In this document: positions 1 through 64,000 of the stretch, piece after piece
Layout of the letters: each line of letters begins with the position of its first letter
Numbering within the stretch: position 1 is the first letter of the stretch
Made by a program: the position numbers and the translations under genes
NCBI GenBank assembly: GCA_023248995.1
Contig: JAHFDN010000007.1
Span: 3,980 to 67,979 of the forward strand
Source: Candidatus Rokuibacteriota bacterium
Lineage (GTDB): Bacteria; Methylomirabilota; Methylomirabilia; Rokubacteriales; CSP1-6
Reading direction: 5' to 3'
Length of the DNA: 64,000 nucleotides
The notes under the pieces: generated by a model
Told to the model about the DNA's origin: nothing
Seen by the model: only the letters and a program-made list of their open reading frames with translations
The model's database searches: none

Positions 1-266
1 CCCGAAGCCTCGGCCGGGACGAGACCGCCGCGCGGGTGGCCGTGCCGATCTGGGTGGACTACATGCGCAAGGTCTTGGCGGGGACCCCGCCGGAGGAGTT
101 CCCGGTGCCGGAACGCGTCGTCCTCATGCCGGTGGACATGGACCCCTCAGGGACCTGCGCGCGCCCGGTCGTCATGGCCTTCGTCCGCGGGACCGAACCC
201 CGCGCCGCGTGCGGTTCCACCAGGGACGGCGCCGCGACGGGTCAGGGCTTGAGGGAAGGAGGATAA
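1..266 (+). CDS. C-terminal fragment of a class A penicillin-binding protein (PBP1A-like); the gene starts upstream of the window
   Basis: Frame is open from the window start. The motif ...[14 protein letters not shown]... is typical of the PBP1A C-terminal region. Its 3' end converges on and overlaps glyQS. Confidence 0.45.
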
Positions 267-1723
267 CGAGGGGCGAGAGACGCCCAGGACTCCCCTGCGA
301 ACAGCCGCTCACACACTGCTGTCAGCTCTCCGATCGGCACCCGGATCTGCTCCATCGAGTCCCGATCGCGGATGGTCACCCGCTGATCCCCCGCCTCACC
401 CGTTTCCGGATCGCCGACCGTCTGGACGTCCACCGTCACGCAGTACGGGGTGCCGACTTCGTCCTGGCGGCGATAGAGCCGGCCGATCGACGCCGTGTCG
501 TCGTAGACGGTCAGCCAACGCGGCGCCAGCTGGGCGCGAATCGCCTGGGCCGTCTCCACGATCTTCTCCCGCTTCTTGAGCAGCGGGAGCACCGCGATCT
601 TGAGGGGGGCCAGTTCCGGGTGTAGGCGCAGGACGACCCGCTTCTCCCCCCGCACCTCCTCCTCCCGGTAGGCCTCCACGAGAAACGCCAGGAACGCCCG
701 GTCCACCCCCCCCGATGGCTCGATCACGTACGGCACGACGTGCTCCTTCCGCTCCTCGTCGAAGTACGTGAGCGATTTGCCGCTGAAGCGGGCGTGTTGC
801 GTCAGGTCGAAGTCCGTGCGGTTGGCGATGCCTTCCAGCTCGCTCCAGCCCATCGGGAAGCGGTATTCGATGTCCGCGGTGCGCTTGGAGTAGTGCGACA
901 GCTCGTCCTTGCCGTGCTCCCGGAGCCGGAGGTTCTCGGCGCGGATGCCGTACCGCTGATACCAGGCCAGCCGGTCCTGCATCCACCGCTCGTGCCAGTA
1001 CTCGTCCGCCGGCACGCCGTTGACCGTGTCCTTCGGGTTCACGAAGTACTCGATCTCCATCTGCTCGAACTCGCGCGTGCGGAAGATGAAGTTGCCCGGG
1101 GTGATCTCGTTGCGGAAGCTCTTGCCGATCTGCGCGATCCCGAACGGGAGCCGGAGGCGCATGGCCTGGAGCACGTTGTCGAAGTTCACGAAGATGCCCT
1201 GCGCGGTCTCGGGCCGGAGGTACGTGAGCGACGCGTCCTCCTCCACCGGGCCCATGAACGTCTTAAACATGAGGTTGAACTGTCGCGGCGCCGTCAGCTC
1301 GCCCTTGCCGCACTCCGGACAGAGAGTGCGGCGGTTATCGCAATGCTTGCACGGCTCGCCGGCCGGCACCTCGAATTTGTTGTTGGCCTTGGCCGGACAG
1401 TAATGCGCCCACGGGACGGTGTCGAGGTGGTCGGCGCGGAAGCGCCGCTTGCAAGCGCGGCAGTCCACCATGGGATCGGTGAAGTGATCCACGTGGCCGC
1501 TGGCTTTCCACACCGTCGGGTGCATCAGGATCGAGGCGTCGAGCCCGACCATGTCGGGGCGCAGGTGAACGTTGTCCCGCCACCAGAGCCGCTTGATGTT
1601 GTTCTTGACCTCGACGCCCAGCGGGCCGAAGTCCCACACCGACCCGGTCCCGCCGTAGATCTCGCTGGACTGGAAGACGAGGCCCCGGCGCTTCGCCAGG
1701 GAAACGAGCGCCTCCATGCTCAT
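242..1723 (-). CDS. glyQS: glycine--tRNA ligase (dimeric alpha2 type)
   Basis: Strong GlyRS sequence throughout ([25 protein letters not shown]...). The 666-aa track ORF carries a GC-rich N-terminal extension. The true ATG overlaps the recO stop (ATGA). Confidence 0.9.
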
Positions 1724-2532
1724 CCTGGTCCCCCCGTGGCCGCCCCCGAGCCTCCGGCGTGGGAGAGGGGGCGGCGGATCTGGGTCATGAAGCGCGTGGT
1801 CCGAGGGACCTGGCCGATCAGCCGGGTCATCTGAGCCTCCAGCACGCCGGCCATCTCGGCCTCGAGGGGAAGTGGCACGGACGCCTTCAACACTTCGTCC
1901 CAGGAGAGAGTCCGGAGCCGCCTGAGCCCGCCGACGGCGGCGCCCGACACGTCCACCCCGTCGCTCCCGTACCGCGCGCACGGCTCGCAGACGAGCCCGC
2001 CCGCCGTGAAGTCCAGCCGCGCGGAAGCGGCGTCGGCCGGGGAGGGCTTGCTGCACGCGAGGCAGCGGTCCAGCCGGAGCCGGTGGCCGAGGAGGTCCAC
2101 GGCCCGGAGCGCAAAGCCGAAGGCCGCGCGCTGCGGCCGGACGGATCCCTCGAGCGCCCCGAGGGCCCGGAGCAGGAGGCCGTAGAGGGCCGGGTTGGGA
2201 TCGCGCTCGGCCGAGAGCCGTCCCAGGCACTCCACCACCCACGAGCCGAACGCCAGCCTGTCCAGGTGCTCCCGCACGGCCTGGAAAGGGTGAACCATGT
2301 CGAAGGCATCCACCTGGGCCAGGTCGCTCCGCTCGGTCTCGAAGAACAGGAGCTGGCCCTGGGTGAACAGCTCGAGGCCGCCGCCGAAGCGCGAGCGCGG
2401 CCGCCGGGCCGCTTTCGCGACCCCGCGGACTTTCCCGAACTCGCGCGTGTAGAAGGTGACGAGCCGATCGCTCTCGCCGAGCGCCATCCTGCCGATCACC
2501 ACCGCCTGGGTTTTCCTGAGCGCCACCGACAT
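1720..2532 (-). CDS. recO: DNA repair protein RecO
   Basis: RecO N-terminal OB-fold pattern (..[41 protein letters not shown]..) plus a Cys-rich zinc motif (CLACSKP...CEPC). Confidence 0.85.
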
Positions 2533-2536
2533 CCCT

Positions 2537-3472
2537 CTACGACGTGCGCATGAAGCCCAGCTCGCGCAGGGCCCGCCCGTCCCGCCGCCAGTTGCGGCGC
2601 ACCTCGACCCGGAGCTCCAGGTACACCGGGATGCCGAAGAACGCCTCCAGCTCCCGGCGCGCGGCGCTCCCGATCTTCTTGAGCATGGCGCCTCCCCGCC
2701 CGATCAGGATCCCCCGCTGGGACACCTGCTCCACGAAGATCGAGGCCCGGACGTACAGCCGCTCCTGGACCTGCCGCTCGGTCAGCTCCTCCACCCGGAC
2801 CGCGCAGGCGTAGGGGATCTCCTCGCGCGTGAAGCGGAAGATCTTCTCGCGGACGATCTCGGCGACGAAAAACGTCTCGGGCTGGTCTGTGAGCGTGTCC
2901 GTCGGGAAGTAGGGCGGGTGCTCGGGGAGCGCGGCCGTGACGAGCTCCAGGAGCCGGTCACAGTTGGTCCCATCCACCGCCGAGACCGGGAGGACCTCCC
3001 TGAACGGAAACCGCTTCCGATACGCCTCGATCAACGGCAAGAGCCGGGATTTGGGCCGCACCAGATCCACCTTCGTGAGGCAGCAGAAGACCGGCCCCCG
3101 GAACGCCGCCAGCGGCTTCAGGAGCTCCTCGTCCAAGGCACTCGGCTCCCCGGCCGCCGGAACGAGCAGACAGACCAGATCCACCTCCTCGACGGAGCGG
3201 TGAACGGTCTTCGCCATGAGCTCACCGAGCGGGCCTCGGGCCTCGGCGAGTCCCGGCGTGTCCACGAAGACGACCTGCGCGCCCGGCGCGTTCCTGATTC
3301 CCGTGATCCGGGTGCGCGTGGTCTGGGGTCGGGGGGAGACGATGGCGAGCTTCTCGCCGACCAGCCGATTCAGCAGCGTGGACTTGCCGACGTTGGGGCG
3401 CCCGAAGAGGCAGACGAACCCCGCCCTGAAGGTGGAGAGCGCGGGCCCGGCGAGGTCGGAAGCCGTACGCAT
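2537..3472 (-). CDS. era: GTPase Era
   Basis: G1 motif GRPNVGKSTLLN, DTPG motif, and a C-terminal KH domain (..GILIGRGGAMLKKIG..). Confidence 0.9.
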   Translation of the reverse strand: MRTASDLAGPALSTFRAGFVCLFGRPNVGKSTLLNRLVGEKLAIVSPRPQTTRTRITGIRNAPGAQVVFVDTPGLAEARGPLGELMAKTVHRSVEEVDLVCLLVPAAGEPSALDEELLKPLAAFRGPVFCCLTKVDLVRPKSRLLPLIEAYRKRFPFREVLPVSAVDGTNCDRLLELVTAALPEHPPYFPTDTLTDQPETFFVAEIVREKIFRFTREEIPYACAVRVEELTERQVQERLYVRASIFVEQVSQRGILIGRGGAMLKKIGSAARRELEAFFGIPVYLELRVEVRRNWRRDGRALRELGFMRTS

Positions 3473-3936
3473 CAGCCAGAGAGGAGACCGGCCCAGAGCC
3501 GCGTCGTCAGCGGGCCCCGCGCGCCCTCGAGGATCTCGCGGGCTCGCTCATGCATGAGCCGCGCCTCGCCCGGCTCGCCGTCCTCGTACCCGGCCAGGTG
3601 GAGGAGACCGTGCACCACGAGCAGATCGAGCTCGAGCCCGACCGGAATCTGAAGCCGCCGCGCCTGCCGGCGGGCCGTCTCGGCCGAAATGACGACCTCG
3701 CCCCAGAGCGGCGAGGGCCCGGCCACCTCAAGCGGAAAGGCCAGGACGTCGGTGGGCCGGGCACGACGCCGATAGCGGGCGTTCAAGCGCCGGATCTGGG
3801 CGTCGCCAACGAAGGTCAGATGGACAAGGGAGCCGGGACGGCCCAGGGCTCTGAGCGCGCACGCGGCTGTCCGTCGCACCCGACGGAGGGAGACGGGGAC
3901 CCGACGCTGGAGGTTCGCCAGCTCCACCGCCATCAC
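3472..3936 (-). CDS. ybeY: rRNA maturation endoribonuclease YbeY
   Basis: UPF0054 pattern with the HGLLHLAGY metal-binding region. Gene ends overlap phoH and era. Confidence 0.8.
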
Positions 3937-4935
3937 GTCGCTGGAGCCGCGGACCCCGGCGCGCGCGCCGGAGTCCCGCGCTCCTCGTATGCCTTGACGA
4001 TCTGGGCGACCAGCTCGTGCCGGACCACGTCCTTCTCGGTGAAATACACGAAGCGGATGCCCTCGATGCCCTTCAGGATCGACTGGATCTCGATCAGTCC
4101 CGACGGCCGGTTCGACGGCAGGTCCACCTGCGTGATGTCGCCGGTGATCACCATCCTCGAGTTGAACCCGAGACGCGTGAGGAACATCTTCATCTGCTCG
4201 GACGTCGTGTTCTGGGCTTCGTCGAGGATGATGAAGGAGTCGTTCAGCGTGCGGCCCCGCATGTAGGCGAGCGGCGCGATCTCGATGACGCCCTTTTCCA
4301 TCAGCGAGGCCACCTTCTCAGCCTCCAGCATGTCGTAGAGCGCGTCGTAGAGCGGGCGCAGGTAGGGGTGGACCTTCTCGTACATGTCCCCCGGGAGGAA
4401 GCCGAGCCGCTCGCCCGCCTCCACGGCCGGACGCGTGAGGATGATCCGCGCCACCTCGCGCCGCATGAGCGCGGAGACCGCCATCGCCACGCCCAGGTAC
4501 GACTTCCCCGTCCCGGCCGGACCGATCGCGACCACGACGTCGTGGGCCCGGAGCGCGTCCACGTACCGCTTCTGGTTCGGCGTCTTCGGGCTGATCTGCT
4601 TCTTGCGCGAGGGGATCGGGATGGAGTCGCGGAGGATCCCCTCGACGTCCGCCCCCTCGTCCTCCGCGAGCATGCGGAGCGCGGCCCGCACGTCCGCCGA
4701 CTGTATCGGCGTTCCCGCCCGAACCAGCTCGGACAGCCGGTTCAGGAGGCGCTCGGCGCGAGCCACCCGTGGCTCGTCCCCCTTCAGGATGATCTCGTTG
4801 CCCCGGGCCACGATCCGGAGGGCCAGGAGGGACTCCAGCGCTTTCAGGTTCTCGTCGTGTGGCCCGAGGAGGGGGAGCAGGTCGGCCTCGGACTGGAGCT
4901 GGATGCGGCGGGTGACAGTGGTCTCAGTCAACGGC
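3933..4935 (-). CDS. phoH: PhoH-like ATPase (YbeZ family)
   Basis: Walker [10 protein letters not shown]; conserved ..[31 protein letters not shown].. The track ORF start is an upstream GC artefact; the real start (probably TTG/GTG near 4935) is uncertain. Confidence 0.8.
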
Positions 4936-4972
4936 AGCAAACCCTTCTCCCATACGTAGAGACTACCCCAAC

Positions 4973-6754
4973 TCAGGGCTCCTCGACCAGCCGGATTCCG
5001 AGGTCCCTGAGCTGGGCCGGATCCACCGGGGAGGGCGCGTCGGTAAGGGGACAGGTCCCCTTCTGGGTCTTGGGGAAGGCGATCACCTCCCGGATGGACC
5101 CTTCGCCCGTCAGGAGCGCCACCAATCGGTCCAACCCGGCGGCGATCCCTCCCATGGGGGGTGCGCCGAACTCGAGGGCTTCCAGCAGGAACCCGAAGCG
5201 GGCCCGAGCCTCCTGGGGCGCGATGCCCAGCAGCTTGAACATCTTCTCCTGGACCGACTGCTGGTGGATCCGGATGGAGCCCCCGGCCGCCTCCTGGCCG
5301 TTGATCACCAGGTCGTAGGCCTTGGCCCGGGCGCGCCCGGGGTCCGTGTCCAGGAGCGGGAGATCCTCGTCCCGAGGCGCGGTGAACGGATGGTGCACCG
5401 CGTTCCAGCGCCGCTCCTCCTCGTTCCATTCCACGAGCGGGAAGTCCACCACCCACGCCATCCTGAACTCCCCTTCCGGGACCAGGTGGAGGCGTTGAGC
5501 GACCTCCTGGCGGAGGCGGCCGAGGACCGTCGCCGCGAGCGGCATCTGATCGCCGACCAGGAGGACGAGGTCTCCAGGCTCGGCGGCCAGCCGGGACATG
5601 AGCGCCGGCCTCACGGGATCGAGGAACCGCGCCACGGGAGACTGGAGCCCCTCGGGGTTCACCTTCGCCCAGACGAGTCCCTTGCCGCCCAAGCTCTTAG
5701 CCGTCTCGGTCAGGTCGTCGAGCTCCTTGCGGCTCATCCCCGCCGCTTTCGGCGCCCGGAGCCCCTTGACCACGCCCCCCGCCGCCACAACCTGGGCGAA
5801 GGCCTGGAACTCGCTCCCCCCGAACAGGTTGGAGCAGTCAGTGAGCTCGAGGCCGAAACGCAAGTCCGGTTTGTCGCTCCCGAAGCGGGCGATCGCCTCC
5901 TCGAAGGCGAGCCGCGGGAAGGGGGTCGGCAGTTCGATCCCCTTCACGCGGCGCCAGATCGCCGCCACCATCCCTTCGACGATGGGGAGGAACTCGTCCC
6001 GGTCGAGGAAAGAGGTCTCGATGTCAATCTGGGTGAACTCCGGCTGCCGGTCTCTTCGGAGATCCTCGTCCCGGAAGCAGCGCACGATCTGGAAGTATCG
6101 CTCGACGCCCGCCACCATGAGGAGCTGCTTGAAGAGCTGGGGGGACTGGGGGAGCGCGTAGAAGCTCCCGCGTGTCAGCCGGCTCGGGACGAGGAAGTCC
6201 CGGGCGCCCTCGGGCGTGGAGCGGGTGAGAAAGGGCGTTTCCACTTCCACGAACCCGTGGGCGTGCAGATACTCGCGCACCGCCCGGCAGGCCTGGTCGC
6301 GGATGACGAGATTCAGATAGGCGGCGGGGCGCCGCAGGTCCAGGTAGCGGTGCCTGAACCGCACCGTTTCGTCCACTTCGATCTCTTCCTCGAGCGGAAA
6401 CGGAAGCGGCTTCGACTCGTTCAGGACCTTCAGCTGGCTGACCTGGACTTCCACGTCTCCGGTGGGGAGCTTGGGGTTCTCCGTCCCCGGAGGGCGGCGC
6501 TGGACCGTCCCGACCACGGCCAGCACGAACTCCGAACGCACCTCTTGGGCCCGGGTGTGGGCCTCGCCGCTCGTCTCCGGGTTAAAGACGCACTGGGTCA
6601 GCCCCTCGCGGTCGCGCAGGTCCACGAAGATCAACCCCCCGTGGTCCCGCCGCCGGAATGCCCAGCCCATCAGCGTCACGGTCCGGCCCACGTGGGAGGC
6701 CCTGAGCTCTCCCGAGCTGTGAGTCCTCCGCCAGCCGCCCAGCGTGTCCGTCAT
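4973..6754 (-). CDS. aspS: aspartate--tRNA ligase
   Basis: Full-length class II AspRS: N-terminal anticodon-binding OB domain, class II catalytic motifs, C-terminal ..GGIAAGLDRLVALL.. Confidence 0.95.
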   Translation of the reverse strand: MTDTLGGWRRTHSSGELRASHVGRTVTLMGWAFRRRDHGGLIFVDLRDREGLTQCVFNPETSGEAHTRAQEVRSEFVLAVVGTVQRRPPGTENPKLPTGDVEVQVSQLKVLNESKPLPFPLEEEIEVDETVRFRHRYLDLRRPAAYLNLVIRDQACRAVREYLHAHGFVEVETPFLTRSTPEGARDFLVPSRLTRGSFYALPQSPQLFKQLLMVAGVERYFQIVRCFRDEDLRRDRQPEFTQIDIETSFLDRDEFLPIVEGMVAAIWRRVKGIELPTPFPRLAFEEAIARFGSDKPDLRFGLELTDCSNLFGGSEFQAFAQVVAAGGVVKGLRAPKAAGMSRKELDDLTETAKSLGGKGLVWAKVNPEGLQSPVARFLDPVRPALMSRLAAEPGDLVLLVGDQMPLAATVLGRLRQEVAQRLHLVPEGEFRMAWVVDFPLVEWNEEERRWNAVHHPFTAPRDEDLPLLDTDPGRARAKAYDLVINGQEAAGGSIRIHQQSVQEKMFKLLGIAPQEARARFGFLLEALEFGAPPMGGIAAGLDRLVALLTGEGSIREVIAFPKTQKGTCPLTDAPSPVDPAQLRDLGIRLVEEP

Positions 6755-8016
6755 CGCCGCCCGGCCAGCGTCATGAGCTCGCCCTCCAGCCGGCTCAGGG
6801 GCACGACCCGCTGGGCACCCGAGGTCATCTCGCGGATCAGCGCTTCGCCCTTTTCCAACTCGCTCTCCCCGACGATCACAGCGTAGGGCACCTTGAGGCG
6901 GTTCGCCCGGTCCAGCTCGCTTCTCAGCCTGCGCACGCCATAGCCGAGCTCCACGACCGCGCCTTGCTTCCGCACGGCTTGCGCCACGGGGAAGAGACGG
7001 AGCAGCGCCGCGTCCCCGAGCGGGATGAGCAGGGCCAGCGGCCCGGCCTTATTCGAGTCGGAGGACAGGAGGAGGACGACCCGCTCCATCCCGACGGCGA
7101 AGCCGATCCCCGGGTCGGGGGGGCCACCCAGGAGCTGGACGAGGCCATCGTAGCGGCCACCGCCCGCCACCGCGTTCTGAGCTCCCAGCTCGCCCGTCAA
7201 CAGCTCGAAGGTGGTCCTCACGTAATAGTCGAACCCCCGCACCAGGCGTGGCGTCACGCGGTAGGGCAGCGCCATGGCCTCGAGGTACCGGCGGACGTGC
7301 GCGAAGTGCTCGGCGCACTCCCGGCAGAGCGCGTCCAGGATGGAGGGAGCCTCGTCGAGGACCGGCTGGCAGCCGGGCTTCTTACAGTCCAAGACACGGA
7401 GCGGGTTCCGCTCCGCCCGCTCCCGACACTCCTGGCAGAGTTCCGCCGCGCGCCGCCGGAGGTACTCCACGAGTTTCTCCCGATAGGCGGGGCGGCAGGC
7501 CGGATCCCCGATGGAGTTGAGGGCAAGGGTGAGCCGGTCTGCCAGGCCCACGCCCTGAAACAACTCCATCAGCACCGCGATCACCTCGGCGTCCAGCCCC
7601 GGGTGGACCTCGCCGACGGCCTCGAGGTTGAGCTGATGGAACTGGCGGTAACGGCCGGCCTGCGGACGCTCGTACCGGAACATGGGGCCGATGGTGTAGA
7701 GGCGGACGGGCTTGGGCTGGACGTGGAGGCCATGCTCGACGTACGCGCGCAGGACCGACGCCGTCGCTTCCGGGCGCAGGGTGAGACTCTCCCCGCCCTT
7801 GTCCTCGAAGGTATACATCTCCTTCTGAACGATGTCCGTGAGCTCACCGATCCCGCGGGCGAAGAGCTCGGTCCGTTCGAAGATCGGCGGGCGGATCTCG
7901 TGATACCCGTGCGCTTCGAACACGCGACGAGCGGTGGCCTCGACGCGCTGCCACCGGGGCGTGTCGGCGGGGAGAATGTCGTGGACGCCGCGGACGGCCT
8001 TGATCGCCACGCTCAC
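6751..8016 (-). CDS. hisS: histidine--tRNA ligase
   Basis: HisRS signature (..RGVHDILP..; ..LRPEATASVLRAY..; ..GGGRYDGL..). Overlaps aspS by ATGA. Confidence 0.95.
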   Translation of the reverse strand: MSVAIKAVRGVHDILPADTPRWQRVEATARRVFEAHGYHEIRPPIFERTELFARGIGELTDIVQKEMYTFEDKGGESLTLRPEATASVLRAYVEHGLHVQPKPVRLYTIGPMFRYERPQAGRYRQFHQLNLEAVGEVHPGLDAEVIAVLMELFQGVGLADRLTLALNSIGDPACRPAYREKLVEYLRRRAAELCQECRERAERNPLRVLDCKKPGCQPVLDEAPSILDALCRECAEHFAHVRRYLEAMALPYRVTPRLVRGFDYYVRTTFELLTGELGAQNAVAGGGRYDGLVQLLGGPPDPGIGFAVGMERVVLLLSSDSNKAGPLALLIPLGDAALLRLFPVAQAVRKQGAVVELGYGVRRLRSELDRANRLKVPYAVIVGESELEKGEALIREMTSGAQRVVPLSRLEGELMTLAGRR

Positions 8017-8531
8017 GCCCCCCGGGCGGCCTTGTACTCGGCCCGCAGCCGGACGTAGTTCCGGGCCGAGCGATGGATCAGGTCGAGGTCCTCGGCCGTG
8101 ACCGCGCGCTTCACCCGGGCCGGCGCGCCCATGAGGAGGCTCCCCCTGGGCGTCTTAGTCCCCGGAGCCACGAGGGAGCCGGCGGCCACCAGGCACTCCT
8201 CCTCCAGCACCGCCCCGTCCAGCACGATGGCGCCGATCCCGATCAGGCAGTTGGACTTGATGTGGCAGCCGTGGAGCCGCGCCCCGTGCCCGACGGTCAC
8301 GAAGTCCTCGATGATCACGGGAAAGCCGCGGCTGTTCACGTGGATCACGGTCCCGTCCTGGATGTTGGTGCCCCGCCCGATCCGGATCACGTTGACGTCC
8401 CCCCGGACGACCGCGTTGAACCAGACGCTCGATTCCTCGCCGACCTCCACGTCCCCGACGACCTGGGCCGAGGCCTCGACGAAGGCGGTCGGATGAACGT
8501 TCGGCATGGCGCCCTGATACGCGTGGATCAT
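8013..8531 (-). CDS. gamma-class carbonic anhydrase / hexapeptide-repeat (LbH) family protein
   Basis: Left-handed beta-helix hexapeptide repeats with the conserved His triad context (..VIHVNSRGFPVIIEDFVTVGHGARLHGCHI..). Confidence 0.8.
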   Translation of the reverse strand: MIHAYQGAMPNVHPTAFVEASAQVVGDVEVGEESSVWFNAVVRGDVNVIRIGRGTNIQDGTVIHVNSRGFPVIIEDFVTVGHGARLHGCHIKSNCLIGIGAIVLDGAVLEEECLVAAGSLVAPGTKTPRGSLLMGAPARVKRAVTAEDLDLIHRSARNYVRLRAEYKAARGA

Positions 8532-8622
8532 CGGTCGCCTCCACAGAAGGTCTGACGGCTCAGTATATCCCTCTGGGGCGGCGGGCGGAAGCAGCGACGA
8601 AAGGAGGAGACGAGCGGAGGGA

Positions 8623-10506
8623 TCACCTCGAAGTCGTCATGACGATGCTGGTCTCGCCCCATTTCGCCAGGACGCCCTCGAAGTAGACCACCGAGAGGAT
8701 CAGGGTCGGGGCCGGGGAGCCAGCGACAGCTCCCAATCCCGTGATCGTGTCCCCGAATCCGGTATCGAAGGTCTGAAACCGGTATCCGTTCGGACTACGG
8801 GACACCACCGCCAGCTTTCCTCTGACTTGGTTCTGCGGAAGGACGACCTCCTCGACACCGTCCCCGTCGAGATCCACCGCTAGGGGCATAGGCTCGAGGG
8901 AGTAGAAAAGGTCCCGGCTGGCTCGATCGGTCTGTCCCTCCAGCTTCAAGTGTCCGGCACTGCCGACAAGCGCAGCCGACCTCCACATCTCTTTGCCTCC
9001 GCTCGCGATGGCGAATCGATGCTGGTCGTCCACGTACGCGAGCGCCCGCGCCCCCGCACCCGCGATATTGGACAGAATCGCCCCCGTGACCCGAAAGTCC
9101 CGGGGCACCTGCACGGACCCGTCGGCGACGAGCTTTCCATCCCGAAGGACGTACCGCTCGGCCCGCCCCTTTGTGAAGAACGTATCGGCGTTGAATCGCT
9201 GGGCCCACAGGGTCCGCTTGATCCCGTCTCCGGTGGTGTCCACGGCAAAGAGGATCTGTGAAAAGCTCTGAACGACCGCTGCCGCCTTGCCCTCCCTGGT
9301 CTCCAGGATAAAGGAGGTGGGCCCAATATGGGTCAACGGGCTGTAGCGGTTCCCAACGACCTCCAGGAGACCATCGCCGTCGAGGTCGGCCAGCTGAACC
9401 GAGACGATCTGACCCGTCTCGTCCGTCACGTAGGTCCATTCGATCTCCAGGGTCCGCCCGACGATCCGGTAGAGGTAAATCCTCTGCCCGTCGGTCACGA
9501 CCAGCCGAGGGACCTTGTCCTTCGGAGAAACCGCGACATCCATCGCCAGAACGGGAAACCTCAACCGCTTCACCTCGCGGAGCGGCATCGGAAAGTTCCC
9601 GGCCGAGGGAGACTCGCTCTCCACTTCGCCGAGGAAGAGGCGCGCCAGGAAGGAACGGGAAGGGCGCGACGCCTGCTGGGGCTCGCGGCTCGCGGAGAAC
9701 TGCCGCTGAGTGGCAAGAGCCTGTTGCTGGAGAAGGCTCGCCGAGGCCGCGTTGATGGAGGATGGCACGAAGAGCCCCGCGCTCAGCACCGGGGCCGTCT
9801 CCCGCCCGGAGAGGATGGAAAAGAGGCGCACCTCGACAAAGGGCTTGGCCTCAACCTGCTTCACCCACAGGACCAGCAGATGACGGACCCCCTGGCGGGT
9901 GGCCGTGACAGCGAGCCCCTCCCCCTGGATGACTCGTTCGGGAGGGATGTGGGCCTGGGCCGCGGCCGCCGCGAAGGCGTCGCCGCTGATCACCCGAAAG
10001 CGGCGGGTCGCGGTCAGCTCTGCTGCCAACTCGTTATAGACGGTCTCCAGAAGGCCCGGGCTGACGCCCTCCGACCCGAGCGCCGCCACCGTGAGGGTGA
10101 CCGGGCCCGCCGAAATCCGCACCCGGTCCCCCGGGCGCACCCCACCGCCCCTCGCCACCGTGGCAACGGAAGACGTCTCGGAGACCTGGGCGACGACCGC
10201 CAGTCCGAGCTCCTGCTCGACCCGGCCGAGGACCTCCGCCGTCTTGGGATGCCGGAGCTCCCGCCCCTCCCGGACGAGGGAGAGCTCCATGCCCACCTGA
10301 GCGCCCTGGCGGCGGCCGACACTCAGGATCAGGTTCTTGTCCCGCACCTCGATGACCTCGCCGCTCAGCGGAGGGAAGAAGGCCGCGATCTGGCTCACGA
10401 GGGAGCCCAGGGCGGCCGGCCCCTTCGGCTCCTCGGCGGCACTCGTGGCCGCCAGGGCCGTGAGCACGAGCAGAAGGCAGCAAGCAAGCCTCCTACGGTG
10501 GGTCAT
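8623..10506 (-). CDS. secreted protein, paralog P1 of a three-member family in this window, with a C-terminal FG-GAP/VCBS beta-propeller
   Basis: Cleavable signal peptide (MTHRRRLACCLLLVLTALAATSA). The unassigned beta-rich domain is ..EVIEVRDKNLILSVGRRQGAQVGMELSLVREGRELRHPKTAEVLGRVEQELGLAVV.. The TolB-N/CsgG-like segment is ..VTLTVAALGSEGVSPGLLETVYNELAAELTATRRFRVIS.. Repeated DLDGDG..EVV FG-GAP motifs follow. See findings. Confidence 0.55.
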   Translation of the reverse strand: MTHRRRLACCLLLVLTALAATSAAEEPKGPAALGSLVSQIAAFFPPLSGEVIEVRDKNLILSVGRRQGAQVGMELSLVREGRELRHPKTAEVLGRVEQELGLAVVAQVSETSSVATVARGGGVRPGDRVRISAGPVTLTVAALGSEGVSPGLLETVYNELAAELTATRRFRVISGDAFAAAAAQAHIPPERVIQGEGLAVTATRQGVRHLLVLWVKQVEAKPFVEVRLFSILSGRETAPVLSAGLFVPSSINAASASLLQQQALATQRQFSASREPQQASRPSRSFLARLFLGEVESESPSAGNFPMPLREVKRLRFPVLAMDVAVSPKDKVPRLVVTDGQRIYLYRIVGRTLEIEWTYVTDETGQIVSVQLADLDGDGLLEVVGNRYSPLTHIGPTSFILETREGKAAAVVQSFSQILFAVDTTGDGIKRTLWAQRFNADTFFTKGRAERYVLRDGKLVADGSVQVPRDFRVTGAILSNIAGAGARALAYVDDQHRFAIASGGKEMWRSAALVGSAGHLKLEGQTDRASRDLFYSLEPMPLAVDLDGDGVEEVVLPQNQVRGKLAVVSRSPNGYRFQTFDTGFGDTITGLGAVAGSPAPTLILSVVYFEGVLAKWGETSIVMTTSR

Positions 10507-10617
10507 GACAAAACCCGGCACCCTCACGGAGGGCACTATACCTCCGCCCCATCCGAGCGAGCAAGGCGACAGGATCCGAGCGGGGGAGATCTCGTGTGGA
10601 CGGGTGGCCGGCGCGCC

Positions 10618-11928
10618 TTAGAACGGGACCTGCACTACCAGGCTGATGTACCGAGTCTTCAGGAACTGACTGGGCGACGCCGCGTTGCGCGGGCCGGAGC
10701 CGGCAAATCGATCCCGGTACCCGACCGAGATATTCATCGGGAAGGGAACCTTCCCCGCCAAGTACAACGGGAGTGTGGAATAGGTCCCGCGGACGATGAA
10801 AATCTGTTCTGTCGAGTCCGAATCTCTCTCAAGCCCCTCGCTCGGAAATGTCTTGTGCCCCGTAATCCGATCTTCGACCTTCCACCCGTACTTGTAGAGA
10901 GCCGACACTGATAGGCCCCGCAAGATCTCGTATTTGCCCGCGAACTCGACTTCGAACCTGTCCCCAAGGTCTCTGTCAACAGGCTCCCGCTGGCTCAACG
11001 GGGTGAGGGGGGTCGAGGGAGAACCTATTCTCAGCGTCGCTCGATCAGGCAGGACCCAGTCATACCGGAAGGTGAAATCGAGAGTGAGATCTCCAGGCCG
11101 GGGGGTCAGCGAAGGTTCTGTCGGCCTCCCTTTCCACAGGTTGCTCACAACATAGTCATGATGCAGACGGAGCAGCAGCGCATAGGCGCCCGAGCCCCAG
11201 GCCACGTCAGCCAGGTCATTCGGATCGTCCTGCCGTCCCGTGGGGAATCGCACGCCCCCGGTCGCGGCCAGCCGCCAGTCTTCGTTCTTGAAATACTGGT
11301 ACTTCGCTACGGTCACGATGTCTCCCAGCCCATCCGCGGAAAAGGGCTGAACTCTCTTGAAGCCCAAGCCACCGACCGTGACGCCCCCGACATTCAGGCC
11401 GGGGCCTATGACTTGCTGAATATCTTCTGTCGTGAACCGGCGAGCATTAGGGCAGGCAAGAGGTATGACGGCTCCCGCACAGACTCCAGCCCCACCCCCG
11501 GTGTTTACCCCCACGTTCGCGGTCGAGCCCGGGTCCGAGTTCAGACGCGCCCTGACCCGGTTCTGCGCCCAGTAGTAAGGAAGGTCTAACCCGACGGTGA
11601 GTCTATCGGTGACCCCGTACGCGAAGGAGGAATCGAGAATGTTGTAGTCGTACTTGAAACGGACAAGGACATCTCCCGCGCTCGCCCCGGGGGCCAAGAG
11701 AAAAGATTTTTCGTTTAAAACACCGACGACTGTCTCGGGATTTCCGTGCGGGTTCCATCGGCTTTCAGTCGGGAAATAGAAGAGGTTCTCCACCGAGGCG
11801 ACTGACCTTCCCTTCGGGAGCACCTGGGCATCATCGGCACGCGCCGGACTGGTAAGCCATGGCAGGAAGAGCGCGACGAACAACCCGACAGCGAGACGGC
11901 TTCTGATCGGCGCGGGGCTCCGGCTCAA
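10618..11928 (-). CDS. outer-membrane beta-barrel protein (MetA-pathway/transporter-like OMP family); probable TTG start
   Basis: Signal peptide, then alternating amphipathic strands, ending in ..VVQVPF with a C-terminal Phe (OMP signature). Lies directly upstream of and co-directional with the P1 gene. Confidence 0.55.
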   Translation of the reverse strand: MSRSPAPIRSRLAVGLFVALFLPWLTSPARADDAQVLPKGRSVASVENLFYFPTESRWNPHGNPETVVGVLNEKSFLLAPGASAGDVLVRFKYDYNILDSSFAYGVTDRLTVGLDLPYYWAQNRVRARLNSDPGSTANVGVNTGGGAGVCAGAVIPLACPNARRFTTEDIQQVIGPGLNVGGVTVGGLGFKRVQPFSADGLGDIVTVAKYQYFKNEDWRLAATGGVRFPTGRQDDPNDLADVAWGSGAYALLLRLHHDYVVSNLWKGRPTEPSLTPRPGDLTLDFTFRYDWVLPDRATLRIGSPSTPLTPLSQREPVDRDLGDRFEVEFAGKYEILRGLSVSALYKYGWKVEDRITGHKTFPSEGLERDSDSTEQIFIVRGTYSTLPLYLAGKVPFPMNISVGYRDRFAGSGPRNAASPSQFLKTRYISLVVQVPF

Positions 11929-12247
11929 CCAGGCCCCTTGTCGGTCGGCCGGGGCATGAGATCCCCCGACTCTAGAAGATACGCTCTCCGACGGCGGAAG
12001 GACTCTCCGCCTCCTAGTGGGGCTTGAGCCGCTGGTGGACTGGGCAAAGGCTTTGTGCAGTTTTGCAAGAAAAATACGTGATTGCCGGAGCTTCGGTCAA
12101 GAAAAAACGTCTCGTCTGACAGAACGTTCCGCCCAAAGCCCTCGGATGTCTCTTGACGCCGACCCGTCGGCTCTGTTACCACCAAGCCACTGCCCGGGCG
12201 GGCGGACCCGGCCCGCTCCGGGCCCGGGCAGACAGGGGGTCCGACAC

Positions 12248-13420
12248 GTGCTTGACCACGTTTTAGAGGAGAGGCTGACGGACCTCAAGAGGCGCGGCCT
12301 TCACCGCTCCCTCCGTCTCCTCTCCGGGGCCCCGAAGGCCGTCGTCACGGTGGAGGGGCGGGAGGTCATCCACCTTTCGTCGAACAACTACCTGGATTTG
12401 GCCAGCCACCCGTCCGTCACACGGGCGGCCATCGAAGCACTCGAGTCCCATGGGTGTGGGGCCGGCGCCTCCCGCCTGATCTCGGGTACCCTGGAGCTCC
12501 ACGCCGAGCTGGAAAAGGATCTGGCCGAGTTCAAAGGCGCCGAGGCCGCGCTGGTCTTCGGCTCCGGCTACCACGCCAACCTGGGTTGCATCTCGGCCAT
12601 CGTGGGACCGGGAGACACCATCTTCAGCGACGAGCTCAACCACGCCAGCATCATCGACGGCTGTCGCCTGTCCCGAGCCCAGGTGCAGGTCTTTCGCCAC
12701 AAGGACCCGGAGAGCCTCGAGAAGCTCCTGGCTTGCCAGCCCCCGACGGGCCAGCGGCTCATCGTGACGGACACGGTGTTCAGCATGGACGGCGACGTGG
12801 CCCCGCTCAAGGAGATCGTCGCCCTCGCGAGGAGGCACCGGGCCTGGATCATGGTGGACGAAGCTCACGCCACCGGCGTCTTCGGCCCGAACGGGGCCGG
12901 GGTGGTCGAGGCCATGGGTCTCCAGGGACAGGTCGAGATCCAGATGGGAACGCTGGGAAAGGCCCTCGGGGGCTTCGGCGCGTACGTGGCCGGGAGCCGG
13001 GTGCTCGTCGAATGGCTCATCAACCGCGCCCGGAGCTTCATCTTCAGCACCGCGCTTCCGCCGCCGCTCCTGGCGGCGGCACGGGCCGCCCTGGCCATCG
13101 TGAAAAGCGAACCCGAGCGGCGCAAGCAGCTCTGGGAAAACGCCAACTTCTTGCGCCAAGGGCTCCTAGGTCTGGGCTACCGCCTGGGCGACACCGCGTC
13201 CCCGATTCTGCCTGTTCTCATCGGCGGCGAGGAGAAAACGATGGCGCTCGGCGCGGCGCTCCTCCGGCACGGGGTCCTGGCCCACGGGATCCGTCCGCCC
13301 ACCGTGCCGGAGGGCACCGCGCGCCTGCGCGTCACGCCGATGGCGACCCACACGACGGAAGAGCTTCGGCGGGCGATCCGGGCCTTCGCCGACACGGGAC
13401 ACGAGGTGGGGGTCCTCTGA
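12248..13420 (+). CDS. bioF: 8-amino-7-oxononanoate synthase
   Basis: PLP aminotransferase class II with the BioF pattern (..SGYHANLGCISAIVGPGDTIFSDELNHASIIDGCRLS..; ..TLGKALGGFGAYVAG..). GTG start with an upstream AGGGGG; the track ORF carries a 5' extension. Confidence 0.85.
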   Translation: MLDHVLEERLTDLKRRGLHRSLRLLSGAPKAVVTVEGREVIHLSSNNYLDLASHPSVTRAAIEALESHGCGAGASRLISGTLELHAELEKDLAEFKGAEAALVFGSGYHANLGCISAIVGPGDTIFSDELNHASIIDGCRLSRAQVQVFRHKDPESLEKLLACQPPTGQRLIVTDTVFSMDGDVAPLKEIVALARRHRAWIMVDEAHATGVFGPNGAGVVEAMGLQGQVEIQMGTLGKALGGFGAYVAGSRVLVEWLINRARSFIFSTALPPPLLAAARAALAIVKSEPERRKQLWENANFLRQGLLGLGYRLGDTASPILPVLIGGEEKTMALGAALLRHGVLAHGIRPPTVPEGTARLRVTPMATHTTEELRRAIRAFADTGHEVGVL

Positions 13421-14796
<1,376 letters not shown>

Positions 14797-14800
<4 letters not shown>

Positions 14801-15507
14801 CCGGCCTCCTGATCACCGGGACGGACACCGGGGTGGGCAAGACGTTCCTCGCCTGCGGGCTCGCCGCGCTGCTGGCAGCCAAGGGGAAGCGGGTCGGGGT
14901 CATGAAGCCGGTCGAGACCGGCTGCGAGCTGAGGGACGGCCAGCCGTATCCCGAGGATGCGGTGCGTCTTCGCCGCTCTGCCGGCTCGACGCTTCCGCTG
15001 GAACTTCTCTGTCCCTACCCCTTCAGGCCGGCCGTGGCGCCGGAGGTCGCGGCCGAGATGGCGGGAGTCAGGATCGAGAAAGAGAAGATCCGCTCCTGCT
15101 TCGAGCAGATCGCCGCCCGGCATGACATCACGCTGGTGGAGGGAGCGGGAGGCCTGCTGGTCCCGCTGACCCGGGGGTACACCTTCGCCGACCTTGCCCG
15201 GGACCTCGGCACTCCCCTGCTGGTCGTGGTCGGCTCCAAGCTCGGCGCGATCAACCACACGCTCCTGACCCTCGCCTGCGCCCAGGCCATGGGTCTCGCG
15301 GTTCAGGGCTATGTGCTGAACCACCCCGCCGCGACTCGGGACCTCGCCACAGAGACCAACCGCGACGCGCTGGCCCGGCTCACCGACTCCCCGTGCCTGG
15401 GCTCCGTTCCCTTCTTCCCGCTCAGCGGGGAGGACGGGCGTGACCAGGAGGCGCTCCTGGCGCTGATCGCCCGGGAAGTGGATGTGAGCCGGATCCTGGA
15501 GGACTGA
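14797..15507 (+). CDS. bioD: dethiobiotin synthetase
   Basis: MTGLLITGTDTGVGKT P-loop; ATG overlaps the bioA stop (ATGA); about 236 aa. Confidence 0.85.
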
Positions 15508-15525
15508 GCCGGGCCGAAGCGGCGG

Positions 15526-16209
15526 CTACCCGCCCTCCCCGAGCGCCTTCAGGTGCTGCTGGGCCGCCAGCCCGAACGGGGTGTCCGGCGCCAACTCCCT
15601 GGCCCGGCGGAACTCCACCTTGGCCTCGTCCCGCCGCCCTTGCCTGACCAGCACAAGCCCCAGGTGATAGGAGGCCGCTACCATCTTCGGATCTAACTTC
15701 AGGGCCAGCCGGAGGACCTCCTCCGCCTCCTGGAGACGGTTGAGGTTATAGTAGGCCCAGCCCAAGTTGTTGTAGGTATCGATATTGCCATAGGCGGGGA
15801 GGGCCAGAGCCTTTTTGTAAGTCCGAACCGCCTCCTCCCACTTCCCCCCCTCGGCGTAGGCCACTCCAAGGTTGTGCAGGGCCGCCCCGTAGGTCCCATC
15901 CAGATCCACGGCCCGCTTGAGTGCGACCAACGCTTCGGGCTGGCGCTTGAGGTCGAGGTACACGGCGCCAAGGGCGTTGTGATAAAGCGGCACATCGGGG
16001 GCGAGCGCCACCGCCTCTCGGAGTGCGGAGAGACCCAGCGCCGTCCGCCCCTCCCGGAGATCCCTGTCCGCGCCCTCGTACACCGAGCGCGCCTGGAGCC
16101 GCCTGACCTCCGCCTCTTTGCCGGTCGCACAGGCGGCGACGAGGACTGCCACCACCCAGAGAAGAGCGCCTGTCAGGACCCCAAACCTTGACACCCGTAA
16201 ACTCGTCAT
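15526..16209 (-). CDS. TPR-repeat lipoprotein
   Basis: Lipoprotein signal with lipobox LVAAC, followed by about 5 TPR repeats. Confidence 0.6.
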   Translation of the reverse strand: MTSLRVSRFGVLTGALLWVVAVLVAACATGKEAEVRRLQARSVYEGADRDLREGRTALGLSALREAVALAPDVPLYHNALGAVYLDLKRQPEALVALKRAVDLDGTYGAALHNLGVAYAEGGKWEEAVRTYKKALALPAYGNIDTYNNLGWAYYNLNRLQEAEEVLRLALKLDPKMVAASYHLGLVLVRQGRRDEAKVEFRRARELAPDTPFGLAAQQHLKALGEGG

Positions 16210-16223
16210 GTACGCTTTGCTCC

Positions 16224-16499
16224 GTGCCAACTTACGAGTACCAGTGCGACCAGTGCGGACGGACCTTCGAGGTCCGCCAGCGCATTTCCGAGCCTCCCCT
16301 CGACCGCTGCCCGAGCTGTGAGGGCAACGTTCGACGCTTGCTGGGACCGGCCCTGTTCATCTTGAAGGGCTCGGGCTTCTACGTGAACGATTACCCCTCC
16401 AACTCGCGGAAGAAGGGGCAGAAGGAAGAGCAGAAGACCTCCACCTCTCCAAGCCCGCCCACTCCTGCCCCATCTGAGTCTAGCCCCTCCAAAGCGTAG
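16224..16499 (+). CDS. FmdB-family zinc-ribbon protein
   Basis: Canonical N-terminus (V/M)PTYEYQCDQCG..., a second CPSC pair, and a low-complexity S/P/E/K-rich tail. GTG start only 14 bp from the divergent TPR gene start. Confidence 0.6.
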   Translation: MPTYEYQCDQCGRTFEVRQRISEPPLDRCPSCEGNVRRLLGPALFILKGSGFYVNDYPSNSRKKGQKEEQKTSTSPSPPTPAPSESSPSKA

Positions 16500-16508
16500 C
16501 CCCAACTT

Positions 16509-17291
16509 TTATCCCTTCCTGACGCGCACCGCGGCGCCCCGGCGCGCCCCCATCACTGCCTGCGCGCTCCCCTCTCGAACAGAAATCTCCAGGCGACCGC
16601 TCGAGCCGATCAGCGCGCCGACTCCTCCCGGGGGGAGATCGGCGTAGCAGGGGACGATCCTCCCGACCTCCTTCTCCTCCACCTCGACGACCAAGGCGGC
16701 GGCCGGGCCAAGAGCCTCGAGATCCGTCAGCCGGAGGGAGGTCACCAGGTTGCCGAACCTGTCGGCATGAATCACCTCCCCCGCCAGACGGTCCCCTTCC
16801 CGCCGCGCGGTGGGCCAGGGGATGACAACGGGATCACTGAGCGGGGGGCCGAAGCGATGGAGGGGGACCCCGACGGCCAGGTGGGCCGCCGCCGGCGCGA
16901 AGATATCCCGCCCGTGGAAGGTTTGGCTCACGGTAGGAAGACGGTAGGCGGGAGCCTCGAGCGCCACAGCGCTCCAGGCGGCCGCGCGGAAGAGAAAGGT
17001 GAAGAGGCCGTTGTCCGGGCCGACGAACAGCTGGCCCGCGGCTGCGGCCGCGAGCGGACGCCGTGTGCTTCCGACCCCCGGGTCCACCACCGCCAGGTGA
17101 ATGGTCCCCGGCGGGAAAAACGGCACGGCGGCCTCGAGCGTGATGGCGGCCTCCAGGACGTCATGGGAGGCAATGTCGTGGGTCAGGTCAACCAAACGCA
17201 CGGTGGGGGCGATCTGGAGAATCACCCCCTTCATCACGCCGACGAATGGGTCCCGCGTCCCGAAGTCCGTCGTCAAGGTAATAATCGGCAC
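16509..17291 (-). CDS. SAM hydroxide adenosyltransferase (DUF62 / fluorinase-chlorinase-like fold)
   Basis: N-terminal ..PIITLTTDFGTRDPFVGVMKGVI.. and C-terminal barrel pattern typical of the DUF62 family. GTG start. Confidence 0.7.
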   Translation of the reverse strand: MPIITLTTDFGTRDPFVGVMKGVILQIAPTVRLVDLTHDIASHDVLEAAITLEAAVPFFPPGTIHLAVVDPGVGSTRRPLAAAAAGQLFVGPDNGLFTFLFRAAAWSAVALEAPAYRLPTVSQTFHGRDIFAPAAAHLAVGVPLHRFGPPLSDPVVIPWPTARREGDRLAGEVIHADRFGNLVTSLRLTDLEALGPAAALVVEVEEKEVGRIVPCYADLPPGGVGALIGSSGRLEISVREGSAQAVMGARRGAAVRVRKG

Positions 17292-17466
17292 TGCGCTAAG
17301 TCCTCATGCCGTGGCGAGAACCGAGCAGCCCAAGGCCCGAGGGAGGAGCCGACCGGAGCGTAGCGACCACGCCGGCCTGCGGCCGGACGTGGTGCCCGTA
17401 GAGGAATGGCGACGAGCGACGATAACTAACGGCCGAAGGCCATCCTTGGCGGGCACCCACGAAGTG

Positions 17467-17491
17467 GGTCGTGCGACGGTTATCGCCACGG
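17467..17491. repeat. 25-nt conserved motif GGTCGTGCGACGGTTATCGCCACGG abutting the ispB stop codon (copy 1 of 2)
   Basis: 22/25 identical to 28783-28807. Embedded in a region whose minus-strand transcript forms two UUCG-tetraloop hairpins (ACCCAC-UUCG-GUGGGU and GGCC-UUCG-GCC). Confidence 0.6.
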
Positions 17492-17492
17492 A

Positions 17493-18494
17493 CTAGCGGT
17501 CGCGGTCCACCACGTAGTCCGCGATCAGGCTCAACGTCTCCCGTTCCTCGGAGAGCGGGAACGGGGCCAGGTCCTCCTTCGCGGCCCGCGCATAGCTCCG
17601 GGCCCGGCTCAGGGCGTACTCGACCCCGTCGTACTTCACGACGAGGCGGCGGATCTCCTCGACCCCCTGGTCGTTCAGCTCGTGGGGGGCCAGGATGGAC
17701 AGGATGCGCTCCCTGTCGCCGTCACTCGCCCGCTCGAGCGTGGCGATGAGCGGCAGGGTGCGCTTTCCTTCCCGCAGGTCGGCCCCGACTGCCTTGCCCA
17801 GGCGCGCCTGATCGGCCACGAAATCCAGCGAATCGTCGCTGAGCTGAAAGGCGACCCCCACGTCCAGTCCGTAGCGCGTCAGGGCATCGACTCGCTCGGC
17901 GTCCGCCTGCCCGAGGAGAGCGCCGATCCGGCAGCAGGCGGAGATGAAAGAGGCGGTTTTCTGCGTGATGATGCGAAGGTAATCGGCCTCCGTGGCGCTG
18001 CCGTTGCGCTTGTGCTCGAGCTGGAAGACCTCCGCCTCGGTCATCGAAACAGTGGCGCGCGCGAGGGTCTCCATGATCGAGCGGTCGTTGTCCCGGACGA
18101 GGATCGAAAAGGACTTGGAGTAGAGGTGGTCGCCGACGAGGATGGAGGCATCGTCGCCCCACTGCGCGTTGGCGGAGGGACGACCGCGCCGGAGCGAGGC
18201 CTGATCCACCACGTCGTCGTGCATCAGGGTCGCGGTGTGCAGGAGCTCCACCGCACACCCCAGCCGCGTGCTCCGCGGCCCGCGGTAGCCGGCGAGGCGA
18301 GAGGCAAGCAGGAGGAGGATCGGCCGGAGTCGCTTGCCGCCGGCGCTGGCGATGTAGCCCCCCATTTCCTGAATCAGCGCGACCGGGGAATCGAGCGCGC
18401 TGGCGATCTCCTCCTCGATCGCGCGAAGATCGGCACCGACGAGCAAGCCGACGCGCTCCTTCAGCAGGGTTTCCAGGGTGGCGGTGCGACCCAA
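17493..18494 (-). CDS. ispB: polyprenyl diphosphate synthase (octaprenyl/heptaprenyl-type; IspB-like)
   Basis: FARM motif LMHDDVVD and SARM motif (..FQLSDD..); about 333 aa. Confidence 0.85.
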   Translation of the reverse strand: MGRTATLETLLKERVGLLVGADLRAIEEEIASALDSPVALIQEMGGYIASAGGKRLRPILLLLASRLAGYRGPRSTRLGCAVELLHTATLMHDDVVDQASLRRGRPSANAQWGDDASILVGDHLYSKSFSILVRDNDRSIMETLARATVSMTEAEVFQLEHKRNGSATEADYLRIITQKTASFISACCRIGALLGQADAERVDALTRYGLDVGVAFQLSDDSLDFVADQARLGKAVGADLREGKRTLPLIATLERASDGDRERILSILAPHELNDQGVEEIRRLVVKYDGVEYALSRARSYARAAKEDLAPFPLSEERETLSLIADYVVDRDR

Positions 18495-18503
18495 AGGGAC
18501 AGA

Positions 18504-19226
18504 CTACCGGGGAACGACCCGGTCCTTGAGTTGGATCTTCATGCCCGGCGAGACAGCCTGAATTTCCGCCACCGAGAACTTGTCGCGCACCTCGATCACC
18601 TTGGCCGTGGCCACCTCCTCGTCGAGCTCCCCCAGGACCTCGCCGGTGACGGGGTGGATGATGGGGAACTTGTCACGGCGGAGACTCACCATGGTCCCTG
18701 GCCGGATTCCATCCTTGGCTGAAAGGTCCACCACAATGCGCGTTGTATCCACATAGACGACGTAGCCGCGCGGCGGCTCGACGTAATCGTCCTGCGACTC
18801 CGGCGATCTGAATCTCCCACGCCCCCCCGCACGCAACGCGGCCTCCGAAGAGGTCGGATTCTGAAGCGGGCTGACCTTGCCACCACCCGGCGGCGGGCCA
18901 TACCGCGCCACAACATCCGACGAGGCAATGATGGACTTTTGGCCAAAGAGCACGGTCGAGATCGTGGTGGGAATTTTGTCCTCCTCCACCCAGATATATT
19001 CCGGCTCGCTAGAAACTTCCCCGAACCGCGGGTTCCTGACCAGCACCCACCGCGTGGCGGCCTGCTTCTGAGTGACGGTGGGAGTGGGCTCGGCCGGAAG
19101 GCCCACAACCTCGCGAAGGCTCACGCACCCGGCAGGTAGGAGTGCCAGAATCATAGAAAAAAGAAGGGCCTTTCGCCCGCCCGCGCCCATCATACGCCCC
19201 TTACGATACCAGAGGTGGAAAGCCAA
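18504..19226 (-). CDS. lipoprotein, paralog P2, carrying the shared unassigned beta-rich domain at its C-terminus
   Basis: Lipobox ..LLPAGC. C-terminal ..GYVVYVDTTRIVVDLSAKDGIRPGTMVSLRRDKFPIIHPVTGEVLGELDEEVATAKVIEV.. matches the P1/P3 domain. The true start is probably at the internal MMGAGG. Confidence 0.5.
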   Translation of the reverse strand: MAFHLWYRKGRMMGAGGRKALLFSMILALLPAGCVSLREVVGLPAEPTPTVTQKQAATRWVLVRNPRFGEVSSEPEYIWVEEDKIPTTISTVLFGQKSIIASSDVVARYGPPPGGGKVSPLQNPTSSEAALRAGGRGRFRSPESQDDYVEPPRGYVVYVDTTRIVVDLSAKDGIRPGTMVSLRRDKFPIIHPVTGEVLGELDEEVATAKVIEVRDKFSVAEIQAVSPGMKIQLKDRVVPR

Positions 19227-19240
19227 GGTCTACTCACCGC

Positions 19241-20030
19241 TCAATCCTCGCCGCCGGGCTCCCACGGAAACCGCTGCTCTCCGGCGGGTTCGGGCCGGCT
19301 CAAGACCAGCCGCCGGGAAAACAGGGCGGTCCCGCTGACGGCTGAAATCCACGTGGCGTCGAGATAGGTCACGCCCCGACGCTCCAGCAGCACGAGCACG
19401 ATCAACCCGACCGCCTCGAGGCTCCGCCCGAGTCCGGTGGCCTTCGGAGGGTCAGCCAGGAGCTGTTCGACGCGGATCCGTTCTGTGTCCATGAGCGTGG
19501 AGACCGTCAGGGGATCCGCGACCTGGAAGCGCTTGGTCTTCTCGAGCGCGCCGGCGATAAGGTACGGCACCCGCCGAAGGTCGGCCCCGGATTCCGTGAG
19601 GTCCAGGAGGGGCGCGACGGCCACCTTGATGCGCGTCCGTGTGATCCGGACGCCGTCTTCCGGGCGGGCCCGGGGATGCCCGTTCAGCGGGACATAGAGC
19701 GCTTCCGAGAAGCGCGGAAAGACCCGCCGCACCTGGGCATAGCCGAGGTGCTCCTCATAGCGCCCGAGGGGTTGGTTGGTGACCGGGTGGTGGAAGACCT
19801 CGCCCTTCCTGAAGATGACGAACTCCTGTCCGGGCTGGACGCCGTTGTCCTCGGTCAGATCCATGAAGATGCGGTCGCCATCCACCGCGACCACCATCCC
19901 TTCCGCGGGCGGGAACGCCTTGACGAACTCCTGGGTCATCTGCGCGAAGGTGGCGCCGACCCGCTCGGTCAGCCCCGCCTGGGCCGGCGTCGCCACGAGA
20001 AGAACGGGGAGGAAAACCGCGGCGAGCGTG

Positions 20031-20059
<29 letters not shown>
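19241..20059 (-). CDS. secreted protein, paralog P3 (unassigned beta-rich domain plus TolB-N/CsgG-like domain)
   Basis: Signal peptide ..LLVATPAQA. The domain ..[57 protein letters not shown].. aligns with P1 and P2. It is followed by ..[37 protein letters not shown].. The 5' end overlaps the mcm 3' end by about 29 nt. Confidence 0.5.
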
Positions 20060-21694
<1,635 letters not shown>

Positions 21695-21698
<4 letters not shown>

Positions 21699-23245
21699 AG
21701 CGGGATGTTCCCGTGCTTCTTCGGCGGGTTCGAGTCTCGCTTGGTGTGGACGATATCGAGCGCCTGGATGAGCCTCCGCCGGGTGTCCCTCGGTTCGATC
21801 ACCTCGTCGATGTAGCCGCGCTCCGCGGCTGCGAACGGGTTGGCGAACTTTTCGCGGTACTCGCGGGCCCGCTCGTCCCTGAACTTGACCGGCTCGTGGG
21901 CCCCCTCCATCTCACGCCGGTAAAGGATGTTCACCGCAGCCTCCGGTCCCATCACGGCGATCTCGGCCGTCGGATAGGCGAAGTTGACGTCGCCCCGGAT
22001 GTGCTTCGATGACATGACGCAGTAGGCGCCGCCGTAGGCTTTCCGGGTGATGACGGTGAGCTTGGGTACCGTGGCCTCGCAGTACGCGAAGAGGAGCTTG
22101 GCCCCGTGTTTGATGATCCCGCCGTACTCCTGAGCCGTGCCGGGCAGGAATCCCGGGACGTCTTCGAACGTCACGAGCGGGACGTTGAAGCAGTCGCAGA
22201 AGCGGACGAAGCGCGCGCCCTTGACGGAGGCGTTGATGTCGAGACAGCCGGCCAGGTGGGCCGGTTGATTGCCGACGATCCCCACCGGGCGCCCGTTGAG
22301 CCGACCGAACCCGATCACGATGTTCGGGGCAAAGTCGGCGTGGACCTCGAAGAAGTAGCGATCGTCGAGGACCGCCCGAATGATCTCCTTCATGTCGTAA
22401 GGCTTGTTCGGCTGATCGGGCACGATCGTCTGGAGCGGCTCGTCGACGCGGTCAGGCGGGTCCAGCGTCTGCCGGATCGGCGGCTCCTCCATGTTGTTCT
22501 GCGGCAGGAACGTCAAGAGCTCGCGGATCAGCGCGAGACACTCCTCCTCGCTCTCCGACGCGAAGTGGGCAACCCCGGAGGTCCCGGCATGGCGGGCGGC
22601 ACCGCCGAGCTCCTCGGCGGAGACTTCCTCGTGAGTCACCGCCTTGATGACATCCGGCCCGGTCACGAACATGTACGCGGTGTGCTTCACCATGACGACG
22701 AAATCCATGACGGCCGGGGAATAGACCGCGCCCCCCGCGCACGGACCCAAAATGGCCGAGATCTGGGGAATCACCCCGGAGGCGAGGGTGTTCCGGAGGA
22801 AGATGTCGGCGTAGCCTGCCAGGGAGACCACGCCCTCCTGGATCCGCGCTCCTCCCGAATCGTTGAGGCCGATGATCGGCACGCCAGTCTTCATGGCGAG
22901 GTCCATGATCTTGCAGATTTTCCGCGCATAGGCCTCGGACAGCGAACCGCCGAAGACGGTGAAGTCCTGGGCGAAGACGAAAACGGGGCGGCCGTGGATC
23001 CGCCCCGAACCGGTCACCACGCCGTCGCCGAGGATCTTCTGGGTGTCCATGCCGAAGTCCCGGCACTGATGGACCACGAACTTGTCCACCTCGGCGAAGG
23101 AGCCCTTGTCCAGGAGCAGTTCCAGGCGCTCGCGCGCGGTCTTCTTGCCCGCCTTGTGCTGACGCTGGATCCGCTCCTCGCCTCCGGCCACCTCGGCTCG
23201 TCGGTGGAGGCGATGGAGTTCCTCGAAGCGCTCCTGGAGGGACAT
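21695..23245 (-). CDS. pccB: propionyl-CoA/methylmalonyl-CoA carboxyltransferase beta subunit
   Basis: Acyl-CoA carboxylase carboxyltransferase domains (..[23 protein letters not shown]..; ..[13 protein letters not shown]..). Confidence 0.9.
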
Positions 23246-23304
23246 CTCCGGCTCCTCGTCAGGTGGGGTCGAACGACGCCCCTAGTATAGAGAAGGTCCC
23301 GGCG

Positions 23305-23374
23305 TCAAGTCAACGGATTTGCCTTCTTTTCCGGCGAGATCCAATTGACTTGAGGGCCGTCGGCCTGAGATAAT
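23305..23374. promoter_or_regulatory. back-to-back divergent sigma70-type promoters whose two -35 hexamers form a 9-bp perfect inverted repeat
   Basis: Plus strand: TTGACT (23345-50), N18, TGaGATAAT (extended -10, 23366-74), leading to DUF948. Minus strand: TTGACT (23313-08), N18, TATACT (23289-84), leading to pccB. The arms are TCAAGTCAA / TTGACTTGA. Confidence 0.5.
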
Positions 23375-23410
23375 GCCCTTCGCGTCTTCCTGACTCTGGA
23401 AGCCAGCGCT

Positions 23411-23821
23411 ATGACCACTGCCGTTCTCCTCGTGATCGGGCTCTCGGCCGTCGTCGTCACGGCGGCGCTGGTCTCCACGCTGCTCGCCATCAGACGCGCG
23501 ACGCTCAGGGCCGAAATGCTCCTGATGATTCTCGAGCGCGAGGTCCGCCCGATGACGAGCCAGCTCCAGTCCCTGGTGGAGGAGTTGCGCGGCCTCTCCC
23601 AACACGCCGACCAGAACATGGAGCGGATGGGAGCGGTGATCCGCCGGGTGGATGACGTGACGACCGGCATCGCCCGGGTGGTGGGGTTCGTCGGGGGGAT
23701 GACGCGGGTCGGCCAGCTCGTGGGGACGGCCACGGGCGTCAAGAAAGGGCTCGACGTCTTCATCGCGAAGCTCATCAGCAAGAACAAGAAGCATGATCCG
23801 AGGAGGACGACCAATGGCTGA
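23411..23821 (+). CDS. DUF948-family membrane protein
   Basis: N-terminal TM segment, then a coiled-coil with the DUF948-like pattern (..LQSLVEELRGLSQHADQNMERMGAVIRRVDDVTTGIARVV..). Confidence 0.55.
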   Translation: MTTAVLLVIGLSAVVVTAALVSTLLAIRRATLRAEMLLMILEREVRPMTSQLQSLVEELRGLSQHADQNMERMGAVIRRVDDVTTGIARVVGFVGGMTRVGQLVGTATGVKKGLDVFIAKLISKNKKHDPRRTTNG

Positions 23822-24128
23822 CGAACGGAGTTCCGACGCGGCAGGCTATCTCGGCTGGTTCTTCCTGGGGGCGCTGATGGGCGCGGCGGCCGCCCTGCTC
23901 CTGACTCCGCGGACCGGGGAGGAGACCCGCGAGCTGATCCGGGAGAAGGGAGGCGATTTCGCCAAGCGCGCCCAGGAGTACGCCAAAGACGCCCAGGTGC
24001 GGGCGGGCGAATTCCTCGACAAAGGGCGCGAGGTCTTGGAGGAGCACTCCCAGCGGCTCCTGACGGCGTTCGAAGCTGGCAAGGACGCCATGAAGGAGGA
24101 GATCGGCAAAGCTCGGCGGGACAGCTAG
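23814..24128 (+). CDS. YtxH-like protein
   Basis: ..GYLGWFFLGALMGAAAALLLTPRTGEETRELIREKG.. matches the YtxH N-terminal TM plus helical pattern. A GGAGGA Shine-Dalgarno sits 7 nt upstream of this ATG; start chosen over the track 23793. Confidence 0.5.
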   Translation: MADERSSDAAGYLGWFFLGALMGAAAALLLTPRTGEETRELIREKGGDFAKRAQEYAKDAQVRAGEFLDKGREVLEEHSQRLLTAFEAGKDAMKEEIGKARRDS

Positions 24129-24134
24129 CGAGAC

Positions 24135-24722
24135 ATGGCGGAGGTTGAGCTTCCCAACCCCGAAGAGCTGAAGGAGAAGGCCGAGCGGTCTTTCAGCCGG
24201 CGCGTCGCACTGGTGACCGCGGTCTACGCGGTCGTCCTCGCCATCGCCTCCCTGGGCGGGAACAACGCCATGAAGGAGATGCTCCTCGCCCAGCAGCAAT
24301 CCTCCGACCAGTGGTCCTTCTACCAGGCGAAGGTCATCCGCGAGCACCTCTACCGGGCTCAGCGGCTCCCCCTCGAGCTGGCGCTGGCCGAGCCCGGGGC
24401 GCTCAAGGGACCGGAGCGGCAGAAGGTCGAGGCGCTGGCGACGAAGTTCAGCGAGGAGGAAAAGCGCTACAACGCCGAAAAGAAGGACATCGAAAAGGAT
24501 GCCAGGAAACTGGAGCACGAGCGCGATCGGAACCGCGACAAGGACCCCTACTTCGACTATGCCGAGGTGCTCCTCCAGATCGCCATCGTGATGGCGTCGG
24601 TCTCGATCCTCGCGACATCGCGCCCCCTGTTCCTCTTCAGCCTGGCCCTGTCGTTACTCGGGGCGCTCCTGACTGTCAACGGCTACACGCTCTCCTTCCG
24701 CCTCCCCTTCCTCCACCACTAA
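24135..24722 (+). CDS. DUF4337-family protein
   Basis: Charged helical N-terminal region plus a C-terminal TM pair (..VLLQIAIVMASVSILATSRPLFLFSLALSLLGALLTV..), consistent with DUF4337. Confidence 0.5.
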   Translation: MAEVELPNPEELKEKAERSFSRRVALVTAVYAVVLAIASLGGNNAMKEMLLAQQQSSDQWSFYQAKVIREHLYRAQRLPLELALAEPGALKGPERQKVEALATKFSEEEKRYNAEKKDIEKDARKLEHERDRNRDKDPYFDYAEVLLQIAIVMASVSILATSRPLFLFSLALSLLGALLTVNGYTLSFRLPFLHH

Positions 24723-24724
24723 TT

Positions 24725-24801
24725 CCTCGGAGGGGGCCTCGACGGCCCCCTCCGATTCCTCCCCCTAGGGTTGCGCTGGCATAGCCAGCGCTCGAACGGC
24801 C
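24725..24801. repeat. GC-rich intergenic repeat element, copy A (about 77 bp, two hairpins)
   Basis: Starts 3 nt after the DUF4337 stop, between convergent genes. Aligns to copies B and C. Contains GGAGGGGGCC-TCGAC-GGCCCCCTCC and GCGCTGGC-ATA-GCCAGCGC. Confidence 0.75.
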
Positions 24802-24881
24802 AACTCTCCGGGACAAGCGGGAGGCGGCGGGCGACCACCGTGGAGCTGCTCGCCGCGGCAGGACCCGCTGGCGGCGCGCGA

Positions 24882-26282
24882 CTAGATGTGAATAGCTTGG
24901 CCGAGGGCCCCGAGCGTCGCCTCCAGCGCCGCTTCCGAGAGCGTCGGATGCGCGTGGATCGTGTGGATCAGCTCCTCGAGGGTTGCCTCCAGCGTCCTCC
25001 CCACCGCGAACTCGTGGATGAGCTCCGTGGCCTCGGGGCCCACGATGTGCACCCCCAGGATCTCCCCCGTCGCCTTGTCCGCCACCACCTTGAGGAACCC
25101 TTCGGCCTCCCCGAGGGCGACCGCTTTGCCGTTGGCCGAGAAGGGGAACCGCCCGACGGCCACCTCGCTGCCGCCGGCTTTCGCCTGCTCCTCCGTTTTG
25201 CCGATGGACGCCACCTGCGGGCGGCAGTAGGTGCAGCTCGGGACATTGGTGTAATCGAGGGAATCGGGCTTCCGCCCGGCGATCGCCTCGGCCGCGACGA
25301 CGCCCTCGGCCATCGCCTTGTGGGCGAGCAGCGGCGGACCCGCCATGTCGCCGATGGCGTAAACCCCAGCCACCGAGGTTTCCATGCGCGGCGAGACTTT
25401 GACGAACCCGCGCTCCAGGGCGACGCCGAGCGCCTCGAGGCCCACGTCTTTCACCTTGGCTGCGCGCCCCACGGCCATGAGCACCTGCTCCGCTTCGAGC
25501 CGCTCGGCCTTGCCGTCGGCCTCGATCTCAACGGTCACGGCCGCCTTGGCCGCTTTGACGGCCTGCACCTTCACGCCGGTCCGGATCCCGATCCCACGCC
25601 GGCTGAAGCAGCGCGCCACTTGCGAAGAGACCTCCTCGTCCTCCAGCGGGAGGACACGCGGCAGCGCCTCGAGCAGCGTGACCCGGACCCCGTATGCCGC
25701 ATAGACGTCGGCGAACTCCATGCCGACGGCGCCCGCCCCGACGATGATCAGCGACCCAGGCGCCCGCTCGAGGCGGACCGCTCCGTTGGAAGAAATGACG
25801 GACTGCTCGTCGATCGCGACGCCGGGCAGAGACTTGGGCTCCGACCCGGTGGCGAGGATCACGTGCCGCGCCTCCACCGTCTGACTCCCGCCGCCGGTCG
25901 CGACCTCCACCGCCGTGGGGCTCTTGAGCCGGCCCCGCCCCGCGAGGAGCGTGATCTTGTTCTTCTTGAAGAGGTACTCGACCCCCTTCGCCATCCGATC
26001 GGCAATCTTGCGGCTTCGCCGGATCGCCTCCGCATAATCCGCCTCGAAGCCGGACAGCTTGATCCCGAACTCGGCCGCCCGCTCGAAGAGGCCCACGACC
26101 TCGGCATTGCGGAGCAACGCCTTGGTGGGGATGCACCCCCAGTTGAGGCACACGCCCCCCGGGCGGTCGTCCTCGACCGCCGTCACGCGGAGCCCCAGCT
26201 GGGCGCAGCGGATGGCCGCGACGTAGCCGCCCGGCCCCGTCCCCACGACCAGGACGTCAACCTTCTCGGTCCCCAACGGCAT
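24882..26282 (-). CDS. lpdA: dihydrolipoyl dehydrogenase (E3)
   Basis: FAD motif ..VLVVGTGPGGYVAAIR.., redox disulfide ..GGVCLNWGCIPTKAL.., C-terminal ..HAHPTLSEA.. ATG start at MPLG; the track ORF begins at an upstream GTG. Confidence 0.9.
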   Translation of the reverse strand: MPLGTEKVDVLVVGTGPGGYVAAIRCAQLGLRVTAVEDDRPGGVCLNWGCIPTKALLRNAEVVGLFERAAEFGIKLSGFEADYAEAIRRSRKIADRMAKGVEYLFKKNKITLLAGRGRLKSPTAVEVATGGGSQTVEARHVILATGSEPKSLPGVAIDEQSVISSNGAVRLERAPGSLIIVGAGAVGMEFADVYAAYGVRVTLLEALPRVLPLEDEEVSSQVARCFSRRGIGIRTGVKVQAVKAAKAAVTVEIEADGKAERLEAEQVLMAVGRAAKVKDVGLEALGVALERGFVKVSPRMETSVAGVYAIGDMAGPPLLAHKAMAEGVVAAEAIAGRKPDSLDYTNVPSCTYCRPQVASIGKTEEQAKAGGSEVAVGRFPFSANGKAVALGEAEGFLKVVADKATGEILGVHIVGPEATELIHEFAVGRTLEATLEELIHTIHAHPTLSEAALEATLGALGQAIHI

Positions 26283-26292
26283 TTCTCCCTCC

Positions 26293-26344
26293 CCCCTCAC
26301 CTTTATCCTCTCCCCCGCAGGGGGGGAGAGGGCAGGGTGAGGGG
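26293..26344. other. nested GC hairpin between the E2 stop and lpdA start (intra-operon stem-loop)
   Basis: Inner stem CCTCTCCCCC-GCA-GGGGGGGAGAGG lies inside outer arms CCCCTCACC ... GGTGAGGGG. No downstream U-tract on the coding (minus) strand. Confidence 0.5.
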
Positions 26345-26348
26345 ATCT

Positions 26349-27683
26349 CTAGACCAGGAGACGGAGCGGCTCTTCCAGGAGCCGCCTCAGGTCCTGGAGG
26401 AAGCGCGCCCCCATCGCACCGTCCATCGCCCGGTGATCGCACGAGAGCGTGATCTGCATCCGCCGGCCCATCCCGATCCGCCCGTCCTCCACGACGGGCA
26501 CCACCTTCACCGCTCCGACGGCGAGGATCGCGCCCTCGGGCGGGTTGATGATCGCTGAGAATAGGTCCACGTCGAACATGCCGAGGTTGGAGATCGAGAA
26601 CGTGGCGCCCGAGAGCTCGGGAGCCCTGAGGCGCCGGTTGCGGGCGCGCTCCACCAGATCCCGCCCCTCCACGGCGATCTCGGCGAGCGACCTCGCCTCG
26701 CAGTTGCGGAGGACCGGCGTGATGAGCCCATCGTCCAGCGCCACCGCAAGTCCGATGTGCACCCGGTAGTGCACCCGGATCGTGTCGCCCTGGAACGAGG
26801 CGTTTACCTCCGGATGCTGGAGGAGCGCGAGCGCGCACGCCTTGACGATCATGTCGGTGACCGAGATCTTGGGCTGCCCATCGAGCGCGTTCAGCTCTTC
26901 CCGGAGCTCCCAGGCCCGGTCCATGGCGATCTCGCTCGTCAGGTAGAAGTGGGGGACGGGGCTCTTGGCCAGCGGCATCCGCTTGGCGATGACCGCCCGG
27001 ATCGAGGAAAGCGGCACGTCCTGGTACTCCACCCCGGGCACGGTCGGGACCTTTGCCGGCGCCACGACGGGCATTGGAGCTCCGCTCATCGCCCCCAGAA
27101 CGTCGCGGCGGACGATGCGCCCGCTCGGGCCGCTCCCATGGACGAGCCGGAGGTCAACGCCCGACTGGGCCGCGATCTTCTTCGCCAGCGGCGAGGCCTT
27201 CACGCGGCCACCCGGGACGCCGGCCGGCTCTCCTGCCGACGGCTCTGGGCCTCTGACCAGCGACCGGGGCGCGGGGACGGGGGTCGGGACCGGAGCGGCG
27301 GCACGCGCGGGAGCCGGCGGAGGCGCAGTCCCGGCAGGCTTCGGGGGCGCGGGAGGCGGCGGCGCGGCAGTCGGGGATGGCGACACGGCAGGAGCCGGGC
27401 TCGGCGCGGCGGCGCCGGCCAGGACGCCCGCGATGTCGTCGGCCGGCTCGGCGACGACGGCGATCAGCCCCCCTACGGGAGCCCGCGCGCCGGCCGGCAC
27501 CATGATCTTCCTGAGCACGCCCGTCCCGAAGGATTCGAGCTCGATGTCAGCCTTGTCCGTCTCGATCTCGGCAATGATCTCCCCGCCCTCGACCTTGTCC
27601 CCTTCCTCCTTCAGCCACTTGATGACCCTGCCGGTCTCCATGGCCTCCGAGAGCTTGGGCATCACCACTTTCGTGATCGCCAT
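26349..27683 (-). CDS. dihydrolipoamide acetyltransferase, E2 component of pyruvate dehydrogenase
   Basis: N-terminal lipoyl domain (..IAEIETDKADIELESFGTG..), Ala/Pro-rich linker, and catalytic domain ending ..LSCDHRAMDGAMGARFL.. Confidence 0.9.
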   Translation of the reverse strand: MAITKVVMPKLSEAMETGRVIKWLKEEGDKVEGGEIIAEIETDKADIELESFGTGVLRKIMVPAGARAPVGGLIAVVAEPADDIAGVLAGAAAPSPAPAVSPSPTAAPPPPAPPKPAGTAPPPAPARAAAPVPTPVPAPRSLVRGPEPSAGEPAGVPGGRVKASPLAKKIAAQSGVDLRLVHGSGPSGRIVRRDVLGAMSGAPMPVVAPAKVPTVPGVEYQDVPLSSIRAVIAKRMPLAKSPVPHFYLTSEIAMDRAWELREELNALDGQPKISVTDMIVKACALALLQHPEVNASFQGDTIRVHYRVHIGLAVALDDGLITPVLRNCEARSLAEIAVEGRDLVERARNRRLRAPELSGATFSISNLGMFDVDLFSAIINPPEGAILAVGAVKVVPVVEDGRIGMGRRMQITLSCDHRAMDGAMGARFLQDLRRLLEEPLRLLV

Positions 27684-27695
27684 GTCGAACCTCCG

Positions 27696-28676
27696 TCACG
27701 CGTAGCAGACCCGGCGGATGGCGGCGATGATCTTCTCCTTCGAGGGCGTCTTCGCTTGCTCCAGATTTTTCGCGTACGGCATGGGGGCGTTGGCGCCGGT
27801 GACCCGCTCCACCGGAGCGTCGAGGTCGTCGAAGGCGTTCTCGGTGATGAAAGCGACGATCTCCGATCCCATCCCGGCGAAACCGGCACCCGCTTCCACG
27901 ACCACCGCCCGGTGAGTCTTCCTGACGGAGCCGATCAACGTCTCGATGTCCATGGGCCGGAGCGTCCTGGGGTCAACGATCTCGCACGAGATCCCCTCCT
28001 GGGCCAGCGCCTCCGCCGTCTCCAGCGCCCGGTACATCATCCCCATGTAGGCGATCACCGTCACGTCCGTCCCCTCCCGGCGGATCTTCGCCCGGCCGAG
28101 CGGGATGGTGAAGTCCGCGTCGTCGGGGACCTCGCCCTTGATGCCGTAGAGCGTCTCGGACTCGATGAAGATGACCGGGTTCTCGTCGCGGATGGCGCTC
28201 TTCAAGAGCCCTTTCGCATCCTCGGGAGTGGAGGGGCGCACCACCTTGAGACCCGGCACGTGGTAGAAGTAGGACTCCATGGACTGGGAATGCTGAGCAG
28301 CCAGTTGATGGGCGGGTCCGCCCGGGCCGCGCACGACGATCGGGACGTTGAACTGCCCCCCCGACATGTAAGACATCTTGGCCGCGGAATTGACGATCTG
28401 ATCGAGCGCCAGGATGGCGAAGTTGAAGGTCATCATCTCCACCACCGGCCTGAGCCCCAGCATGGCGGCGCCGATCGCCACCCCCGTAAACCCGGACTCG
28501 CAGATCGGCGTGTCCATCACGCGCCGCTCGCCGAACTCCTTGAGGAGCCCCTGAGTCACCTTGTAGGCGCCGTCGTACACCCCGATCTCTTCGCCGAGGA
28601 GGAACACCCGCGGATCGCGCCGCATCTCTTCCCGCAGAGCCAGGTTCAGCGCCTCACGATACGTCATCACACTCAT
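27696..28676 (-). CDS. pdhB: pyruvate dehydrogenase E1 beta subunit
   Basis: Transketolase-like beta subunit pattern (..RVMDTPICESGFTGVAIGAAMLGLRPVVEMMTFNF..). Confidence 0.9.
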   Translation of the reverse strand: MSVMTYREALNLALREEMRRDPRVFLLGEEIGVYDGAYKVTQGLLKEFGERRVMDTPICESGFTGVAIGAAMLGLRPVVEMMTFNFAILALDQIVNSAAKMSYMSGGQFNVPIVVRGPGGPAHQLAAQHSQSMESYFYHVPGLKVVRPSTPEDAKGLLKSAIRDENPVIFIESETLYGIKGEVPDDADFTIPLGRAKIRREGTDVTVIAYMGMMYRALETAEALAQEGISCEIVDPRTLRPMDIETLIGSVRKTHRAVVVEAGAGFAGMGSEIVAFITENAFDDLDAPVERVTGANAPMPYAKNLEQAKTPSKEKIIAAIRRVCYA

Positions 28677-28690
28677 ACGCTACTCCTTCT

Positions 28691-28767
28691 CCTCGGAGGG
28701 GGGCTAGCGCCCCCCTTCCGAACCTCCCCCCGGGATGGCGAGGGCAAAGCCCTCGCTCGAAGCCGCC
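28691..28767. repeat. GC-rich intergenic repeat element, copy B (between pdhA stop and pdhB start)
   Basis: CCTCGGAGGGGGGCTAGCGCCCCCCTTCCGAACCTCCCCCCGGGATGGCGAGGGCAAAGCCCTCGCTCGAAGCCGCC. Confidence 0.75.
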
Positions 28768-28782
28768 TGATCGAACGTTGTC

Positions 28783-28807
28783 GGTCGTGCGACGGTTATC
28801 GACACGG
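28783..28807. repeat. 25-nt conserved motif GGTCGTGCGACGGTTATCGACACGG abutting the pdhA stop codon (copy 2 of 2)
   Basis: Ends 3 nt before the pdhA stop triplet. Immediately follows repeat element copy B. Confidence 0.6.
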
Positions 28808-28810
28808 CGC

Positions 28811-29809
28811 CTACTCCTTGAAGATGTCCGTGGTCAGCCACTCGAGCGGCGGCTCGGGGGAGGCGTCGGCGAAGGCCACGGCTTCGTCCACGAGGTCGTT
28901 GATGTCTTTCTCGATGGTTTTCACCTCGCCCTCCGTCAGGACTCCGTCCTTGAGACAGCGCCCCCGGAACAGCGCGATGGGGTCGCGCTGCTTCTCGCGC
29001 TCCACCTCTTCCTTCGTCCGGTAGATCGCCGCGGAGGGGTCGCGCATAGAGTGCCCCCGGAAACGGTACGTGCGCGCCTCGATCAGGCTGGGCCCCTGCC
29101 CCCGCCGGCCGCGCTCGACCGCCCGTCCGACGACCTCCCGCACCGCGAGGACGTCCATGCCGTCCACCGCCTCGCCGGCGATACCGTAGGTCTCCGCGTA
29201 GCGCCAGATCTCGGTTTGGGCCAGCGCCCGGTGGATGGCGGTCCCCATGGCATACCGGTTGTTCTCGCACAGGTAGATCACGGGGAGCTTCCAGAGGGCC
29301 GCGAGATTCAGCGATTCGTGGAATTCCCCCTGGGGCACCGCGCCGTCCCCGAAATAGCAGACGACCACCTGGTCGCCACCCTGGTACTTGACGGCGAAGG
29401 CGGCCCCCGCCGCCAGCGGCAGATGCGCGCCCACGATGGCGTGTCCTCCCAGGAAGTTCTTGGACTTGTCGAAGAGATGCATGGAGCCGCCCCTGCCTTT
29501 ACTCAGGCCGTCGCGGCGGCCAAAGAGCTCGGCCATGATGCGGCGCGGGTCCGACCCTTTCGCCAGGCAGTGGCCGTGCTCCCGGTAGGAGGAGATCGCG
29601 TAGTCGTCGGGCCTGAGCGCAGCCGTGGCCCCCACCGCAACCGCCTCCTCGCCGATGTAGAGGTGGAGGAAGCCGCCGATCTTGCCCAGGGCGTACATCT
29701 CCGCCGCCTTTTCCTCGAAGCGACGGATCAGGACCATCTGGGAGAGAAGCCGACGCGCCAGCTCGGCGTCCACCTTTGGCGCCACCGTTATTGCCTTCGC
29801 TTGAGCCAT
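28811..29809 (-). CDS. pdhA: pyruvate dehydrogenase E1 alpha subunit
   Basis: ThDP-binding ..GDGAVPQGEFHESLNLAALWKLPVIYLCENNRYAMGT.. Confidence 0.9.
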   Translation of the reverse strand: MAQAKAITVAPKVDAELARRLLSQMVLIRRFEEKAAEMYALGKIGGFLHLYIGEEAVAVGATAALRPDDYAISSYREHGHCLAKGSDPRRIMAELFGRRDGLSKGRGGSMHLFDKSKNFLGGHAIVGAHLPLAAGAAFAVKYQGGDQVVVCYFGDGAVPQGEFHESLNLAALWKLPVIYLCENNRYAMGTAIHRALAQTEIWRYAETYGIAGEAVDGMDVLAVREVVGRAVERGRRGQGPSLIEARTYRFRGHSMRDPSAAIYRTKEEVEREKQRDPIALFRGRCLKDGVLTEGEVKTIEKDINDLVDEAVAFADASPEPPLEWLTTDIFKE

Positions 29810-29824
29810 ACGTTCCCTCCGGGT

Positions 29825-30130
29825 TCACCAGCGCATCAGGCTCAGGTCGTCCACGGACAGCCTCCGGCGGAGCCTGAAGATGGCGACGATGATCGCCAGC
29901 CCGACGGCCACCTCCGCCGCGGCTACCGTCATCACGAAGAAGACTAGCACCTGCGCCTCGGCTGTGGCGAGCCCCGAGCCGAACGCCACCAGGGCCAGGT
30001 TGGCGGCGTTCAGCATCAACTCGATCGACATGAAGATCACGAGCGGGTTCCGGCGCACCAGGACTCCCACCACCCCGATCGCGAACAGGACCGCCGACAG
30101 CCCCGTATAGTACGCCTCGGGCACCATCAT
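29825..30130 (-). CDS. nuoK: NADH-quinone oxidoreductase subunit K (copy 1)
   Basis: 101-aa 3-TM NuoK/ND4L pattern (..[25 protein letters not shown]..). The track ORF has an upstream extension. Confidence 0.85.
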
Positions 30131-30645
30131 TCGCTCTTCCGTTTCGCGAGCGTAAGGACCCCCACCAGGGCGGCGAGGAGGAGGATCGACGTGACCTCGA
30201 AGGCAAAGAGGTAATCGCCCAGGAGGAGCCGGCCGACGGACTCGATCCCCCCCGCACGGACTCCGACCTGAGGCAGCGACGCCGCGCCTCCGACCCCACC
30301 CCCGCTCCGGCTGCCCCAGAGGACGAGGGCGATCTCGAGAAGAAGGAAAAGGCCCAGCGGCACGGCCATCAGGCGCTGCGAGCGAAGCGGATCCGGCCCC
30401 GTCTCCTCCTTGCCCGGGATCAGCACCATGATGGCGAAGACAAACAGGACCATGATCGCGCCGGCATAGATGATGACCTGTGCCAGGGCCAGGAACTCGG
30501 CGCCCAGGAGCAGGTAGAGCACCGCCACGCAACCCAGGTTCACCACCAGGAACAGGGCGCCGTGGATCGGGTTCCGGCGCAGCACCAGCGCCAGCGCCGA
30601 GGCCACCGCGACGATGGCCACGATGAGGAAGACCCCCAGCGCCAT
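30127..30645 (-). CDS. nuoJ: NADH-quinone oxidoreductase subunit J (copy 1)
   Basis: 172-aa NuoJ/ND6-like protein (..[28 protein letters not shown]..). Confidence 0.8.
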
Positions 30646-30647
30646 GG

Positions 30648-31202
30648 CTAGGGTCGCCGGTCCGGCGGAATCGAAATCGGGGACCGCGGCGTCCCGTCCG
30701 GCCCCGCCGGCTCCAAGGCCAGGAGCGTCTCTTTCGTGTAGATCATGCCCAGCCGACTGTAGGACGAGAATTCGAGAATGCCCGTGTCCATACGAATGGC
30801 ATCCTCCGGGCACGCCTCCACGCAGTAGCCGCAGAAGACGCACTTGCCGAGATCGATGTCGAAGCGCTCCGGATACTTTTCGATGTCCTGATTCGGATGC
30901 TCGGCCGCCACGATGTAGATGCAGTGCGCCGGACAGACCGTCTCGCACATCATGCACGCGACACAGCGCGGGGACCCATCCTCCCGACGGACCAATCGGT
31001 GGAGGCTCCGGAGCCGCGGGGAGTAGGGCCGCCGCTCCTCCGGGTACTGGAAGGTCACCGCCCCAGGCACCGTCTTGCGCCCGAAGACGTGGTGCGCGGT
31101 GTGGCGGCCCAGGTTCACGAAGAAGTGGGCTGCGGTGACCCCCAGGCCGATCAGCACTTCGGCGAGATAGAAGCGCTGCCGAAACTTCACGGACCCCTCC
31201 AC
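30648..31202 (-). CDS. nuoI: NADH-quinone oxidoreductase subunit I (copy 1)
   Basis: Two 4Fe-4S ferredoxin motifs ([12 protein letters not shown]; [12 protein letters not shown]). Confidence 0.9.
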
Positions 31203-32299
31203 GCGACCAACACAAGGCCCGTGGCGGCGACGTTCAGGATCGAGAGAGGGAAGAGCCCGAGCCAGCCGAGCCGCATGGCCTGATCATACCGGAAACGGGG
31301 GAGCGTCCAGCGGATCAGCATGAGGAACCAGCACACGACAGCGACCTTCAGGCAGAAGGCCAGCACCTGGAGCAGGGCGACCAGGGGCTGCGCCAGCGCG
31401 ACCGTCGCGCCCCAGGGAAAGCGGAAGCCGTCGCCGGCCAGGTAGGGCACCTGCCAGCCGCCCAGGAACAGCGCGGTCGTCAAGCCGGCGATCACCACGG
31501 TCTCCACGAAGTCCGCCATCATGAACATCCCGAACTTCATCCCGCTGTACTCCACGAAGTAGCCGATGATCTCGGATTCCCCCTCGGGGAAATCGAAGGG
31601 GATGCGCTTGGTGGCGGCCATGCCCGCCGCGAGGAAGAGGATAAAGGCGGGCAGCTGGGTGAAGATCCCCCACTTGGGGATCCAGTCCCCGAACCACTGG
31701 GGCAGCAGCGGCGCCCCCTGGCCGCGGATGATCTCCATCATGTCCAGCGAGCCGTAGACCATGGCGACGCCCATGATGGAGGCGCCGATGGCGACCTCGG
31801 CCGAGATCATCAGAGCGGCGGCGCGCTGGCCCCCCAGCAGGGCGTAGTTGTTGGCCGAGGCCCAGCCAGCCATCATCACCCCGAAGACGCCGAGAGACAG
31901 CATGGCGAACACGTAGAGGATCCCCGCGTTCAACGTGACCGCCTGGAGCGGGATCTCCCGGCCGCCGGCCCGGAGCACGTCGCCGAAGGGGATCGCGGCA
32001 AACGCCACCAGAGCAGAGACCACCGAGACGAAGGGCGCCAGCGTGAAGAGCGTCCGGTCCGCCCGCGCCGGGAGGAAGTCCTCCTTCGTGAGCATCTTGA
32101 TGGCGTCCGCCAGCGGGTGAAAGAGACCGAGGAGCCGGAGGCCGAAGATGGAGGCCCGGTTGGCCCCGATCCGGTCCTGCATGACCGCCGACTGCTTGCG
32201 CTCCACCCACGTCAGCAACCCTCCCATGGTGAGGACGAACAGCATGACGAAGGCGACCCGCCCGAAGGCGATCCCCAGGCCGGCCATCGTCGGCGTCAT
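31187..32299 (-). CDS. nuoH: NADH-quinone oxidoreductase subunit H (copy 1)
   Basis: NuoH/ND1 signature (..QDRIGANRASIFGLLQ..; ..EGESEIIGYFVEYSGMKFGMFMMAD..). ATG overlaps the nuoG stop. Confidence 0.9.
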   Translation of the reverse strand: MTPTMAGLGIAFGRVAFVMLFVLTMGGLLTWVERKQSAVMQDRIGANRASIFGLRLLGLFHPLADAIKMLTKEDFLPARADRTLFTLAPFVSVVSALVAFAAIPFGDVLRAGGREIPLQAVTLNAGILYVFAMLSLGVFGVMMAGWASANNYALLGGQRAAALMISAEVAIGASIMGVAMVYGSLDMMEIIRGQGAPLLPQWFGDWIPKWGIFTQLPAFILFLAAGMAATKRIPFDFPEGESEIIGYFVEYSGMKFGMFMMADFVETVVIAGLTTALFLGGWQVPYLAGDGFRFPWGATVALAQPLVALLQVLAFCLKVAVVCWFLMLIRWTLPRFRYDQAMRLGWLGLFPLSILNVAATGLVLVAWRGP

Positions 32300-33900
32300 G
32301 CCGTCGCCGCCTCTTTGCCGAAGTCTCCGAGCTCCCGGTAGGAGAGGCCGGCGAAGGCCGGCACCCCGGCCGCCAGGGACTTGAAGGAGTCCTCGGCCCT
32401 GCCCGGCACCGCGCCCAGCCCCAGCGCATCGCCGATGCGGGCGAGGATCTCCCAATCGGAGAGCGACGCGCCCGGGGGCTCCACCGCCTTCCAGAAGCGC
32501 TGGACGCGGCCCTCGAAGTTGGTGAAGGTCCCCTCCCGCTCCACCCAGGTCGCGCTGGGCAGCAGAACATCCGCGTCGGGGCTGATCCCGTTGGCGTTCG
32601 AGCCCTGGAAGATGAACCAGTCCAGGGCGCGGAGGGCTTCCCGGATCTCCGATCCGGGCCAGGCCGAGGCCAGGAGATCGTGGTGGAACACCCAGAGGCC
32701 CTTGAGCCGGCGCTCGCGCGCCGCTCTCAGCATCCCGCGCGCGTCCAGCCCGCCGGCCCGCGGCGCGAGCCCGATCAGCTCGGCCCCCCGCGTGTTGGGA
32801 TTCTTGTCGGCCTTGATCAGGATCCGATCCTCGTCCCCCGGGCGCCCGGGCGGAACGCGGAAATCCACGTTGGCGATCCCCAGGTGCTCCACGAGCCGCT
32901 TCAAGACGAAGAGGTCCTCGTTGGCCATCCGGGGGGAGGCGAGGACGCCGATCTCATCCGGCCGGTAGTCCCGGAGCCGGGCGGCAACCAGCGGCACCAT
33001 TTCATCCCAGCCGACCTCCCGAGCCGCGTTCTCCCGCCCGCGCGTCGGAAAGAGGAGACGGCTCGCGTCGTCCACGAACTTCCCGCCGTAGCGGCCGGCG
33101 TCGCAGATCCACCACTGGTTGACCTCCGGGTTCTCGCGCGGCTTGAGACGCGCCACCCGGTGCCCCTGGTTATGGTGAGGTCGGCGCAGATTGTAGTGGA
33201 CCTCGATGTTGCAGCCGCGGCTGCACCCCGGGCAGACCGACTTCGCCGTCTCCAGGTACCAGACGCGGACCGCGAAGCGGAAGTCGCGGTCGGTCAGCGC
33301 CCCCACCGGGCAGATGTCCACCACGTTCGCCGAGTAGGGATTCGCCAGCTCCTTGCCGGGGAAGAGCCCGATCTCGGAGTGATCGCCGCGCTGGAAGATC
33401 CCGAGCTCCCCCGTGCCCGTGATCTCGTCGCAGAACCGGACGCAGCGGGAACAGAGGATGCAGCGCTCGGCGTCGAGGATGACATGAGGACCCAGGGGTA
33501 CGGCCTTAGGCTTGTGAACCTTCTCGTCCACCATCCGCGGCTCGTAGAGCCCGTGCTTCATGTAGTAGATCTGGAGCCAGCACTCCCCGGCCTGGTCGCA
33601 CACGGGGCAGTCCAGCGGGTGGTTGATCAGATGGAACTCCATGACGGACTGCCGGGTCTCGAGCACCTTCGGCGTCTCGGTGCGCACCACCATCCCGTCG
33701 GCGGCCAGGGTGTTGCAGGCGATCTGAGGCCGCGGGCTGTTTCCGACATCCACCATGCAGAGGCGGCACTGCCCGGCGATCGAGAGCCCGGGATGGTAGC
33801 AGTAATAGGGGACCTCGATCCCCAGCCTCCGGGCCGCCTCGATGAGGTTGGTCCCGGCGGGGACTTCGACCTCCCTACCGTCGATCGTAAGCTTGGGCAT
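32296..33900 (-). CDS. nuoG: NADH-quinone oxidoreductase subunit G (short form, 534 aa)
   Basis: N-terminal 2Fe-2S (C..C..C) and 4Fe-4S ligands (..HPLDCPVCDQAGEC..; ..CILCSRCVRFCDE..). The molybdopterin-like domain is truncated. Confidence 0.85.
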   Translation of the reverse strand: MPKLTIDGREVEVPAGTNLIEAARRLGIEVPYYCYHPGLSIAGQCRLCMVDVGNSPRPQIACNTLAADGMVVRTETPKVLETRQSVMEFHLINHPLDCPVCDQAGECWLQIYYMKHGLYEPRMVDEKVHKPKAVPLGPHVILDAERCILCSRCVRFCDEITGTGELGIFQRGDHSEIGLFPGKELANPYSANVVDICPVGALTDRDFRFAVRVWYLETAKSVCPGCSRGCNIEVHYNLRRPHHNQGHRVARLKPRENPEVNQWWICDAGRYGGKFVDDASRLLFPTRGRENAAREVGWDEMVPLVAARLRDYRPDEIGVLASPRMANEDLFVLKRLVEHLGIANVDFRVPPGRPGDEDRILIKADKNPNTRGAELIGLAPRAGGLDARGMLRAARERRLKGLWVFHHDLLASAWPGSEIREALRALDWFIFQGSNANGISPDADVLLPSATWVEREGTFTNFEGRVQRFWKAVEPPGASLSDWEILARIGDALGLGAVPGRAEDSFKSLAAGVPAFAGLSYRELGDFGKEAATA

Positions 33901-33903
33901 CGC

Positions 33904-35148
33904 CTATTTCGGGATCAAGGCTTCGAACTCGTCCCGGAACTTCTCGATGTAGCTGATGTACGGGCCCACCGCCCCGTCGTAGAAGGCGCAAATGGTGGTG
34001 CCGGCGCCGCGGCGGGCCACATCCAGAATGGTATCCAGCTCTTCCTTGCGCCCTCTCCCCTCCACGATGCGGCGGGTCATCTTGTAGATCCAGCCGGTGG
34101 ACTCGCGACACGGCGTGCACTGCCCGCACGACTCGTGGGCGTAGAAGCGCGCCACGATCATCAGCGCCTCCGGGATCGAGACGCTCTCGTCCATGACGAT
34201 CACGCCCGCGGATCCGGCCATTGTGCCCGCGTTCTTCAGTCCGTCCACGTCCATCGTGACGTCGATCTCGTCGGCCGTGAGGATGGGAGCCGACGAGCCG
34301 CCGGGAACGACGGCCTTGAGGCGCCGCCCGTTGGCGATCCCGCCGGCGTGCTCGGAGATCAGCGAGCGCAGGGTCACCGACACGGGCAGCTCGTACACTC
34401 CCGGCCGGGCGACGCGTCCCGACACCGAATACATCCTGGTTCCGCCCTGGCCGGCGGTGCCCAGCGCGGCGAACCACGACGCCCCCCGCTGGACGATGTG
34501 GGGAACGTGGCAGATGGTCTCCACGTTGTTGACGATGGTGGGCGCGCCGAAGGCGCCGCGGACCGCCGGGAACGGCGGCTTCAGCTTCGGCCACCCTTTC
34601 TTCCCCTCGAGCGACGAGATCAACCCGGTTTCCTCACCGCAGATGTAGGCACCCGCCCCCCGATGGACGACGACGTCCAGGTCGACCCCGGATCCCAGGA
34701 TGCTTTTCCCGAGAAACCCGGCGTCGTACGCCTCCTGGACCGCCCGGCTGAAGATGCGCCACGGCTGGACGTACTCGCCCCGGACGTAGACGAAGGCCAG
34801 TCGGGAGCCGATGGCGTGCGCCGAGACGATCATCCCCTCGATCAGCCCATGGGGGTCCTTTTCGAGGAGGTAGCGGTCCTTGAAGGTCCCCGGCTCGCCC
34901 TCGTCGGCATTGATCACCAGGTAGACCGGCCCCTGGTGCCCCTTGGGGATGAACCCCCACTTGACTCCCGTGGGAAAGCCAGCCCCTCCGAGACCACGCA
35001 AATTCGACCTCTTGACCGTCTCGATGATCGTGGCCGGCGCCATGGCGAGCACATCGGAGAGCCCCTCGTAGCCGCCCGTCTCGCGGTAGACCCTGAGGGT
35101 GTGCGACTCGGGAAGGTGAAAGTTCCGCGTCAGGATGCGCTCGGCCAT
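33904..35148 (-). CDS. nuoF: NADH-quinone oxidoreductase subunit F
   Basis: NADH/FMN-binding 51-kDa subunit (..GLRGLGGAGFPTGVKW..; ..VINADEGEPGTFKDR..; ..ESCGQCTPCREST..). Confidence 0.95.
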   Translation of the reverse strand: MAERILTRNFHLPESHTLRVYRETGGYEGLSDVLAMAPATIIETVKRSNLRGLGGAGFPTGVKWGFIPKGHQGPVYLVINADEGEPGTFKDRYLLEKDPHGLIEGMIVSAHAIGSRLAFVYVRGEYVQPWRIFSRAVQEAYDAGFLGKSILGSGVDLDVVVHRGAGAYICGEETGLISSLEGKKGWPKLKPPFPAVRGAFGAPTIVNNVETICHVPHIVQRGASWFAALGTAGQGGTRMYSVSGRVARPGVYELPVSVTLRSLISEHAGGIANGRRLKAVVPGGSSAPILTADEIDVTMDVDGLKNAGTMAGSAGVIVMDESVSIPEALMIVARFYAHESCGQCTPCRESTGWIYKMTRRIVEGRGRKEELDTILDVARRGAGTTICAFYDGAVGPYISYIEKFRDEFEALIPK

Positions 35149-35634
35149 CTACTCGAGCCCTTCGAGAATCCGGTCAATCTTCGCGGGAGTCAGGTTCCCC
35201 TCGTAGCGGTCATCCACCTGCAGCATGGGGGCCATCTCACACGCGCAGAGGCATTCCACCGCGAGGAGCGTGACCCGGCCGTCGGCGGTCGTCGCGCCCA
35301 CGTCCACCCCGAGCCGCATCCTGAGGTGCGCCAGGACGGTCGGAGCGCCCTCCAGGTGACAGGTCAGGTTGTGACAGACGCTCACCACGTGTCGACCCTT
35401 CGGCTCCTGAAAGAAGAGGGTGTAGAAGGTGACGACCTCGTGCACGTGGGCGGGCGGCAGGTCGAACAACCCCGCCACATACTCCTCCGCCTCGAGCGAG
35501 ATGTAGCCGAAGGTGTCCTGGACGAGCTGGAGCACTGGCAGGAGCGCCGCGCGCTTGTCGGGGTAGAGCGCCTGGAGCCGCCGCACCAGGGCGAGCTCTC
35601 CGGCCGTGAACTGCACGGCGGCGGGACGGCTCAC
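35149..35634 (-). CDS. nuoE: NADH-quinone oxidoreductase subunit E
   Basis: 24-kDa thioredoxin-like subunit with 2Fe-2S ligands (..VCHNLTCHLEG..; ..VECLCACEMAP..). GTG start overlaps the nuoD stop. Confidence 0.85.
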   Translation of the reverse strand: MSRPAAVQFTAGELALVRRLQALYPDKRAALLPVLQLVQDTFGYISLEAEEYVAGLFDLPPAHVHEVVTFYTLFFQEPKGRHVVSVCHNLTCHLEGAPTVLAHLRMRLGVDVGATTADGRVTLLAVECLCACEMAPMLQVDDRYEGNLTPAKIDRILEGLE

Positions 35635-37004
35635 CGGTCCAGTTCCCCGCCGATCATGTTGACCGACCCGAAGGTGGGGACCACGTCGGCGACCATCCCG
35701 CCCTCGATCATCCGGTGAAGCGCGGCCATCGGCGGAAAGCACGGCGGCCGGCACCGGACGCGGTAGGGGCGATCGGTCCCGTCGGAGACGACGTAGAACC
35801 CCAGCTCGCCGTTGGCCCCCTCCACAGGAAAGTAGGCCGCGCCCCGGGGCGGTCGGATTCCGTTCCCCTCCATGATCAGCATGAAGTGGTTCATGAGCCC
35901 CTCGATGGACCCGTAGGCCTCTTCCTTCGGCGGAAGCACGACGCGCTTGTCCGACACGTTCACCCGATGGTGAACCGGCCGCTCCAGCCCCTCCAGGTTG
36001 GGCGACAGGGTGATCGGGATCAGCAGGAGCCCCTCCGTCTTCCCCTGCTTGCCCAGGTCCACGTACGTGGCGGGGTCCATGGGCTTCCCCTGGAAGTCCA
36101 CGTTGATGGGGCCGCCGGGGATCGCGTCGAGCGCCTGCTCCACGATCCGCATGGACTGTTCCATCTCGACCATCCGGACCAGGTACCGGTCGTAGTTGTC
36201 CCCGTTCCGGCCGGTGGGAACCTCGAACTCCACGCGGTCGTAGGCCCAGTACGGCTGCGCCCGCCTTACGTCGTACGGCACGCCGGCGGCCCTGAGCATC
36301 GGCCCCGTGATCGCGTAGGCGACGGTGTCCTCCCGGGAGAGGACGCCCACCCCCACCAGACGGTCCATGAAGATGCGGTTCCCCGTGAGAAGCTTGTGCA
36401 CTTCCTCGAGCACCTGGCGGGTTTCCTTGAAGGCTTTGCAGAGCTTCAGGGCAAACCCCTCCGGCAGGTCGGCCTTGACCCCCCCGACCCGCGCGTACGA
36501 GATGGTGAGGCGCGCGCCGGTCACGTCCTCCACGAGCTCCCAGAGGTACTCCCGGGCCTTGATCATGTACAGAAAGACCGTGAAGGCGCCGAGCTCCATC
36601 GCCGAGGCCCCGATGCACGTGAGGTGATCGCAGATCCGGGAGATCTCGCTCATGATCACCCGGATGTACTGGCAGCGCTCGGTCGCGTCGATCCCCAGGA
36701 GCTTCTCGACGCAGGAGGTGTAGCCGAAGTTGTTGATGAGAGGGGAGACGTAGTTGAGGCGGTCGGTGTACGGGATGGCGTTATTGTACGGACCTCCCTC
36801 GCACTCCTTCTCGAAGGCCCGGTGCAGGTAGCCGATCTCCACATCCGCCTTTACCACGGTCTCGCCGTCGAGCTCAGCGAGGATCCGGATGATCCCGTGC
36901 ATGGCCGGGTGGGCCGGGCCCACGTTGACGTAGAGGTGCTGGGACCCCGAGCCGGTCCCGCTTCCCTCGCCCAGATAAATCTCGCGCGTCGTGCGTTCGG
37001 CCAC
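35631..37004 (-). CDS. nuoD: NADH-quinone oxidoreductase subunit D (copy 1; 457 aa, longer than copy 2)
   Basis: ..NVGPAHPAMHGIIRI.. and C-terminal ..RVRCRPPCFPPMAALH.. An extra segment of about 50 aa relative to copy 2 sits in the C-terminal third. Confidence 0.9.
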   Translation of the reverse strand: MAERTTREIYLGEGSGTGSGSQHLYVNVGPAHPAMHGIIRILAELDGETVVKADVEIGYLHRAFEKECEGGPYNNAIPYTDRLNYVSPLINNFGYTSCVEKLLGIDATERCQYIRVIMSEISRICDHLTCIGASAMELGAFTVFLYMIKAREYLWELVEDVTGARLTISYARVGGVKADLPEGFALKLCKAFKETRQVLEEVHKLLTGNRIFMDRLVGVGVLSREDTVAYAITGPMLRAAGVPYDVRRAQPYWAYDRVEFEVPTGRNGDNYDRYLVRMVEMEQSMRIVEQALDAIPGGPINVDFQGKPMDPATYVDLGKQGKTEGLLLIPITLSPNLEGLERPVHHRVNVSDKRVVLPPKEEAYGSIEGLMNHFMLIMEGNGIRPPRGAAYFPVEGANGELGFYVVSDGTDRPYRVRCRPPCFPPMAALHRMIEGGMVADVVPTFGSVNMIGGELDR

Positions 37005-37008
37005 CTGG

Positions 37009-37506
37009 CTAAATCCTGGGACCGATGAGTGGCTGGCGCTTGTTCACCGGATAGTCCTTCCGGAGCGGATGCCCCTCGAACTCCTCGTACATGAGGAGCC
37101 GCCGGAGGTCGGGATGGCCGTCAAAGCGGATCCCGAACATGTCCCACACCTCACGCTCGAACCAGTTGGCGATGGGCCAGAGCCCCACCGCGCTCGGAAC
37201 ATGCGCCTCGTCCTCCTCCACGCGCACCTGGAGCCTCACCCGGTGATTACACGGCAGCGAGTAGAGGTGATAGACCACCTCGAAGCGGGGGCCGAACTCG
37301 CGACCGGGATACTTGAGATAATCCACCGCGGTGAGATCCATGAGGACGTCGAACCTGAGCGCCGGGTCGTCACGGCAGAATTCCAACACGTCCAGGACCG
37401 CCGACCGGTCCACCATCGCCGAGTGATCGCCGCGGTAGTCGTGGGTCTCCAGAATCCGACCGCCGAAGGCCGCGGTCAACCGCGCAAGAATCACCTGTCC
37501 GTCCAT
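37009..37506 (-). CDS. nuoC: NADH-quinone oxidoreductase subunit C
   Basis: 30-kDa subunit pattern (..WPIANWFEREVWDMFGIRFDGHPDLRRLL..). Not fused to nuoD. Confidence 0.85.
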   Translation of the reverse strand: MDGQVILARLTAAFGGRILETHDYRGDHSAMVDRSAVLDVLEFCRDDPALRFDVLMDLTAVDYLKYPGREFGPRFEVVYHLYSLPCNHRVRLQVRVEEDEAHVPSAVGLWPIANWFEREVWDMFGIRFDGHPDLRRLLMYEEFEGHPLRKDYPVNKRQPLIGPRI

Positions 37507-37535
37507 CGACTCGGGAGAGGGCTGCTGGCCGCGAC

Positions 37536-37994
37536 CTAGTAACGCTGAGTCCCGGCCGCGATTTTGTCCTGGAGCTTCATCAGGCCATCGAGCACGCTCT
37601 CGGGGCGGGGCGGGCAGCCGGGGATGTACACGTCCACGGGGATGATCGTGTCGATCCCCATGACCGTGGCGTAATTGTCGTAGAAGCCCCCCGTGCAGGT
37701 GCAGACCCCGAAGGCCACCACCCACTTGGGCTCGCACATCTGATCGTAGATCCGCTTCAGCACCGGCGCCATCTTGTGGCTGATCGTCCCCACCACGAAG
37801 AGCACGTCCGCCTGGCGGGGGGAGAACCGGGGCAAGCCCGCGCCAAACCGGTCCACGTCATAGTGAGAGCAGGCGGTGGCCATGTACTCCATGCCGCAAC
37901 ACGCCGTGACGAACGGGTACTGAAAGATGGAGTACTTCCGCGCCCACCCGATGGCCTCATCGAGCTTGCCGGTGAAGAACCCGCCTACTCCCAC
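37536..37994 (-). CDS. nuoB: NADH-quinone oxidoreductase subunit B
   Basis: N2 cluster ligands (..FVTACCGMEYM..; ..GVCTCTGGFY..; ..IPGCPPRPE..). Probable GTG start. Confidence 0.85.
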   Translation of the reverse strand: MGVGGFFTGKLDEAIGWARKYSIFQYPFVTACCGMEYMATACSHYDVDRFGAGLPRFSPRQADVLFVVGTISHKMAPVLKRIYDQMCEPKWVVAFGVCTCTGGFYDNYATVMGIDTIIPVDVYIPGCPPRPESVLDGLMKLQDKIAAGTQRY

Positions 37995-38335
37995 TCGAAG
38001 CCCCCCTTCTTCCACATGTAGAGGAACCCCAGCATCAGGATGCCGAGGAACACAAGCATGGCGAAATAGCCCGCCCAGCCCAGCCGCCGCACCTGCACCG
38101 CCCAGGGGAAAATCAGCATCACTTCGATGTCGAAGATGATGAAGAAAATCGCCACGGTCGAAAACTTGACGGCGAAGCGCCCTTCCGGGATCGCGACCGG
38201 GTCCATGCCGCACTCGAACGGCTCGGCCTTCACCGGGCTCGGCCGGCGCGGAGCGACGAGCTTCGGGAGCCCCATCATCGCGCCCGCCACGGCCGCGGCG
38301 AAGGCGAAGACCATCACGATCGGCGCGTACTCCAC
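37985..38335 (-). CDS. nuoA: NADH-quinone oxidoreductase subunit A
   Basis: About 116-aa 3-TM NuoA/ND3 pattern (..PFECGMDPV..FSTVAIFFIIFDIEV..). Probable GTG start abutting the lipA stop. Confidence 0.75.
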   Translation of the reverse strand: MEYAPIVMVFAFAAAVAGAMMGLPKLVAPRRPSPVKAEPFECGMDPVAIPEGRFAVKFSTVAIFFIIFDIEVMLIFPWAVQVRRLGWAGYFAMLVFLGILMLGFLYMWKKGGFEWE

Positions 38336-39237
38336 TAGGCGCTCCCGAGGCCTGCCGCCTGGCGCTTGGCGTGGTAGGAGCTCCTGACGAGCGGCCCGGC
38401 CTCCACGTGAGCGAACCCCATCCACCGGCCCTCCTCCGCCAACTCCCTGAACTCGTCCGGGTGGTAGAAGCGGGCGACCGGCAGGTGCCGGGAGGAAGGG
38501 CGGAGGTACTGGCCCAGCGTCAGGATGTTCACGTCCGCGCCGCGCAGGTCGCTCATGGTGGCCAGCAGCTCCCCGCGCTCCTCGCCCAGCCCGACGATGA
38601 TCCCGGACTTGGTCAGGAGCGGGGGGACGCGGCCGCGCGCACGCCGGAAGAGCTCCAGCGTCCGTTCGTAGCGCCCGCCATGCCGCGCCAGCCTATAGAG
38701 GCGCGGCACGGTCTCGGTGTTGTGGTTCAAGATGTCCGGCCGGGCCTCCAGCACCGTCTCGAGCGCCTCGGCCGATCCCTGGAAGTCGGGGATCAACACC
38801 TCGACCTGGCACCCCGGCGCCTCCCGGCGGATGGCGCGCACCGTGGCAGCGAACACCGCCGCGCCCCCGTCGGCCAGATCGTCCCGGTTCACCGAGGTAA
38901 CCACCACGTGCTCCAGGCCGAGCGTCCGCACCGCCTGTCCCACGCGCTCCGGCTCCTCTCGGTCCTCCCACGTCGGACGCCCATGGGTGACGGCGCAGTA
39001 GCCGCAGTTGCGCGTGCACACGTCGCCCAGGATCATGAACGTGGCGGTGAGGTCCTCCCAGCACTCTCCGATGTTGGGGCAGTGGGCCTCTTCGCACACG
39101 CTGTGCAGCTTCCACTCCCGCATGAGCCCCTTGAGGCGGATATAGCGCGGGCCGCCCGGGGCCCGCACCTTGAGCCAAGCGGGCTTCCGTGCGTCGGGGG
39201 AAGCGGGGGTCTCCAGGAGGGGAAGAGAAATTCCCAT
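38335..39237 (-). CDS. lipA: lipoyl synthase
   Basis: Radical-SAM and auxiliary cluster cysteines (..[12 protein letters not shown]..; ..[10 protein letters not shown]..). The track ORF extends upstream through a tRNA gene and is an artefact; the true ATG is at MGISLPLL. Confidence 0.9.
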
Positions 39238-39270
39238 AGCGTCTTGGTCCTTCACTCGCCGCGCCGATTC

Positions 39271-39300
39271 ATTATGCCACACCCGTCGAGACCCGCCAAG
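39271..39300 (-). promoter_or_regulatory. candidate promoter of the lipA-nuo-pdh array (TTGGCG-N18-TGgCATAAT, extended -10)
   Basis: Read on the minus strand, TGGCATAAT sits about 27 nt upstream of the lipA ATG, with a GAAGGA Shine-Dalgarno between. Confidence 0.4.
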
Positions 39301-39311
39301 GCGGGCACGCG

Positions 39312-39337
39312 AAAAAGGCCCCCGACGAGCGGGAGCC
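39312..39337 (-). terminator. intrinsic terminator downstream of tRNA-Leu
   Basis: Minus-strand RNA GGCUCCCG-CUCGU-CGGGGGCC forms an 8-bp stem. It is followed by UUUUU, 9 nt after the tRNA 3' end. Confidence 0.55.
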
Positions 39338-39346
39338 CGGAAGGCA

Positions 39347-39431
<85 letters not shown>

Positions 39432-39445
39432 GCCGGCAAGCGCTG

Positions 39446-39475
39446 AGTATGGCGCCGGCCCGGCCGTCGTGTCAA
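39446..39475 (-). promoter_or_regulatory. candidate sigma70 promoter for tRNA-Leu (TTGACA-N18-CATACT)
   Basis: A perfect -35 hexamer 4 nt after the dppC-like stop. The -10 ends about 14 nt before the mature tRNA 5' end. Confidence 0.45.
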
Positions 39476-39478
39476 GGA

Positions 39479-40363
39479 TTAGCGGCCATCGCGCGCCGGG
39501 CGGCCCAGGGCCTGCCGGAGACGCGGGTCCAGGGCATCGCGGATCCCCTCGCCCAACAGATTGTAGGAGAGGACCGTGATCAGGATCGCCAGCCCCGGAT
39601 AGACCGAGAGCCACCACGCGATTTCGATCGAGTCCCTGCCGTCGTTCAAGATGTTCCCCCAGGTGGCGTACGGCGGCTGCACCCCGAGGCCGAGGAAGGA
39701 GAGGCCGGATTCGGTGAGGATCGCGGCCGGGATCCCCAGGGTCATGGCCACGAGCACGGGCGCCATCGCGTTGGGAAGCGTGTGCCGCCAGATGATCCGG
39801 AACGCGCTCGCTCCGATGGACTGCGACCAGATCACGAACTCGCGCTCCTTGAGCGACAGAAATTCGGCGCGGACCAGGCGGGCCACCCCCATCCAACCGG
39901 TCAACCCGATGACGGCCATGATGGTCCAGATGGACGGCTGGAGAAACGCCAGGACGGCGAGCAGCAAAAAGAAACGCGGGAAGACCAGCATCAGATCCAC
40001 CAGGCGCATGATCGCCGCGTCCACGATCCCGCCGTTGTAGCCGGATGCGGCACCCAGGATCACACCCAGCGCCGTCGCGATGCCGACCGAGACGAATCCC
40101 ACCGCGAGCGAAACCCGGGAGCCGTACAGGATCCTGGAGAGCACGTCCCGCCCGATCTGATCGGTCCCAAGGAGATGGGCCCGCGACGGCGGATCCAGAA
40201 TCTTCTTCACGTCCGGCCGGTGCGGATCGTGGGGAGAGAGCCACGGGGCGCCGAGCGCCACGAGCACGAGGGCGCCCACGACGACTCCGCCGGCCAGGGC
40301 GAGCTGGTTGCGCGAGAAGCTCCGCCAGAACAAGCGCACTTGCCCGTGGGAGCCCGCGGCCAT
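39479..40363 (-). CDS. ABC transporter permease (DppC/OppC family)
   Basis: Six-TM permease with the EAA-like loop and the family 5 transporter N-terminal pattern. Confidence 0.8.
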   Translation of the reverse strand: MAAGSHGQVRLFWRSFSRNQLALAGGVVVGALVLVALGAPWLSPHDPHRPDVKKILDPPSRAHLLGTDQIGRDVLSRILYGSRVSLAVGFVSVGIATALGVILGAASGYNGGIVDAAIMRLVDLMLVFPRFFLLLAVLAFLQPSIWTIMAVIGLTGWMGVARLVRAEFLSLKEREFVIWSQSIGASAFRIIWRHTLPNAMAPVLVAMTLGIPAAILTESGLSFLGLGVQPPYATWGNILNDGRDSIEIAWWLSVYPGLAILITVLSYNLLGEGIRDALDPRLRQALGRPARDGR

Positions 40364-40367
40364 GGCG

Positions 40368-41360
40368 TCACGATCTCCCGCGACGGCCGACCCGAATGCG
40401 CGGGTCCACCAGCCCGTAGGAGATGTCGGCCAGCAGGTTCGCCACCAGCGTGAGCGTGGAGACGATGACCAAGTTCCCCATGATCACCGGGTAGTCCCGG
40501 GAAAACACCGCCTGGACCATCAACTGGCCCATCCCGGGAATAGCGAAGACCGACTCCACGATCACGCTCCCTCCGATCAGCCCCGGCAGCGACAGGCCCA
40601 GGATGGTCACGACGGGGAGGAGTGCGTTCCGGAGCGCGTGCTTGCCGATGACCGCCTGCTCGGAGAGGCCCTTGGCGCGCGCCGTCTGGACGTACTCCTG
40701 CCTGACCACCTCCAGCATGCTCTGCCTCATGTAGCGAGAAAACCCGGCCAGTCCCCCGAACGTAGCGACCACAATCGGGAGAACCAGATGGCTCAGGAAG
40801 TCCCAGTGCTGGCGCCAGAAGGACAGGAACTCCCAGGTGGGCGAGCGGAGCCCGGAGATCGGCAGCCAGCCAAGCTGCACGCCAAAGAGGATCATGAGCA
40901 GGAGGGCGAGCCAGAAATCTGGAGTGGCGAATCCGACGAAGACAAAGACCGTGGTGATCTTGTCGAAGACCGAGTACTGCCGCGTCGCAGAGAGAACTCC
41001 GATGGGGACCGCCAGGGCCAGGATCAGCAACATCTCGATGATGTTGAGGAAGAGCGTGATCGGCAGGCGCTCGCCGATCTTCTGAAGCACCGGCTTGCCG
41101 TCAGGGGCGAACGACCGGCCGAAGTCCAGCCGCGCCAGGCGGGTGACCCAGCTCCAGTACTGGACGTAAAGCGGCTGGTCCAGGCCGTACAGCTTCCGGA
41201 GAGACTCGATGGCCTGGGCCGAGCTTTTTATCCCCAGATCCCCGGTCTGAAGCTCCACCGGCTCGCCCGGCGCCAGGTGGATCACAAGGAAGGAGATGAA
41301 CGTGATGCCGACCAGAAGCGGGATGGCCAGGGCGACCCGGCGAAGCGCGTACGGGATCAT
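40368..41360 (-). CDS. ABC transporter permease (DppB/OppB family)
   Basis: ..IPYALRRVALAIPLLVGITFISFLVIHLAPGEP.. canonical DppB N-terminus. Confidence 0.8.
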   Translation of the reverse strand: MIPYALRRVALAIPLLVGITFISFLVIHLAPGEPVELQTGDLGIKSSAQAIESLRKLYGLDQPLYVQYWSWVTRLARLDFGRSFAPDGKPVLQKIGERLPITLFLNIIEMLLILALAVPIGVLSATRQYSVFDKITTVFVFVGFATPDFWLALLLMILFGVQLGWLPISGLRSPTWEFLSFWRQHWDFLSHLVLPIVVATFGGLAGFSRYMRQSMLEVVRQEYVQTARAKGLSEQAVIGKHALRNALLPVVTILGLSLPGLIGGSVIVESVFAIPGMGQLMVQAVFSRDYPVIMGNLVIVSTLTLVANLLADISYGLVDPRIRVGRRGRS

Positions 41361-43010
41361 CTAGCCGGCGGTGTATCGCTGACGCTCTTTCGGGACGTAC
41401 CACCTGATGAAGTTGTACGAGATGCCGTTGGGCGAGGGCTCGATCCCACGCACCCGCGAGGACACCACCGGCAGCGCGTCCCGGAAATAGAGGAAAATGA
41501 CCGGTTGATCCTCGGCCAGCACCTCCTGCAGCCGATCGTAATGCTTCTTCCGCTGCTCCCTGACGCACGAGGCGCGCCCCAGCTCGAGCAGCCGATCCGC
41601 CTCGGGGTTCGCGTACGAGATGTGGTTCAGTTCGTCGGGTCCGGCCTTGGAAGAGTGCCAGACCTCGTACTGGTCGGGGTCCAGGCCGATCCCCCATCCG
41701 AGGATGATCGCCTCGAAGCGCCGCTTCTTGATGAACTCCTTGATCAACGACGCCCATTCGAGGGTGCGGATCTCCACCGCGACCCCGATCTCTCTCAGGC
41801 GTTGCTGAATGATCTCCGCGACTTTCTTGCGCTCCTCGTTCCCCTGATTGGTCAGGATCGTGAAGGCGAACGGCTGGCCGCCTTTGTCGAGGATCCCGTC
41901 GCCGTCCGCGTCCTTCCATCCCGCCTCCGCCAAGAGGCGCCGCGCCCGGTCGGGATCGTACGGGAACCGGGGCACATCGGGGTTGTAGGCCCACGTCTCC
42001 GGCTTGTACGGCCCGGTGGCCTCGCGGCCCAACCCGAGGAGCACGCCGTCGATCAGCTCCTGCTTGTTGATGGCGTGCGCGAAGGCCTGCCGGACGCGAC
42101 GGTCGGCGAAGCGCGGGTCCTTGAGGTTGAAGCCGAGGTACGTGTACGCGTTGGACGGGTACTGATACTTGACGTACGCCTTTTCGAACGCCCGGTAGGT
42201 GGTCTGCCGCGTGTACTGGATGGCCGTGAGCCCCGCAAAGTCCACGCCCTTGGCCTTCAGCTCCAGGAAGATGGTCGCCTGGCTCGGGATGATCCGGTAC
42301 ACGACGCGGGAGAGGTAGGGGCGGCCCTCGAAGTGCTCCGGGTTGGCGACGAGCACCACCCGTTCCCCGCTCTTCCACTCCACGAAGCGGTAGGCGCCGG
42401 TCCCGATCGGACGCCGGTTTTGCGGCGCCTCGCGCAGCCGGCCCTCGTGCACGTAGGAGGCCAGGAGGTGCTTCGGCAGCATGTACATGCCCCAGGTCTC
42501 CAGCGCCTGGGCGTAGGGCTTGGCGTAGCCGATGCGCAGGGTGTGGGGATCGAGAACAGCCAGGCGCGTCACCGCCAGGAAATCCTCCCTGTAGGCGGTG
42601 GGGGTCTTCGGGTCGAGCATCGTCTCGTACGTGAAACGCACGTCCTCGGCGGTGAACGGCCGGCCGTCGTGCCACTGGACGTTCTTTCGGAGCTTGAACG
42701 TCAGGGTCAGGCAGTCCCGGGAGAGCTGCCAGGACTCGGCCAGGCTCCCGACGATGTTCAGGTCCTTGTCGCGCTTGACGAGTCCATCGTAGATCAGCCC
42801 GCCGACTTCGTGTGACGCGCTGTCGGAGGTGATGTTGGGGATCAGCCCCTGAATGTCCCCGATCGAGGCCTCGATGAAGGTATCGCCGTAGGCGGGCGAC
42901 CCCGACTTGCGCGACTGGCCGTCGTCCTTGCCCTCGACCTTGACGCCACAGCCCGAGAGCCCCGGGAGGAAGGCGAGGAGGAAGAAGAGATCCCGGACCC
43001 GTAGGTTCAC
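41361..43010 (-). CDS. ABC transporter substrate-binding lipoprotein, family 5 (peptide/nickel type)
   Basis: Lipobox ..LSGCG, 549 aa, SBP_bac_5 pattern. No ATPase gene is adjacent. Confidence 0.8.
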   Translation of the reverse strand: MNLRVRDLFFLLAFLPGLSGCGVKVEGKDDGQSRKSGSPAYGDTFIEASIGDIQGLIPNITSDSASHEVGGLIYDGLVKRDKDLNIVGSLAESWQLSRDCLTLTFKLRKNVQWHDGRPFTAEDVRFTYETMLDPKTPTAYREDFLAVTRLAVLDPHTLRIGYAKPYAQALETWGMYMLPKHLLASYVHEGRLREAPQNRRPIGTGAYRFVEWKSGERVVLVANPEHFEGRPYLSRVVYRIIPSQATIFLELKAKGVDFAGLTAIQYTRQTTYRAFEKAYVKYQYPSNAYTYLGFNLKDPRFADRRVRQAFAHAINKQELIDGVLLGLGREATGPYKPETWAYNPDVPRFPYDPDRARRLLAEAGWKDADGDGILDKGGQPFAFTILTNQGNEERKKVAEIIQQRLREIGVAVEIRTLEWASLIKEFIKKRRFEAIILGWGIGLDPDQYEVWHSSKAGPDELNHISYANPEADRLLELGRASCVREQRKKHYDRLQEVLAEDQPVIFLYFRDALPVVSSRVRGIEPSPNGISYNFIRWYVPKERQRYTAG

Positions 43011-43306
43011 TGTGGGGGGGCCGGGGCAGGCGCCGGCTGCTCGACGGGAGCGGGCGTGGTCATCACGGAAGCCGAACGGCGCGACGCCATCATCGCGAGG
43101 GTGAACGATGTCACCATGAACATGATGGCCACGACCGTGGTGATCTTTCCCAGGAGGGTCGGGGTCCCCATGGAGCCGAAGACGGCCTGACTGCCCGCGC
43201 CGCCGAACGCCGAACCGATGTCGGCCCCCTTGCCGGCCTGCAACAGGACGATGGCGATGATGGCGAGGCTCACGATCACGTGGACGACGACGAGCAGAGT
43301 GTACAC
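43007..43306 (-). CDS. secG: preprotein translocase subunit SecG
   Basis: Two TM segments with ..LLQAGKGADIGSAFGGAGSQAVFG.. and a Pro/Ala tail. Confidence 0.85.
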   Translation of the reverse strand: MYTLLVVVHVIVSLAIIAIVLLQAGKGADIGSAFGGAGSQAVFGSMGTPTLLGKITTVVAIMFMVTSFTLAMMASRRSASVMTTPAPVEQPAPAPAPPQ

Positions 43307-43309
43307 GCC

Positions 43310-44089
43310 TTACTCCTTTGGGTTGGCGCCGCGGACCGCGGCCTTTTTGACGATCCCGACGAACGTGGCGGCCTGAAGGCTCGCCCCTCCCACCAGGGCT
43401 CCGTCAATCTCCGGCTCCCGCAACAACTCCGCCGCATTCTCCGGCTTCACGCTGCCGCCGTAAAGGATCCGGACGGTCTGCGCGACCTCCTTGGAGGCCA
43501 GCTCGGACAGGAGCCCGCGCAGGTAGCCGTGCACCTCCGAGGCCTGCGCTGGCGTCGCGTTGACCCCCGTCCCGATCGCCCAGATGGGCTCATACGCCAC
43601 AATACACCGCCCGATGGCGTCGGGCGAAACCCCTCCGAGGCCGGCTCTGAGCTGCCCCTCGACCGTCGTGAAGGTCAATCCCTGACTCCGCTCGTGGGCG
43701 GACTCGCCCACGCAGAGCAGCGGCACAAGTCCGTGGTGGAGCGCCGCCCGGACCTTGAGGTTCACTTGGTGATCGGCCTCCCCAAGGTGCTGCCGTCGCT
43801 CCGAGTGGCCGAGGACCACCAAGCGGCAGCCGAGCTCGACCAGCATCGCCGCCGATACCTCTCCCGTGAACGCGCCGCTCGCCTCCCAGTGGCAGTTCTG
43901 AGCGCCCAGGCCAATGGCCGATCCCGCCAGCGCGTCGGCGACGGCGGCAAGCGCGGTGAAGGGTGGACAGAGCACGACCTCGACTCCCCGCGTCCGCCGG
44001 AGCCCGTCCCGCACCTGGGCGGCCAGGACGCGCGCCTCCGCCAGCGTGCCGTGCATCTTCCAGTTGGCCACGACCATCGGCTTGCGCAT
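43310..44089 (-). CDS. tpiA: triosephosphate isomerase
   Basis: ..VVANWKMHGT..; ..AYEPIWAIGTG..; ..ILYGGSV.. Confidence 0.95.
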   Translation of the reverse strand: MRKPMVVANWKMHGTLAEARVLAAQVRDGLRRTRGVEVVLCPPFTALAAVADALAGSAIGLGAQNCHWEASGAFTGEVSAAMLVELGCRLVVLGHSERRQHLGEADHQVNLKVRAALHHGLVPLLCVGESAHERSQGLTFTTVEGQLRAGLGGVSPDAIGRCIVAYEPIWAIGTGVNATPAQASEVHGYLRGLLSELASKEVAQTVRILYGGSVKPENAAELLREPEIDGALVGGASLQAATFVGIVKKAAVRGANPKE

Positions 44090-45273
44090 CAGGGCCGGTC
44101 CGTGAGGGCCTGGACGCCGGGAAGCGCTCGGCCCTCCAGAAACTCGAGGAAGGCTCCGCCGGCGGTCGAGATGTACCCGATCTTCTCGGCGACCCCGGCC
44201 TGGTGGACGGCCGCAGCCGTGTCGCCGCCCCCGACGACCGAAAAGGCTGCCGAGGCGGCCAGGGCCCGGGCAAGCCCCAGCGTCCCCGCGGCGAACGGAG
44301 GCCTCTCGAACACGCCCATCGGCCCGTTCCAGACGACCGTTCGAGCTCCCCGGACCGCCTCGCCGAAGCGCGCCAGCGTCAGGGGCCCGATGTCGAGTCC
44401 CATGAGGTGAACCGGGATCTCCCGGACAGCGACCACGCGGCCTTCGCCGCTCTCAGGGCTCTCGGCCACCACCATGTCCACGGGAAGCACGACCCGCACC
44501 CCTCGCTGGCCGGCCTTGACCAACACGCCGCGCGCCAGTTCGATCCGCTCCGGTTCGACCAGCGAACGCCCGACGCCGTGGCCGAGAGCCGCCAGGAAGG
44601 TGAAGGCCATGCCGCCGCCGATGACAAGGGCCTCCACGCGCTCGAGCAGATTCTCGACCAACGCGAGCTTATCGGACACCTTGGCGCCTCCAAGGATGGC
44701 CACGAGCGGACGCTCGGGGCGCTCGAGGATCCGGCCCAGCGCTTCGAGCTCGCGCTGCATGAGCAGGCCTGCCGCCGCCGGAGACAGGTAGCGGGTGATG
44801 GCCTCGATGGACGCGTGAGCCCGATGGGCAGCACCAAACGCATCGTTGACGTAGCAATCGGCCAGCCGGGCCAGCGCCTGAGCGAAGGCCGCGTCGTTGG
44901 CTTCCTCCTCCGGGTGGAAGCGGAGGTTCTCGAGGAGGAGGATCTGGCCCGGCTCGAGCTGTCGGGCCCTGGCTTCCACCGCCTCCCCCACGCAGTCCGA
45001 AGCGAGCGGGACCGCTTGACCGAGCACCTCTTCGAGCCGCCGGGCGACAGGGGCCAGCGAGTAGTTCGGATCGGGCTTCCCCTTCGGCCGCCCCAGGTGG
45101 GAGGCGAGAACCACCGCGGCTCCGGCTTTGAGGCAGTGCTGGAGCGTGGGGACGATGGCCTGGAGTCGGGTATCGTCGCCGACCCGCCCTTCGGCCAGCG
45201 GGACGTTCAGATCCGCGCGAACGAAGACCCGCTTCCCCCCGAGGTCGAGATCCTCGACGGTCAGCTTCACCAT
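44089..45273 (-). CDS. pgk: phosphoglycerate kinase
   Basis: ..RVFVRADLNVP..; ..ASHLGRPKG.. Start taken at MVKLTVEDLD, 15 codons inside the track ORF. Confidence 0.9.
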   Translation of the reverse strand: MVKLTVEDLDLGGKRVFVRADLNVPLAEGRVGDDTRLQAIVPTLQHCLKAGAAVVLASHLGRPKGKPDPNYSLAPVARRLEEVLGQAVPLASDCVGEAVEARARQLEPGQILLLENLRFHPEEEANDAAFAQALARLADCYVNDAFGAAHRAHASIEAITRYLSPAAAGLLMQRELEALGRILERPERPLVAILGGAKVSDKLALVENLLERVEALVIGGGMAFTFLAALGHGVGRSLVEPERIELARGVLVKAGQRGVRVVLPVDMVVAESPESGEGRVVAVREIPVHLMGLDIGPLTLARFGEAVRGARTVVWNGPMGVFERPPFAAGTLGLARALAASAAFSVVGGGDTAAAVHQAGVAEKIGYISTAGGAFLEFLEGRALPGVQALTDRP

Positions 45274-45330
45274 GGTGAGTGGGGGACGCCGACCATCGCG
45301 CCCCTCCGTCCGGAACACGCCCTCATTCGC

Positions 45331-46335
45331 TCAGAGCGACTTGGCCATGAGGCAGATCAGGTCGCGCACCCGGCAGGAGTACCCCCACTCGTTGTCGTAC
45401 CAGGCCAGGACCTTCACGAGGTTGCCATCCACGAGAGCCGTCGAGGGGAGGTCCACGATGGACGAGTGGGGGTTACCGTTGAAATCGCACGAGACCAGCT
45501 CCTCGTCGGTGACGTCGAGGATGCCCCTCAACGGACCCGCGGCGGCCGCGCGGAAGGCCTCGTTCACGGCGTCCGCGCTCGCGGGGCGCTCCAGCTCGGC
45601 GACCAGATCCACGACAGACACGTTGGCGGTCGGGACGCGGATCGCCAGGCCGTCGAGCTTCCCCTTGAGTTGCGGGAGCACAAGTCCCACGGCGGTGGCG
45701 GCCCCCGTGGTGGTGGGAATCATCGAAAGGGCCGCCGCCCGGGCGCGGCGGAGATCCTTGTGGGGAAAATCATGGACTGGCTGGTCGTTGGTGTAGGCAT
45801 GGACCGTGGTCGCGAAGCCGCGCTTGACGCCGAAGCGGTCCACCAGGACCCGGGCCACCGTCGCCAGGCAGTTCGTCGTGCACGAGGCGTTGGAGACCAG
45901 ATGATGCCGGGCGGGGTCGTACGCCGTGTCGTTCACCCCCAGGACGATCGTCACGTCAGCGTCCTTGGCCGGGGCCGTGATGATGACCTTGCGGGCGCCG
46001 GCGGCCAGATGCTTGGAGGCCGTCCCCCGATCGCGGAAGACGCCCGTGGATTCCACCACCACGTCCACGCCCAGCTCCTTCCAGGGGAGCGCGGCCGGGT
46101 CCTTGATCGAACAGACCCGCACCTCCTTGCCGTCCACGAAGATCGCGTCACCCTTGACCACCACCTCCGCAGCGAGCCGGCCATGGACTGAATCGTGCTT
46201 GAGAAGGTGGGCGAGCGTCTTGGGGTCGGCCAGGTCGTTGACGGCCACCACGTCCAGCTCTTTCGCGTCGAGGGCCGCCCGGAAGAAGACGCGGCCAATC
46301 CGCCCGAACCCGTTCACGCCGACCCGCACGCCCAT
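45331..46335 (-). CDS. gap: glyceraldehyde-3-phosphate dehydrogenase
   Basis: ..VGVNGFGRIGR..; catalytic ..SNASCTTNCLA.. Start taken at MGVRVGV. Confidence 0.95.
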   Translation of the reverse strand: MGVRVGVNGFGRIGRVFFRAALDAKELDVVAVNDLADPKTLAHLLKHDSVHGRLAAEVVVKGDAIFVDGKEVRVCSIKDPAALPWKELGVDVVVESTGVFRDRGTASKHLAAGARKVIITAPAKDADVTIVLGVNDTAYDPARHHLVSNASCTTNCLATVARVLVDRFGVKRGFATTVHAYTNDQPVHDFPHKDLRRARAAALSMIPTTTGAATAVGLVLPQLKGKLDGLAIRVPTANVSVVDLVAELERPASADAVNEAFRAAAAGPLRGILDVTDEELVSCDFNGNPHSSIVDLPSTALVDGNLVKVLAWYDNEWGYSCRVRDLICLMAKSL

Positions 46336-46425
46336 GAGGCACTCCTTTTGCTTGAGACGGGGCAATGGATTCGTTACCACCGAAGCACCTCATTATATCG
46401 GCCCACGAAACGGAGCGTCAATGGC

Positions 46426-47199
46426 CTACGGAACCCGCGCGACCGTCAACACTCCCACCGTGGCGGCGCCCCCCGCCAGGAGCGTCCGGGCGCACTCGGA
46501 GACCGTGGCCCCCGTGGTGAAGACATCGTCGATCAGCAAGACGTGGCGTCCGGAGACGGCCCGGGGCCGGGCGACGACGAACGCGCCGCGCACGTTGCGC
46601 CGCCGCGCCCCGGCGCCCAAGTCGGTCTGCGGCAGCGTGGAACGCTGCCGCCGAAGCGCCCGCGACTCCACTGGGACCCGCCAGCACCGGCTCACGCGGC
46701 GGGCCAGAAGTCTCGCCTGATTGAACCCGCGCTCCGCCTCGCGCGCCGGATGGAGCGGGACGGGTACCAGACACCCCACGTCCCCCACGGGGATCATCAC
46801 CCTGCCCGCCTCCGCCATGAGGTCGCCCAGCGGGCGCGCCATGGCGGTCTTGCCCTCAAACTTCAGGCAATGCACCGCCTCCCGCACCCAGCCGTCGTAG
46901 AGCGTCGCGGCGCGCGCGTAGGAAAAGGGCGGGCGGCGGCGGCGGCACGGTTCGCATGGGGAGCGCTCCGCGGGGGAGCCCATCTCAAAACTCGGCAGCG
47001 GGCGGCCGCAGCGGGCGCAGTACGGTGGCAGGAGCCGCTCCAGTCGTTGCCAGCAGGACCCGCACAGCGGGTCGCGGCGGTCCTCCCCGAGACGGAGCTC
47101 GCAGAGCGGACAGAACGGGGGGAAGAGGAGATCGAGAGCGACCCTGGCCCACTCCGACAACAACGTGAGGTCAGGGTTGGGAGGTGTTCCAGCGACCAC
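46426..47199 (-). CDS. comF: ComF-family protein (phosphoribosyltransferase-like)
   Basis: N-terminal zinc-finger pairs (CPLC..CGSC; CARCG..CEPC) and a C-terminal PRTase motif (..VLLIDDVFTTGATV..). Confidence 0.75.
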   Translation of the reverse strand: MVAGTPPNPDLTLLSEWARVALDLLFPPFCPLCELRLGEDRRDPLCGSCWQRLERLLPPYCARCGRPLPSFEMGSPAERSPCEPCRRRRPPFSYARAATLYDGWVREAVHCLKFEGKTAMARPLGDLMAEAGRVMIPVGDVGCLVPVPLHPAREAERGFNQARLLARRVSRCWRVPVESRALRRQRSTLPQTDLGAGARRRNVRGAFVVARPRAVSGRHVLLIDDVFTTGATVSECARTLLAGGAATVGVLTVARVP

Positions 47200-48457
47200 A
47201 GCCAGAGCAGCGGTCCTGCCACTGGGCGTGCCCGATCCCGCAGGCGGCGCACCGGTGCGGCCATTCGAAACTCCGTGTCAGCGTCAGGGCCCGTCGGTAC
47301 TCCTGGAAGGCCTCGGCTGACTGGCCGCGGTGCTCGAAGATGGCGCCCAAATAGGCATGCAGCGGGGCGAAATCCGGCGCTCGAACCTCGACCTTCTGAA
47401 ACTGTTCCGCGGCCTCGTCGAGCATTTCGAGCTCGAAATAGACCCTCCCCAGCTCAAAAGCCAGCGCCGGGTCGTGCGGCGCGCGGGCGGCGGCGGCCGC
47501 GTGCAGGCTGATCATCCGGCTGGGGCGCCCCTCGACGCGATACGTCTGCTCCAGTCTCCGAAGGAGGACGAGCGCCGGGTTCGCCTCTGCGGCCCGCTCC
47601 CAGGCCCGAATCGCTTCGCGCTGATCGCCGACCTTCACATAGGCGTCCCCGATCCCGACCTGAGCTGGCAGAAAGCCACGGTCCGCCTTCAGCGACTCCT
47701 TGAAGCGGCTCAGGGCTTCCTCGGCCCTCCCCTCGGCCAGGAGCCCCTTGCCAATCTCATACTGAATCCCCGCGAGCCATTCGAGCTGCTGGGGGCGCTC
47801 CGCTTCGGGTACGACCTCGACGAGCCGCTCCTGGACCGACAGCGCCTCCGCCCACCGCCCCCGCTTGACGGTGAGGTCCCGGACTGCGCGGAGGGTGGCC
47901 GGGTGAGTCCGATCCCGCTGGAGAATCCGATGATAGGTCGCCAGTGCTTCGTCAACCCGCCCGGCGGAGTGATAGTCGAGGGCCACGGCCAGGAGCGTGT
48001 CGGGGCGCTCGCCAGCCCGCATGGCCTCCAGATGATGCTCGAGGGCGGCCTCGTGATCTCCCCGGGCGCGCGCCAGCTCGCCCAGCCGGGCGTGGGCGTC
48101 GCCAAAGCCGGGGTCCCGGGCGAGGAGCTCCCCGTACGCGTTGGCCGCGTCTTCGCTCCTGCCGGCCAGCTGCGCACCCAGGCCCCGATAGTAGATCTCC
48201 TGCAGGCTCTCATCACGGCGGGCGCGGCGCGCCAGCGCGTGATCACGAAAGGACCGACCCAGATCCCGGAGCACAGTCAGGGCGAGGGCGAGGCACGCGC
48301 CGGCGACAAAGGCGCCCACGACCAGCGCCATCAGAGGAAGCTCGTAGACCCAGTCGCCTCCCAGCGCGAGTCGGACGTGCGTGGCGTTGAGGGCGGTCAG
48401 GTAGGCAACGAGGGCGGCGAACAGGAGGGCCAGCAGGAGACCGAGGCGGACAGACAC
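47171..48457 (-). CDS. LapB/YciM-like TPR protein with C-terminal rubredoxin-type zinc finger
   Basis: N-terminal TM helix, multiple TPRs, C-terminal ..CAACG..CSGCGRWNT.. as in the LPS assembly regulator LapB. Confidence 0.65.
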   Translation of the reverse strand: MSVRLGLLLALLFAALVAYLTALNATHVRLALGGDWVYELPLMALVVGAFVAGACLALALTVLRDLGRSFRDHALARRARRDESLQEIYYRGLGAQLAGRSEDAANAYGELLARDPGFGDAHARLGELARARGDHEAALEHHLEAMRAGERPDTLLAVALDYHSAGRVDEALATYHRILQRDRTHPATLRAVRDLTVKRGRWAEALSVQERLVEVVPEAERPQQLEWLAGIQYEIGKGLLAEGRAEEALSRFKESLKADRGFLPAQVGIGDAYVKVGDQREAIRAWERAAEANPALVLLRRLEQTYRVEGRPSRMISLHAAAAARAPHDPALAFELGRVYFELEMLDEAAEQFQKVEVRAPDFAPLHAYLGAIFEHRGQSAEAFQEYRRALTLTRSFEWPHRCAACGIGHAQWQDRCSGCGRWNTSQP

Positions 48458-48466
48458 ACATTCACC

Positions 48467-48877
48467 TTAGCCGGTGGTCATTCGCTCCTCTTGCTCGACC
48501 AGGCGTTGGCAATCGATGCAGTACCGCGCGAACGGAAGGGCTTCCAGGCGTTTCTCCACGATCGGCTCGCCGCAGCGCTCGCAGGTGCCAAAGGTGCCCC
48601 CGTCAATCTTCTGAAGCGCCGTCACGACCTCCTTGAGGAGACGGCGATCGCCGTTGCCCAACTCGAAGAGAAATTCGCGCGTGTAGGCGGTGGTGGCCTG
48701 GTCGCCGAGATCTTTGATGGAATCATCCTCTTGGCCCTTGCCGTAGAGGGCGCTCTTGCCCACCTCTTCCACCAGCTGGCGATGCTTCTCGACCAGCTTC
48801 TTCCGGTAGTGCGCCAGTCGATCCTTCCTCATGGCCGCCTCCTCACCGCGGGGCGCTCCCCTCGGTTTTGAGGGCAT
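48467..48877 (-). CDS. dksA: DksA/TraR-family C4 zinc-finger transcription factor
   Basis: Coiled-coil plus ..CERCGEPI..RYCIDCQ.. Confidence 0.8.
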   Translation of the reverse strand: MPSKPRGAPRGEEAAMRKDRLAHYRKKLVEKHRQLVEEVGKSALYGKGQEDDSIKDLGDQATTAYTREFLFELGNGDRRLLKEVVTALQKIDGGTFGTCERCGEPIVEKRLEALPFARYCIDCQRLVEQEERMTTG

Positions 48878-48915
48878 ACGCTACCATGGCCTGTCAAGGA
48901 AATCAACCTCACGCC

Positions 48916-49272
48916 TCAGCGCTCCACCGAGAGGAGCGGGGCGTCACCCCAGAGGCGTTCCAGGGCGTAGAACTCGCGCGTCTCCTCCAGAAAGATGTGC
49001 ATCACGATGTCCCCGTAATCGAGCAGCAGCCATCCGCTTTCGCGCGTGCCTTCGCTGTGACGCGGTCGAACCCCCTCAACTTTGAGGGCATGGCGCACCG
49101 CCTCCACGATCGCCTCGAGCTGGGTGGTGGAGCTGCCGCTGCAAATCAAGAAAAAATCGGCCACTCCGGAGATTCCCTGAAGATCCAGCACCTGGAGGTC
49201 CAGGGCCTTCTTGTCCAGAGCCGCCCGGGCGCCGAGCCGAACCTTGTCCTTGGCGCTCAGCGAGGGCATCAA
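48916..49272 (-). CDS. rsfS: ribosomal silencing factor RsfS (Iojap)
   Basis: ..LDKKALDLQVLDLQGISGVADFFLICSG..; 118 aa. Confidence 0.85.
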   Translation of the reverse strand: MMPSLSAKDKVRLGARAALDKKALDLQVLDLQGISGVADFFLICSGSSTTQLEAIVEAVRHALKVEGVRPRHSEGTRESGWLLLDYGDIVMHIFLEETREFYALERLWGDAPLLSVER

Positions 49273-49970
49273 CCTCCCTCGCGGTAGAGGCGCTGCACGA
49301 GGATATACTCGCGCACCGCCTCAGGCACACGGTAGGCGAGCGAGCGCCCGTCGCGGGCGCGTCGGCGTAGCTCGGAGGAGGAAATCGGCAGCGAGGTGGC
49401 GAGGACGAGGAGGGGGCTCTTCCCCCACGTCGCGGCGGGGGCCGGCCGGGACGGCTCGATCCGGACCCAGGGGTCCTGCCCGGTCTCCGCCAGCACTTTC
49501 TGAGCCTGGACCCCGTCCGGGTCGAAGGCCGCGCCGGCCCGGGGCACCACCACCAGGCGCGCCAGTTGCGCGATCCGCTGCGGATCCCGCCAGGAGAGCA
49601 GGTCCAGGAAGGTTTCGGATCCGATGAGGAGGAACAGTTCCGCCTCCCGCCCCGCTTCCCGTCTGAGCGCCTCGAGCGTGTCCACGGTATAGGAGGGCCC
49701 GGGGCGACGGAGCTCGAGATCGGAGATGGCAAAGCGCGGGTGGCCACGGATGGCGAGCTCGGTCATCGCGTAGCGGTCTCGGGCCGGAGCGAGCCCGCGG
49801 AGAGGCTTGTGGGGCGGTGCGGCGGCGGGCACGAAGAGGATCTGGTCCACCTGGAGCAGCTCCAGGATCTCGTCGGCCAGGAGCAGGTGACCCAGGTGAA
49901 TGGGATTGAAGGATCCGCCGAAGACCCCGACGCGCGGCAACGCCCGGCTACTCCCGCACCTGGCCGTCAC
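49269..49970 (-). CDS. nadD: nicotinate-nucleotide adenylyltransferase
   Basis: ..GVFGGSFNPIHLGHL.. HxGH motif; overlaps rsfS. Confidence 0.85.
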   Translation of the reverse strand: MTARCGSSRALPRVGVFGGSFNPIHLGHLLLADEILELLQVDQILFVPAAAPPHKPLRGLAPARDRYAMTELAIRGHPRFAISDLELRRPGPSYTVDTLEALRREAGREAELFLLIGSETFLDLLSWRDPQRIAQLARLVVVPRAGAAFDPDGVQAQKVLAETGQDPWVRIEPSRPAPAATWGKSPLLVLATSLPISSSELRRRARDGRSLAYRVPEAVREYILVQRLYREGG

Positions 49971-51210
49971 CGAAGACGACGAACTTCGTGGTCGTCAGCT
50001 CCTCCACCCCCACCGGACCGCGCGCATGAAGCTTGGACGTCGAGATGCCCATCTCGGCGCCCATCCCGAATTGGCCCCCGTCGACCAGCCGGGTGGAGGC
50101 ATTCACGAGCACGCACGCCGCGTCCACCTCCTGCGTGAACCGGCGCGCGCGGCGGTAGTGGGAGGTCACGATCGCTTCGGCGAGCCCGGAGCCGTGAGCG
50201 CGAATGTGGGCGACCGCCTCCTCGAAGCTGTCCACGACCTTCACCGACAGGATCAGGTCCAAATATTCGGTGTCCCAGTCCTCGTCGGCCGCCGCCCGCG
50301 CCCGCGGGACGAGCCCCAGCGTCCGCGGACACCCGCGGATCTCCACGCCGGCCTCGAAGAGGCGCGGGGCCAGCGCCGGCAGGAGCCGGGAGGCTACCGC
50401 GCGATGAACGAGCAGGGTCTCCATGGCGTTACAGACGCCCGGCCGTTGCACTTTGGCGTTCAGCGCGATCTCGACCGCCATCGCGAGGTCCGCGTCCTCG
50501 TCCACGAAGACGTGACAGAGCCCCTTGTCGTGCTTGAGGATCGGCACCGTGGACCGCTCGGCGACCAGCCGGACGAACTCCTCCCCTCCACGCGGGATGA
50601 TGAGGTCCACGTATCGGTCCATGGCGAGGAGGGCGAGCACCGCGTCCCGGTCCGGGGTATCGATGAACTGGATCGCCTCCGGGGGGACCCCGGCCTTCTC
50701 CAGGGATTTGGCGAGGATCGTGACAATCAAGGAGTTGGAGTCCAGCGCCTCGCTCCCGCCGCGAAGGACAACGGCATTCCCGGCCTTGATGCAGAGCCCG
50801 GCGGCATCCGCTGTCACGTTGGGACGCGACTCGTAGATGAATCCCACGACGCCGAGAGGCACGCGGACCCGCGCGATTTCAAGGCCGTTGGGGCGACGCC
50901 ACACTTCGATCGTTTTGCCCACCGGGTCGGGGAGCGCCGCCACCTGACGGAGCCCCAAGGCCATCTCCTCGATGCGCGCCTCGCTGAGCGTGAGCCGATC
51001 GAGAAAGGCGCGCGAGTGCCCCCGGCTCCGGGCGCGGTCCAGGTCGGCCCGATTCGCTTCCAGGATCATGGCCGCTTTCTCCTCCAGGCCTCGACTCATC
51101 TGGAGGAGCGCGTCGTTCTTGACCTTGGCCGAGCAGAGAGCCAGCGCGCGCGAGGCTTCCTTGGCGGCGCGCGCCTTGGCCCCGACCAGTTCCCGAATCC
51201 CCATGGTCAT
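49948..51210 (-). CDS. proA: gamma-glutamyl phosphate reductase
   Basis: Aldehyde dehydrogenase family ProA pattern; 420 aa. Confidence 0.9.
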   Translation of the reverse strand: MTMGIRELVGAKARAAKEASRALALCSAKVKNDALLQMSRGLEEKAAMILEANRADLDRARSRGHSRAFLDRLTLSEARIEEMALGLRQVAALPDPVGKTIEVWRRPNGLEIARVRVPLGVVGFIYESRPNVTADAAGLCIKAGNAVVLRGGSEALDSNSLIVTILAKSLEKAGVPPEAIQFIDTPDRDAVLALLAMDRYVDLIIPRGGEEFVRLVAERSTVPILKHDKGLCHVFVDEDADLAMAVEIALNAKVQRPGVCNAMETLLVHRAVASRLLPALAPRLFEAGVEIRGCPRTLGLVPRARAAADEDWDTEYLDLILSVKVVDSFEEAVAHIRAHGSGLAEAIVTSHYRRARRFTQEVDAACVLVNASTRLVDGGQFGMGAEMGISTSKLHARGPVGVEELTTTKFVVFGDGQVRE

Positions 51211-51220
51211 CCTCCCACCG

Positions 51221-53656
<2,436 letters not shown>

Positions 53657-53660
53657 GCTT

Positions 53661-53972
53661 CTACACCTCGATTTTCGTAATCCGCACCGACGTGAAGGGC
53701 TGGCGGTGCCCCCGCTTTCGCCGGTAGTTCTTCCGCCGCTTGAACTTCACCACGGTCACCTTGGCGGCCTTGCCGTGTCCCAGCACCTCGCCGATCACCT
53801 TCGCGTTCGCCAGGGCCTTTGCCCCGACGGTCACCTGACCGTCCCGGCTGGCCAGGAGCACCGTCCGAAACTCCACGGGGTCGCCCCCGGCCTCGGGCAA
53901 CCGCTCAACCCGAATCACGTGACCAGGTGCAACCCGGTACTGCTTTCCGCCGACCGCGATCACCGCTTCCAT
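53661..53972 (-). CDS. rplU: 50S ribosomal protein L21
   Basis: [13 protein letters not shown]..; 103 aa. Confidence 0.95.
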
Positions 53973-54016
53973 GGATACGAAACCCTCGGAGAGAAATGAA
54001 CTGCGTTAGACGTTCA

Positions 54017-54046
54017 TTTCACCACGGATGAGCGAAAAAAGTCAAG
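54017..54046 (-). promoter_or_regulatory. candidate rplU-rpmA-obg promoter (TTGACT-N18-TGAAAT), overlapped by a 9-bp inverted repeat
   Basis: A consensus -35 in a GC-rich background. The inverted repeat GAAATGAAC-N10-GTTCATTTC (53994-54021) overlaps the -10. Confidence 0.4.
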
Positions 54047-54099
54047 GCAGAGGCGCGATTAGCTGTAGGAGCCCTCGGTGAGTCGCTTCCCCGCGAAAC

Positions 54100-54753
54100 C
54101 TACGCCACCGCCAGGTACCGCCCGAGCCGCTGGCGCAGGAACAGTCGCGAGCGGTGAACCCGCGACTTGACCGCAGGCAGGCTGATCCCGAGCGATCGCG
54201 CGATCTCGCGGTTGGGCATGCCCTCGACGTCGTGCAGGAGGAACGCCGTCCGGTAGTCCGCGGGCAGGGCCTCGACGGCGGCCGCCAGGACGTCCCGGAG
54301 TTCACTGTGGAGGACCGGCTCTTCCGCCTTCCCCGACCAGTCCTCGACTGGCTCGACGTGACGCCCGGCCTCGGTGAACTGGGGCAGGAGCGCCTCCCAC
54401 GAGATTTCCGCGTGGTCCCGGCCGCGCCGCCCCCGGAGCTTCTGGTAGGCGGTGTTGGCGGTGATCCGGTAGAGCCAGCTCCCGAAGGCCGACTCCCCCT
54501 TGAACATCCCGATCTTCCGCGCCGCCGTCCAGAGCGCGTCCTGCGCGACCTCCTCGGCATCCTCGCGATTGCCGGTGATCCTGAACGCCAGCCGGTACGC
54601 ACGGTCGCCGTACTCGCGCACGAGCCCCTCGGCAGCATCGCGGTCTCCGCCCCGGAGCTGCCGCACCAAAGCCTCGTCGCGATCGCGTTTGGCTCGTTCC
54701 CGTACCGCACCCCGTGGCATCCCTCGATCCTCCAGCACCAGCGTGCTCATCAC
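54100..54753 (-). CDS. ECF-subfamily RNA polymerase sigma-70 factor
   Basis: Region 2 (..YRLAFRITGNREDAEEVAQDALW..) and region 4 (..LPADYRTAFLLHDVEGMPNREIARSLGISLPAVKSR..). Confidence 0.85.
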   Translation of the reverse strand: MMSTLVLEDRGMPRGAVRERAKRDRDEALVRQLRGGDRDAAEGLVREYGDRAYRLAFRITGNREDAEEVAQDALWTAARKIGMFKGESAFGSWLYRITANTAYQKLRGRRGRDHAEISWEALLPQFTEAGRHVEPVEDWSGKAEEPVLHSELRDVLAAAVEALPADYRTAFLLHDVEGMPNREIARSLGISLPAVKSRVHRSRLFLRQRLGRYLAVA

Positions 54754-55367
54754 CGCGGCCCCCTCGTGTAGAGCAACAGGTGCGCCTTGAGTTCACCGAC
54801 GCACGCTTCCATGATTTGAATGTCCTTGGTGACCTTCGTCAGGAGGATGGCGCCCTCGAGCCCCGCGACGAGGAAATACGCGAGGACCGCCGGATCACAC
54901 TCCGGTCCGAGGCTCTCCTGGGCCTGAGCCTCAGCGAGCGCGTCGGTCAACCGCGCCCGCCAGCGGGTGAAAATCTCGGCCAGGCGCTGGCGAAACCCTT
55001 CGTGCACGTCCGACAACTCGGAGGCCAGGTTGCCCATGGGGCACCCGCCCACGCAGTTCCGCTGCCGCTGCGCCTCGAGGACGCGGTCGAAAAAGCACCG
55101 GACCCGGTCCAGCGGAGCGACGGTGCCATCGGAAAAGCAGGGCTCGAGGGTCCGCTCCACGAACCCCAGGATGATCCGGTCGAGCATCGCGTAGCCGAGC
55201 TCTTCCTTGCTCTTGAAGTAGTAGTAGAAGTTCCCCTTGCCGACCCCGCTCGCCCGCAGCACGTCATCCAGAGAGGTCGAGTGATACCCCTTGAGCGTCA
55301 TGAGGCGACTGGCCGCATGCAGGATGTGCTCCCGGGTCGCGTTGGGGGTCTTCGTGGCCGAAGTCAT
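54750..55367 (-). CDS. TetR/AcrR-family transcriptional regulator
   Basis: N-terminal HTH ..TREHILHAASRLMTLKGYHSTSLDDVLRASGVGKGNFYYYF.. Stop overlaps the sigma factor start. Confidence 0.85.
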   Translation of the reverse strand: MTSATKTPNATREHILHAASRLMTLKGYHSTSLDDVLRASGVGKGNFYYYFKSKEELGYAMLDRIILGFVERTLEPCFSDGTVAPLDRVRCFFDRVLEAQRQRNCVGGCPMGNLASELSDVHEGFRQRLAEIFTRWRARLTDALAEAQAQESLGPECDPAVLAYFLVAGLEGAILLTKVTKDIQIMEACVGELKAHLLLYTRGPR

Positions 55368-55373
55368 CTGTCT

Positions 55374-55391
55374 GTACCAACTAGTCGGTAC
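55374..55391. promoter_or_regulatory. 18-bp near-perfect palindrome GTACCAACTAGTCGGTAC 7 bp upstream of the tetR ATG; candidate TetR operator
   Basis: The palindrome is seen directly. Its position overlapping the probable promoter/5' end of the TetR gene is typical of autoregulated TetR operators. Confidence 0.4.
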
Positions 55392-55452
55392 ATAACTTAG
55401 CCATTGGGATGCGACTTGTCAATCGAATGGTGCTCTGAGGCCCTAAGTGGGC

Positions 55453-56862
55453 CTAAAACAAGGCGTTGGCAACTCGGAGCGTCAACTCGACAAGGGGCTT
55501 GGGATAGACCCCGACGCCAACAACGCCCAGGGTGCAGATCAGAATGGCCAGGGCGAGCGGCGGGGAAACAGGAATCGGGCCAGACCGCCGGGGCGCGTCG
55601 ATGTACATCGGCCGGGCAAGCATCAGATAGTAAAAAAGAGCCACCACCGTCAAGATCGCCCCGAGCAGGACGAGCCCGTAGAGCCCGGCCTGGGCGGCCG
55701 CCCAGAACACGTAGAGCTTGGCCCAGAATCCCGCCACGAAGGGAATCCCCCCGAGCGAGAGGAGCGACAGCAGCATGGCCAGAGCCAAGAGCGGCGCGCG
55801 CTCGGCCAAACCCCTGAGGGCGTCCAGATGCACGGACCCCTCAGCCTGGGCCACGGCCTCCACGATCAAGAACGCGCCCATGTTCCCGAAGACGTAGGCG
55901 ACCAGATAGAACAGGACCATGGCGGTCCCCGAGGCCGAGACGGCGGCGAGCCCCACCAGCATGTAGCCGATGTGGGCGATCCCGGAGTAGGCGAGCAGCC
56001 GTTTGCTGTTGCGCTGGGGCAGCGCCATCAGGTTCCCCGCTGTCATCGTGATCGCGGCGAGCCCGGCCACGATCGGGATCCACAGCGCCACCCGGTCTCC
56101 CACGCCCTCCAGATAGACGCGGAAGATCGCGACGAACCCCGCGGCCTTCGGGGCCACGGAGAGCCAAGCGACGAACGGCGTGCTGGCGGCCTCGTACGTG
56201 TCCGGCACCCACATGTGGAACGGGAACGCGGCGATCTTGAACCCGAACCCGGCCAGGACGAGGAACATTCCAACGAGGAGGAGTGGTCCCGGGGCTCCAA
56301 GGGCCCGGGCGACACCGGCCAGGGCGGTCGTCCCCGCCGCGCCGTACACGAAGGAGAGCCCGTAGGCCAGGATGGCGGACGACACGGTACCGACGAGGAA
56401 GAACTTCAGCGCGGCCTCCACGGCGACGCTCTCGCGCTTGAGGAAGCCCGACAGGACGTAGAGGGGGATGGACATGAGCTCGAAGGCCACGAAGAGCAGG
56501 ATCAGCTCCCGCGCGCTCACTAGGACGAGCATGCCGAGCAGCGAGGCCAAGAGGAGGAGGTAGTACTCGGGCGCCCGGCGCCTGAACGCCGGGTCGGTGA
56601 GCGACAGGGACCCCAGGATCCCGATGAAGGTGGCCACGAGGAGGAGTTGCTTGGCGAAGAGCGCGAGACCATCCAGCACGAAGGCGTCGCCGGGAGCGGC
56701 CGGAGCGGGCTCGAGGAGAAACGATCCGACCGCCAGGGCCAGGACGCCGATGGCAGAGATCATCCCGGCGATCCGCCGAGCGTCATCTCGGGCGACGACG
56801 CCGACGACGAAGACTCCCAGCATCAGCGTGCTCAACCCGAGCTCCAGCCCGAGAGCACTCAT
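55453..56862 (-). CDS. nuoN: NADH-quinone oxidoreductase subunit N
   Basis: 14-TM antiporter-like subunit with the NuoN pattern. ATG at MSALGLEL overlaps the nuoM stop. Confidence 0.85.
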   Translation of the reverse strand: MSALGLELGLSTLMLGVFVVGVVARDDARRIAGMISAIGVLALAVGSFLLEPAPAAPGDAFVLDGLALFAKQLLLVATFIGILGSLSLTDPAFRRRAPEYYLLLLASLLGMLVLVSARELILLFVAFELMSIPLYVLSGFLKRESVAVEAALKFFLVGTVSSAILAYGLSFVYGAAGTTALAGVARALGAPGPLLLVGMFLVLAGFGFKIAAFPFHMWVPDTYEAASTPFVAWLSVAPKAAGFVAIFRVYLEGVGDRVALWIPIVAGLAAITMTAGNLMALPQRNSKRLLAYSGIAHIGYMLVGLAAVSASGTAMVLFYLVAYVFGNMGAFLIVEAVAQAEGSVHLDALRGLAERAPLLALAMLLSLLSLGGIPFVAGFWAKLYVFWAAAQAGLYGLVLLGAILTVVALFYYLMLARPMYIDAPRRSGPIPVSPPLALAILICTLGVVGVGVYPKPLVELTLRVANALF

Positions 56863-58406
56863 GGGAGGGCTCCGAGCCGCGCCAGCAGCGGAACCGTGGC
56901 CGTATCGATCGGGCCAAGGGCGATCCCCGGCGCCACGCCGAAGAGCACGATCACGAAGATGAGAAGCACCAGCGCCACCCACTCGGGCCCCCGGGCGTCT
57001 GGGAGATCGTGGAACTCGCCCCCGGCCGGCACCGCGCCCCAGAAGATCTGCTTCACCACGCGGAGGACGTAGATGGCGGTGAGGAAGGTCCCCGCGACCG
57101 CCGGGAAGAGCCACCAGGAGTGGGCCGAGCGCCAGGCGCCCAGGAAGGTCAGAAACTCGGCCACGAAGCCGGCCGTCGCCGGCAGTCCCAGCGAGGACAG
57201 CCCGCCGATCGTGAAGGCCGTGGCGATCCCCGGCATCATGCGGCCGAAGCCGCCCATCCGGAAGATCTCCCGCGAGTGCGCTTTCTCGTAGACGAGCCCG
57301 ACGAGGGCGAAAAAGAGCCCCGTCATGATCCCGTGGGCGAACATCTGGAAGACCGAGCCGTTCAGCCCCGCCTCGGTCAAGGTGGCCGCCCCGAGGAGAA
57401 CGATCCCCATGTGGGAGACGGAAGAATAGGCGATGACGTACTTCAGGTCGGTCTGAGCCATGGCCGAGAGCGCCCCATAGACGATGTTGATGGTGGCGAT
57501 CGTCCCCACGAGCGGCACCCAGTCGTGCGTGCCTTCGGGAAGAAGCCCCATCCCCAGCCGCACCACGCCGTAGGCGCCCAGCTTCATCAGCACGCCGGCG
57601 TGGAGCATGGAGACGGCCGTGGGAGCCGAGGCGTGGCCGTCAGGGGACCAGGTGTGGAGCGGCCAGATGCCCGCCAGGATTCCAAACCCGACGTAGAACA
57701 GCAGGAACACCCACCGCTGGAGCACCGGGTCGAAGGCGACACCCTCCATCTCGAGAAAGCTGAACGAGGCCCCACCGGCGGCCATATAGAGCGCCAGGAT
57801 CCCCACGAGGATGAAGGCCGACCCGAGGAGCAGGTAGAGGGTCAGCTTCATGGCGGCGTACTCCTTGGAGCCCACGCCAGTCTCGCGCATCGCCCAGCCG
57901 AAGAGACCCCGCGGACGGATCTGGGCCGACGACCCCCAGATACCGATCAGGAGGTACATGGGGAGGACGGCGAGTTCGTAGAACAGGAAGAAGACGAAAA
58001 GGTCCAAGGAGACGAAGACGCCGAAGACCCCCGTGACGAGGACCAGGAGCAGCGCGTAAAACTCCTGGCTCCGTGTCTCGACCGTCCAGGAGGCGAAGAC
58101 GCCCGCGAAGATGATGATGGCCGTGAGCAGGACCAGCACGAGGCCGATCCCGTCGGCCCCCACCTCGTAGGAAATGCCGAGGGGCGGCACCAGCGCGACC
58201 TTCTGGTAGAACTGAAAGCGCGCGGCGTCCACGTCCCCGTCGAAGCGGGCGTAGGCTACGAGCGACAGGAGCAGCGAGATGCCCGTCGCCACGGCCGCGA
58301 TCAGGCGCACCGCCCGCGGGCGGTGGCGGGCGGTGAACATGATGAGCAGCGCCCCCACGAAGGGCATCCAGGTGATCAGCGAGAGGATCCAGACGTTCAG
58401 GTCCAT
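56859..58406 (-). CDS. nuoM: NADH-quinone oxidoreductase subunit M
   Basis: ND4-like (..WLPDAM.. equivalent ..HTWSPDGHASAPTAVSMLHAGVLMKLG..). ATG at MDLNVWIL abuts the nuoL stop. Confidence 0.9.
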   Translation of the reverse strand: MDLNVWILSLITWMPFVGALLIMFTARHRPRAVRLIAAVATGISLLLSLVAYARFDGDVDAARFQFYQKVALVPPLGISYEVGADGIGLVLVLLTAIIIFAGVFASWTVETRSQEFYALLLVLVTGVFGVFVSLDLFVFFLFYELAVLPMYLLIGIWGSSAQIRPRGLFGWAMRETGVGSKEYAAMKLTLYLLLGSAFILVGILALYMAAGGASFSFLEMEGVAFDPVLQRWVFLLFYVGFGILAGIWPLHTWSPDGHASAPTAVSMLHAGVLMKLGAYGVVRLGMGLLPEGTHDWVPLVGTIATINIVYGALSAMAQTDLKYVIAYSSVSHMGIVLLGAATLTEAGLNGSVFQMFAHGIMTGLFFALVGLVYEKAHSREIFRMGGFGRMMPGIATAFTIGGLSSLGLPATAGFVAEFLTFLGAWRSAHSWWLFPAVAGTFLTAIYVLRVVKQIFWGAVPAGGEFHDLPDARGPEWVALVLLIFVIVLFGVAPGIALGPIDTATVPLLARLGALP

Positions 58407-60226
58407 CAGGGCCAGTAGCTCCACACGATCACGAGGAGGAGCCCGAAGGCGACGCCATAGAGGTAGTCCTGAGCGCGGCCGGTCTGGATCCGCCGGAGGC
58501 GGTCGCCTACCCTCAGGGTCCACGCGCTGGCCCAATTCACGAGGCCATCGACCAGGTAACGATCCACCCACCCCACCAAGCGCGAGAGCGCGAGGAAGCC
58601 TCCCCGGTAGACGGCACCGTAGAAGTCGTCGAGCCAGAACTTGCGCTGGGCGGCGGTATAGAGCGGGGCGAAGATCCGCGCCAGCGTCTCGGCGCTGACG
58701 GCCTGCTTCTGGTACGTGACCCAGGCACAGACGATCCCCGCCACGGCCAGCGCGGACGAGACCCACGGAATCCACCCCGGGCCGTGGCCTTCCTGTCCGC
58801 CCCCACGGAGCGCGAAGTAGCCGCCGACGCCCACGGTCAGCCCCGCTAGAGTCCAGAGCGGCAGGCTCATGGACACCGGCGGATCGTGGGGATGTCCCTC
58901 CGCGCGACCAGCACCGAAGAAGACCAGGAAGACGACGCGAAACATGTAGAAGGCCGTGAGGAAGACCGTGAGCGCGAGCATCAGGAAGGGAACCGTGAGC
59001 CCCCCTTCCCAGACGCCGGCCAGGACGGCGTCCTTGGAGAAGAAGCCGGCCAAGGGCCAGATCCCCGCCAGGGCCAGGGTTCCCACGAGAAAAACGATCG
59101 CGGTCTGGGGCATGGCGCCGCCGAGGCGCCCCATCCTCCAGACGTCGTTGGTGCCAACGGCATGGATCACCGCGCCCGCGCCGAGGAACAGGAGCGCCTT
59201 GAAGAGGCCGTGGGTCAGGAGGTGGAAGAACCCCGCCCCGAGGGCGCCCGCGCCCAGCGCCGCCATCATGTAGCCCAGCTGCGAGACCGTCGAGTACGCG
59301 AGAACGCGCTTGATGTCAGCCTGGACCAGCCCGAGCACCGCCGCCAGCAGCGCGGTGAACGCGCCCACCCAGCCGATCAGCGCCAGGACGTCGGGGGTCA
59401 GGAGGAAGAGCGGATAGGCGCGGGTGACCAGGTACACGCCCGCGGCCACCATCGTCGCCGCGTGGATGAGGGCGGAGACGGGCGTCGGTCCCTCCATCGC
59501 GTCGGGAAGCCAGACGTGGAGGGGAAACTGGGCGCTCTTGCCCACGGCCCCGAGGTAGATGAGGAACATGACGAGCCCGAGCCCGTCGGGCGCCAGAGTC
59601 CCGTCCCCCGCCATCTTGAAGAGCTCGGAGAAGGTGAAGGTCCCGGCGCGCCCCCACAGGAGTACGATGCCGATGATAAAGCCGAGATCGCCGACCTTCG
59701 TCGTCCAGAACGCCTTCACCGCGGCGCGCGCCGCCTCGGGCTTGTCGTACCAGAAGCCGATCAGGAGGTACGAGCAGAGCCCCACCAGCTCCCAGAAGAT
59801 GAACATCTGGAGGAAGTTCCCCGCAAGGACCAGGCCGATCATCGAGACGGCGAAGAGCGAGTGGTAGGCGTAGTAGCGCCCGAGCGCCGGCCCCGTCTCG
59901 TGCTCCAGGTACCCGAGCGAGTAGAGCTGGACCAGGAACGAAACCAGGGCCACCAGGACGAGCATCACCGCCGCCACCGGGTCCACCAGGATCCCGACGG
60001 TGGCCATGGGTCCGCCCTCGGCGGGAAGCCAGCTCCACGCGAGCTCCACCCCCTGCCCGGAGCGCCAGAGGACCAGCGCCGCGACGAGAGCCCCTCCGAT
60101 CGCGGCGATGCCGAGCGCCCCGGCGGCCTTCCCGGCCCGACGCAACGGCGCCACCACCGCGAGGAGAACGAAGGCGCAAAGAGGGAGCCCGAGGGCCGCC
60201 AGAGCCAGCGTGCCGGCGTCGTTCAT
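58406..60226 (-). CDS. nuoL: NADH-quinone oxidoreductase subunit L
   Basis: ND5-like, about 606 aa (..HVWLPDAMEGPTPVSALIHAATMVAAGVYL..). ATG at MNDAGTL. Confidence 0.9.
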   Translation of the reverse strand: MNDAGTLALAALGLPLCAFVLLAVVAPLRRAGKAAGALGIAAIGGALVAALVLWRSGQGVELAWSWLPAEGGPMATVGILVDPVAAVMLVLVALVSFLVQLYSLGYLEHETGPALGRYYAYHSLFAVSMIGLVLAGNFLQMFIFWELVGLCSYLLIGFWYDKPEAARAAVKAFWTTKVGDLGFIIGIVLLWGRAGTFTFSELFKMAGDGTLAPDGLGLVMFLIYLGAVGKSAQFPLHVWLPDAMEGPTPVSALIHAATMVAAGVYLVTRAYPLFLLTPDVLALIGWVGAFTALLAAVLGLVQADIKRVLAYSTVSQLGYMMAALGAGALGAGFFHLLTHGLFKALLFLGAGAVIHAVGTNDVWRMGRLGGAMPQTAIVFLVGTLALAGIWPLAGFFSKDAVLAGVWEGGLTVPFLMLALTVFLTAFYMFRVVFLVFFGAGRAEGHPHDPPVSMSLPLWTLAGLTVGVGGYFALRGGGQEGHGPGWIPWVSSALAVAGIVCAWVTYQKQAVSAETLARIFAPLYTAAQRKFWLDDFYGAVYRGGFLALSRLVGWVDRYLVDGLVNWASAWTLRVGDRLRRIQTGRAQDYLYGVAFGLLLVIVWSYWP

Positions 60227-60230
60227 AACC

Positions 60231-60307
60231 CCTCGGAGGGGGGCTCCGCCCCCCTTCCGACGCCTCCCCCACGGGATTGCGCGGGCAAAGCCCGCGCTCG
60301 AACGGCC
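60231..60307. repeat. GC-rich intergenic repeat element, copy C (between nuoK2 stop and nuoL start)
   Basis: CCTCGGAGGGGGGGCTCCGCCCCCCTTCCGACGCCTCCCCCACGGGATTGCGCGGGCAAAGCCCGCGCTCGAACGGCC. Confidence 0.75.
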
Positions 60308-60333
60308 GCGAACCAGCGTGTCATGGAGGTGCG

Positions 60334-60633
60334 CTAGCCCTTCAGCAAGTCCAGGCGATCCGCTTCCACCGTGCGCCGGACCCGGAAGATCAGAATGACG
60401 ATGGCGAGTCCCAGGGCGACCTCGGCCACGGTGATGGAAATGGTGAAGAGCGCGAAGATCAGGCCCGCCGGGTCCGCGGCGTAGCGGGCGAAGGCGACCA
60501 GGTTCACGTTGACCGCGTTCAGCATCAGCTCGATCCCGAGGAGGATCCCGATGGCGTTCCGCCGGGTCAGGACGCCGAAGAGCCCGATGGCGAAGAGGCA
60601 GGCGGCCAGGAGCAAGTAGGGCTGGAGCCCCAT
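60334..60633 (-). CDS. nuoK: NADH-quinone oxidoreductase subunit K (copy 2)
   Basis: 100 aa (..RRNAIGILLGIELMLNAVNVNLVAFA..). Confidence 0.85.
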   Translation of the reverse strand: MGLQPYLLLAACLFAIGLFGVLTRRNAIGILLGIELMLNAVNVNLVAFARYAADPAGLIFALFTISITVAEVALGLAIVILIFRVRRTVEADRLDLLKG

Positions 60634-61127
60634 CACTCCTCCTTCCGCGCGAAGAAGAGGGCGCCCAGGAGCGCCGCGAGGAAGACCACGGCCAGGAGCT
60701 CGAAGGGCAGGACGTAGCGCGTGAGGAGATTGCGACCAATGGCCTCGGTCAGATCGCCCGCCACGGGGGGGGCGGCGTGGGGGAGCGGCGCCCGCATCAC
60801 GAAGAGGCCGATCGCGATCAGGACGGCAAGGGAGACGAGCCCGCCGGCGGCGACCCCGCGGTTGGTCTGGTTGAGCCGCTCCCCGACGAGCCGCTCGGTC
60901 ACGACGATGGCGAAGACCACGATGGTGATCACACCGCCCGCGTACAGGAGGATCTGGACCGCGGCCAGGAACTCGGCGTGGAGGAGGAGGAACACGCCGG
61001 CGGTGGCCACCAGCGCCAGGGCCAGGTAGAGGACCGAGTGAAAGAGGTTCTTGGAGAGCACGACGGCGAGACTGGAGGCCAGGAGCACGAGGGCCAGCCC
61101 CCAGAAGCCCGCCGCCTCGAGGCTCAC
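60633..61127 (-). CDS. nuoJ: NADH-quinone oxidoreductase subunit J (copy 2)
   Basis: ..LLLHAEFLAAVQILLYAGGVITIVVFAIVV..; GTG start. Confidence 0.8.
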   Translation of the reverse strand: MSLEAAGFWGLALVLLASSLAVVLSKNLFHSVLYLALALVATAGVFLLLHAEFLAAVQILLYAGGVITIVVFAIVVTERLVGERLNQTNRGVAAGGLVSLAVLIAIGLFVMRAPLPHAAPPVAGDLTEAIGRNLLTRYVLPFELLAVVFLAALLGALFFARKEE

Positions 61128-61654
61128 TCCTTGGCCTCTCCCTTGGCCGCCTTGGGCGGGGCCTGCATGTCACGCAGCCTGGTCCCGGTGGCCCAGGAGG
61201 GCTGGAACTCTTTGCCCAGGGCGTGGAGGCGATCCTTGTCGAGCAGGAGCTCCCGGCGGTCCGACGTCGCCAGGTCGAACGTCTTCAGCATGATGATGGC
61301 ATCCGTGGGGCACACCTGCACGCAGAGCTCGCAGAACTCGCAGGCGTAGAGTTCGAGCGTGAACGTCTTGGCGTAATTCCGCTTCTCCGCCTTCAACATC
61401 TCCACCTGGATGACCTGCGGCGGGCAGACGTACTCGCAGAGCCGGCAGCCGATGCAGTTCTCCTCGCCGGTCTCGGGATCGTAGGTGAGCGCCAGGAGGC
61501 CCCGGAGGCGGTCGGGGTACGGGCGCACGACGTCCGGGTAGTGGACCGTCACCGGCTTGCGGAAGAGGTTTTTCAGGGTGATGCCCATGGCCCGGGCCAC
61601 CGCGCCCGCCGTCTGCCAGGTCTCCTGCCAGAATCCCATCCCGTTACGCGACAT
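61124..61654 (-). CDS. nuoI: NADH-quinone oxidoreductase subunit I (copy 2)
   Basis: CIGCRLCEYVCP and CEFCELCVQVCP ferredoxin motifs. Confidence 0.9.
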   Translation of the reverse strand: MSRNGMGFWQETWQTAGAVARAMGITLKNLFRKPVTVHYPDVVRPYPDRLRGLLALTYDPETGEENCIGCRLCEYVCPPQVIQVEMLKAEKRNYAKTFTLELYACEFCELCVQVCPTDAIIMLKTFDLATSDRRELLLDKDRLHALGKEFQPSWATGTRLRDMQAPPKAAKGEAKE

Positions 61655-62612
61655 GGCCGCTCCGGAGCGCCACCCAGAAGCCCGTGGCCATGAGGAGCGC
61701 CAGCGTGGCCGGGAGCAACACCTTCCAGGAGAGCCCCAGGATCTGGTCCACGCGGATCCGGACGAAGCTCCACCGGACCCAGGTCACCAGGAGGAAGATG
61801 AAGAGCGCCTTCAGGAGGAACCAGACGGGGCCGGGGAGCCCCGGCCCGAGCCAGCCGCCGAGGAAGAGCAGCGCACCGAGGCAGGACACGCCGAACATGT
61901 GCGTGTACTCGGCGAGCTGGATCAGCGCGAACTTCATGCCGCTGTACTCCACGCGAAAGCCGGCGACCAACTCCGACTCGGCCTCGAGAATGTCGAAGGG
62001 CACCCGGTTCTCCGAGGCGATCGTCGCCAGGAGGAACATCACGAACGCCAGCTGGCCGATGACCGGATAGGCCACGAACCAGAGCCCCCGCTGAGCCTCG
62101 ACGATCAGCGAGAGCTTGAGCGAGCCGGCCAGGAGGACCGGGATCAGCGCGGTCAGGACGAAGGGGACCTCGTAGGAGATGATCTGGTTGACCGCGCGCA
62201 TCGCGGAGAGGAGCGCGTACTTGTTGTTGGACCCCCAGCCGCCCATGAAGAGCCCGACGATCTCCAGCGACGACACGGCCAGGAAGAAGAGGAGCCCGAT
62301 GTTCAGGTCCGCGAGCCCCAGCCCCGGCGCGAAGGGGACGGTGGCGAAGATGAGGAACGACGGGATCAGGAAGACGATCGGCGCCAGGTTGTAGACCGGC
62401 CGGTCCGCGAGGGCCGGGACGATGTCTTCCTTGATCAGCAGCTTGAGCGCGTCGGCGATCGGCTGGAGCCACCCGTGCGGTCGGCCCACGCGGTAGGGCC
62501 CGATGCGCGACTGCATGCGGGCGGCGAACTTCCGCTCGACGTAGGTGAGGTAGGTGACGATGAGGACGATCGCGTTGAGAAGAACGAACGCGGTGATGAC
62601 GTGGCGGATCAT
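61644..62612 (-). CDS. nuoH: NADH-quinone oxidoreductase subunit H (copy 2)
   Basis: ..YVERKFAARMQSRIGPYRVG..; ..EAESELVAGFRVEYSGMKFA.. ATG overlaps the nuoD2 stop. Confidence 0.9.
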   Translation of the reverse strand: MIRHVITAFVLLNAIVLIVTYLTYVERKFAARMQSRIGPYRVGRPHGWLQPIADALKLLIKEDIVPALADRPVYNLAPIVFLIPSFLIFATVPFAPGLGLADLNIGLLFFLAVSSLEIVGLFMGGWGSNNKYALLSAMRAVNQIISYEVPFVLTALIPVLLAGSLKLSLIVEAQRGLWFVAYPVIGQLAFVMFLLATIASENRVPFDILEAESELVAGFRVEYSGMKFALIQLAEYTHMFGVSCLGALLFLGGWLGPGLPGPVWFLLKALFIFLLVTWVRWSFVRIRVDQILGLSWKVLLPATLALLMATGFWVALRSGHVA

Positions 62613-63772
62613 CGGTCCACTTCTCCGAAGACCGGATCCACCGAGCCCATGATCGCGACCACGTCCGCCACCTTGTGGCCCGGCACGATGTGGGGCAGGA
62701 TGGAAAGGTTCGAGAAGGAGGCCCCGCGCCACTTCATCCGGTACGGCTTGGGGCCGCCGTCGGCGATCAGGTAGCATCCCACCTCACCCCGCGGCCCCTC
62801 CACGCGGGCGTAGGCCTCGCCCTTCGGGATCCGCACCTGCCCCACCGACTTGAGCCCCGGCCGGGAGGAGATGGGCCCCGCGGGGAGCCCGTCGAGAACC
62901 TGGCGGACGATCTTGATGGACTCCCGGAACTCCTGCATCCGCACGCGGTAGCGCGCGTAGCAGTCGCCCGCCGCCTCCACCGGAATCTTGAAGTCGAAGT
63001 CGGGGTAGGACGAGTACGGATCGTCGCGCCGGGCGTCGAAGTCCACGTCGGACCCGCGCAGCAGGGGTCCCGCGACGCCGACCTCCTGGGCGAGCTCCCT
63101 CGAAATCACGCCCACCCCCTGGGAGCGCACCAGGAAGGGCGTGTTGGCTTCGAGCATGCTCTCGTACTCGTCGATCCGCCGGTCGATGTGGTCCACCGTC
63201 TCGCGGCAGTGCTTCGCCCAGCCCTCCGGCAGGTCGTAGCGGGTGCCGCCCACCTGGTGGAAGCCGTAGAGGAGCCGGGCGCCCGTCAGGGCCTCGAACA
63301 GGTCCAGTACCATTTCGCGCTCGCGAAAACAGTAGAGAAACACCGTGGCGCCGCCGCCGAGCGCGCCGCCCATGTCCAGGCACCACGTCCCGAGCCAGAG
63401 GCAGTGGGAGGCGATCCGCTGGAGCTCGCCGACGAGGACCCGCAGGTACTGGGCCCGCTTGGGCACCTCGATCTTCCCGATCTTCTCGGCCGCCAGCACG
63501 TAGGCGAGCTCTGAGGTCATCGCCGCCACGTAGTCGGTCTTAGAGGCGATCGAGGGGTACTGGGCGTAGGTGAGGGTCTCGCCGAGCTTCTCGTGGCACC
63601 GGTGGAGGTAGCCGATCACCGAATCCATCGCGACAATGGTCTCGCCCTCGAGGGTCAGGATCATCCGGAAAACCCCGTGGGCGGAGGGGTGCTGGGGCCC
63701 CATGTTCATCACGAGGCGCTCGTTCCCCCCGTAGCCGAGCTCGATGACCTTGCGGGCTTCCAGATCCGCCAT
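62609..63772 (-). CDS. nuoD: NADH-quinone oxidoreductase subunit D (copy 2, 387 aa)
   Basis: ..NMGPQHPSAHGVFRM..; ..GVDPVFGEVDR C-terminus. Confidence 0.9.
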   Translation of the reverse strand: MADLEARKVIELGYGGNERLVMNMGPQHPSAHGVFRMILTLEGETIVAMDSVIGYLHRCHEKLGETLTYAQYPSIASKTDYVAAMTSELAYVLAAEKIGKIEVPKRAQYLRVLVGELQRIASHCLWLGTWCLDMGGALGGGATVFLYCFREREMVLDLFEALTGARLLYGFHQVGGTRYDLPEGWAKHCRETVDHIDRRIDEYESMLEANTPFLVRSQGVGVISRELAQEVGVAGPLLRGSDVDFDARRDDPYSSYPDFDFKIPVEAAGDCYARYRVRMQEFRESIKIVRQVLDGLPAGPISSRPGLKSVGQVRIPKGEAYARVEGPRGEVGCYLIADGGPKPYRMKWRGASFSNLSILPHIVPGHKVADVVAIMGSVDPVFGEVDR

Positions 63773-63775
63773 GGC

Positions 63776-64000
63776 CTACCGGAGCGGCGAGAACTCCGTC
63801 GGGACCAAAATTTTGGACTCCATCACCTGCATGAGCGGCTGGAGCTTTTCCACAGTCTGTTTCCAAACCGGGTCGGCCATACAGGCCTTCCGTAGCTGGG
63901 CGCGATGCTCCAGGCTCTCGTACTGCCAGAGATGGACCACGCGGTTCAGCTCCCCGAGCTCAGAGGACCAGATGGCCACGGGCTTACTGTACTTCAGGCG
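63776..64000 (-). CDS. NIPSNAP-family protein (partial; the 5' end runs off the window)
   Basis: ..VVHLWQYESLEHRAQLR..DPVWK.. is a NIPSNAP C-terminal pattern. The frame stays open to the window end. Only 4 nt separate it from nuoD2. Confidence 0.55.
   Translation of the reverse strand, partial: RLKYSKPVAIWSSELGELNRVVHLWQYESLEHRAQLRKACMADPVWKQTVEKLQPLMQVMESKILVPTEFSPLR

Follow-up and report, generated by a model that had tools for sequence, protein, structure and literature searches.

A structured repeat in operon junctions of Methylomirabilota that probably relays translational coupling in the manner of mycobacterial MIRU

Introduction

The MIRU of Mycobacterium (Supply et al. 1997) are repeats of 40-100 bp, often found in tandem arrays, and two papers (PMC12548453, PMC3184786) describe them as thought to insert at start codons with little disturbance of expression. 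The element reported here is like MIRU in organisation. Both are dispersed in operons, oriented like the flanking genes and contained in the polycistronic mRNA, both have an internal ORF that is coupled at its two ends to the stop and start codons of the neighbours, and both are known from empty and filled sites, with start-codon insertion thought to be little disturbing (PMC12548453, PMC3184786). The element differs from MIRU in its length (170-235 nt), its single occurrence per site, its host group (Methylomirabilota) and its conserved fold of several helices, in which there are compensatory changes and cUUCGg loops. Its 5' junction spacers are 3-5 nt, whereas MIRU have -4 overlaps, and its flanking repeats vary in length.

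The enterobacterial REP/BIME and ERIC sequences are likewise abundant structured repeats, modular mosaics that are transcribed in operons or just past stop codons (PMC3184786, PMC2817692). REP are single palindromes of ~35 nt (20-40 nt, conserved head) that alternate in orientation, and ERIC, a palindrome of 127 bp, occurs in both orientations, whereas the element is multi-helix and has one orientation; unlike the element, REP and ERIC are without a frame-maintained ORF or a closing stem anchored at the stop codon. The Correia, RUP and bcr1 MITEs share with the element the small, non-coding size, multiple copies, complementary termini, filled and empty sites, internally deleted derivatives and co-transcription with neighbours (PMC10969869, PMC3184786), and the element, as in MITEs, is without a transposase gene. 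It differs from them by the lack of a fixed target duplication, the single orientation, the covarying termini and an ORF that spans it (the relay ORF), with no parent IS seen. The Rickettsia palindromic elements (RPE) are also palindromic repeats compatible with translation, selfish and harmless by staying in frame (PMC3184786); RPE insert into coding sequences and are translated as a segment of the protein, while the element forms a separate mini-cistron between genes. Our search of the literature on Rokubacteria or Methylomirabilota repeats and on coupling-preserving repeats found the MIRU work only, and nothing describing this element.

Results and discussion

A full-length element copy behind ispB

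An earlier note on the window (the whole stretch of DNA analysed, 64,000 nt) had pointed to a 25-mer, GGTCGTGCGACGGTTATCG(C/A)CACGG, at 17467-17491 and 28783-28807 of the plus strand, and both positions proved exact. No match to the 25-mer was obtained in 100 dinucleotide-preserving shuffles (chance expectation, none). It is located 1 nt past the stop codon of an ispB-like gene and 3 nt past that of pdhA, as the note had observed, and this register is fixed because the element itself opens with a stop, a spacer and a start codon (UAG-N3-5-GUG) and is inserted into such junctions; no signal for a 3' end has to be invoked. The features of the ispB side, and the position of pdhA, are as follows.

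17493-18494, minus strand: polyprenyl synthase (ispB-like) ORF, stop TAG at 17493-17495
28811-29809, minus strand: pdhA, stop at 28811-28813
17304-17495, minus strand: full-length element copy, bounded by the ispB stop UAG (17495-17493) and the end of the internal ORF (family-profile nhmmer)
17467-17491, minus strand: the 25-mer, consisting of spacer, GUG start, 5' strand of the closing stem P1 and the invariant CGAUAACCGUCGCACGACC (copy alignment)
17304-17489, minus strand: relay ORF, GUG at 17489-17487, 61 codons, UGA at 17306-17304, covering the entire folded element
17289-17305, minus strand: 3' tail and restored junction, with SD-like GAGGA (17305-17301), a second UAG (17298-17296), CGCA and the SAM_HAT GUG (17291-17289)

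The family-profile nhmmer search of the window detected this copy at 17492-17304 (E=2e-53), and it is alignable with 16-20 other copies. A weak match at 1326-1340, with 1 mismatch to the 15-mer core, has no flanking similarity and was attributed to chance.

A conserved multi-helix fold

The spacer, which had been estimated at about 200 bp and called unusually structured, measures 201 nt (17292-17492) and has a multi-helix fold on the minus-strand RNA, including the two UUCG hairpins already described there (ACCCAC-UUCG-GUGGGU, 17469-17455; UGGCC-UUCG-GCCG, 17442-17430).

17477-17493, minus strand: P1 5' strand GUCCGUGGCGAUAACCG, with the stop-codon G and the GUG start codon inside it
17309-17323, minus strand: P1 3' strand CGGUUCUCGCCACGG (window fold and copy alignment)
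17455-17469, minus strand: P2 hairpin, ACCCAC-UUCG-GUGGGU (helix 2), with one pair A-U in 7 and G-C in 10 copies
17394-17454, minus strand: P3 domain, GCCCGC paired with (G/A)CGGGC around P3b, UGGCC-UUCG-GCCG (17442-17430); helices 3-5
17366-17393, minus strand: P4 hairpin, ACCACGUCCGGCC-GCAG-GCCGGCGUGGU (helix 7), with 3 pairs changed on both sides and a G-U pair in 8 copies
17328-17356, minus strand: P5 region (CCGG...CUCGG, GCC-UUG-GGC), helices 8-9, conserved with little covariation

P1 is the closing stem of 19 pairs, the first base of its 5' strand being also the final base of the upstream stop codon. In the window's minimum-free-energy fold, as in all relatives, the partner of CGAUAACCG is CGGUUCUCG in the 3' arm (17323-17309). 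The complementarity of CGAUAAC (17485-17479) with GUUAUCG (17426-17420), proposed earlier to bracket the hairpins, is present in the ispB copy but in that copy only, and is not a general property of the element.

Pairing is found in 96.7% of cells, against 91.0% in shuffled controls and 32-45% with the partners slid. Thirteen pairs are changed on both sides (compensatory), 7 of these in P1. Most of the helices occur in just two alternative forms, which are reassorted from copy to copy, meaning few independent compensatory events outside P1. The unpaired junction sequences are invariant across species, and three cUUCGg tetraloops are formed on the sense strand. The RNAalifold consensus energies of the two strands are alike (-84.3 vs -83.4 kcal/mol), so the sense assignment comes from the gene orientation, the G-U pairs at two conserved positions and the cUUCGg loops.

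Dispersal, orientation and insertion sites

The earlier note had named a lack of further copies as grounds for refutation; such copies were found in relatives, confirming a recurrent element. We detected the 19-mer core at 19 loci in 7 Methylomirabilota/Rokubacteria MAGs, with up to 5 loci per MAG, and on 36 metagenome contigs, and copies are known on contigs from the Hainich groundwater wells; outside Methylomirabilota it had 3 chance matches, with ~4 expected. The sequence around the core matches across copies over ~195 nt, and nhmmer detected 46 full-length matches, 33 of them distinct. One match on viral contigs had unrelated flanks and was rejected as a chance match.

All distinct copies are sense-oriented behind an upstream gene, in a single orientation, and in most of them a long ORF of the same strand stops 10-14 nt upstream of CGATAACC. 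The upstream stop codon is TAG in 24 of 31 distinct copies, compared with a 36% background (p=3e-6). In most copies a co-directional gene follows within tens of nucleotides, the junctions being operon-internal. Flanking genes were classified by translated flanks and Pfam, GC3-based calling being unreliable in this 68% G+C DNA.

Two junctions are available in both empty and filled form. The ispB|SAM_HAT junction is empty in two relatives (TAG-CGGC-GTG at L065, TAG-CA-GTG at L066) and filled by 201 nt in the window, 166 nt at L064 and 136 nt at L063. The pdhA|pdhB junction is likewise TAG-CGCC-ATG at L069 and TGA-AACC-ATG at L070, and is filled by 134 nt in the window and 169 nt at L068. Since the junctions of close relatives are empty, the filled ones are tight stop-start junctions into which the element has been inserted. 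Presence and absence at the same sites, taken with the copy number, suggest that it is mobile. Other insertion sites are between the ribosomal protein genes S10|L3 and L18|S5 and between mutS|mutL, with copies also upstream of fabF, tatC and dinB. There is one copy per site, except at the rearranged L002. Large internal deletions or module swaps were observed in persisting copies (L034, L053, L063 and the window's pdhA copy).

An internal ORF with frame-consistent stops

Each element starts as stop-N3-5-GUG/AUG, placing the start codon 3-5 nt past the upstream stop; at ~6-8 loci it is replaced by GGG, GGC or ACG. All 33 of the 33 copies (169-235 nt) have frame 0 free of stops, through every length variant. 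Frame 2 is likewise open through the element in most copies, and because GC-rich DNA is poor in stops, openness is weak evidence, so that the case is made by the stop placement and the start codon. In 18 of 22 copies the first stop encountered beyond the 3' arm belongs to frame 0 (p=4e-6; p=2.5e-5 without orthologous duplicates), although the offset of the 3'-arm end is spread over all mod-3 classes (7, 15 and 10 copies). The distance from the frame-0 stop to the next start codon is -4 to 19 nt (14 copies), and an SD-like tail is often present beside the end of the ORF. The ispB junction alleles have ORFs of 186, 150 and 120 nt in one common frame, and the composite L019 copy ends in TAG-CGGC-ATG, also in frame.

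The encoded peptide is not conserved and does not matter. Among copies, all three frames are used to read the 3' arm, the G+C content at codon positions 1/2/3 is 0.68, 0.67 and 0.71, and the peptide had 0 Pfam matches and 0 homologues among 5.8 billion protein clusters. The alternative that the element is a small protein gene of 55-90 aa, duplicated around the genome, is close to refuted. It would account for the start, open frame and stop present in ~80% of copies, but the C-terminal two thirds lie in differing frames among copies, the changes that compensate each other in the hairpins are non-synonymous at either partner, the element lacks the GC3 signature seen in host genes, and the source annotations have no gene in these spacers, in addition to the absence of Pfam matches and homologues.

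Alternative explanations

The earlier note read the region as a 3'-end element, which might serve in termination or antitermination, bind a protein as a 3' UTR or give rise to a small RNA derived from that UTR. The stable structure directly past stop codons agrees with this reading, and the 19-bp P1 could be an RNase III substrate releasing a discrete fragment. We consider it very improbable. The ispB-side region is an intercistronic spacer, not a 3' UTR, with the SAM_HAT start 12 nt past the end of the internal ORF, and the other junctions also have a co-directional gene close downstream and are operon-internal; the same gene ends occur in relatives without the element. Termination or antitermination is unsupported, with no terminator-like or promoter-like site present: no intrinsic terminator (G+C-rich hairpin with a U-tract) was found in 17100-17700. 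Rfam 15 at gathering thresholds detected only one tRNA in the whole window, and chance-level matches only for three element copies at E up to 10. A DNA-level MITE, in which the P1 arms are TIRs for an IS630- or IS5-like DDE transposase that targets TA/CTAG-type sites and the fold and ORF are incidental, appears improbable to us, although less so than a 3'-end element. It is suggested by terminal arms complementary over 15-19 nt, by filled and empty sites and internally deleted derivatives, by TAG on both sides of the window copy (CTAG...TTAG) and by TAG within 12 nt past the 3' arm in ~40% of copies (counted by eye). However, a palindromic target with TIRs predicts both orientations and only one relative to the upstream gene is found, and the arms vary by compensatory change, unlike a conserved binding site, suggesting selection for pairing. 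The target duplication was analysed as the longest common substring between 5' junction and 3' flank, cognate vs non-cognate, in two designs. Neither gave an excess, and a duplication of TA, TAG or CTAG is not established as general: flanks of the same copy are no more alike than non-cognate pairs (permutation p=0.47), and the clear flanking repeats vary in length (8, 8, 9, 14 and 23 nt), arguing against a fixed-length duplication. The frame-consistent stops would also be left unexplained. No transposase, fixed target duplication or autonomous parent was detected for the element, and no parent IS sharing its termini was seen in the 590 kb examined.

The element might also be a host-selected cis-acting RNA module, acting in many operons as an mRNA stabiliser or processing site, or as a protein- or ligand-bound gate of the ribosome hand-over; we regard this as possible but unlikely. 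The ORF would then be merely a means of read-through, an account that overlaps with the one we prefer and differs in the beneficiary. Orthologous copies are 95% identical in a first comparison, against 76-84% at the synonymous sites of the flanking genes, and ~96% in a second (a hand count over the well-aligned stretch; 88.3% when computed with the wider 3' part) against 72% at synonymous sites. Their rate of change is close to that of first and second codon positions and 3-5 times below that of synonymous sites. This is unlike decaying selfish DNA and calls for a function or for gene conversion between copies. A host function would agree with the junction sequences kept unpaired and invariant across species, the three sense-strand cUUCGg tetraloops, the start codon sequestered in P1 and the copies kept in ribosomal-protein operons. 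But gene conversion can explain the conservation, the differences between orthologues being whole-hairpin swaps between the same two family-wide variants; close relatives lack the element at the same junctions, the deleted or swapped copies listed above persist, and no ligand- or protein-binding family was matched.

A probable relay of translational coupling

Our preferred explanation, which we consider probable, is a mobile intercistronic repeat acting like the mycobacterial MIRU, which sits in operon junctions, is transcribed in sense within the polycistronic mRNA, and preserves translational coupling by its relay ORF. The ribosome finishing the upstream gene would already have melted the P1 5' strand and could reinitiate on the exposed GUG. 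It would then read through the element, unfolding the structure en route, and terminate beside the next start codon, so that translation would be handed on. The coupling otherwise broken by the insertion would be relayed by the element itself, making it tolerable even in ribosomal-protein operons. Translation of the ORF and reinitiation are predicted here from start codon and stop placement. Rho-dependent polarity may also be reduced by the compact fold and by ribosomes translating the spacer.

A more far-reaching explanation, which we think quite unlikely, is that selection keeps the element as a new class of structured intercistronic RNA gating the ribosome hand-over in dozens of operons, ribosomal-protein operons included. 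Such an RNA could sense a protein, a ligand or temperature via the conserved fold and may spread by an RNA-mediated or microhomology-mediated route. This route, if real, would account for the single orientation and for variable-length target duplications that always include the stop codon.

The element provides a concrete, testable case of a ~200-nt repeat that colonises essential operons at their tightest junctions and leaves them intact, supplying its own start codon, with each copy keeping a right-frame stop beside the following gene. The principle, so far essentially proposed for MIRU, would be extended to a phylum that is uncultured, and to an element that is far larger and has a conserved fold. 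This is relevant to the annotation of Methylomirabilota genomes, in which such spacers are now blank. The element is potentially a natural model for termination-reinitiation through stable RNA structure, and, being a naturally occurring bicistronic relay, may appeal to those who design synthetic operons.

A remnant copy behind pdhA

The second 25-mer of the window belongs to a copy in which a remnant 5' arm is joined to a second repeat family.

28762-28813, minus strand: remnant element copy after pdhA, with stop UAG (28813-28811), spacer GCGCC, GUG (28805-28803) and 5' arm (the 25-mer, 28807-28783)
28687-28761, minus strand: module 2, a second dispersed repeat of two G+C-rich hairpins, fused to the pdhA remnant
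28674-28688, minus strand: duplicated junction AAGGAG-UAG-CGU, followed by the pdhB AUG (28676-28674)

Only the first ~36 nt of the element are retained (nhmmer model positions 3-38), with a degenerate 3' partner, GUUCGAUCAGGCGGC, at 28776-28762 according to the fold. At the same pdhA junction L068 carries a complete copy of the short variant, in which the rare GTGT variant is also present. The frame opened by the remnant GUG has its stop, a UAG (28706-28704), in a hairpin loop of module 2. The sequence AAGGAGUAG of the duplicated junction is also the end of pdhA (28819-28811).

Identification of the element and its family

The 25-mer GGTCGTGCGACGGTTATCG(C/A)CACGG, which an earlier note placed beside two stop codons, was found as exact matches at 17467-17491 and 28783-28807 and had 0 occurrences in 100 shuffles. 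Both upstream genes are on the minus strand, and the motif starts in the mRNA 1 nt past the ispB-like stop and 3 nt past the pdhA stop, in agreement with that note.

Genes and element copies at the two junctions:
17493-18494, minus strand, ispB-like polyprenyl synthase gene, TAG stop at 17493-17495
17304-17495, minus strand, full element copy after the ispB-like gene
28811-29809, minus strand, pdhA, TAG stop at 28811-28813
28775-28810, minus strand, 5'-arm remnant after pdhA

We scanned one genome per species with the 19 bases common to both window copies and detected 22 loci: 19 in 7 Methylomirabilota/Rokubacteria MAGs (at most 5 per MAG) and the remaining 3 in unrelated phyla, with about 4 chance matches estimated from the collection size. 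Metagenomes provided 39 further loci, 36 of them with the same flanks; a single viral-contig match to the query was attributed to chance. The locus flanks are alignable across ~195 nt, giving the consensus (C)TAG CGCC GTG CCGATAACCGTCGCACGACC, several hairpins and the 3' end GCTCGGTTCTCGGCCCGGCGC. A profile search of ~495 kb of DNA detected 46 full-length matches (33 distinct) in length classes of about 170, 195, 200, 210-217 and 235 nt, and internally deleted and 5'-arm-only derivatives were found as well. Rfam searches returned no family matching the element, and no published description was found in the literature searched.

The 18-kb contig L039 (L numbers denote loci or contigs of relatives and metagenomes), carrying a ribosomal-protein operon, has two full copies, at 14059-13868 (S10/L3) and 6238-6026 (L18/S5; the same as L014 433-645), one partial copy, at 3465-3375, and two copies of a second repeat, module 2.

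Insertion into stop-start junctions

Contigs of close IspB and PdhA homologues were used for the junction comparison. The ispB/SAM_HAT junction without the element reads CGC TAG CGGC GTG in L065 and TAG CA GTG in L066, and the spacer is 201 nt in the window, 166 nt in L064 and 136 nt in L063, with the last residue of the upstream protein identical across the junctions compared. The empty pdhA/pdhB junction reads TAG CGCC ATG in L069 and TGA AACC ATG in L070. Since the orthologous empty junctions read so, the targets of the element are tight stop-N2-4-start junctions. Further copies are located at the S10/L3 and L18/S5 ribosomal-protein gene pairs, at mutS/mutL, and upstream of fabF, tatC and dinB; none antisense to the upstream gene was found among the copies with called neighbours (crude gene calling left part of the copies uncalled). 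That the element is a dispersed insertion at operon junctions is very probable.

At pdhA/pdhB, L068 carries a complete short-variant element bordered by a 14-nt duplication, AAGGAGTAGGCGCC, while in the window a different repeat comes after the 5' arm and AAGGAGTAG stands on either side. The complete L068 element shares the rare GTGT variant with the window, so the window pdhA copy is a remnant of that same insertion.

The 5' end TAG YGCC GTG CCG ATA ACC resembles the native ispB/SAM_HAT junction and SAM_HAT start, TAG TGCC GTG CCG ATC ATC, with a 10/12 match across GTGCCGATNANC (window 17289-17298 versus 17478-17495; L063/L064 3' junctions). This likeness could reflect the origin of the family or be a coincidence.

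Stop-codon register and the proposed relay ORF

Most copies are preceded by a long ORF on the same strand whose stop lies 10-14 nt upstream of CGATAACC, most commonly at -11. The upstream stop is TAG in 24/31 distinct copies, compared with 36% for the gene-like ORFs in the window and the loci (p=3e-6). GTG or ATG follows 3-5 nt past this stop at ~80% of loci, the exceptions being GGG, GGC and ACG. The frame from this position (the relay ORF) is open across the whole element in 33/33 distinct copies of any length, which is weak evidence in DNA of 68% G+C, where a second frame is mostly open too. The position at which the frame ends is more telling. Among the 22 copies with any stop within 21 nt past the 3' arm, the first stop is in the GTG/ATG frame in 18 (p=4e-6; p=2.5e-5 with two orthologous duplicates removed), even though the spacing between the start codon and the end of the arm covers all mod-3 classes (7, 15 and 10 copies). 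In 14 copies the in-frame stop is -4 to 19 nt away from the next gene's start; one of these is a GTGA overlap with mutL. At the ispB junction the three alleles share one UGA and their ORFs measure 186, 150 and 120 nt; a composite copy, L019, has the in-frame end TAG-CGGC-ATG. Four full-length copies lacking the start codon have no in-frame stop nearby.

The relay peptide is not conserved; a translatable path is maintained rather than a protein. The 3' arm is read in all three frames depending on the copy, the changes that compensate hairpins alter amino acids on both sides, and GC at codon positions is flat (0.68, 0.67, 0.71), unlike host genes. The peptide had no match in Pfam or in the protein collection, and the element-bearing spacers carry no gene in the source annotations.

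Conserved RNA fold

RNAalifold analysis of the main length class (17 copies) gave 59 pairs in nine helices:
P1, 19 pairs, closing the entire element (its strands are the 5' and 3' arms)
P2 and P3b, hairpins with cUUCGg loops
P3, long-range helix
P4, 12-pair hairpin, with two short helices downstream

Standard pairs occupy 96.7% of cells versus 91.0% with the 3' partners shuffled (observed value matched in 0/500), falling to 32-45% after a shift of the partners by 1-3 columns. Changes on both sides were detected at 13 pairs, 7 of these in P1, and P1 variants beyond the alignment still pair (CCACG/CGUGG in L034, GGCCGGGUCGA/UCGACCCGGCC in L002). Since P2, P3b and P4 each have essentially two states, reassorting among copies, there are few independent compensatory events outside P1. 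The additional segments of longer variants are hairpins themselves. The consensus folding energy is equal on both strands; gene orientation, conserved G-U pairs at two positions (16/17 and 8/17 copies) and three cUUCGg loops favour the sense strand as the folding strand, since the cUUCGg loop is known to be stable only in RNA of this polarity.

Both UUCG hairpins noticed earlier were confirmed (17469-17455 and 17442-17430). The CGAUAAC/GUUAUCG bracket is present, yet restricted to the ispB copy of the window; in the fold of the window itself, as in every relative, the partner of CGAUAACCG is CGGUUCUCG, close to the opposite end of the spacer. The earlier reading holds in part: for a real, recurrent, structured and stop-codon-anchored element, and not for a 3'-end signal.

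A subfamily (L011, L018, L020, L010/L012, L016, L005) has a conserved ~60-nt 3' extension (CAGTGGCGTCCTGCC...GTTGGGCGAACAAGCAAGCTAG), which the relay frame crosses to stop at its terminal TAG or TGA. A short variant has UCCCGGCGUUC in place of P2-P3b (L063, L064, L068, the first copy of L002, L051 4163-4255, L014 3206-3296) and was found at unrelated loci and also at the ispB junction, which carries the long form in the window. Since a single orthologous site can hold different variants, exchange among copies is indicated.

Spread and evolution

We infer mobility from four observations: the element is present at some orthologous sites and absent at others, genomes hold many copies, unrelated loci share subfamilies, and deletion derivatives exist. 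The arms resemble inverted repeats, and TAG is often found again soon after the 3' arm. Clear flanking repeats of 8, 8, 9, 14 and 23 nt each include the stop codon; they are not of fixed length, and overall the similarity of cognate flanks does not exceed that of non-cognate flanks. Given the variable repeats and the single orientation of all copies, a classical TIR/TSD MITE fits poorly. L002 (6560-6250, minus strand) has two partial copies in tandem, with the 23-nt gene end GGTCAAGAAGCGCTGACGGCCGG before each and a third time after both, the result of a rearrangement or else a target duplication of unusual length.

Orthologous copies are far more conserved than adjacent synonymous sites: 94.6% versus 76% for the upstream gene's third codon positions (L015/L054), 95% versus 84% at dinB third positions (L021/L017), and ~96% versus 72% at ispB third positions (window/L064; counted by hand, with ~4 differences over ~100 nt of a well-aligned stretch, the computed value being 88.3% over the wider shared 3' part). 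Purifying selection on a function of the fold may contribute and is the main rival of, or addition to, the selfish-element reading. The differences between orthologues cluster as whole-hairpin swaps between two family-wide P4 variants, and P2, P3b and P4 variants occur in all combinations, so that gene conversion among copies appears likely from these patterns.

Proposed mechanism

In the proposed mechanism, which draws on the anatomy of the element and on established termination-reinitiation coupling (PMC12548453 gives a review), a ribosome at the upstream stop would cover the next dozen or so nt and so open the 5' strand of P1, which would otherwise hide the GUG. Reinitiation at the GUG would lead to translation through the element, unfolding it along the way, and to termination adjoining the next start codon, often by an SD-like tail (GAGGA, 17305-17301, in the window copy), passing the ribosome on. 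The inserted element would restore the translational coupling that its insertion interrupts, which would explain the persistence of copies in ribosomal-protein operons. The compact fold and translation of the spacer may limit Rho-dependent polarity. The window's element has neither a terminator-like nor a promoter-like site. We consider the full relay-ORF mechanism moderately probable.

The nearest known concept is the mycobacterial MIRU, a dispersed intercistronic repeat oriented with its operon, with an internal ORF coupled to the neighbours, insertion thought to occur at start codons and little expression effect (PMC12548453, PMC3184786). The element is MIRU-like and outside the MIRU family on the features compared: it is 170-235 nt versus 40-100 nt, belongs to another phylum, forms no tandem arrays and adopts a multi-helix fold that is conserved. 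Some traits are shared with each of REP/BIME, ERIC, Correia-type MITEs and RPEs, which differ in orientation, size, target duplication or relay ORF.

The pdhA remnant and module 2

Module 2 (~75 nt) consists of the hairpin GCGNGGGC-UUYG-GCCCNCGC, a G-run and the hairpin UCGGRAGGGGGG-CGGAG-CCCCCCUCCGA. Its usual end is ...CCUCCGAGG, with a start codon 0-8 nt further on, for instance at several nuo operon junctions, and it had 31 nhmmer matches in 590 kb of DNA not chosen for it.

Remnant and module 2 copies:
28813-28762, minus strand, pdhA remnant: stop codon, GCGCC, GUG, 5' arm, degenerate partner
28761-28687, minus strand, module 2, second dispersed repeat, after the pdhA remnant
24722-24798 and 60229-60304, minus strand, the other module 2 copies in the window
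L069 4095-4171; L070 5758-5833 and 9608-9683; L068 7451-7526, module 2 in relatives

The frame of the remnant ends at UAG in a module-2 hairpin loop, 27 nt upstream of the pdhB AUG, and the start-proximal AAGGAG-UAG at pdhB is in the same frame.

Segment pairs 70-76% identical lie 30.4-30.5 kb apart in the window (29980-30100/60489-60609, 30424-30514/60900-60990, 31512-31565/61909-61962). The first copies of at least two pairs sit where syntenic loci have nuoJ/nuoK-type (Oxidored_q3/q2) genes, which hints at a second, paralogous set of NADH dehydrogenase genes in the window.

Follow-up and report, generated by a model that had tools for sequence, protein, structure and literature searches.

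A dispersed two-hairpin repeat at gene junctions of uncultured Rokubacteria

Introduction

Three GC-rich intergenic stretches at 24725-24801, 28691-28767 and 60231-60307 resemble each other in the 64,000-nucleotide stretch of Candidatus Rokuibacteriota DNA analysed here (the window). A preliminary description made from the sequence regarded them as copies of a REP/BIME-like element of about 77 bp with a covarying 3' hairpin. What kind of element they are, how it reached its sites and what it may do there are the questions of this study.

Results

The three copies have the same + strand orientation and align end to end, as first described, with a mean column identity of 78%. The 12-mer CCTCGGAGGGGG occurs exactly 3 times in the window. 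The 3' motif GGCAAAGCCNNCGCTCGAA has 4 matches (0.45 expected), and this count was reached in 0 of 100 shuffles; three of the four are the copies and the fourth is a weak 3-mismatch site at 47367-47385. In a scan with a covariance model made from 104 relatives, the copies scored 84-92 bits and the next-best site only 16 bits, so the window holds exactly three copies. Folding, which had been suggested as a check, gave two strong stem-loops on both strands (-47 to -52 kcal/mol, z-scores -1.8 to -4.7), here called H1 and H2:

24135-24722, + strand: DUF4337 gene; copy 1 starts 2 nt past its TAA
24725-24801, + strand: copy 1 core, between convergent genes; 84.7 bits
24727-24755, + strand: copy 1 hairpin H1, TCGGAGGGGGCC / TCGAC / GGCCCCCTCCGA
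24773-24791, + strand: copy 1 hairpin H2, GCGCTGGC / ATA / GCCAGCGC
24882-26282, - strand: dihydrolipoamide-dehydrogenase-type gene; stop 85 nt right of copy 1
28691-28761, + strand: copy 2 core, in the pdhA|pdhB spacer, mRNA antisense to the + strand; 84 bits
28693-28721, + strand: copy 2 hairpin H1, TCGGAGGGGGGC / TAGC / GCCCCCCTTCCGA, one T bulged
28738-28756, + strand: copy 2 hairpin H2, GCGAGGGC / AAA / GCCCTCGC
60231-60307, + strand: copy 3 core, in the nuoK-like|nuoL-like spacer, mRNA antisense to the + strand; 92.1 bits
60233-60260, + strand: copy 3 hairpin H1, TCGGAGGGGGGC / TCC / GCCCCCCTTCCGA
60263-60270, + strand: copy 3 unpaired run, CCTCCCCC; mRNA sense GGGGGAGG, Shine-Dalgarno-like
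60279-60297, + strand: copy 3 hairpin H2, GCGCGGGC / AAA / GCCCGCGC, the commonest variant of the family

Pfam agrees with the proposed setting of two copies in operons (E1 alpha | E1 beta for pdhA|pdhB, and NuoK-like | NuoL-like) and one between convergent genes (DUF4337 and dihydrolipoamide-dehydrogenase-type). H1 of copy 1 belongs to a perfect-stem subfamily whose apical pair is C-G, not G-C. On the mRNA at copy 2 the order is H2, GGGGGGAGG, H1 and GAGG. The rare H2 stem variant of this copy is common to the orthologous copy L005:1896-1968, and L033:7573-7669 keeps the 5' arm GCGAGGGC, its 3' arm being disrupted by a nested insertion. The left end of copy 3 lies 4 nt from the nuoL ATG (60226-60224), with H1 standing between GGGGGAGG and this start codon, and the nuoK stop (60334-60336) is 31 nt rightward. 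The element had been said to end 4-8 nt from the downstream start codon, which is true of this operon copy only, the distance to pdhB being 14 nt. The pdhB spacer holds an AAGGAG of its own.

Scanning one genome per species with the pattern yielded at least 122 matches in at least 116 stretches, including the three of the window. Among the matches listed, 106 passed a first motif filter, and L061 (Solirubrobacterales) was dropped on inspection; 16 of the 122 listed matches, from other phyla, are plainly chance. The listed copies (at least 106) come almost all from Rokubacteria/Methylomirabilota assemblies, and the covariance model found about 20 further, more diverged copies in the same stretches. 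The preliminary reading as a dispersed, structured, GC-rich intergenic repeat is supported. Rfam gave no match to the element, either at its gathering thresholds or with E-values as high as 10, and literature searches brought up no description of the family. All three window stretches are true members of an abundant repeat family with two hairpins, apparently undescribed and almost entirely confined to uncultured Rokubacteria (phylum Methylomirabilota).

Chance likeness of GC-rich, low-complexity DNA might be suspected in a genome of about 70% G+C where G/C runs are common, and the 16 matches in other phyla plainly arose in this way, with L061 removed as a seventeenth. However, this explanation is refuted for the window copies by the gap in model bits, by more than 100 full-length copies with identical boundaries and by the shuffles, and its probability is close to nil.

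The conserved core spans about 72-78 bp with sharp ends (CCTCGG ... TCGAAC); outside them, information content falls to about zero directly on the left and within a few nt on the right. From left to right it consists of the (CC)TCGG end, H1 with a 12-bp G/C stem, the free CCTCCCCC run, a short variable spacer, H2 with an 8-bp stem and covarying central pairs, and TCGAAC. The 2 nt preceding TCGG vary across the family, and along the core near-invariant blocks adjoin saturated positions. Terminal inverted repeats were searched for and are absent from the element. The right-hand extension beyond TCGAAC is poorly conserved, measures about 12-18 or 45-49 nt and in some copies is another repeat module:

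28762-28810, + strand: copy 2 right-hand extension, 49 nt, poorly conserved
28787-28807, + strand: second dispersed module inside this extension, GTGCGACGGTTATCGACACGG
17471-17491, + strand: solo second module, GTGCGACGGTTATCGCCACGG; 1 nt from the stop of the minus-strand gene 17493-18494

The second module is also found alone, which shows that several repeat modules are combined as a mosaic in the spacers.

The H2 stems of the three window copies are those first described and are Watson-Crick throughout, and their covariation is backed family-wide. Pairing was found in 98.7% of all cells versus 94.3% in shuffles, and 65 cells were changed on both sides versus 22. Compensatory changes occur at 4 of 18 pairs, one H2 pair being G-C in 54, C-G in 43 and U-A in 5 copies. 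When the partners were slid by 1-3 columns, pairing fell to 48-58%. This covariation is compatible with RNA structure and single-stranded DNA structure alike and cannot separate the two. In orthologous pairs, core identity is 82-99% and that of the coding flanks 84-97%, a core conservation partly inflated by the strict search pattern, which fixes 20 of about 72 positions; in two model-found or less-biased pairs the values are 82-84% and about 85-88%. The adjacent extension is effectively unalignable (51-67%). These results indicate that the core is under constraint, on a par with the coding flanks.

The core is placed at gene abutments, its left end lying 0-7 nt from a same-strand stop or an opposite-strand start, as counted with start codons from our own coding-potential caller, not from curated annotation. 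A minus-strand start lies 0-7 nt from the left end in 26 of 49 copies, and a plus-strand stop 0-6 nt from it in 26 of 42. The flanking genes are arranged (-,-) in 43 cases, (+,+) in 18-23, convergently in 11 and divergently in 2-3, and divergent promoter-type spacers almost never hold copies. The genes next to the copies have unrelated functions (pdh, nuo, ABC transporters, response regulators, the DUF4337 gene).

With two very stable GC-rich stem-loops right after the stop codon in about 40% of copies, the elements could be taken for intrinsic terminators or attenuator pairs that share their sequence by coincidence. However, no T-run (U-tract) follows either hairpin on either strand, no terminator-like site was called at the copies, and many copies lie between closely linked cistrons whose co-transcription is required, nuoK|nuoL and pdhA|pdhB among them. 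The single-stranded segments are also conserved in sequence, which a terminator does not need. We therefore regard this reading as very improbable.

Orthologous junctions are occupied in some genomes and vacant in others. At pdhA|pdhB, the window, L005 and L033 carry the element, whereas L052 has an empty junction that reads TGA-G-ATG. Copies at L005:3996, L026/L036 and L008:485 have empty orthologous sites in the window (about 30645-30650, 52372 and 56859-56862). The unit is mobile or was so in the past.

Direct repeats of 8-54 nt bracket the core together with its variable right-hand extension. In 12 of 116 copies (1.0 expected) an exact 8-mer from beside the left end recurs 0-70 nt past the right end of the core, and in 13 (1.15 expected) a 10-mer does so with at most 1 mismatch; a recognisable flanking duplication is present in only about 10-20% of copies. 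At copy 2 the duplication is 9 nt long:

28680-28688, + strand: left target duplication, CTACTCCTT; mRNA sense AAGGAGTAG
28811-28819, + strand: right target duplication, CTACTCCTT; mRNA sense AAGGAGTAG

On the mRNA, the right duplication forms the last codons of pdhA with the TAG stop, and the left one is the source of the pdhB Shine-Dalgarno AAGGAG (ATG 28676-28674). Longer duplications were found in L077 (27 nt), L017 (50 nt) and L048 (54 nt), and many hold a stop/start overlap such as ATGA, GTGA or CTAG. An A/T-rich linker of 0-6 nt separates the duplication from the precise end. The element appears to duplicate gene ends and to leave both neighbours intact. The unit would insert where two genes abut or overlap, at ATGA, GTGA, TAATG or CTAG junctions, and would thereby duplicate 8 to more than 50 nt of the target. 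Since the target is duplicated, the upstream gene would retain its last codons and stop, and the downstream gene its start and, where present, its Shine-Dalgarno.

A fixed-length target duplication was looked for, and the lengths were found to vary from 8 to 54 nt. No conserved target motif was detected at the insertion sites, and no transposase-like family recurs in the 839 proteins predicted from about 0.9 Mb of DNA surrounding the copies. Because the lengths exceed and vary beyond those of standard transposases, the duplications may have another origin, such as template switching or recombination-mediated capture. The element might even have spread by an RNA or copy-choice route without a DNA transposase, either by template switching at the hairpins or by target-primed reverse transcription with mRNA fragments trimmed back to the H1 foot as template. 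The varying duplications and the linker beside the precise end would fit such a route, as would the ends themselves: CCTCGG is precise and forms the 3' end of the mRNA-sense strand in the commoner operon orientation, whereas the other end varies from 12 to 58 nt past TCGAA, and there are neither inverted termini nor a target motif. Partial head duplications and tandem junctions (L078, L044, L104, L085) point the same way. All of this support comes from sequence patterns, and neither a reverse transcriptase nor another candidate gene was seen around the copies. The extensions, moreover, are not simple nested truncations, those of copy 2 and L081 differing by an internal deletion, and some are independent repeat modules. 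To our knowledge, no SINE-like retroposon of this kind is known in bacteria. We consider this route improbable.

A conserved cis-regulatory RNA (leader, attenuator, thermosensor or protein-binding motif) that selection has placed at its sites, without mobility, could explain the near-invariant blocks next to saturated positions, the coding-like conservation of the core between orthologues, the H2 covariation and the frequent location directly 5' of start codons with a Shine-Dalgarno-like run. However, the element occurs in both orientations, 43 (-,-) against 18-23 (+,+), as well as in 11 convergent spacers, its neighbours have no common function, and it matches no Rfam family. The filled and empty orthologous sites of related genomes and the flanking target duplications also speak against immobility, and we judge this alternative distinctly unlikely.

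As the element usually lies within a transcription unit, the transcript would carry two very stable stem-loops. Lying between cistrons or at the 3' end, these structural modules may stop exonucleases or mark off segments of the mRNA. The commoner orientation would expose GGGGGAGG on the transcript, and folding of H1 would bring it to about 4-11 nt from the start, so the run may act as a ribosome-binding site. In these genomes GGAGG/GAGG peaks 5-8 nt ahead of starts. Among 26 abutting starts, the terminal GAGG is off that range in 18 (0-4 nt, under the 5-nt lower edge), and GGGGGAGG bridged over H1 would stand 5-9 nt away in 17. In phage T4 genes 38 and 25, a stable hairpin likewise brings a split Shine-Dalgarno near the start codon, as may happen here if H1 folds. 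The T4 arrangement is a single-gene device, whereas the present element is a dispersed repeat and keeps its motif equally in the orientation unable to act as a Shine-Dalgarno: the CCTCC/GGAGG run is kept in 39 of 41 and 40 of 45 copies of the two orientation classes (p = 0.44). Ribosome binding is therefore not the main reason for its conservation. From the sequence, the mRNA-stabilising or ribosome-binding role proposed in the preliminary description is plausible.

Discussion

The element is probably a new mosaic repeat of REP/BIME- or MIRU-like character, mobile and with constrained hairpins. In its anatomy it matches neither a classical MITE nor a derivative of IS200/IS605 nor a REP. The REP/BIME label given at first holds in the mosaic sense, with a second module lying in the 49 nt that separate the pdh copy from the pdhA stop, but not for the hallmarks of REP. 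Near-restriction to Rokubacteria, gene-junction position, presence/absence polymorphism and long variable duplications go beyond that first account.

REP/BIMEs of Enterobacteria and Pseudomonas are likewise abundant, extragenic, transcribed GC-rich hairpin repeats with compensatory stem changes, rare in promoter-type divergent spacers and forming mosaics with short modules; they are thought to be mRNA-decay barriers, which we count as a further likeness. A strict REP/REPIN, whose hairpin repeat a cognate RAYT (REP-associated tyrosine transposase) excises and copies in single-stranded DNA form, would agree with these features and with the tail-to-tail inverted pairs between convergent genes at L105:6056-6137/6200-6282 and L073:2010-2093/2124-2208. 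Yet such pairs are exceptional, 2 among 123 copies, most copies being single. The core has 77 bp with two unlike hairpins and conserved single-stranded blocks instead of one 20-40-bp palindrome, and its stem foot lacks a GTAG-like tetranucleotide. Nor is HUH-type single-strand transposition marked by flanking target duplications, which here are long. The host phylum is different; a weak further argument, as it covers the sampled loci only, is that no gene resembling a RAYT recurs in them. A strict REP/REPIN is thus unlikely.

The probable mosaic repeat also resembles MIRUs (mycobacterial interspersed repetitive units), which are reportedly 40-100-bp repeats in operon intercistronic spacers of a GC-rich genome, with an orientation preference and with short reading frames that may link the stop codon upstream to the start codon downstream. 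Similarly, a mini-ORF of 8 codons in L077 ends in an ATGA overlap, and in L016-type copies the ORF upstream reads through the core to a TAATG junction. MIRUs are said to form tandem arrays of variable number and not to be defined by strong hairpins; in contrast, the present copies are single, and their mini-ORFs derive from the duplicated target, not from the repeat.

MITEs (Correia of Neisseria, ERIC, RUP, Nezha) are comparably small, non-autonomous and insertion-polymorphic, and they are co-transcribed with neighbours whose expression can be altered. The present element differs from them by lacking terminal inverted repeats, by duplications of 8-54 nt rather than a fixed length, and by an exact left and a ragged right end. 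PATEs (palindrome-associated elements), which are derived from IS200/IS605, share two unlike subterminal hairpins, the lack of inverted termini and strand specificity. However, members of the IS200/IS605 family insert 3' of a fixed target of 4-5 nt without duplicating it, whereas duplications and no target motif were found here, and H1 begins 2 nt from the end instead of about 10-20 nt.

Long target duplications of variable length are known from IS1634 of Mycoplasma mycoides, an autonomous DDE element with inverted repeats, and from eukaryotic SINEs, which need a LINE reverse transcriptase and have an A/T-rich junction, with one end exact and the other variable. The Rokubacterial element resembles both in its duplications, and SINEs also in its one exact and one variable end and its A/T-rich junction.

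Three copies of the repeat in the window

The repeat in the window represents a new, abundant, structured and mosaic repeat family of Rokubacteria, which occupies gene junctions, is associated with long target duplications and has a constrained core. The window contains three copies, all in the + orientation and in the gene contexts reported by the preliminary description:

24725-24801 (+), copy 1, between the convergent DUF4337 and dihydrolipoamide-dehydrogenase-type genes
28691-28767 (+), copy 2, in the spacer between E1 alpha and E1 beta of a 2-oxoacid dehydrogenase (pdhA|pdhB)
60231-60307 (+), copy 3, between the NuoK-like and NuoL-like genes

The copies can be aligned over their full length, with a mean column identity of 78%. 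When they were folded, two strong stem-loops formed on each strand (-47 to -52 kcal/mol). The stems of the second hairpin (H2) differ between the copies by compensated pairs only, as had been claimed. The window has exactly three occurrences of the left 12-mer CCTCGGAGGGGG, and the right-hand motif has four matches (the three copies and one weak site with three mismatches) against 0.45 expected, a count that no shuffle reached. A covariance model built from 104 relatives gave the window copies 84–92 bits, and every other window site at most 16 bits. The observation in the window is real and beyond chance. The distance of 4–8 nt proposed between the element and the downstream start codon holds for nuoL (4 nt) but not for pdhB (14 nt).

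Anatomy and structure of the core

The core is 72–78 bp long and has two unrelated hairpins, H1 (TCGGAGGGGGGC...GCCCCCCTTCCGA) and H2 (GCGnnGGC-AAA-GCCnnCGC). Information content falls to about zero directly to the left of CCTCGG and a few bases to the right of TCGAAC. Because the first two bases vary in diverged copies (the 2 nt preceding the H1 stem can be CC, AC, GC, TC or CT), the invariant part starts at TCGG. Across more than 100 copies, even inside one genome, H1, CCTCCCCC, TTGCG, the outer H2 pairs and TCGAA are near-invariant, with the reservation that the strict search pattern fixes 20 positions and those columns are therefore uninformative on conservation. The two bases after CCGA, the 4–10-nt spacer, the first loop base and the central H2 pairs are effectively random.

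The covariation of H2 is clear, a signal that is the same for RNA structure and for single-stranded DNA structure.

Base pairs in H2
Pair 76:87: G-C 54, C-G 43, U-A 5
Pair 75:88: C-G 97, G-C 5, A-U 1
Pair 77:86: G-C 98, A-U 2, A-C 4
Cells paired: 98.7% observed, 94.3% in shuffles, 48–58% with slid partners
Cells changed on both sides: 65 observed, 22 in shuffles

H1 is conserved in sequence, and covaries at the apical pair only (G-C 86, C-G 9). An intrinsic terminator would have a U-tract behind its GC-rich hairpin, but no T-run follows H1 or H2 on either strand of the window copies and no terminator-like site was called at them, which makes this reading very unlikely. The core has no conserved reading frame.

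In some copies, an extra small hairpin (CCCACGCC-NNNN-GGCGTGGG, often after GGGTA) is nested in the core or replaces part of it, resembling one more very small insertion module. It was found in three loci from the scan of other genomes (L033:7588-7604, L032:3436-3452 and L008:2025-2041), and a similar one lies at window 17450-17470. Partial head or tail duplications and head-to-tail core junctions were also observed (L078:488-512, L044:1156-1180, L104:3084-3151, L085:4466-4530 and L028:6786-6808), for example the first 15 nt repeated ahead of a full copy, or a second H2 behind one.

Family size and taxonomic range

Other genomes, one per species, were scanned with the pattern CCTCGGAGGGGG-N(42-62)-CGCTCGAA, which matched at least 116 stretches. 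Of the 122 matches listed (the three window copies included), 106 passed a first motif filter, and one of these, L061 from Solirubrobacterales, was discarded on inspection. The internal motifs are missing from the 16 listed matches in other phyla, which are due to chance, as is the one match found on a viral contig. About 30 assemblies with the label Candidatus Rokubacteria, Rokuibacteriota or Methylomirabilota account for the family copies among the matches listed. The model search added about 20 more diverged copies in the same loci. With at least 11–13 strict-pattern copies in each of three assemblies and three in the 64-kb window, the family has many extragenic copies per genome, as REP-type elements do.

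Proteins of the window were matched on groundwater metagenome contigs, and its nearest relatives in the locus set are CSP1-6 and two other Rokubacteria bins, with 83–88% nucleotide identity. No Rfam family matched the repeat in the window at gathering thresholds or at E up to 10, and the best matches by E-value on copy 3 were far under their own thresholds (for example, 24 bits versus 77). At gathering thresholds, Rfam matched a single feature of the window, a tRNA gene:

39350-39431 (-), tRNA gene

The literature search found no description of Rokubacteria repeats. Genuine copies were also present in bins classified under other phyla (L062 and L115, Candidatus Limnocylindria; L049, Candidatus Acidoferrum), which may be mis-binned Rokubacteria contigs or may reflect horizontal transfer.

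Position at gene junctions

Gene boundaries, which were taken from a coding-potential gene caller trained on the window and not from curated annotation, adjoin the left end of the core far more often than its right end. An opposite-strand start codon lies 0–7 nt from the left end in 26 of 49 copies, and a same-strand stop codon lies 0–6 nt from it in 26 of 42. About 61–66 of some 100 copies are located between co-directional genes with an orientation bias of 2:1: 43 lie between two genes antisense to the element, including window copies 2 and 3, and 18–23 between two genes in its own sense. A further 11 are between convergent genes and only 2–3 between divergent ones. In the left flank, A+T makes up 50–75% of the last five bases, in a genome of about 70% G+C, because of the stop and start codons themselves; A/T-richness is the only feature of this flank, which carries less than 0.4 bit per position. 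ATGA/GTGA stops upstream of the copies were only marginally enriched (17/39 versus a 30% background, p = 0.056).

Insertion at orthologous sites and target duplications

Presence/absence polymorphism at orthologous sites, a property of MITEs, was seen in five filled/empty comparisons. The filled and empty alleles were as follows:

pdhA|pdhB junction: filled in the window, L005 (CSP1-6) and L033; empty in L052 (TGA-G-ATG)
L005:3996 site: filled in L005; empty in the window at about 30645-30650 (TAG-CC-ATG) and in L052
L026/L036 site: filled in L026 and L036; empty in the window at about 52372 and in L008
L008:485 site: filled in L008; empty in the window, with a 4-nt overlap at about 56859-56862

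These comparisons indicate that the element arrives at junctions with an original spacer of -4 to +2 nt. In the filled alleles, the insert is flanked by direct repeats of the target. For copy 2, the mRNA-sense sequence AAGGAGTAG is present twice; the repeat at 28811-28819 is the end of pdhA with its stop codon, and that at 28680-28688 supplies the pdhB Shine-Dalgarno sequence. At the orthologous pdh junction of L005, the duplication spans 21 nt.

For 12 of 116 copies across the family (1.0 expected), an exact 8-mer beside the left end recurred 0–70 nt to the right of the core; for 13 copies (1.15 expected), so did a 10-mer with at most one mismatch. Since flanking repeats are found in only 10–20% of the copies, target duplication is established for a subset. 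The duplications are 8–54 nt long, and no duplication of 3–5 nt was found at the immediate flanks of the core. In L077 the 27-nt duplicate starts at an internal ATG; the resulting mini-ORF has 8 codons and terminates in the original ATGA overlap with the following gene. L017 (50 nt) and L048 (54 nt) contain the last 16–17 codons of the upstream gene twice; L008 has two copies of the GTGA overlap, and the convergent pairs L059 and L069 have two of the shared CTAG. The differences between the two copies of long duplications are mostly at third codon positions (14 of 16 by hand count). Translation of both copies was considered, but under a fairer null with one copy constrained the excess was modest, and no weight was put on it.

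In L020:1750-1903, an N run (scaffold gap) interrupts a partial copy that neighbours a full one, and 28 nt of flank are duplicated there. Short-read assemblies are probably broken or misjoined at the repeat.

Constraint on the core

Between orthologous pairs, identity was 82–99% for the core, 84–97% for the coding flanks and only 51–67% for the extension, the variable stretch to the right of the core; the highest core identities are inflated by the strict search pattern. In the less biased pairs (copy 2 versus L005, and copy 1 versus L033) the core was 82–84% identical and the flanks about 85–88%. Even so, the core evolves no faster than protein-coding DNA, and the adjacent sequence is unalignable.

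The pdh copy has a rare H2 variant, GCGAGGGC/GCCCTCGC, which is complete in the orthologous copy of L005; the L033 orthologue retains the 5' arm and has its 3' arm disrupted by a nested insertion. The recurrence of this variant at pdh orthologues indicates that the conservation is inherited locus by locus and not imposed by homogenisation. Saturated positions beside invariant blocks inside single genomes further indicate that most copies are old and constrained rather than recent.

Right-hand extensions and spacer mosaicism

TCGAA is separated from the duplication's right copy by 12–18 or 45–49 nt, occasionally about 30 nt, so the upstream stop codon clusters at those distances. Conservation of the extensions is poor, and they do not form a nested series of truncations from a single sequence. 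A third hairpin in the extension was rejected: no consensus fold emerged for extensions of 45–62 nt, which have less structure than shuffles (mean z +0.6).

Some extensions are independent repeat modules. A second module, [AG]TGCGACG[GC]TTATCG.C.CGG, appears in the extension of copy 2 as GTGCGACGGTTATCGACACGG. It occurs with or without a core, and in at least 4 of 6 occurrences lies 1–5 nt from the stop codon of an opposite-strand gene. Its sites are:

window 17471-17491, without a core
window 28787-28807, in the extension of copy 2
L031:5560-5580
L036:7172-7192
L089:5763-5783
L099:1259-1279

The extension of L010 is part of a third dispersed module of about 35 nt (...GCCTTGCATCTGGACCTTTTTGATCAGCC...), at times immediately to the right of a core and at times solitary:

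L010:3712-3745
L058:161-194
L072:4647-4680
L089:2645-2676
L079:171-205
L099:5172-5206
L044:5118-5152
L115:3829-3864
L087:6398-6427

Together with the nested hairpins, these independent modules indicate that the spacers of these Rokubacteria genomes are mosaics of several short modules, and this is the respect in which the term 'BIME-like' fits best.

A conserved AAGGCCCATCTGCGGCGAAGGCTTT was observed 25 nt to the left of the core in L010, L030, L072, L079, L087, L089 and L099. It precedes the core in two assemblies (DATEAO and JACOUJ), 38 nt downstream of unrelated genes. To the right of L072:4908-4973, an inverted copy gives a 17-bp inverted repeat around the core. L026:1954-2025 and L036:5329-5400 are about 97% identical in the left flank and about 82% in the right, and the extension of this same copy differs by about 40 nt. 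In L036 the upstream ORF then passes through the whole core without a stop. The length difference is either genuine polymorphism or a fault of assembly.

Possible role in the transcript

The element is nearly always located inside a transcription unit, so the mRNA bears two very stable stem-loops. By analogy with REP and ERIC elements, the likeliest effect of the repeat would be protection or segmentation of polycistronic mRNA.

A contribution to translation initiation was also considered. In the commoner orientation, the order in the mRNA is H2, GGGGGAGG, two bases, H1, GG, 0–7 bases and the start codon. GGAGG/GAGG peaks 5–8 nt ahead of starts in these genomes, and the terminal GAGG is outside this range (0–4 nt, under the 5-nt edge) in 18 of 26 abutting cases. 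With H1 folded, GGGGGAGG would come to lie 5–9 nt from the start in 17 of 26, the same hairpin-bridged Shine-Dalgarno geometry as in phage T4 genes 38 and 25. CCTCC/GGAGG was not better kept where it is usable as a ribosome-binding site (39/41 versus 40/45, p = 0.44), and this equal retention in both orientations counts against Shine-Dalgarno use as the selected function. The conservation of the single-stranded blocks suggests that they are recognised, as DNA or RNA, by a protein or by the mobilising machinery.

Comparison with known elements and possible mobility

REP/REPIN elements are single imperfect palindromes of 20–40 bp with a GTAG-type stem foot, and the repeat has neither feature. 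Their copies are typically inverted pairs, whereas only two tail-to-tail pairs (L105 and L073) were found here among 123 copies. The proposed label 'REP/BIME-like' is apt in spirit, especially for the mosaic spacers, but does not extend to membership of the REP family, whose single palindrome, GTAG foot and regular inverted pairs are absent. No RAYT gene flanked by repeats was found among the ORFs of the roughly 0.9 Mb sampled around copies. The two inverted pairs lie between convergent genes, L105:6056-6137(+)/6200-6282(-) and L073:2010-2093(+)/2124-2208(-), with the left end of each copy against the stop codon of its own gene.

MITEs share the presence/absence polymorphism, but they have terminal inverted repeats and a duplication of fixed length. 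In the repeat, no complementarity exists between the core ends, CCTCGGAG... and ...GCTCGAAC; across the family, the 30 nt to the right of the core show no enrichment of the inverse of the left end, and the duplications, where seen, vary in length. An 8-bp terminal inverted repeat was hinted at by CTCCGAGG, found to the right of the core in a small subfamily (L069) only; it was rejected because the motif is unenriched family-wide. IS200/IS605-derived PATE elements have different subterminal hairpins and no inverted termini, which agrees with H1 near the left end and H2 6 nt from TCGAAC. However, they insert 3' of a conserved 4–5-nt target without duplication, whereas the repeat has no fixed target and shows duplications. 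The location between operon cistrons with an orientation preference is shared with MIRU elements. MIRUs form tandem arrays of variable copy number, whereas the repeat occurs as single copies with few tandem or partial duplicates (L086, L093, L104 and L028). A MIRU-type small ORF spanning stop and start was found in individual copies (the L077 mini-ORF, and upstream ORFs through L016, L065, L066 and L090), and the variable spacer length rules out a single conserved frame in the repeat. Integron attC sites were dropped because of the mixed orientation and the core metabolic operon neighbours.

No transposase-like protein recurred near copies among 839 ORFs in about 0.9 Mb around them. Nor did the sampled loci show an autonomous parent: no H1 and H2 pair is parted by a long insert, and no transposase-like neighbour is recurrent. 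The repeat might instead spread by a route without bacterial precedent, as a SINE-like retroposon or a hairpin-driven template-switch element. One of its ends is exact, at the foot of a very stable hairpin, and the other is ragged, and to these are added a short A/T-rich linker and the 8–54-nt target duplications. Such a signature would be left if nicked gene junctions received copies of processed 3' fragments of mRNA or of nascent strands that had stalled at the hairpin, and the long duplication would let the repeat colonise overlapping, translationally coupled genes without killing them. We consider such copy-choice or target-primed reverse transcription quite improbable, because what speaks for it is the pattern by itself.

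Significance and other features of the window

Rokubacteria are widespread, uncultured bacteria of soil and groundwater with large, GC-rich and tightly packed genomes. For these genomes the family is a marker of insertion polymorphism among close relatives and a likely cause of assembly breaks, which bears on binning. It also provides a natural experiment on insertion tolerated in overlapping, translationally coupled gene pairs, where neither the stop codon nor the start region is lost, since the gene end is duplicated. Should the hairpins have a function in the RNA, they would shape the expression of core operons (complex I and pyruvate dehydrogenase) across the phylum; if the mobility route is new, the family would represent another class of bacterial mobile element.

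The window also contains two paralogous sets of complex-I-type membrane subunits (NuoK/J/I/H-like), at 29825-32299 and 60334-62612, 30 kb apart. Their nucleotide identity reaches 70–76% in places (e.g., 29980-30100 / 60489-60609 and 30424-30514 / 60900-60990), and one of the two sets abuts the pdh operon.

Follow-up and report, generated by a model that had tools for sequence, protein, structure and literature searches.

The DNA comes from a soil bacterium of the order Rokubacteriales, phylum Methylomirabilota, and its NuoD matches named Rokubacteria/Methylomirabilota at 82-100% identity. In the 64-kb stretch that we analysed (the window), lipA, nuoABCDEFGHIJK and pdhA-pdhB-E2-lpd form an array of 16 genes on the minus strand (24882-39237). 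A preliminary description had reported these genes as co-directional and in this order, and NCBIfam identification of each gene bore this out. A public contig of identical sequence, with genes called independently, gave the same gene boundaries.

Gene content of the array

The array begins with lipA (38335..39237), which encodes a lipoyl synthase of 300 aa (TIGR00510, 365.7 bits, cut-off 310). It is followed by nuoA (116 aa, 37985..38335), nuoB (152 aa, 37536..37994), nuoC (165 aa, 37009..37506; TIGR01961, 149 bits, cut-off 122), nuoD (457 aa, 35631..37004), nuoE (161 aa, 35149..35634; TIGR01958, 147.7 bits, cut-off 142.4) and nuoF (414 aa, 33904..35148; TIGR01959, 574.9 bits, cut-off 558.7). 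Further along are a short form of nuoG (534 aa, 32296..33900), nuoH (370 aa, 31187..32299), nuoI (180 aa, 30648..31190), nuoJ (172 aa, 30127..30645) and, as the last nuo gene, nuoK (100-101 aa, 29825..30130; NF004320, 120.9 bits, cut-off 57). The pyruvate dehydrogenase (PDH) genes complete the array: pdhA for E1 alpha (332 aa, 28811..29809; TIGR03182, 466 bits, cut-off 394), pdhB for E1 beta (326 aa, 27696..28676; NF006667, 503 bits, cut-off 321), the E2 dihydrolipoamide acetyltransferase gene (444 aa, 26349..27683) and lpd for the E3 dihydrolipoyl dehydrogenase (466 aa, 24882..26282; TIGR01350, 561.5 bits, cut-off 408.8). E2 scored just below its cut-off (TIGR01349, 422.5 bits, cut-off 445) and was also identified by Pfam domains on the identical contig.

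Read from the translations, the cofactor and catalytic motifs of NuoF, E, B, D, I, G and K, LipA, E1, E2 and E3 are intact. LipA carries the radical-SAM CxxxCxxC and the auxiliary-cluster CxxxxCxxxxxC, NuoB the cluster N2 cysteines with their CC pair, NuoF the FMN/NADH motif GAGAYICGEET and the N3 cysteines, and NuoI two CxxCxxCxxxCP motifs. Both membrane glutamates of NuoK are conserved (SIELML, AAAEVA), and in E2 a single lipoyl domain (ETDKA) is accompanied by an E3-binding domain and by the catalytic motif DHRxxDG. In NuoG, the N-terminal Fe-S domain is complete and the molybdopterin-like C-terminal domain is reduced.

We confirmed the reported NuoG length of 534 aa, but not that the protein is truncated, as short NuoG is a conserved trait of a complex I clade found in multiple phyla (the median is 537 aa in relatives, and outgroups span 523-572 aa). 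The extra NuoD segment is likewise real, at ~45 aa (residues ~303 to 348, relative to solved 49-kDa subunits) against the roughly 50 claimed. It is not peculiar to this genome but clade-wide, with an insertion at the identical site in homologues from Omnitrophota, Planctomycetes and Vicinamibacteria. The short NuoG and the NuoD insertion mark a distinct complex I clade spread over several phyla. The outgroup loci (NuoH 59-67% and NuoD 63-70% identical) carry nuoA-I plus a separate nuoJKLMN unit, which runs convergently in Omnitrophota and Planctomycetes and is located upstream in Vicinamibacteria; lipA or pdh was found at 0/18 of them. As a rule, this clade keeps its distal membrane-arm genes separate from nuoA-I, and in Rokubacteriales the break comes after nuoK, followed by pdh.

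A second complex I operon lies upstream

The array contains no nuoL, nuoM or nuoN and, as had been noted, is not a canonical nuoA-N operon. Within the window these three genes occur only in a second cluster, again as described, but this cluster is a whole operon of the 11-subunit type and not just LMN. It lies 16 kb upstream of the array on the same minus strand (55453..64000, continuing past the window end) in the order nuoA2B2C2-NIPSNAP-D2H2I2J2K2LMN, with nuoA2B2C2 beyond the window end. The window holds the 3' end of the NIPSNAP gene (about 63776-64000), nuoD2 (62609-63772), nuoH2 (61644-62612), nuoI2 (61124-61654), nuoJ2 (60633-61127), nuoK2 (60334-60636), nuoL (58406-60226), nuoM (56859-58406) and nuoN (55453-56862). 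The operon is conserved at loci L089, L092, L093 and L096.

Spacing between the genes

Start and stop codons had been said to overlap at several junctions, and six do: lipA/nuoA by 1 nt, A/B by 10, D/E by 4, G/H by 4, H/I by 4 and J/K by 1-4. The GTG start of nuoA overlaps the lipA stop (TAGTG), the nuoG/nuoH overlap is ATGA, and the 10-nt nuoA/nuoB overlap is invariant in 44/44 relatives. The nuoF start abuts the nuoE stop (0 nt). Gaps separate B/C (29 nt), C/D (4), F/G (3), I/J (2), K/pdhA (15), pdhA/pdhB (134), pdhB/E2 (12) and E2/lpd (66). Many junctions are translationally coupled.

An alternative is that lipA, nuoA-K and pdh-lpd merely adjoin, as three independent units with their own promoters and terminators. 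The lipA/nuoA overlap argues against this, as does the nuoK/pdhA spacer, which contains GGAGGG and holds only a ribosome-binding site; these two genes adjoin directly, as claimed, although at 15 nt rather than 16. The largest gap in this array falls within pdh (pdhA/pdhB), not at a module boundary, and the median spacing at the module boundaries of relatives (lipA/nuoA, -1 nt; nuoK/pdhA, 24 nt) is operon-like. Mere adjacency gains some ground from the nuoK/pdhA value, the largest median gap among array junctions, and from a minority of species in which this spacer reaches 100-300 nt (>100 nt in 14% of relatives) and contains AT-rich repeat boxes, one carrying TGAGATAAT. Such boxes could be secondary promoters.

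The 134-nt pdhA/pdhB spacer harbours a 78-nt two-hairpin repeat element (28688..28764, minus strand) that is lineage-specific, as most relatives have these two genes overlapping or 1-4 nt apart. Where relatives show occasional long gaps inside the array, the same repeat has been inserted. Since the repeat also occurs between obligate partner genes (F/G, G/H, C/D, D/E, K2/L), it is no marker of operon breaks. In this genome, folding showed the pdhA/pdhB and E2/lpd spacers to be strongly structured; they might attenuate read-through, which counts against a single unit. An Rfam search found no elements inside the array.

A conserved promoter box precedes lipA

The array promoter (39271..39299, minus strand) was identified by a promoter scan and by its conservation upstream of lipA. 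It consists of a -35 element TTGGCG (39294-39299), a 17-nt spacer and the extended -10 TGGCATAAT (39271-39279), in which TG precedes the hexamer CATAAT. The scan thus recovered the promoter-like site of the preliminary description, with a spacer one nucleotide shorter than the 18 given there. A GAAGGA ribosome-binding site stands ahead of lipA (about 39247-39252).

The scan covered sigma-70-like sites, and the array promoter was one of just two in 16 kb. We looked for separate promoters and terminators at the lipA/nuoA and nuoK/pdhA junctions, and no sigma-70-like or terminator-like site was found by the scan at either. In 41/41 loci the extended -10 TGGCATAAT precedes lipA at a distance of 12-35 nt. 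TGNNATAAT is present as a single copy on the window's minus strand, and 41 of its 43 coding-strand occurrences across all arrays are upstream of lipA (~5 expected by chance from base composition, by our own estimate). A -10 box conserved before lipA in every informative locus, and almost absent elsewhere in the arrays, favours a single promoter driving a single transcription unit and speaks against three independent ones. Promoters of non-sigma-70 type within the array coding regions are possible; they would count against a single unit and in favour of mere adjacency.

A terminator behind the upstream tRNA-Leu gene and, past lpd, a strong hairpin bracket the array. The upstream neighbour, tRNA-Leu(GAG) (39347..39431, minus strand; ARAGORN; Rfam tRNA, 50 bits), comes with a promoter-like site of its own (39475-39446). 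Behind the tRNA gene stands a canonical terminator, a hairpin with a 9-bp stem and UUUUU (39312-39338), which delimits the array on its 5' side. At the 3' end, the two-hairpin element recurs (24722..24799, minus strand; fold z -4.4) between lpd and a convergent gene on the plus strand (24135-24722). It includes a 12-bp GC hairpin (24727-24755), has no U-tract and is likely a terminator.

The arrangement is conserved in Rokubacteriales

We compared synteny at 63 species-level Rokubacteriales loci, 41 of them informative for lipA/nuoA and 51 for nuoK/pdhA. The order was conserved in all informative loci: lipA adjoins nuoA in 41/41 and nuoK adjoins pdhA in 51/51, and 29 loci are complete from lipA through lpd. 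Adjacency is retained among loci whose NuoH identity falls as low as 74%, and the order holds even with a changed gene upstream of lipA (locus L003), which again weighs against mere adjacency. NuoB is 84-97% and NuoK 74-90% identical among relatives, and the genes are under purifying selection. None of the 63 relatives has nuoL, nuoM or nuoN within 10 kb of nuoH.

Discussion

The conserved order, the spacing and the promoter footprint support the earlier view of lipA, nuoA-K and pdh-lpd as one apparent transcription unit, and from them we infer co-transcription. The array is probably a genuine operon-like unit conserved across Rokubacteriales, most likely expressed as one long mRNA, and three merely adjacent units are improbable. 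Transcription would start at the extended -10 promoter, pass through lipA, nuoABCDEFGHIJK, pdhA, pdhB, E2 and lpd, and end at the GC-rich hairpin before the convergent gene. Such a transcript would allow joint synthesis of lipoyl synthase, the lipoate-dependent, NADH-producing pyruvate dehydrogenase and the portion of complex I that oxidises NADH and reduces quinone (its N module EFG, its Q module BCDI and the proximal membrane subunits A, H, J and K). Functional coupling, with complex I burning the NADH made by PDH, is plausible given the adjacency of the genes. A complex I core with no linked antiporter-like subunit is unusual, and this counts against the single-unit reading.

Since the array has no nuoL/M/N, these subunits must come from outside it. 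They could well be encoded by an ordinary split operon, with an unlinked clade-matched nuoLMN set (or further nuo genes) elsewhere in the genome, and the array would then be remarkable for its neighbours only. The clade's distal membrane genes are always separate from nuoA-I, the literature recognises split and 'NUO14minus' clusters as a category (PMC4758237), and Rokubacteria genomes are large (PMC5712423). Against this stands the absence of such a locus within 10 kb of nuoH in the 63 genomes. Targeted nuoLMN searches returned no Rokubacteria sequence among their matches either, a weak negative because other phyla saturated them.

More tentatively, two complex I cores may share the one L/M/N set of the 11-subunit operon (cluster 2), which would complete both enzymes. 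The array (cluster 1) has EFG and cluster 2 does not, so that the products would be an NADH-dependent form of 14 subunits and one of 11 subunits using another donor. Neither the array nor the 10-kb flanks on either side of nuoH hold L/M/N in any relative, and cluster 2 has the only set in 64 kb. NuoK1 retains both proton-path glutamates, and the proximal membrane stub therefore looks built for hand-over to a pump module. Cyanobacterial NDH-1, in which antiporter-like subunits are exchanged as modules on a common core, provides a precedent. However, K1 and J1 are 48% and 33% identical to K2 and J2, no closer than to outgroup K and J (46-55% and 35-40%), so that nothing points to their having adapted to one shared NuoN. 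Cluster 2 L/M/N are just 39-48% identical to those of cluster 1's clade, every outgroup of which has its own JKLMN.

It is unlikely that cluster 1 encodes an NADH:quinone oxidoreductase working without antiporter-like subunits and pumping protons, if any, in small number and solely through the NuoH/A/J/K channel: the absence of L/M/N is conserved beside an intact gene set under purifying selection, and E. coli and Yarrowia complex I retain partial activity without distal pump modules, but NuoN loss blocks assembly in model systems, the genome does offer L/M/N genes, and we know of no natural complex I-family enzyme without all antiporter-like subunits.

Comparison with known systems

The canonical nuoA-N (nqo1-14) operon of E. 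coli, Paracoccus and Thermus has subunit families A-K in the same order as the array, likewise with complete N, Q and proximal P modules, all cofactor motifs and overlapping or abutting cistrons. In contrast, the array ends at nuoK, without nuoL, nuoM and nuoN, and has lipA ahead and pdhA-pdhB-E2-lpd behind in one compact unit. Its NuoG is about 250-370 aa shorter than that of Thermus or E. coli, and its NuoD has the 45-aa insertion. In Aquifex aeolicus, nuo genes are found at multiple loci. Split and 'NUO14minus' nuo clusters are categories of Degli Esposti 2015 (PMC4758237).

The nearest relatives found are the nuoA-I plus nuoJKLMN loci of Omnitrophota, Planctomycetes and Vicinamibacteria, which share the NuoD insertion and short NuoG and, like the array, have distal membrane-arm genes not contiguous with nuoA-I. 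The array differs from them in breaking after K rather than I, in having no L/M/N nearby and in the fusion of lipA and pdh to the cluster. Alphaproteobacteria and Gram-positives have pdhA-pdhB-pdhC(E2)-lpd clusters with lipA nearby; there too, a heterotetrameric E1 alpha/beta PDH is encoded in the same internal order and lipoate synthesis is linked to the lipoate-dependent complex, but the array places eleven complex I genes between lipA and pdhA. Cyanobacterial NDH-1, with its exchangeable NdhD/NdhF modules, combines a core with antiporter-like subunits encoded elsewhere and is relevant to subunit sharing only; it pairs one core with several pump modules, whereas sharing in Rokubacteriales would mean a single pump module for two cores. 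The 11-subunit complex I is nuoABCDHIJKLMN without EFG (Moparthi and Hagerhall 2011, PMC3144371). The window's second cluster is of this type, with an additional NIPSNAP gene between nuoC and nuoD, and the array is its complement, having EFG and no LMN. In conclusion, split nuo clusters as such are already known, and the array is a real, lineage-wide operon architecture.

A co-directional array of lipA, nuo and pdh genes

We observed that the lipA-nuo-pdh array consists of 16 genes on the minus strand, running from 39237 to 24882 in the order lipA, nuoA to nuoK, pdhA (E1 alpha), pdhB (E1 beta), E2 (putative dihydrolipoamide acetyltransferase) and lpd (dihydrolipoyl dehydrogenase). The NCBIfam assignments were unambiguous, and the boundaries agree exactly with those called on a public contig of identical sequence. 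The observation of one co-directional array, as first made in the preliminary description, is well supported. The window has a G+C content of 68%, and the NuoD of the array shares 82-100% identity with proteins that bear the names Candidatus Rokubacteria, Rokuibacteriota or Methylomirabilota, which identifies the source as a member of the Rokubacteriales. Exact sequence look-ups of NuoF and of the gene at the far end of the window returned no match. As had been described, start and stop codons overlap at several junctions, six in all (lipA/nuoA, nuoA/nuoB, nuoD/nuoE, nuoG/nuoH, nuoH/nuoI and nuoJ/nuoK), and nuoE abuts nuoF. The close junction of nuoK and pdhA was likewise found, with 15 nt from stop to start instead of the 16 nt first reported, a stretch that includes GGAGGG. 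The largest gap of the array, 134 nt, lies within pdh, between pdhA and pdhB.

The translations contain the N module of a 14-subunit complex I, with NuoE, NuoF and NuoG carrying the FMN/NADH site and the Fe-S ligands. NuoF scored 574.9 bits against TIGR01959 (cut-off 558.7) and NuoE exceeded the cut-off of TIGR01958; NuoG, at 433.6 bits, fell below the equivalog cut-off of TIGR01973 (470) because its C-terminal domain is short. We found FMN/NADH and N3 motifs in NuoF, the 2Fe-2S cysteines in NuoE and the N1b/N4/N5 motifs in NuoG (GAGAYICGEET, ESCGQCTPCR and HPLDCPVCDQAGEC within the module). The Q module (NuoB, NuoC, NuoD and NuoI) is present with the ligands of N2 and N6a/b. NuoB, NuoC and NuoI scored above the cut-offs of their NCBIfam subfamily models and NuoD reached 465 bits against NF004739 (cut-off 360); NuoB has a CC pair, NuoI two CxxCxxCxxxCP (4Fe-4S) motifs, and NuoD MHG and PYTDRLNY, with the quinone-site His and Tyr in place. 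The proximal membrane subunits NuoA, NuoH, NuoJ and NuoK were all found, including both membrane glutamates of NuoK.

The products of pdhA (TIGR03182, 466.3 bits, cut-off 393.9) and pdhB (NF006667, 502.9 bits, cut-off 321) were identified as E1 alpha and E1 beta of a pyruvate dehydrogenase complex. E2 scored slightly below the cut-off of TIGR01349 (422.5 against 445 bits); the identical protein has the Pfam domains Biotin_lipoyl, E3_binding and 2-oxoacid_dh, and both ETDKA (lipoyl-lysine) and DHRAMDG (DHRxxDG) are present. Pyruvate, and not another 2-oxoacid, is its putative substrate, as judged by the E1 match. The lpd product is an E3 (TIGR01350, 561.5 bits, cut-off 408.8) with the redox disulfide CLNWGC, and LipA is a lipoyl synthase (TIGR00510, 365.7 bits, cut-off 310.3) with both Fe-S cluster motifs, one of them CTRNCGYC. 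By these motifs, nothing in the gene set looks decayed.

Array order is conserved across the Rokubacteriales

One genome per species was scanned with an alignment of two NuoH paralogues, which returned 80 loci, all of the type found in the array (NuoH1). Mapping these and the loci from exact look-ups with tblastn yielded 63 loci from the Rokubacteriales, in which NuoH identity is 74-88%. The preliminary description had proposed a comparison of synteny in relatives, and this comparison came out in favor of the array: lipA adjoins nuoA in all 41 loci that reach the junction, and nuoK adjoins pdhA in 51 of 51. The complete array from lipA to lpd was found in 29 loci, the few apparent exceptions to the order are contig ends, and one locus (L003) has a different gene upstream of lipA and an unchanged array. 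Median gaps, based on ORFs, are -1 nt for lipA/nuoA and 24 nt for nuoK/pdhA, and the 10-nt overlap of nuoA and nuoB is invariant. Over 50 independent assemblies show this order, which rules out an assembly artefact or chimera.

In a minority of relatives, the nuoK/pdhA spacer is 90-300 nt long (L031, 12430-12602; also L011, L016, L027, L044 and L047) and holds one to three copies of a short repeat, GTGCGAGCC...CGAGGCGAGCCTGAGATAATC, ending in an AT-rich -10-like box. This repeat may be a secondary pdh promoter in those lineages; the window has no such spacer.

A conserved box marks the probable start of a predicted single transcription unit

The gene 5' of the array encodes tRNA-Leu(GAG). A promoter-like site of its own precedes this gene, and a 9-bp hairpin with five U after it forms a predicted terminator of canonical form. 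The predicted array promoter lies at 39299-39271 on the minus strand (TTGGCG, 17 nt, TGGCATAAT) and is among just two sigma-70-like sites in the 16 kb scanned; a purine-rich ribosome-binding site and then the lipA ATG follow 3' of TGGCATAAT. A promoter-like site had already been described here with an 18-nt spacer. The spacer is corrected to 17 nt, and the site itself is upheld. In each of the 41 loci with intact upstream sequence, DNA alignment places TGGCATAAT, or its looser form TGNNATAAT, between 12 and 35 nt ahead of the lipA start. All of its surroundings vary among loci, the -35 region and the gene upstream among them. At the opposite end, a 12-bp G+C hairpin with an energy z-score of -4.4 is found 3' of lpd, ahead of a convergent gene.

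Separate promoters and terminators at lipA/nuoA and nuoK/pdhA had been named as evidence that would speak against a single unit. A scan restricted to sigma-70-type and U-tract patterns found no promoter-like or terminator-like site at either junction and no consensus site elsewhere within the array. The internal spacers of the array contain strong hairpins, and Rfam gave no match inside the array. On the coding strand of all arrays (~0.8 Mb), TGNNATAAT occurs 43 times, compared to about five expected by chance (our own estimate from base composition), and 41 of the 43 copies lie upstream of lipA. The remaining two belong to a duplicated repeat upstream of pdhA in a single genome (L031), and the minus strand of the whole 64-kb window has a single copy, at 39279. 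Because the box is conserved ahead of lipA and nearly absent elsewhere in the arrays, it provides the strongest available evidence that transcription would begin before lipA and that, in most species, promoters of this type would provide no other start. With all genes on one strand, short or overlapping junctions and an order kept across species, the array from lipA to lpd is a probable operon.

The junction that varies most in relatives is E2/lpd, which exceeds 100 nt in 27%. In the window, its spacer (26292-26345, minus) forms a long near-perfect stem-loop (-41.5 kcal/mol, z -2.8) directly 5' of the lpd ribosome-binding site. The stem-loop and the variable gap hint at separate control of lpd. 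Downstream of the array, at 20031-23245 (minus), the genes encode methylmalonyl-CoA mutase and an MmdA-subfamily (methylmalonyl-CoA decarboxylase alpha) carboxyltransferase. Between these and the array are two small genes without family matches (23369-24722, plus). A further TGNNATAAT box, at 23366, lies ahead of the one that starts at ~23411.

A two-hairpin repeat explains the largest gap

Scattered junctions of the array have gaps of 100-300 nt in some relatives. In the window, we identified three minus-strand copies of a 78-nt element with two G+C-rich hairpins, located in the pdhA/pdhB spacer (28688-28764), after lpd (24722-24799) and in the nuoK2/nuoL spacer of the second nuo operon, cluster 2 (60228-60305). 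The mean column identity of these copies is 84%. A covariance model made from them found no further copy in the window; across 1.08 Mb of related loci it found 21, most of them oriented with transcription. These occupy the F/G, G/H, C/D, D/E, H/I and L/M spacers and the position after lpd (for example L009:8225-8301, L006:2981-3058 and L092:11903-11983). Paired cells make up 90% of the alignment, which was fitted to the model, and ten pairs have changed on both sides, values reached by 0 of 500 shuffles; the hairpins appear to be kept by compensatory changes. Rfam had no match to the element or to the pdhA/pdhB spacer, and the element looks like a REP-/MITE-like or RNA-stability element of the Rokubacteriales. 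Since the element separates genes whose products are obligate partners in a single enzyme, efficient termination by it is excluded, and the copy in the pdhA/pdhB spacer does not speak for an operon break. Both an operon break and a regulatory RNA were rejected as readings of the 134-nt gap, which is a lineage-specific 78-nt insertion without an Rfam match; in most relatives, pdhA and pdhB are 1-4 nt apart or overlap.

NuoD and NuoG carry characters of a wider clade

The extra NuoD segment and the short NuoG of 534 aa were both found as described, although neither is a local oddity or a truncation. When compared to solved structures, NuoD aligned over residues 13-303 and 348-457, which leaves an insertion of ~45 residues. 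NuoG aligned with solved 75-kDa subunits in two blocks, residues 3-365, which match the Fe-S domain and the beginning of the C-terminal domain, and residues 426-499; ~170 residues are missing mid-protein and ~90 at the end. Median lengths in Rokubacteriales relatives are 457 aa for NuoD and 537 aa for NuoG, and in the nearest outgroup loci, from Omnitrophota, Planctomycetes and Vicinamibacteria, the respective lengths are 441-474 and 523-572 aa. Five outgroup NuoD proteins have the insertion at the same site, with motifs in common; in the same alignment, the NuoD of cluster 2 is without it. Conservation of NuoG length in relatives and in three other phyla rules out a truncated gene or pseudogene. 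The clade, which we define here and which is not a named family, is marked by the 45-aa NuoD insertion together with a NuoG of ~520-570 aa. The array enzyme has both, and they are clade characters.

In outgroup loci L067 (5521-7386), L074, L077, L080, L082 and L083, NuoE and NuoF match one and the same ORF (600-810 aa by longest-start calls), which suggests a nuoE-nuoF fusion in the Omnitrophota and Vicinamibacteria members of the clade. The two genes are separate in the Rokubacteriales and in the Planctomycetes loci.

A second, 11-subunit nuo operon holds the only nuoLMN genes in the window

Cluster 2 lies 16 kb upstream of the array on the same strand and contributes nuoD2, H2, I2, J2, K2, L, M and N to the window. 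On a public contig with an identical NuoD2, nuoA2, B2, C2 and a NIPSNAP gene precede nuoD2, giving an 11-subunit-type operon (A, B, C, D, H, I, J, K, L, M and N) without E, F and G. The same layout was found in L089, L092 and L093. The NIPSNAP gene, between nuoC2 and nuoD2, encodes a 211-aa protein with two NIPSNAP domains; four related metagenome contigs (L089, L092, L093 and L096) carry it and L095 lacks it, and searches of the accessible literature gave no report of such a gene within a nuo operon. The clusters are separated by the housekeeping genes obg, proB, proA, nadD, dksA, gap, pgk, tpiA and secG and an opp transporter. Identities between them by BLASTP are 33% for D, 34% for H (40% in a MAFFT alignment), 34% for I, 33% for J and 48% for K. 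Among the cluster 2 relatives (L085-L099), NuoL (window 58406-60226) is 52-69% identical and much less conserved than its neighbors NuoM (74-81%), NuoD2 (78-84%) and NuoK2 (66-83%).

The preliminary description placed L/M/N outside the array and solely in the second cluster, which we confirmed for the window (55453-60226); in the 63 Rokubacteriales loci, no L/M/N homologue was found within 10 kb on each side of nuoH. The array thus does not encode L, M and N with the rest of the enzyme. In Omnitrophota and Planctomycetes, a convergent nuoJKLMN unit comes after nuoA-I, and in Vicinamibacteria a nuoJKLMN unit comes before it; the distal membrane genes are therefore always a separate unit in the clade. 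An unlinked nuoLMN set elsewhere in the genome has close to an even chance of supplying the array enzyme. Searches for a clade-matched NuoL did not reveal one: a protein search with Planctomycetia and Omnitrophota NuoL had its listed matches filled by Omnitrophota of at least 64% identity, with none from Rokubacteria; a representative library gave matches without taxonomy, to which a cluster look-up added none; a profile search with high-GC NuoL representatives listed Verrucomicrobiota and no Rokubacteria; and the cluster 2 NuoL (NuoL2), run against metagenomes, matched its cluster 2 orthologues as well as unrelated NuoLs. As these searches were dominated by other phyla or lacked taxonomy, the negative is weak.

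It is rather less probable, though a serious candidate, that cluster 2 L/M/N are shared with the array core. These genes are 39-48% identical to the outgroup L/M/N, a level that does not support their being displaced array genes, and the NuoL2 cluster was not among the best 150 of the 50%-identity representatives for a clade-matched NuoL. An array enzyme working without L/M/N is improbable. We tentatively propose, as a reading that we hold to be possible and short of likely, that the Rokubacteriales have two complex I cores and a single antiporter-like set, so that L/M/N are shared or the PDH-linked enzyme is without a pump module. Under this two-core proposal, the first core may be NADH-linked, with EFG, and co-expressed with pyruvate dehydrogenase, and the second may be of the 11-subunit type with the NIPSNAP protein.

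Relation to known complex I systems

The gene order would join lipoyl cofactor synthesis, NADH from pyruvate and NADH re-oxidation at the membrane in one regulatory unit, and it would do so throughout a widespread, uncultured soil lineage. It also raises a question of complex I modularity, namely the source of the proton-pumping subunits for a conserved and intact nuoA-K core. The most interesting implication is one pump-module set for two cores. If there is a single L/M/N set, the array would represent either pump-module sharing or a pump-less complex I in nature, with bearing on enzyme assembly and coupling; if a second set exists, the array is an unusual yet ordinary operon rearrangement.

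Fusion of a complex I cluster or operon with pdh and lipA was not found described in the searchable literature, and two papers on Rokubacteria genomes are silent on complex I at the gene level. Split nuo clusters and clusters without some subunits are recognized types (PMC4758237), as are 11-subunit complex I enzymes (PMC3144371). Neither lipA nor pdh was found near the nuo genes in the outgroup loci. In comparison to these outgroups, the Rokubacteriales have no L/M/N nearby, nuoJ and nuoK are joined to nuoA-I, and pdh follows nuoK.
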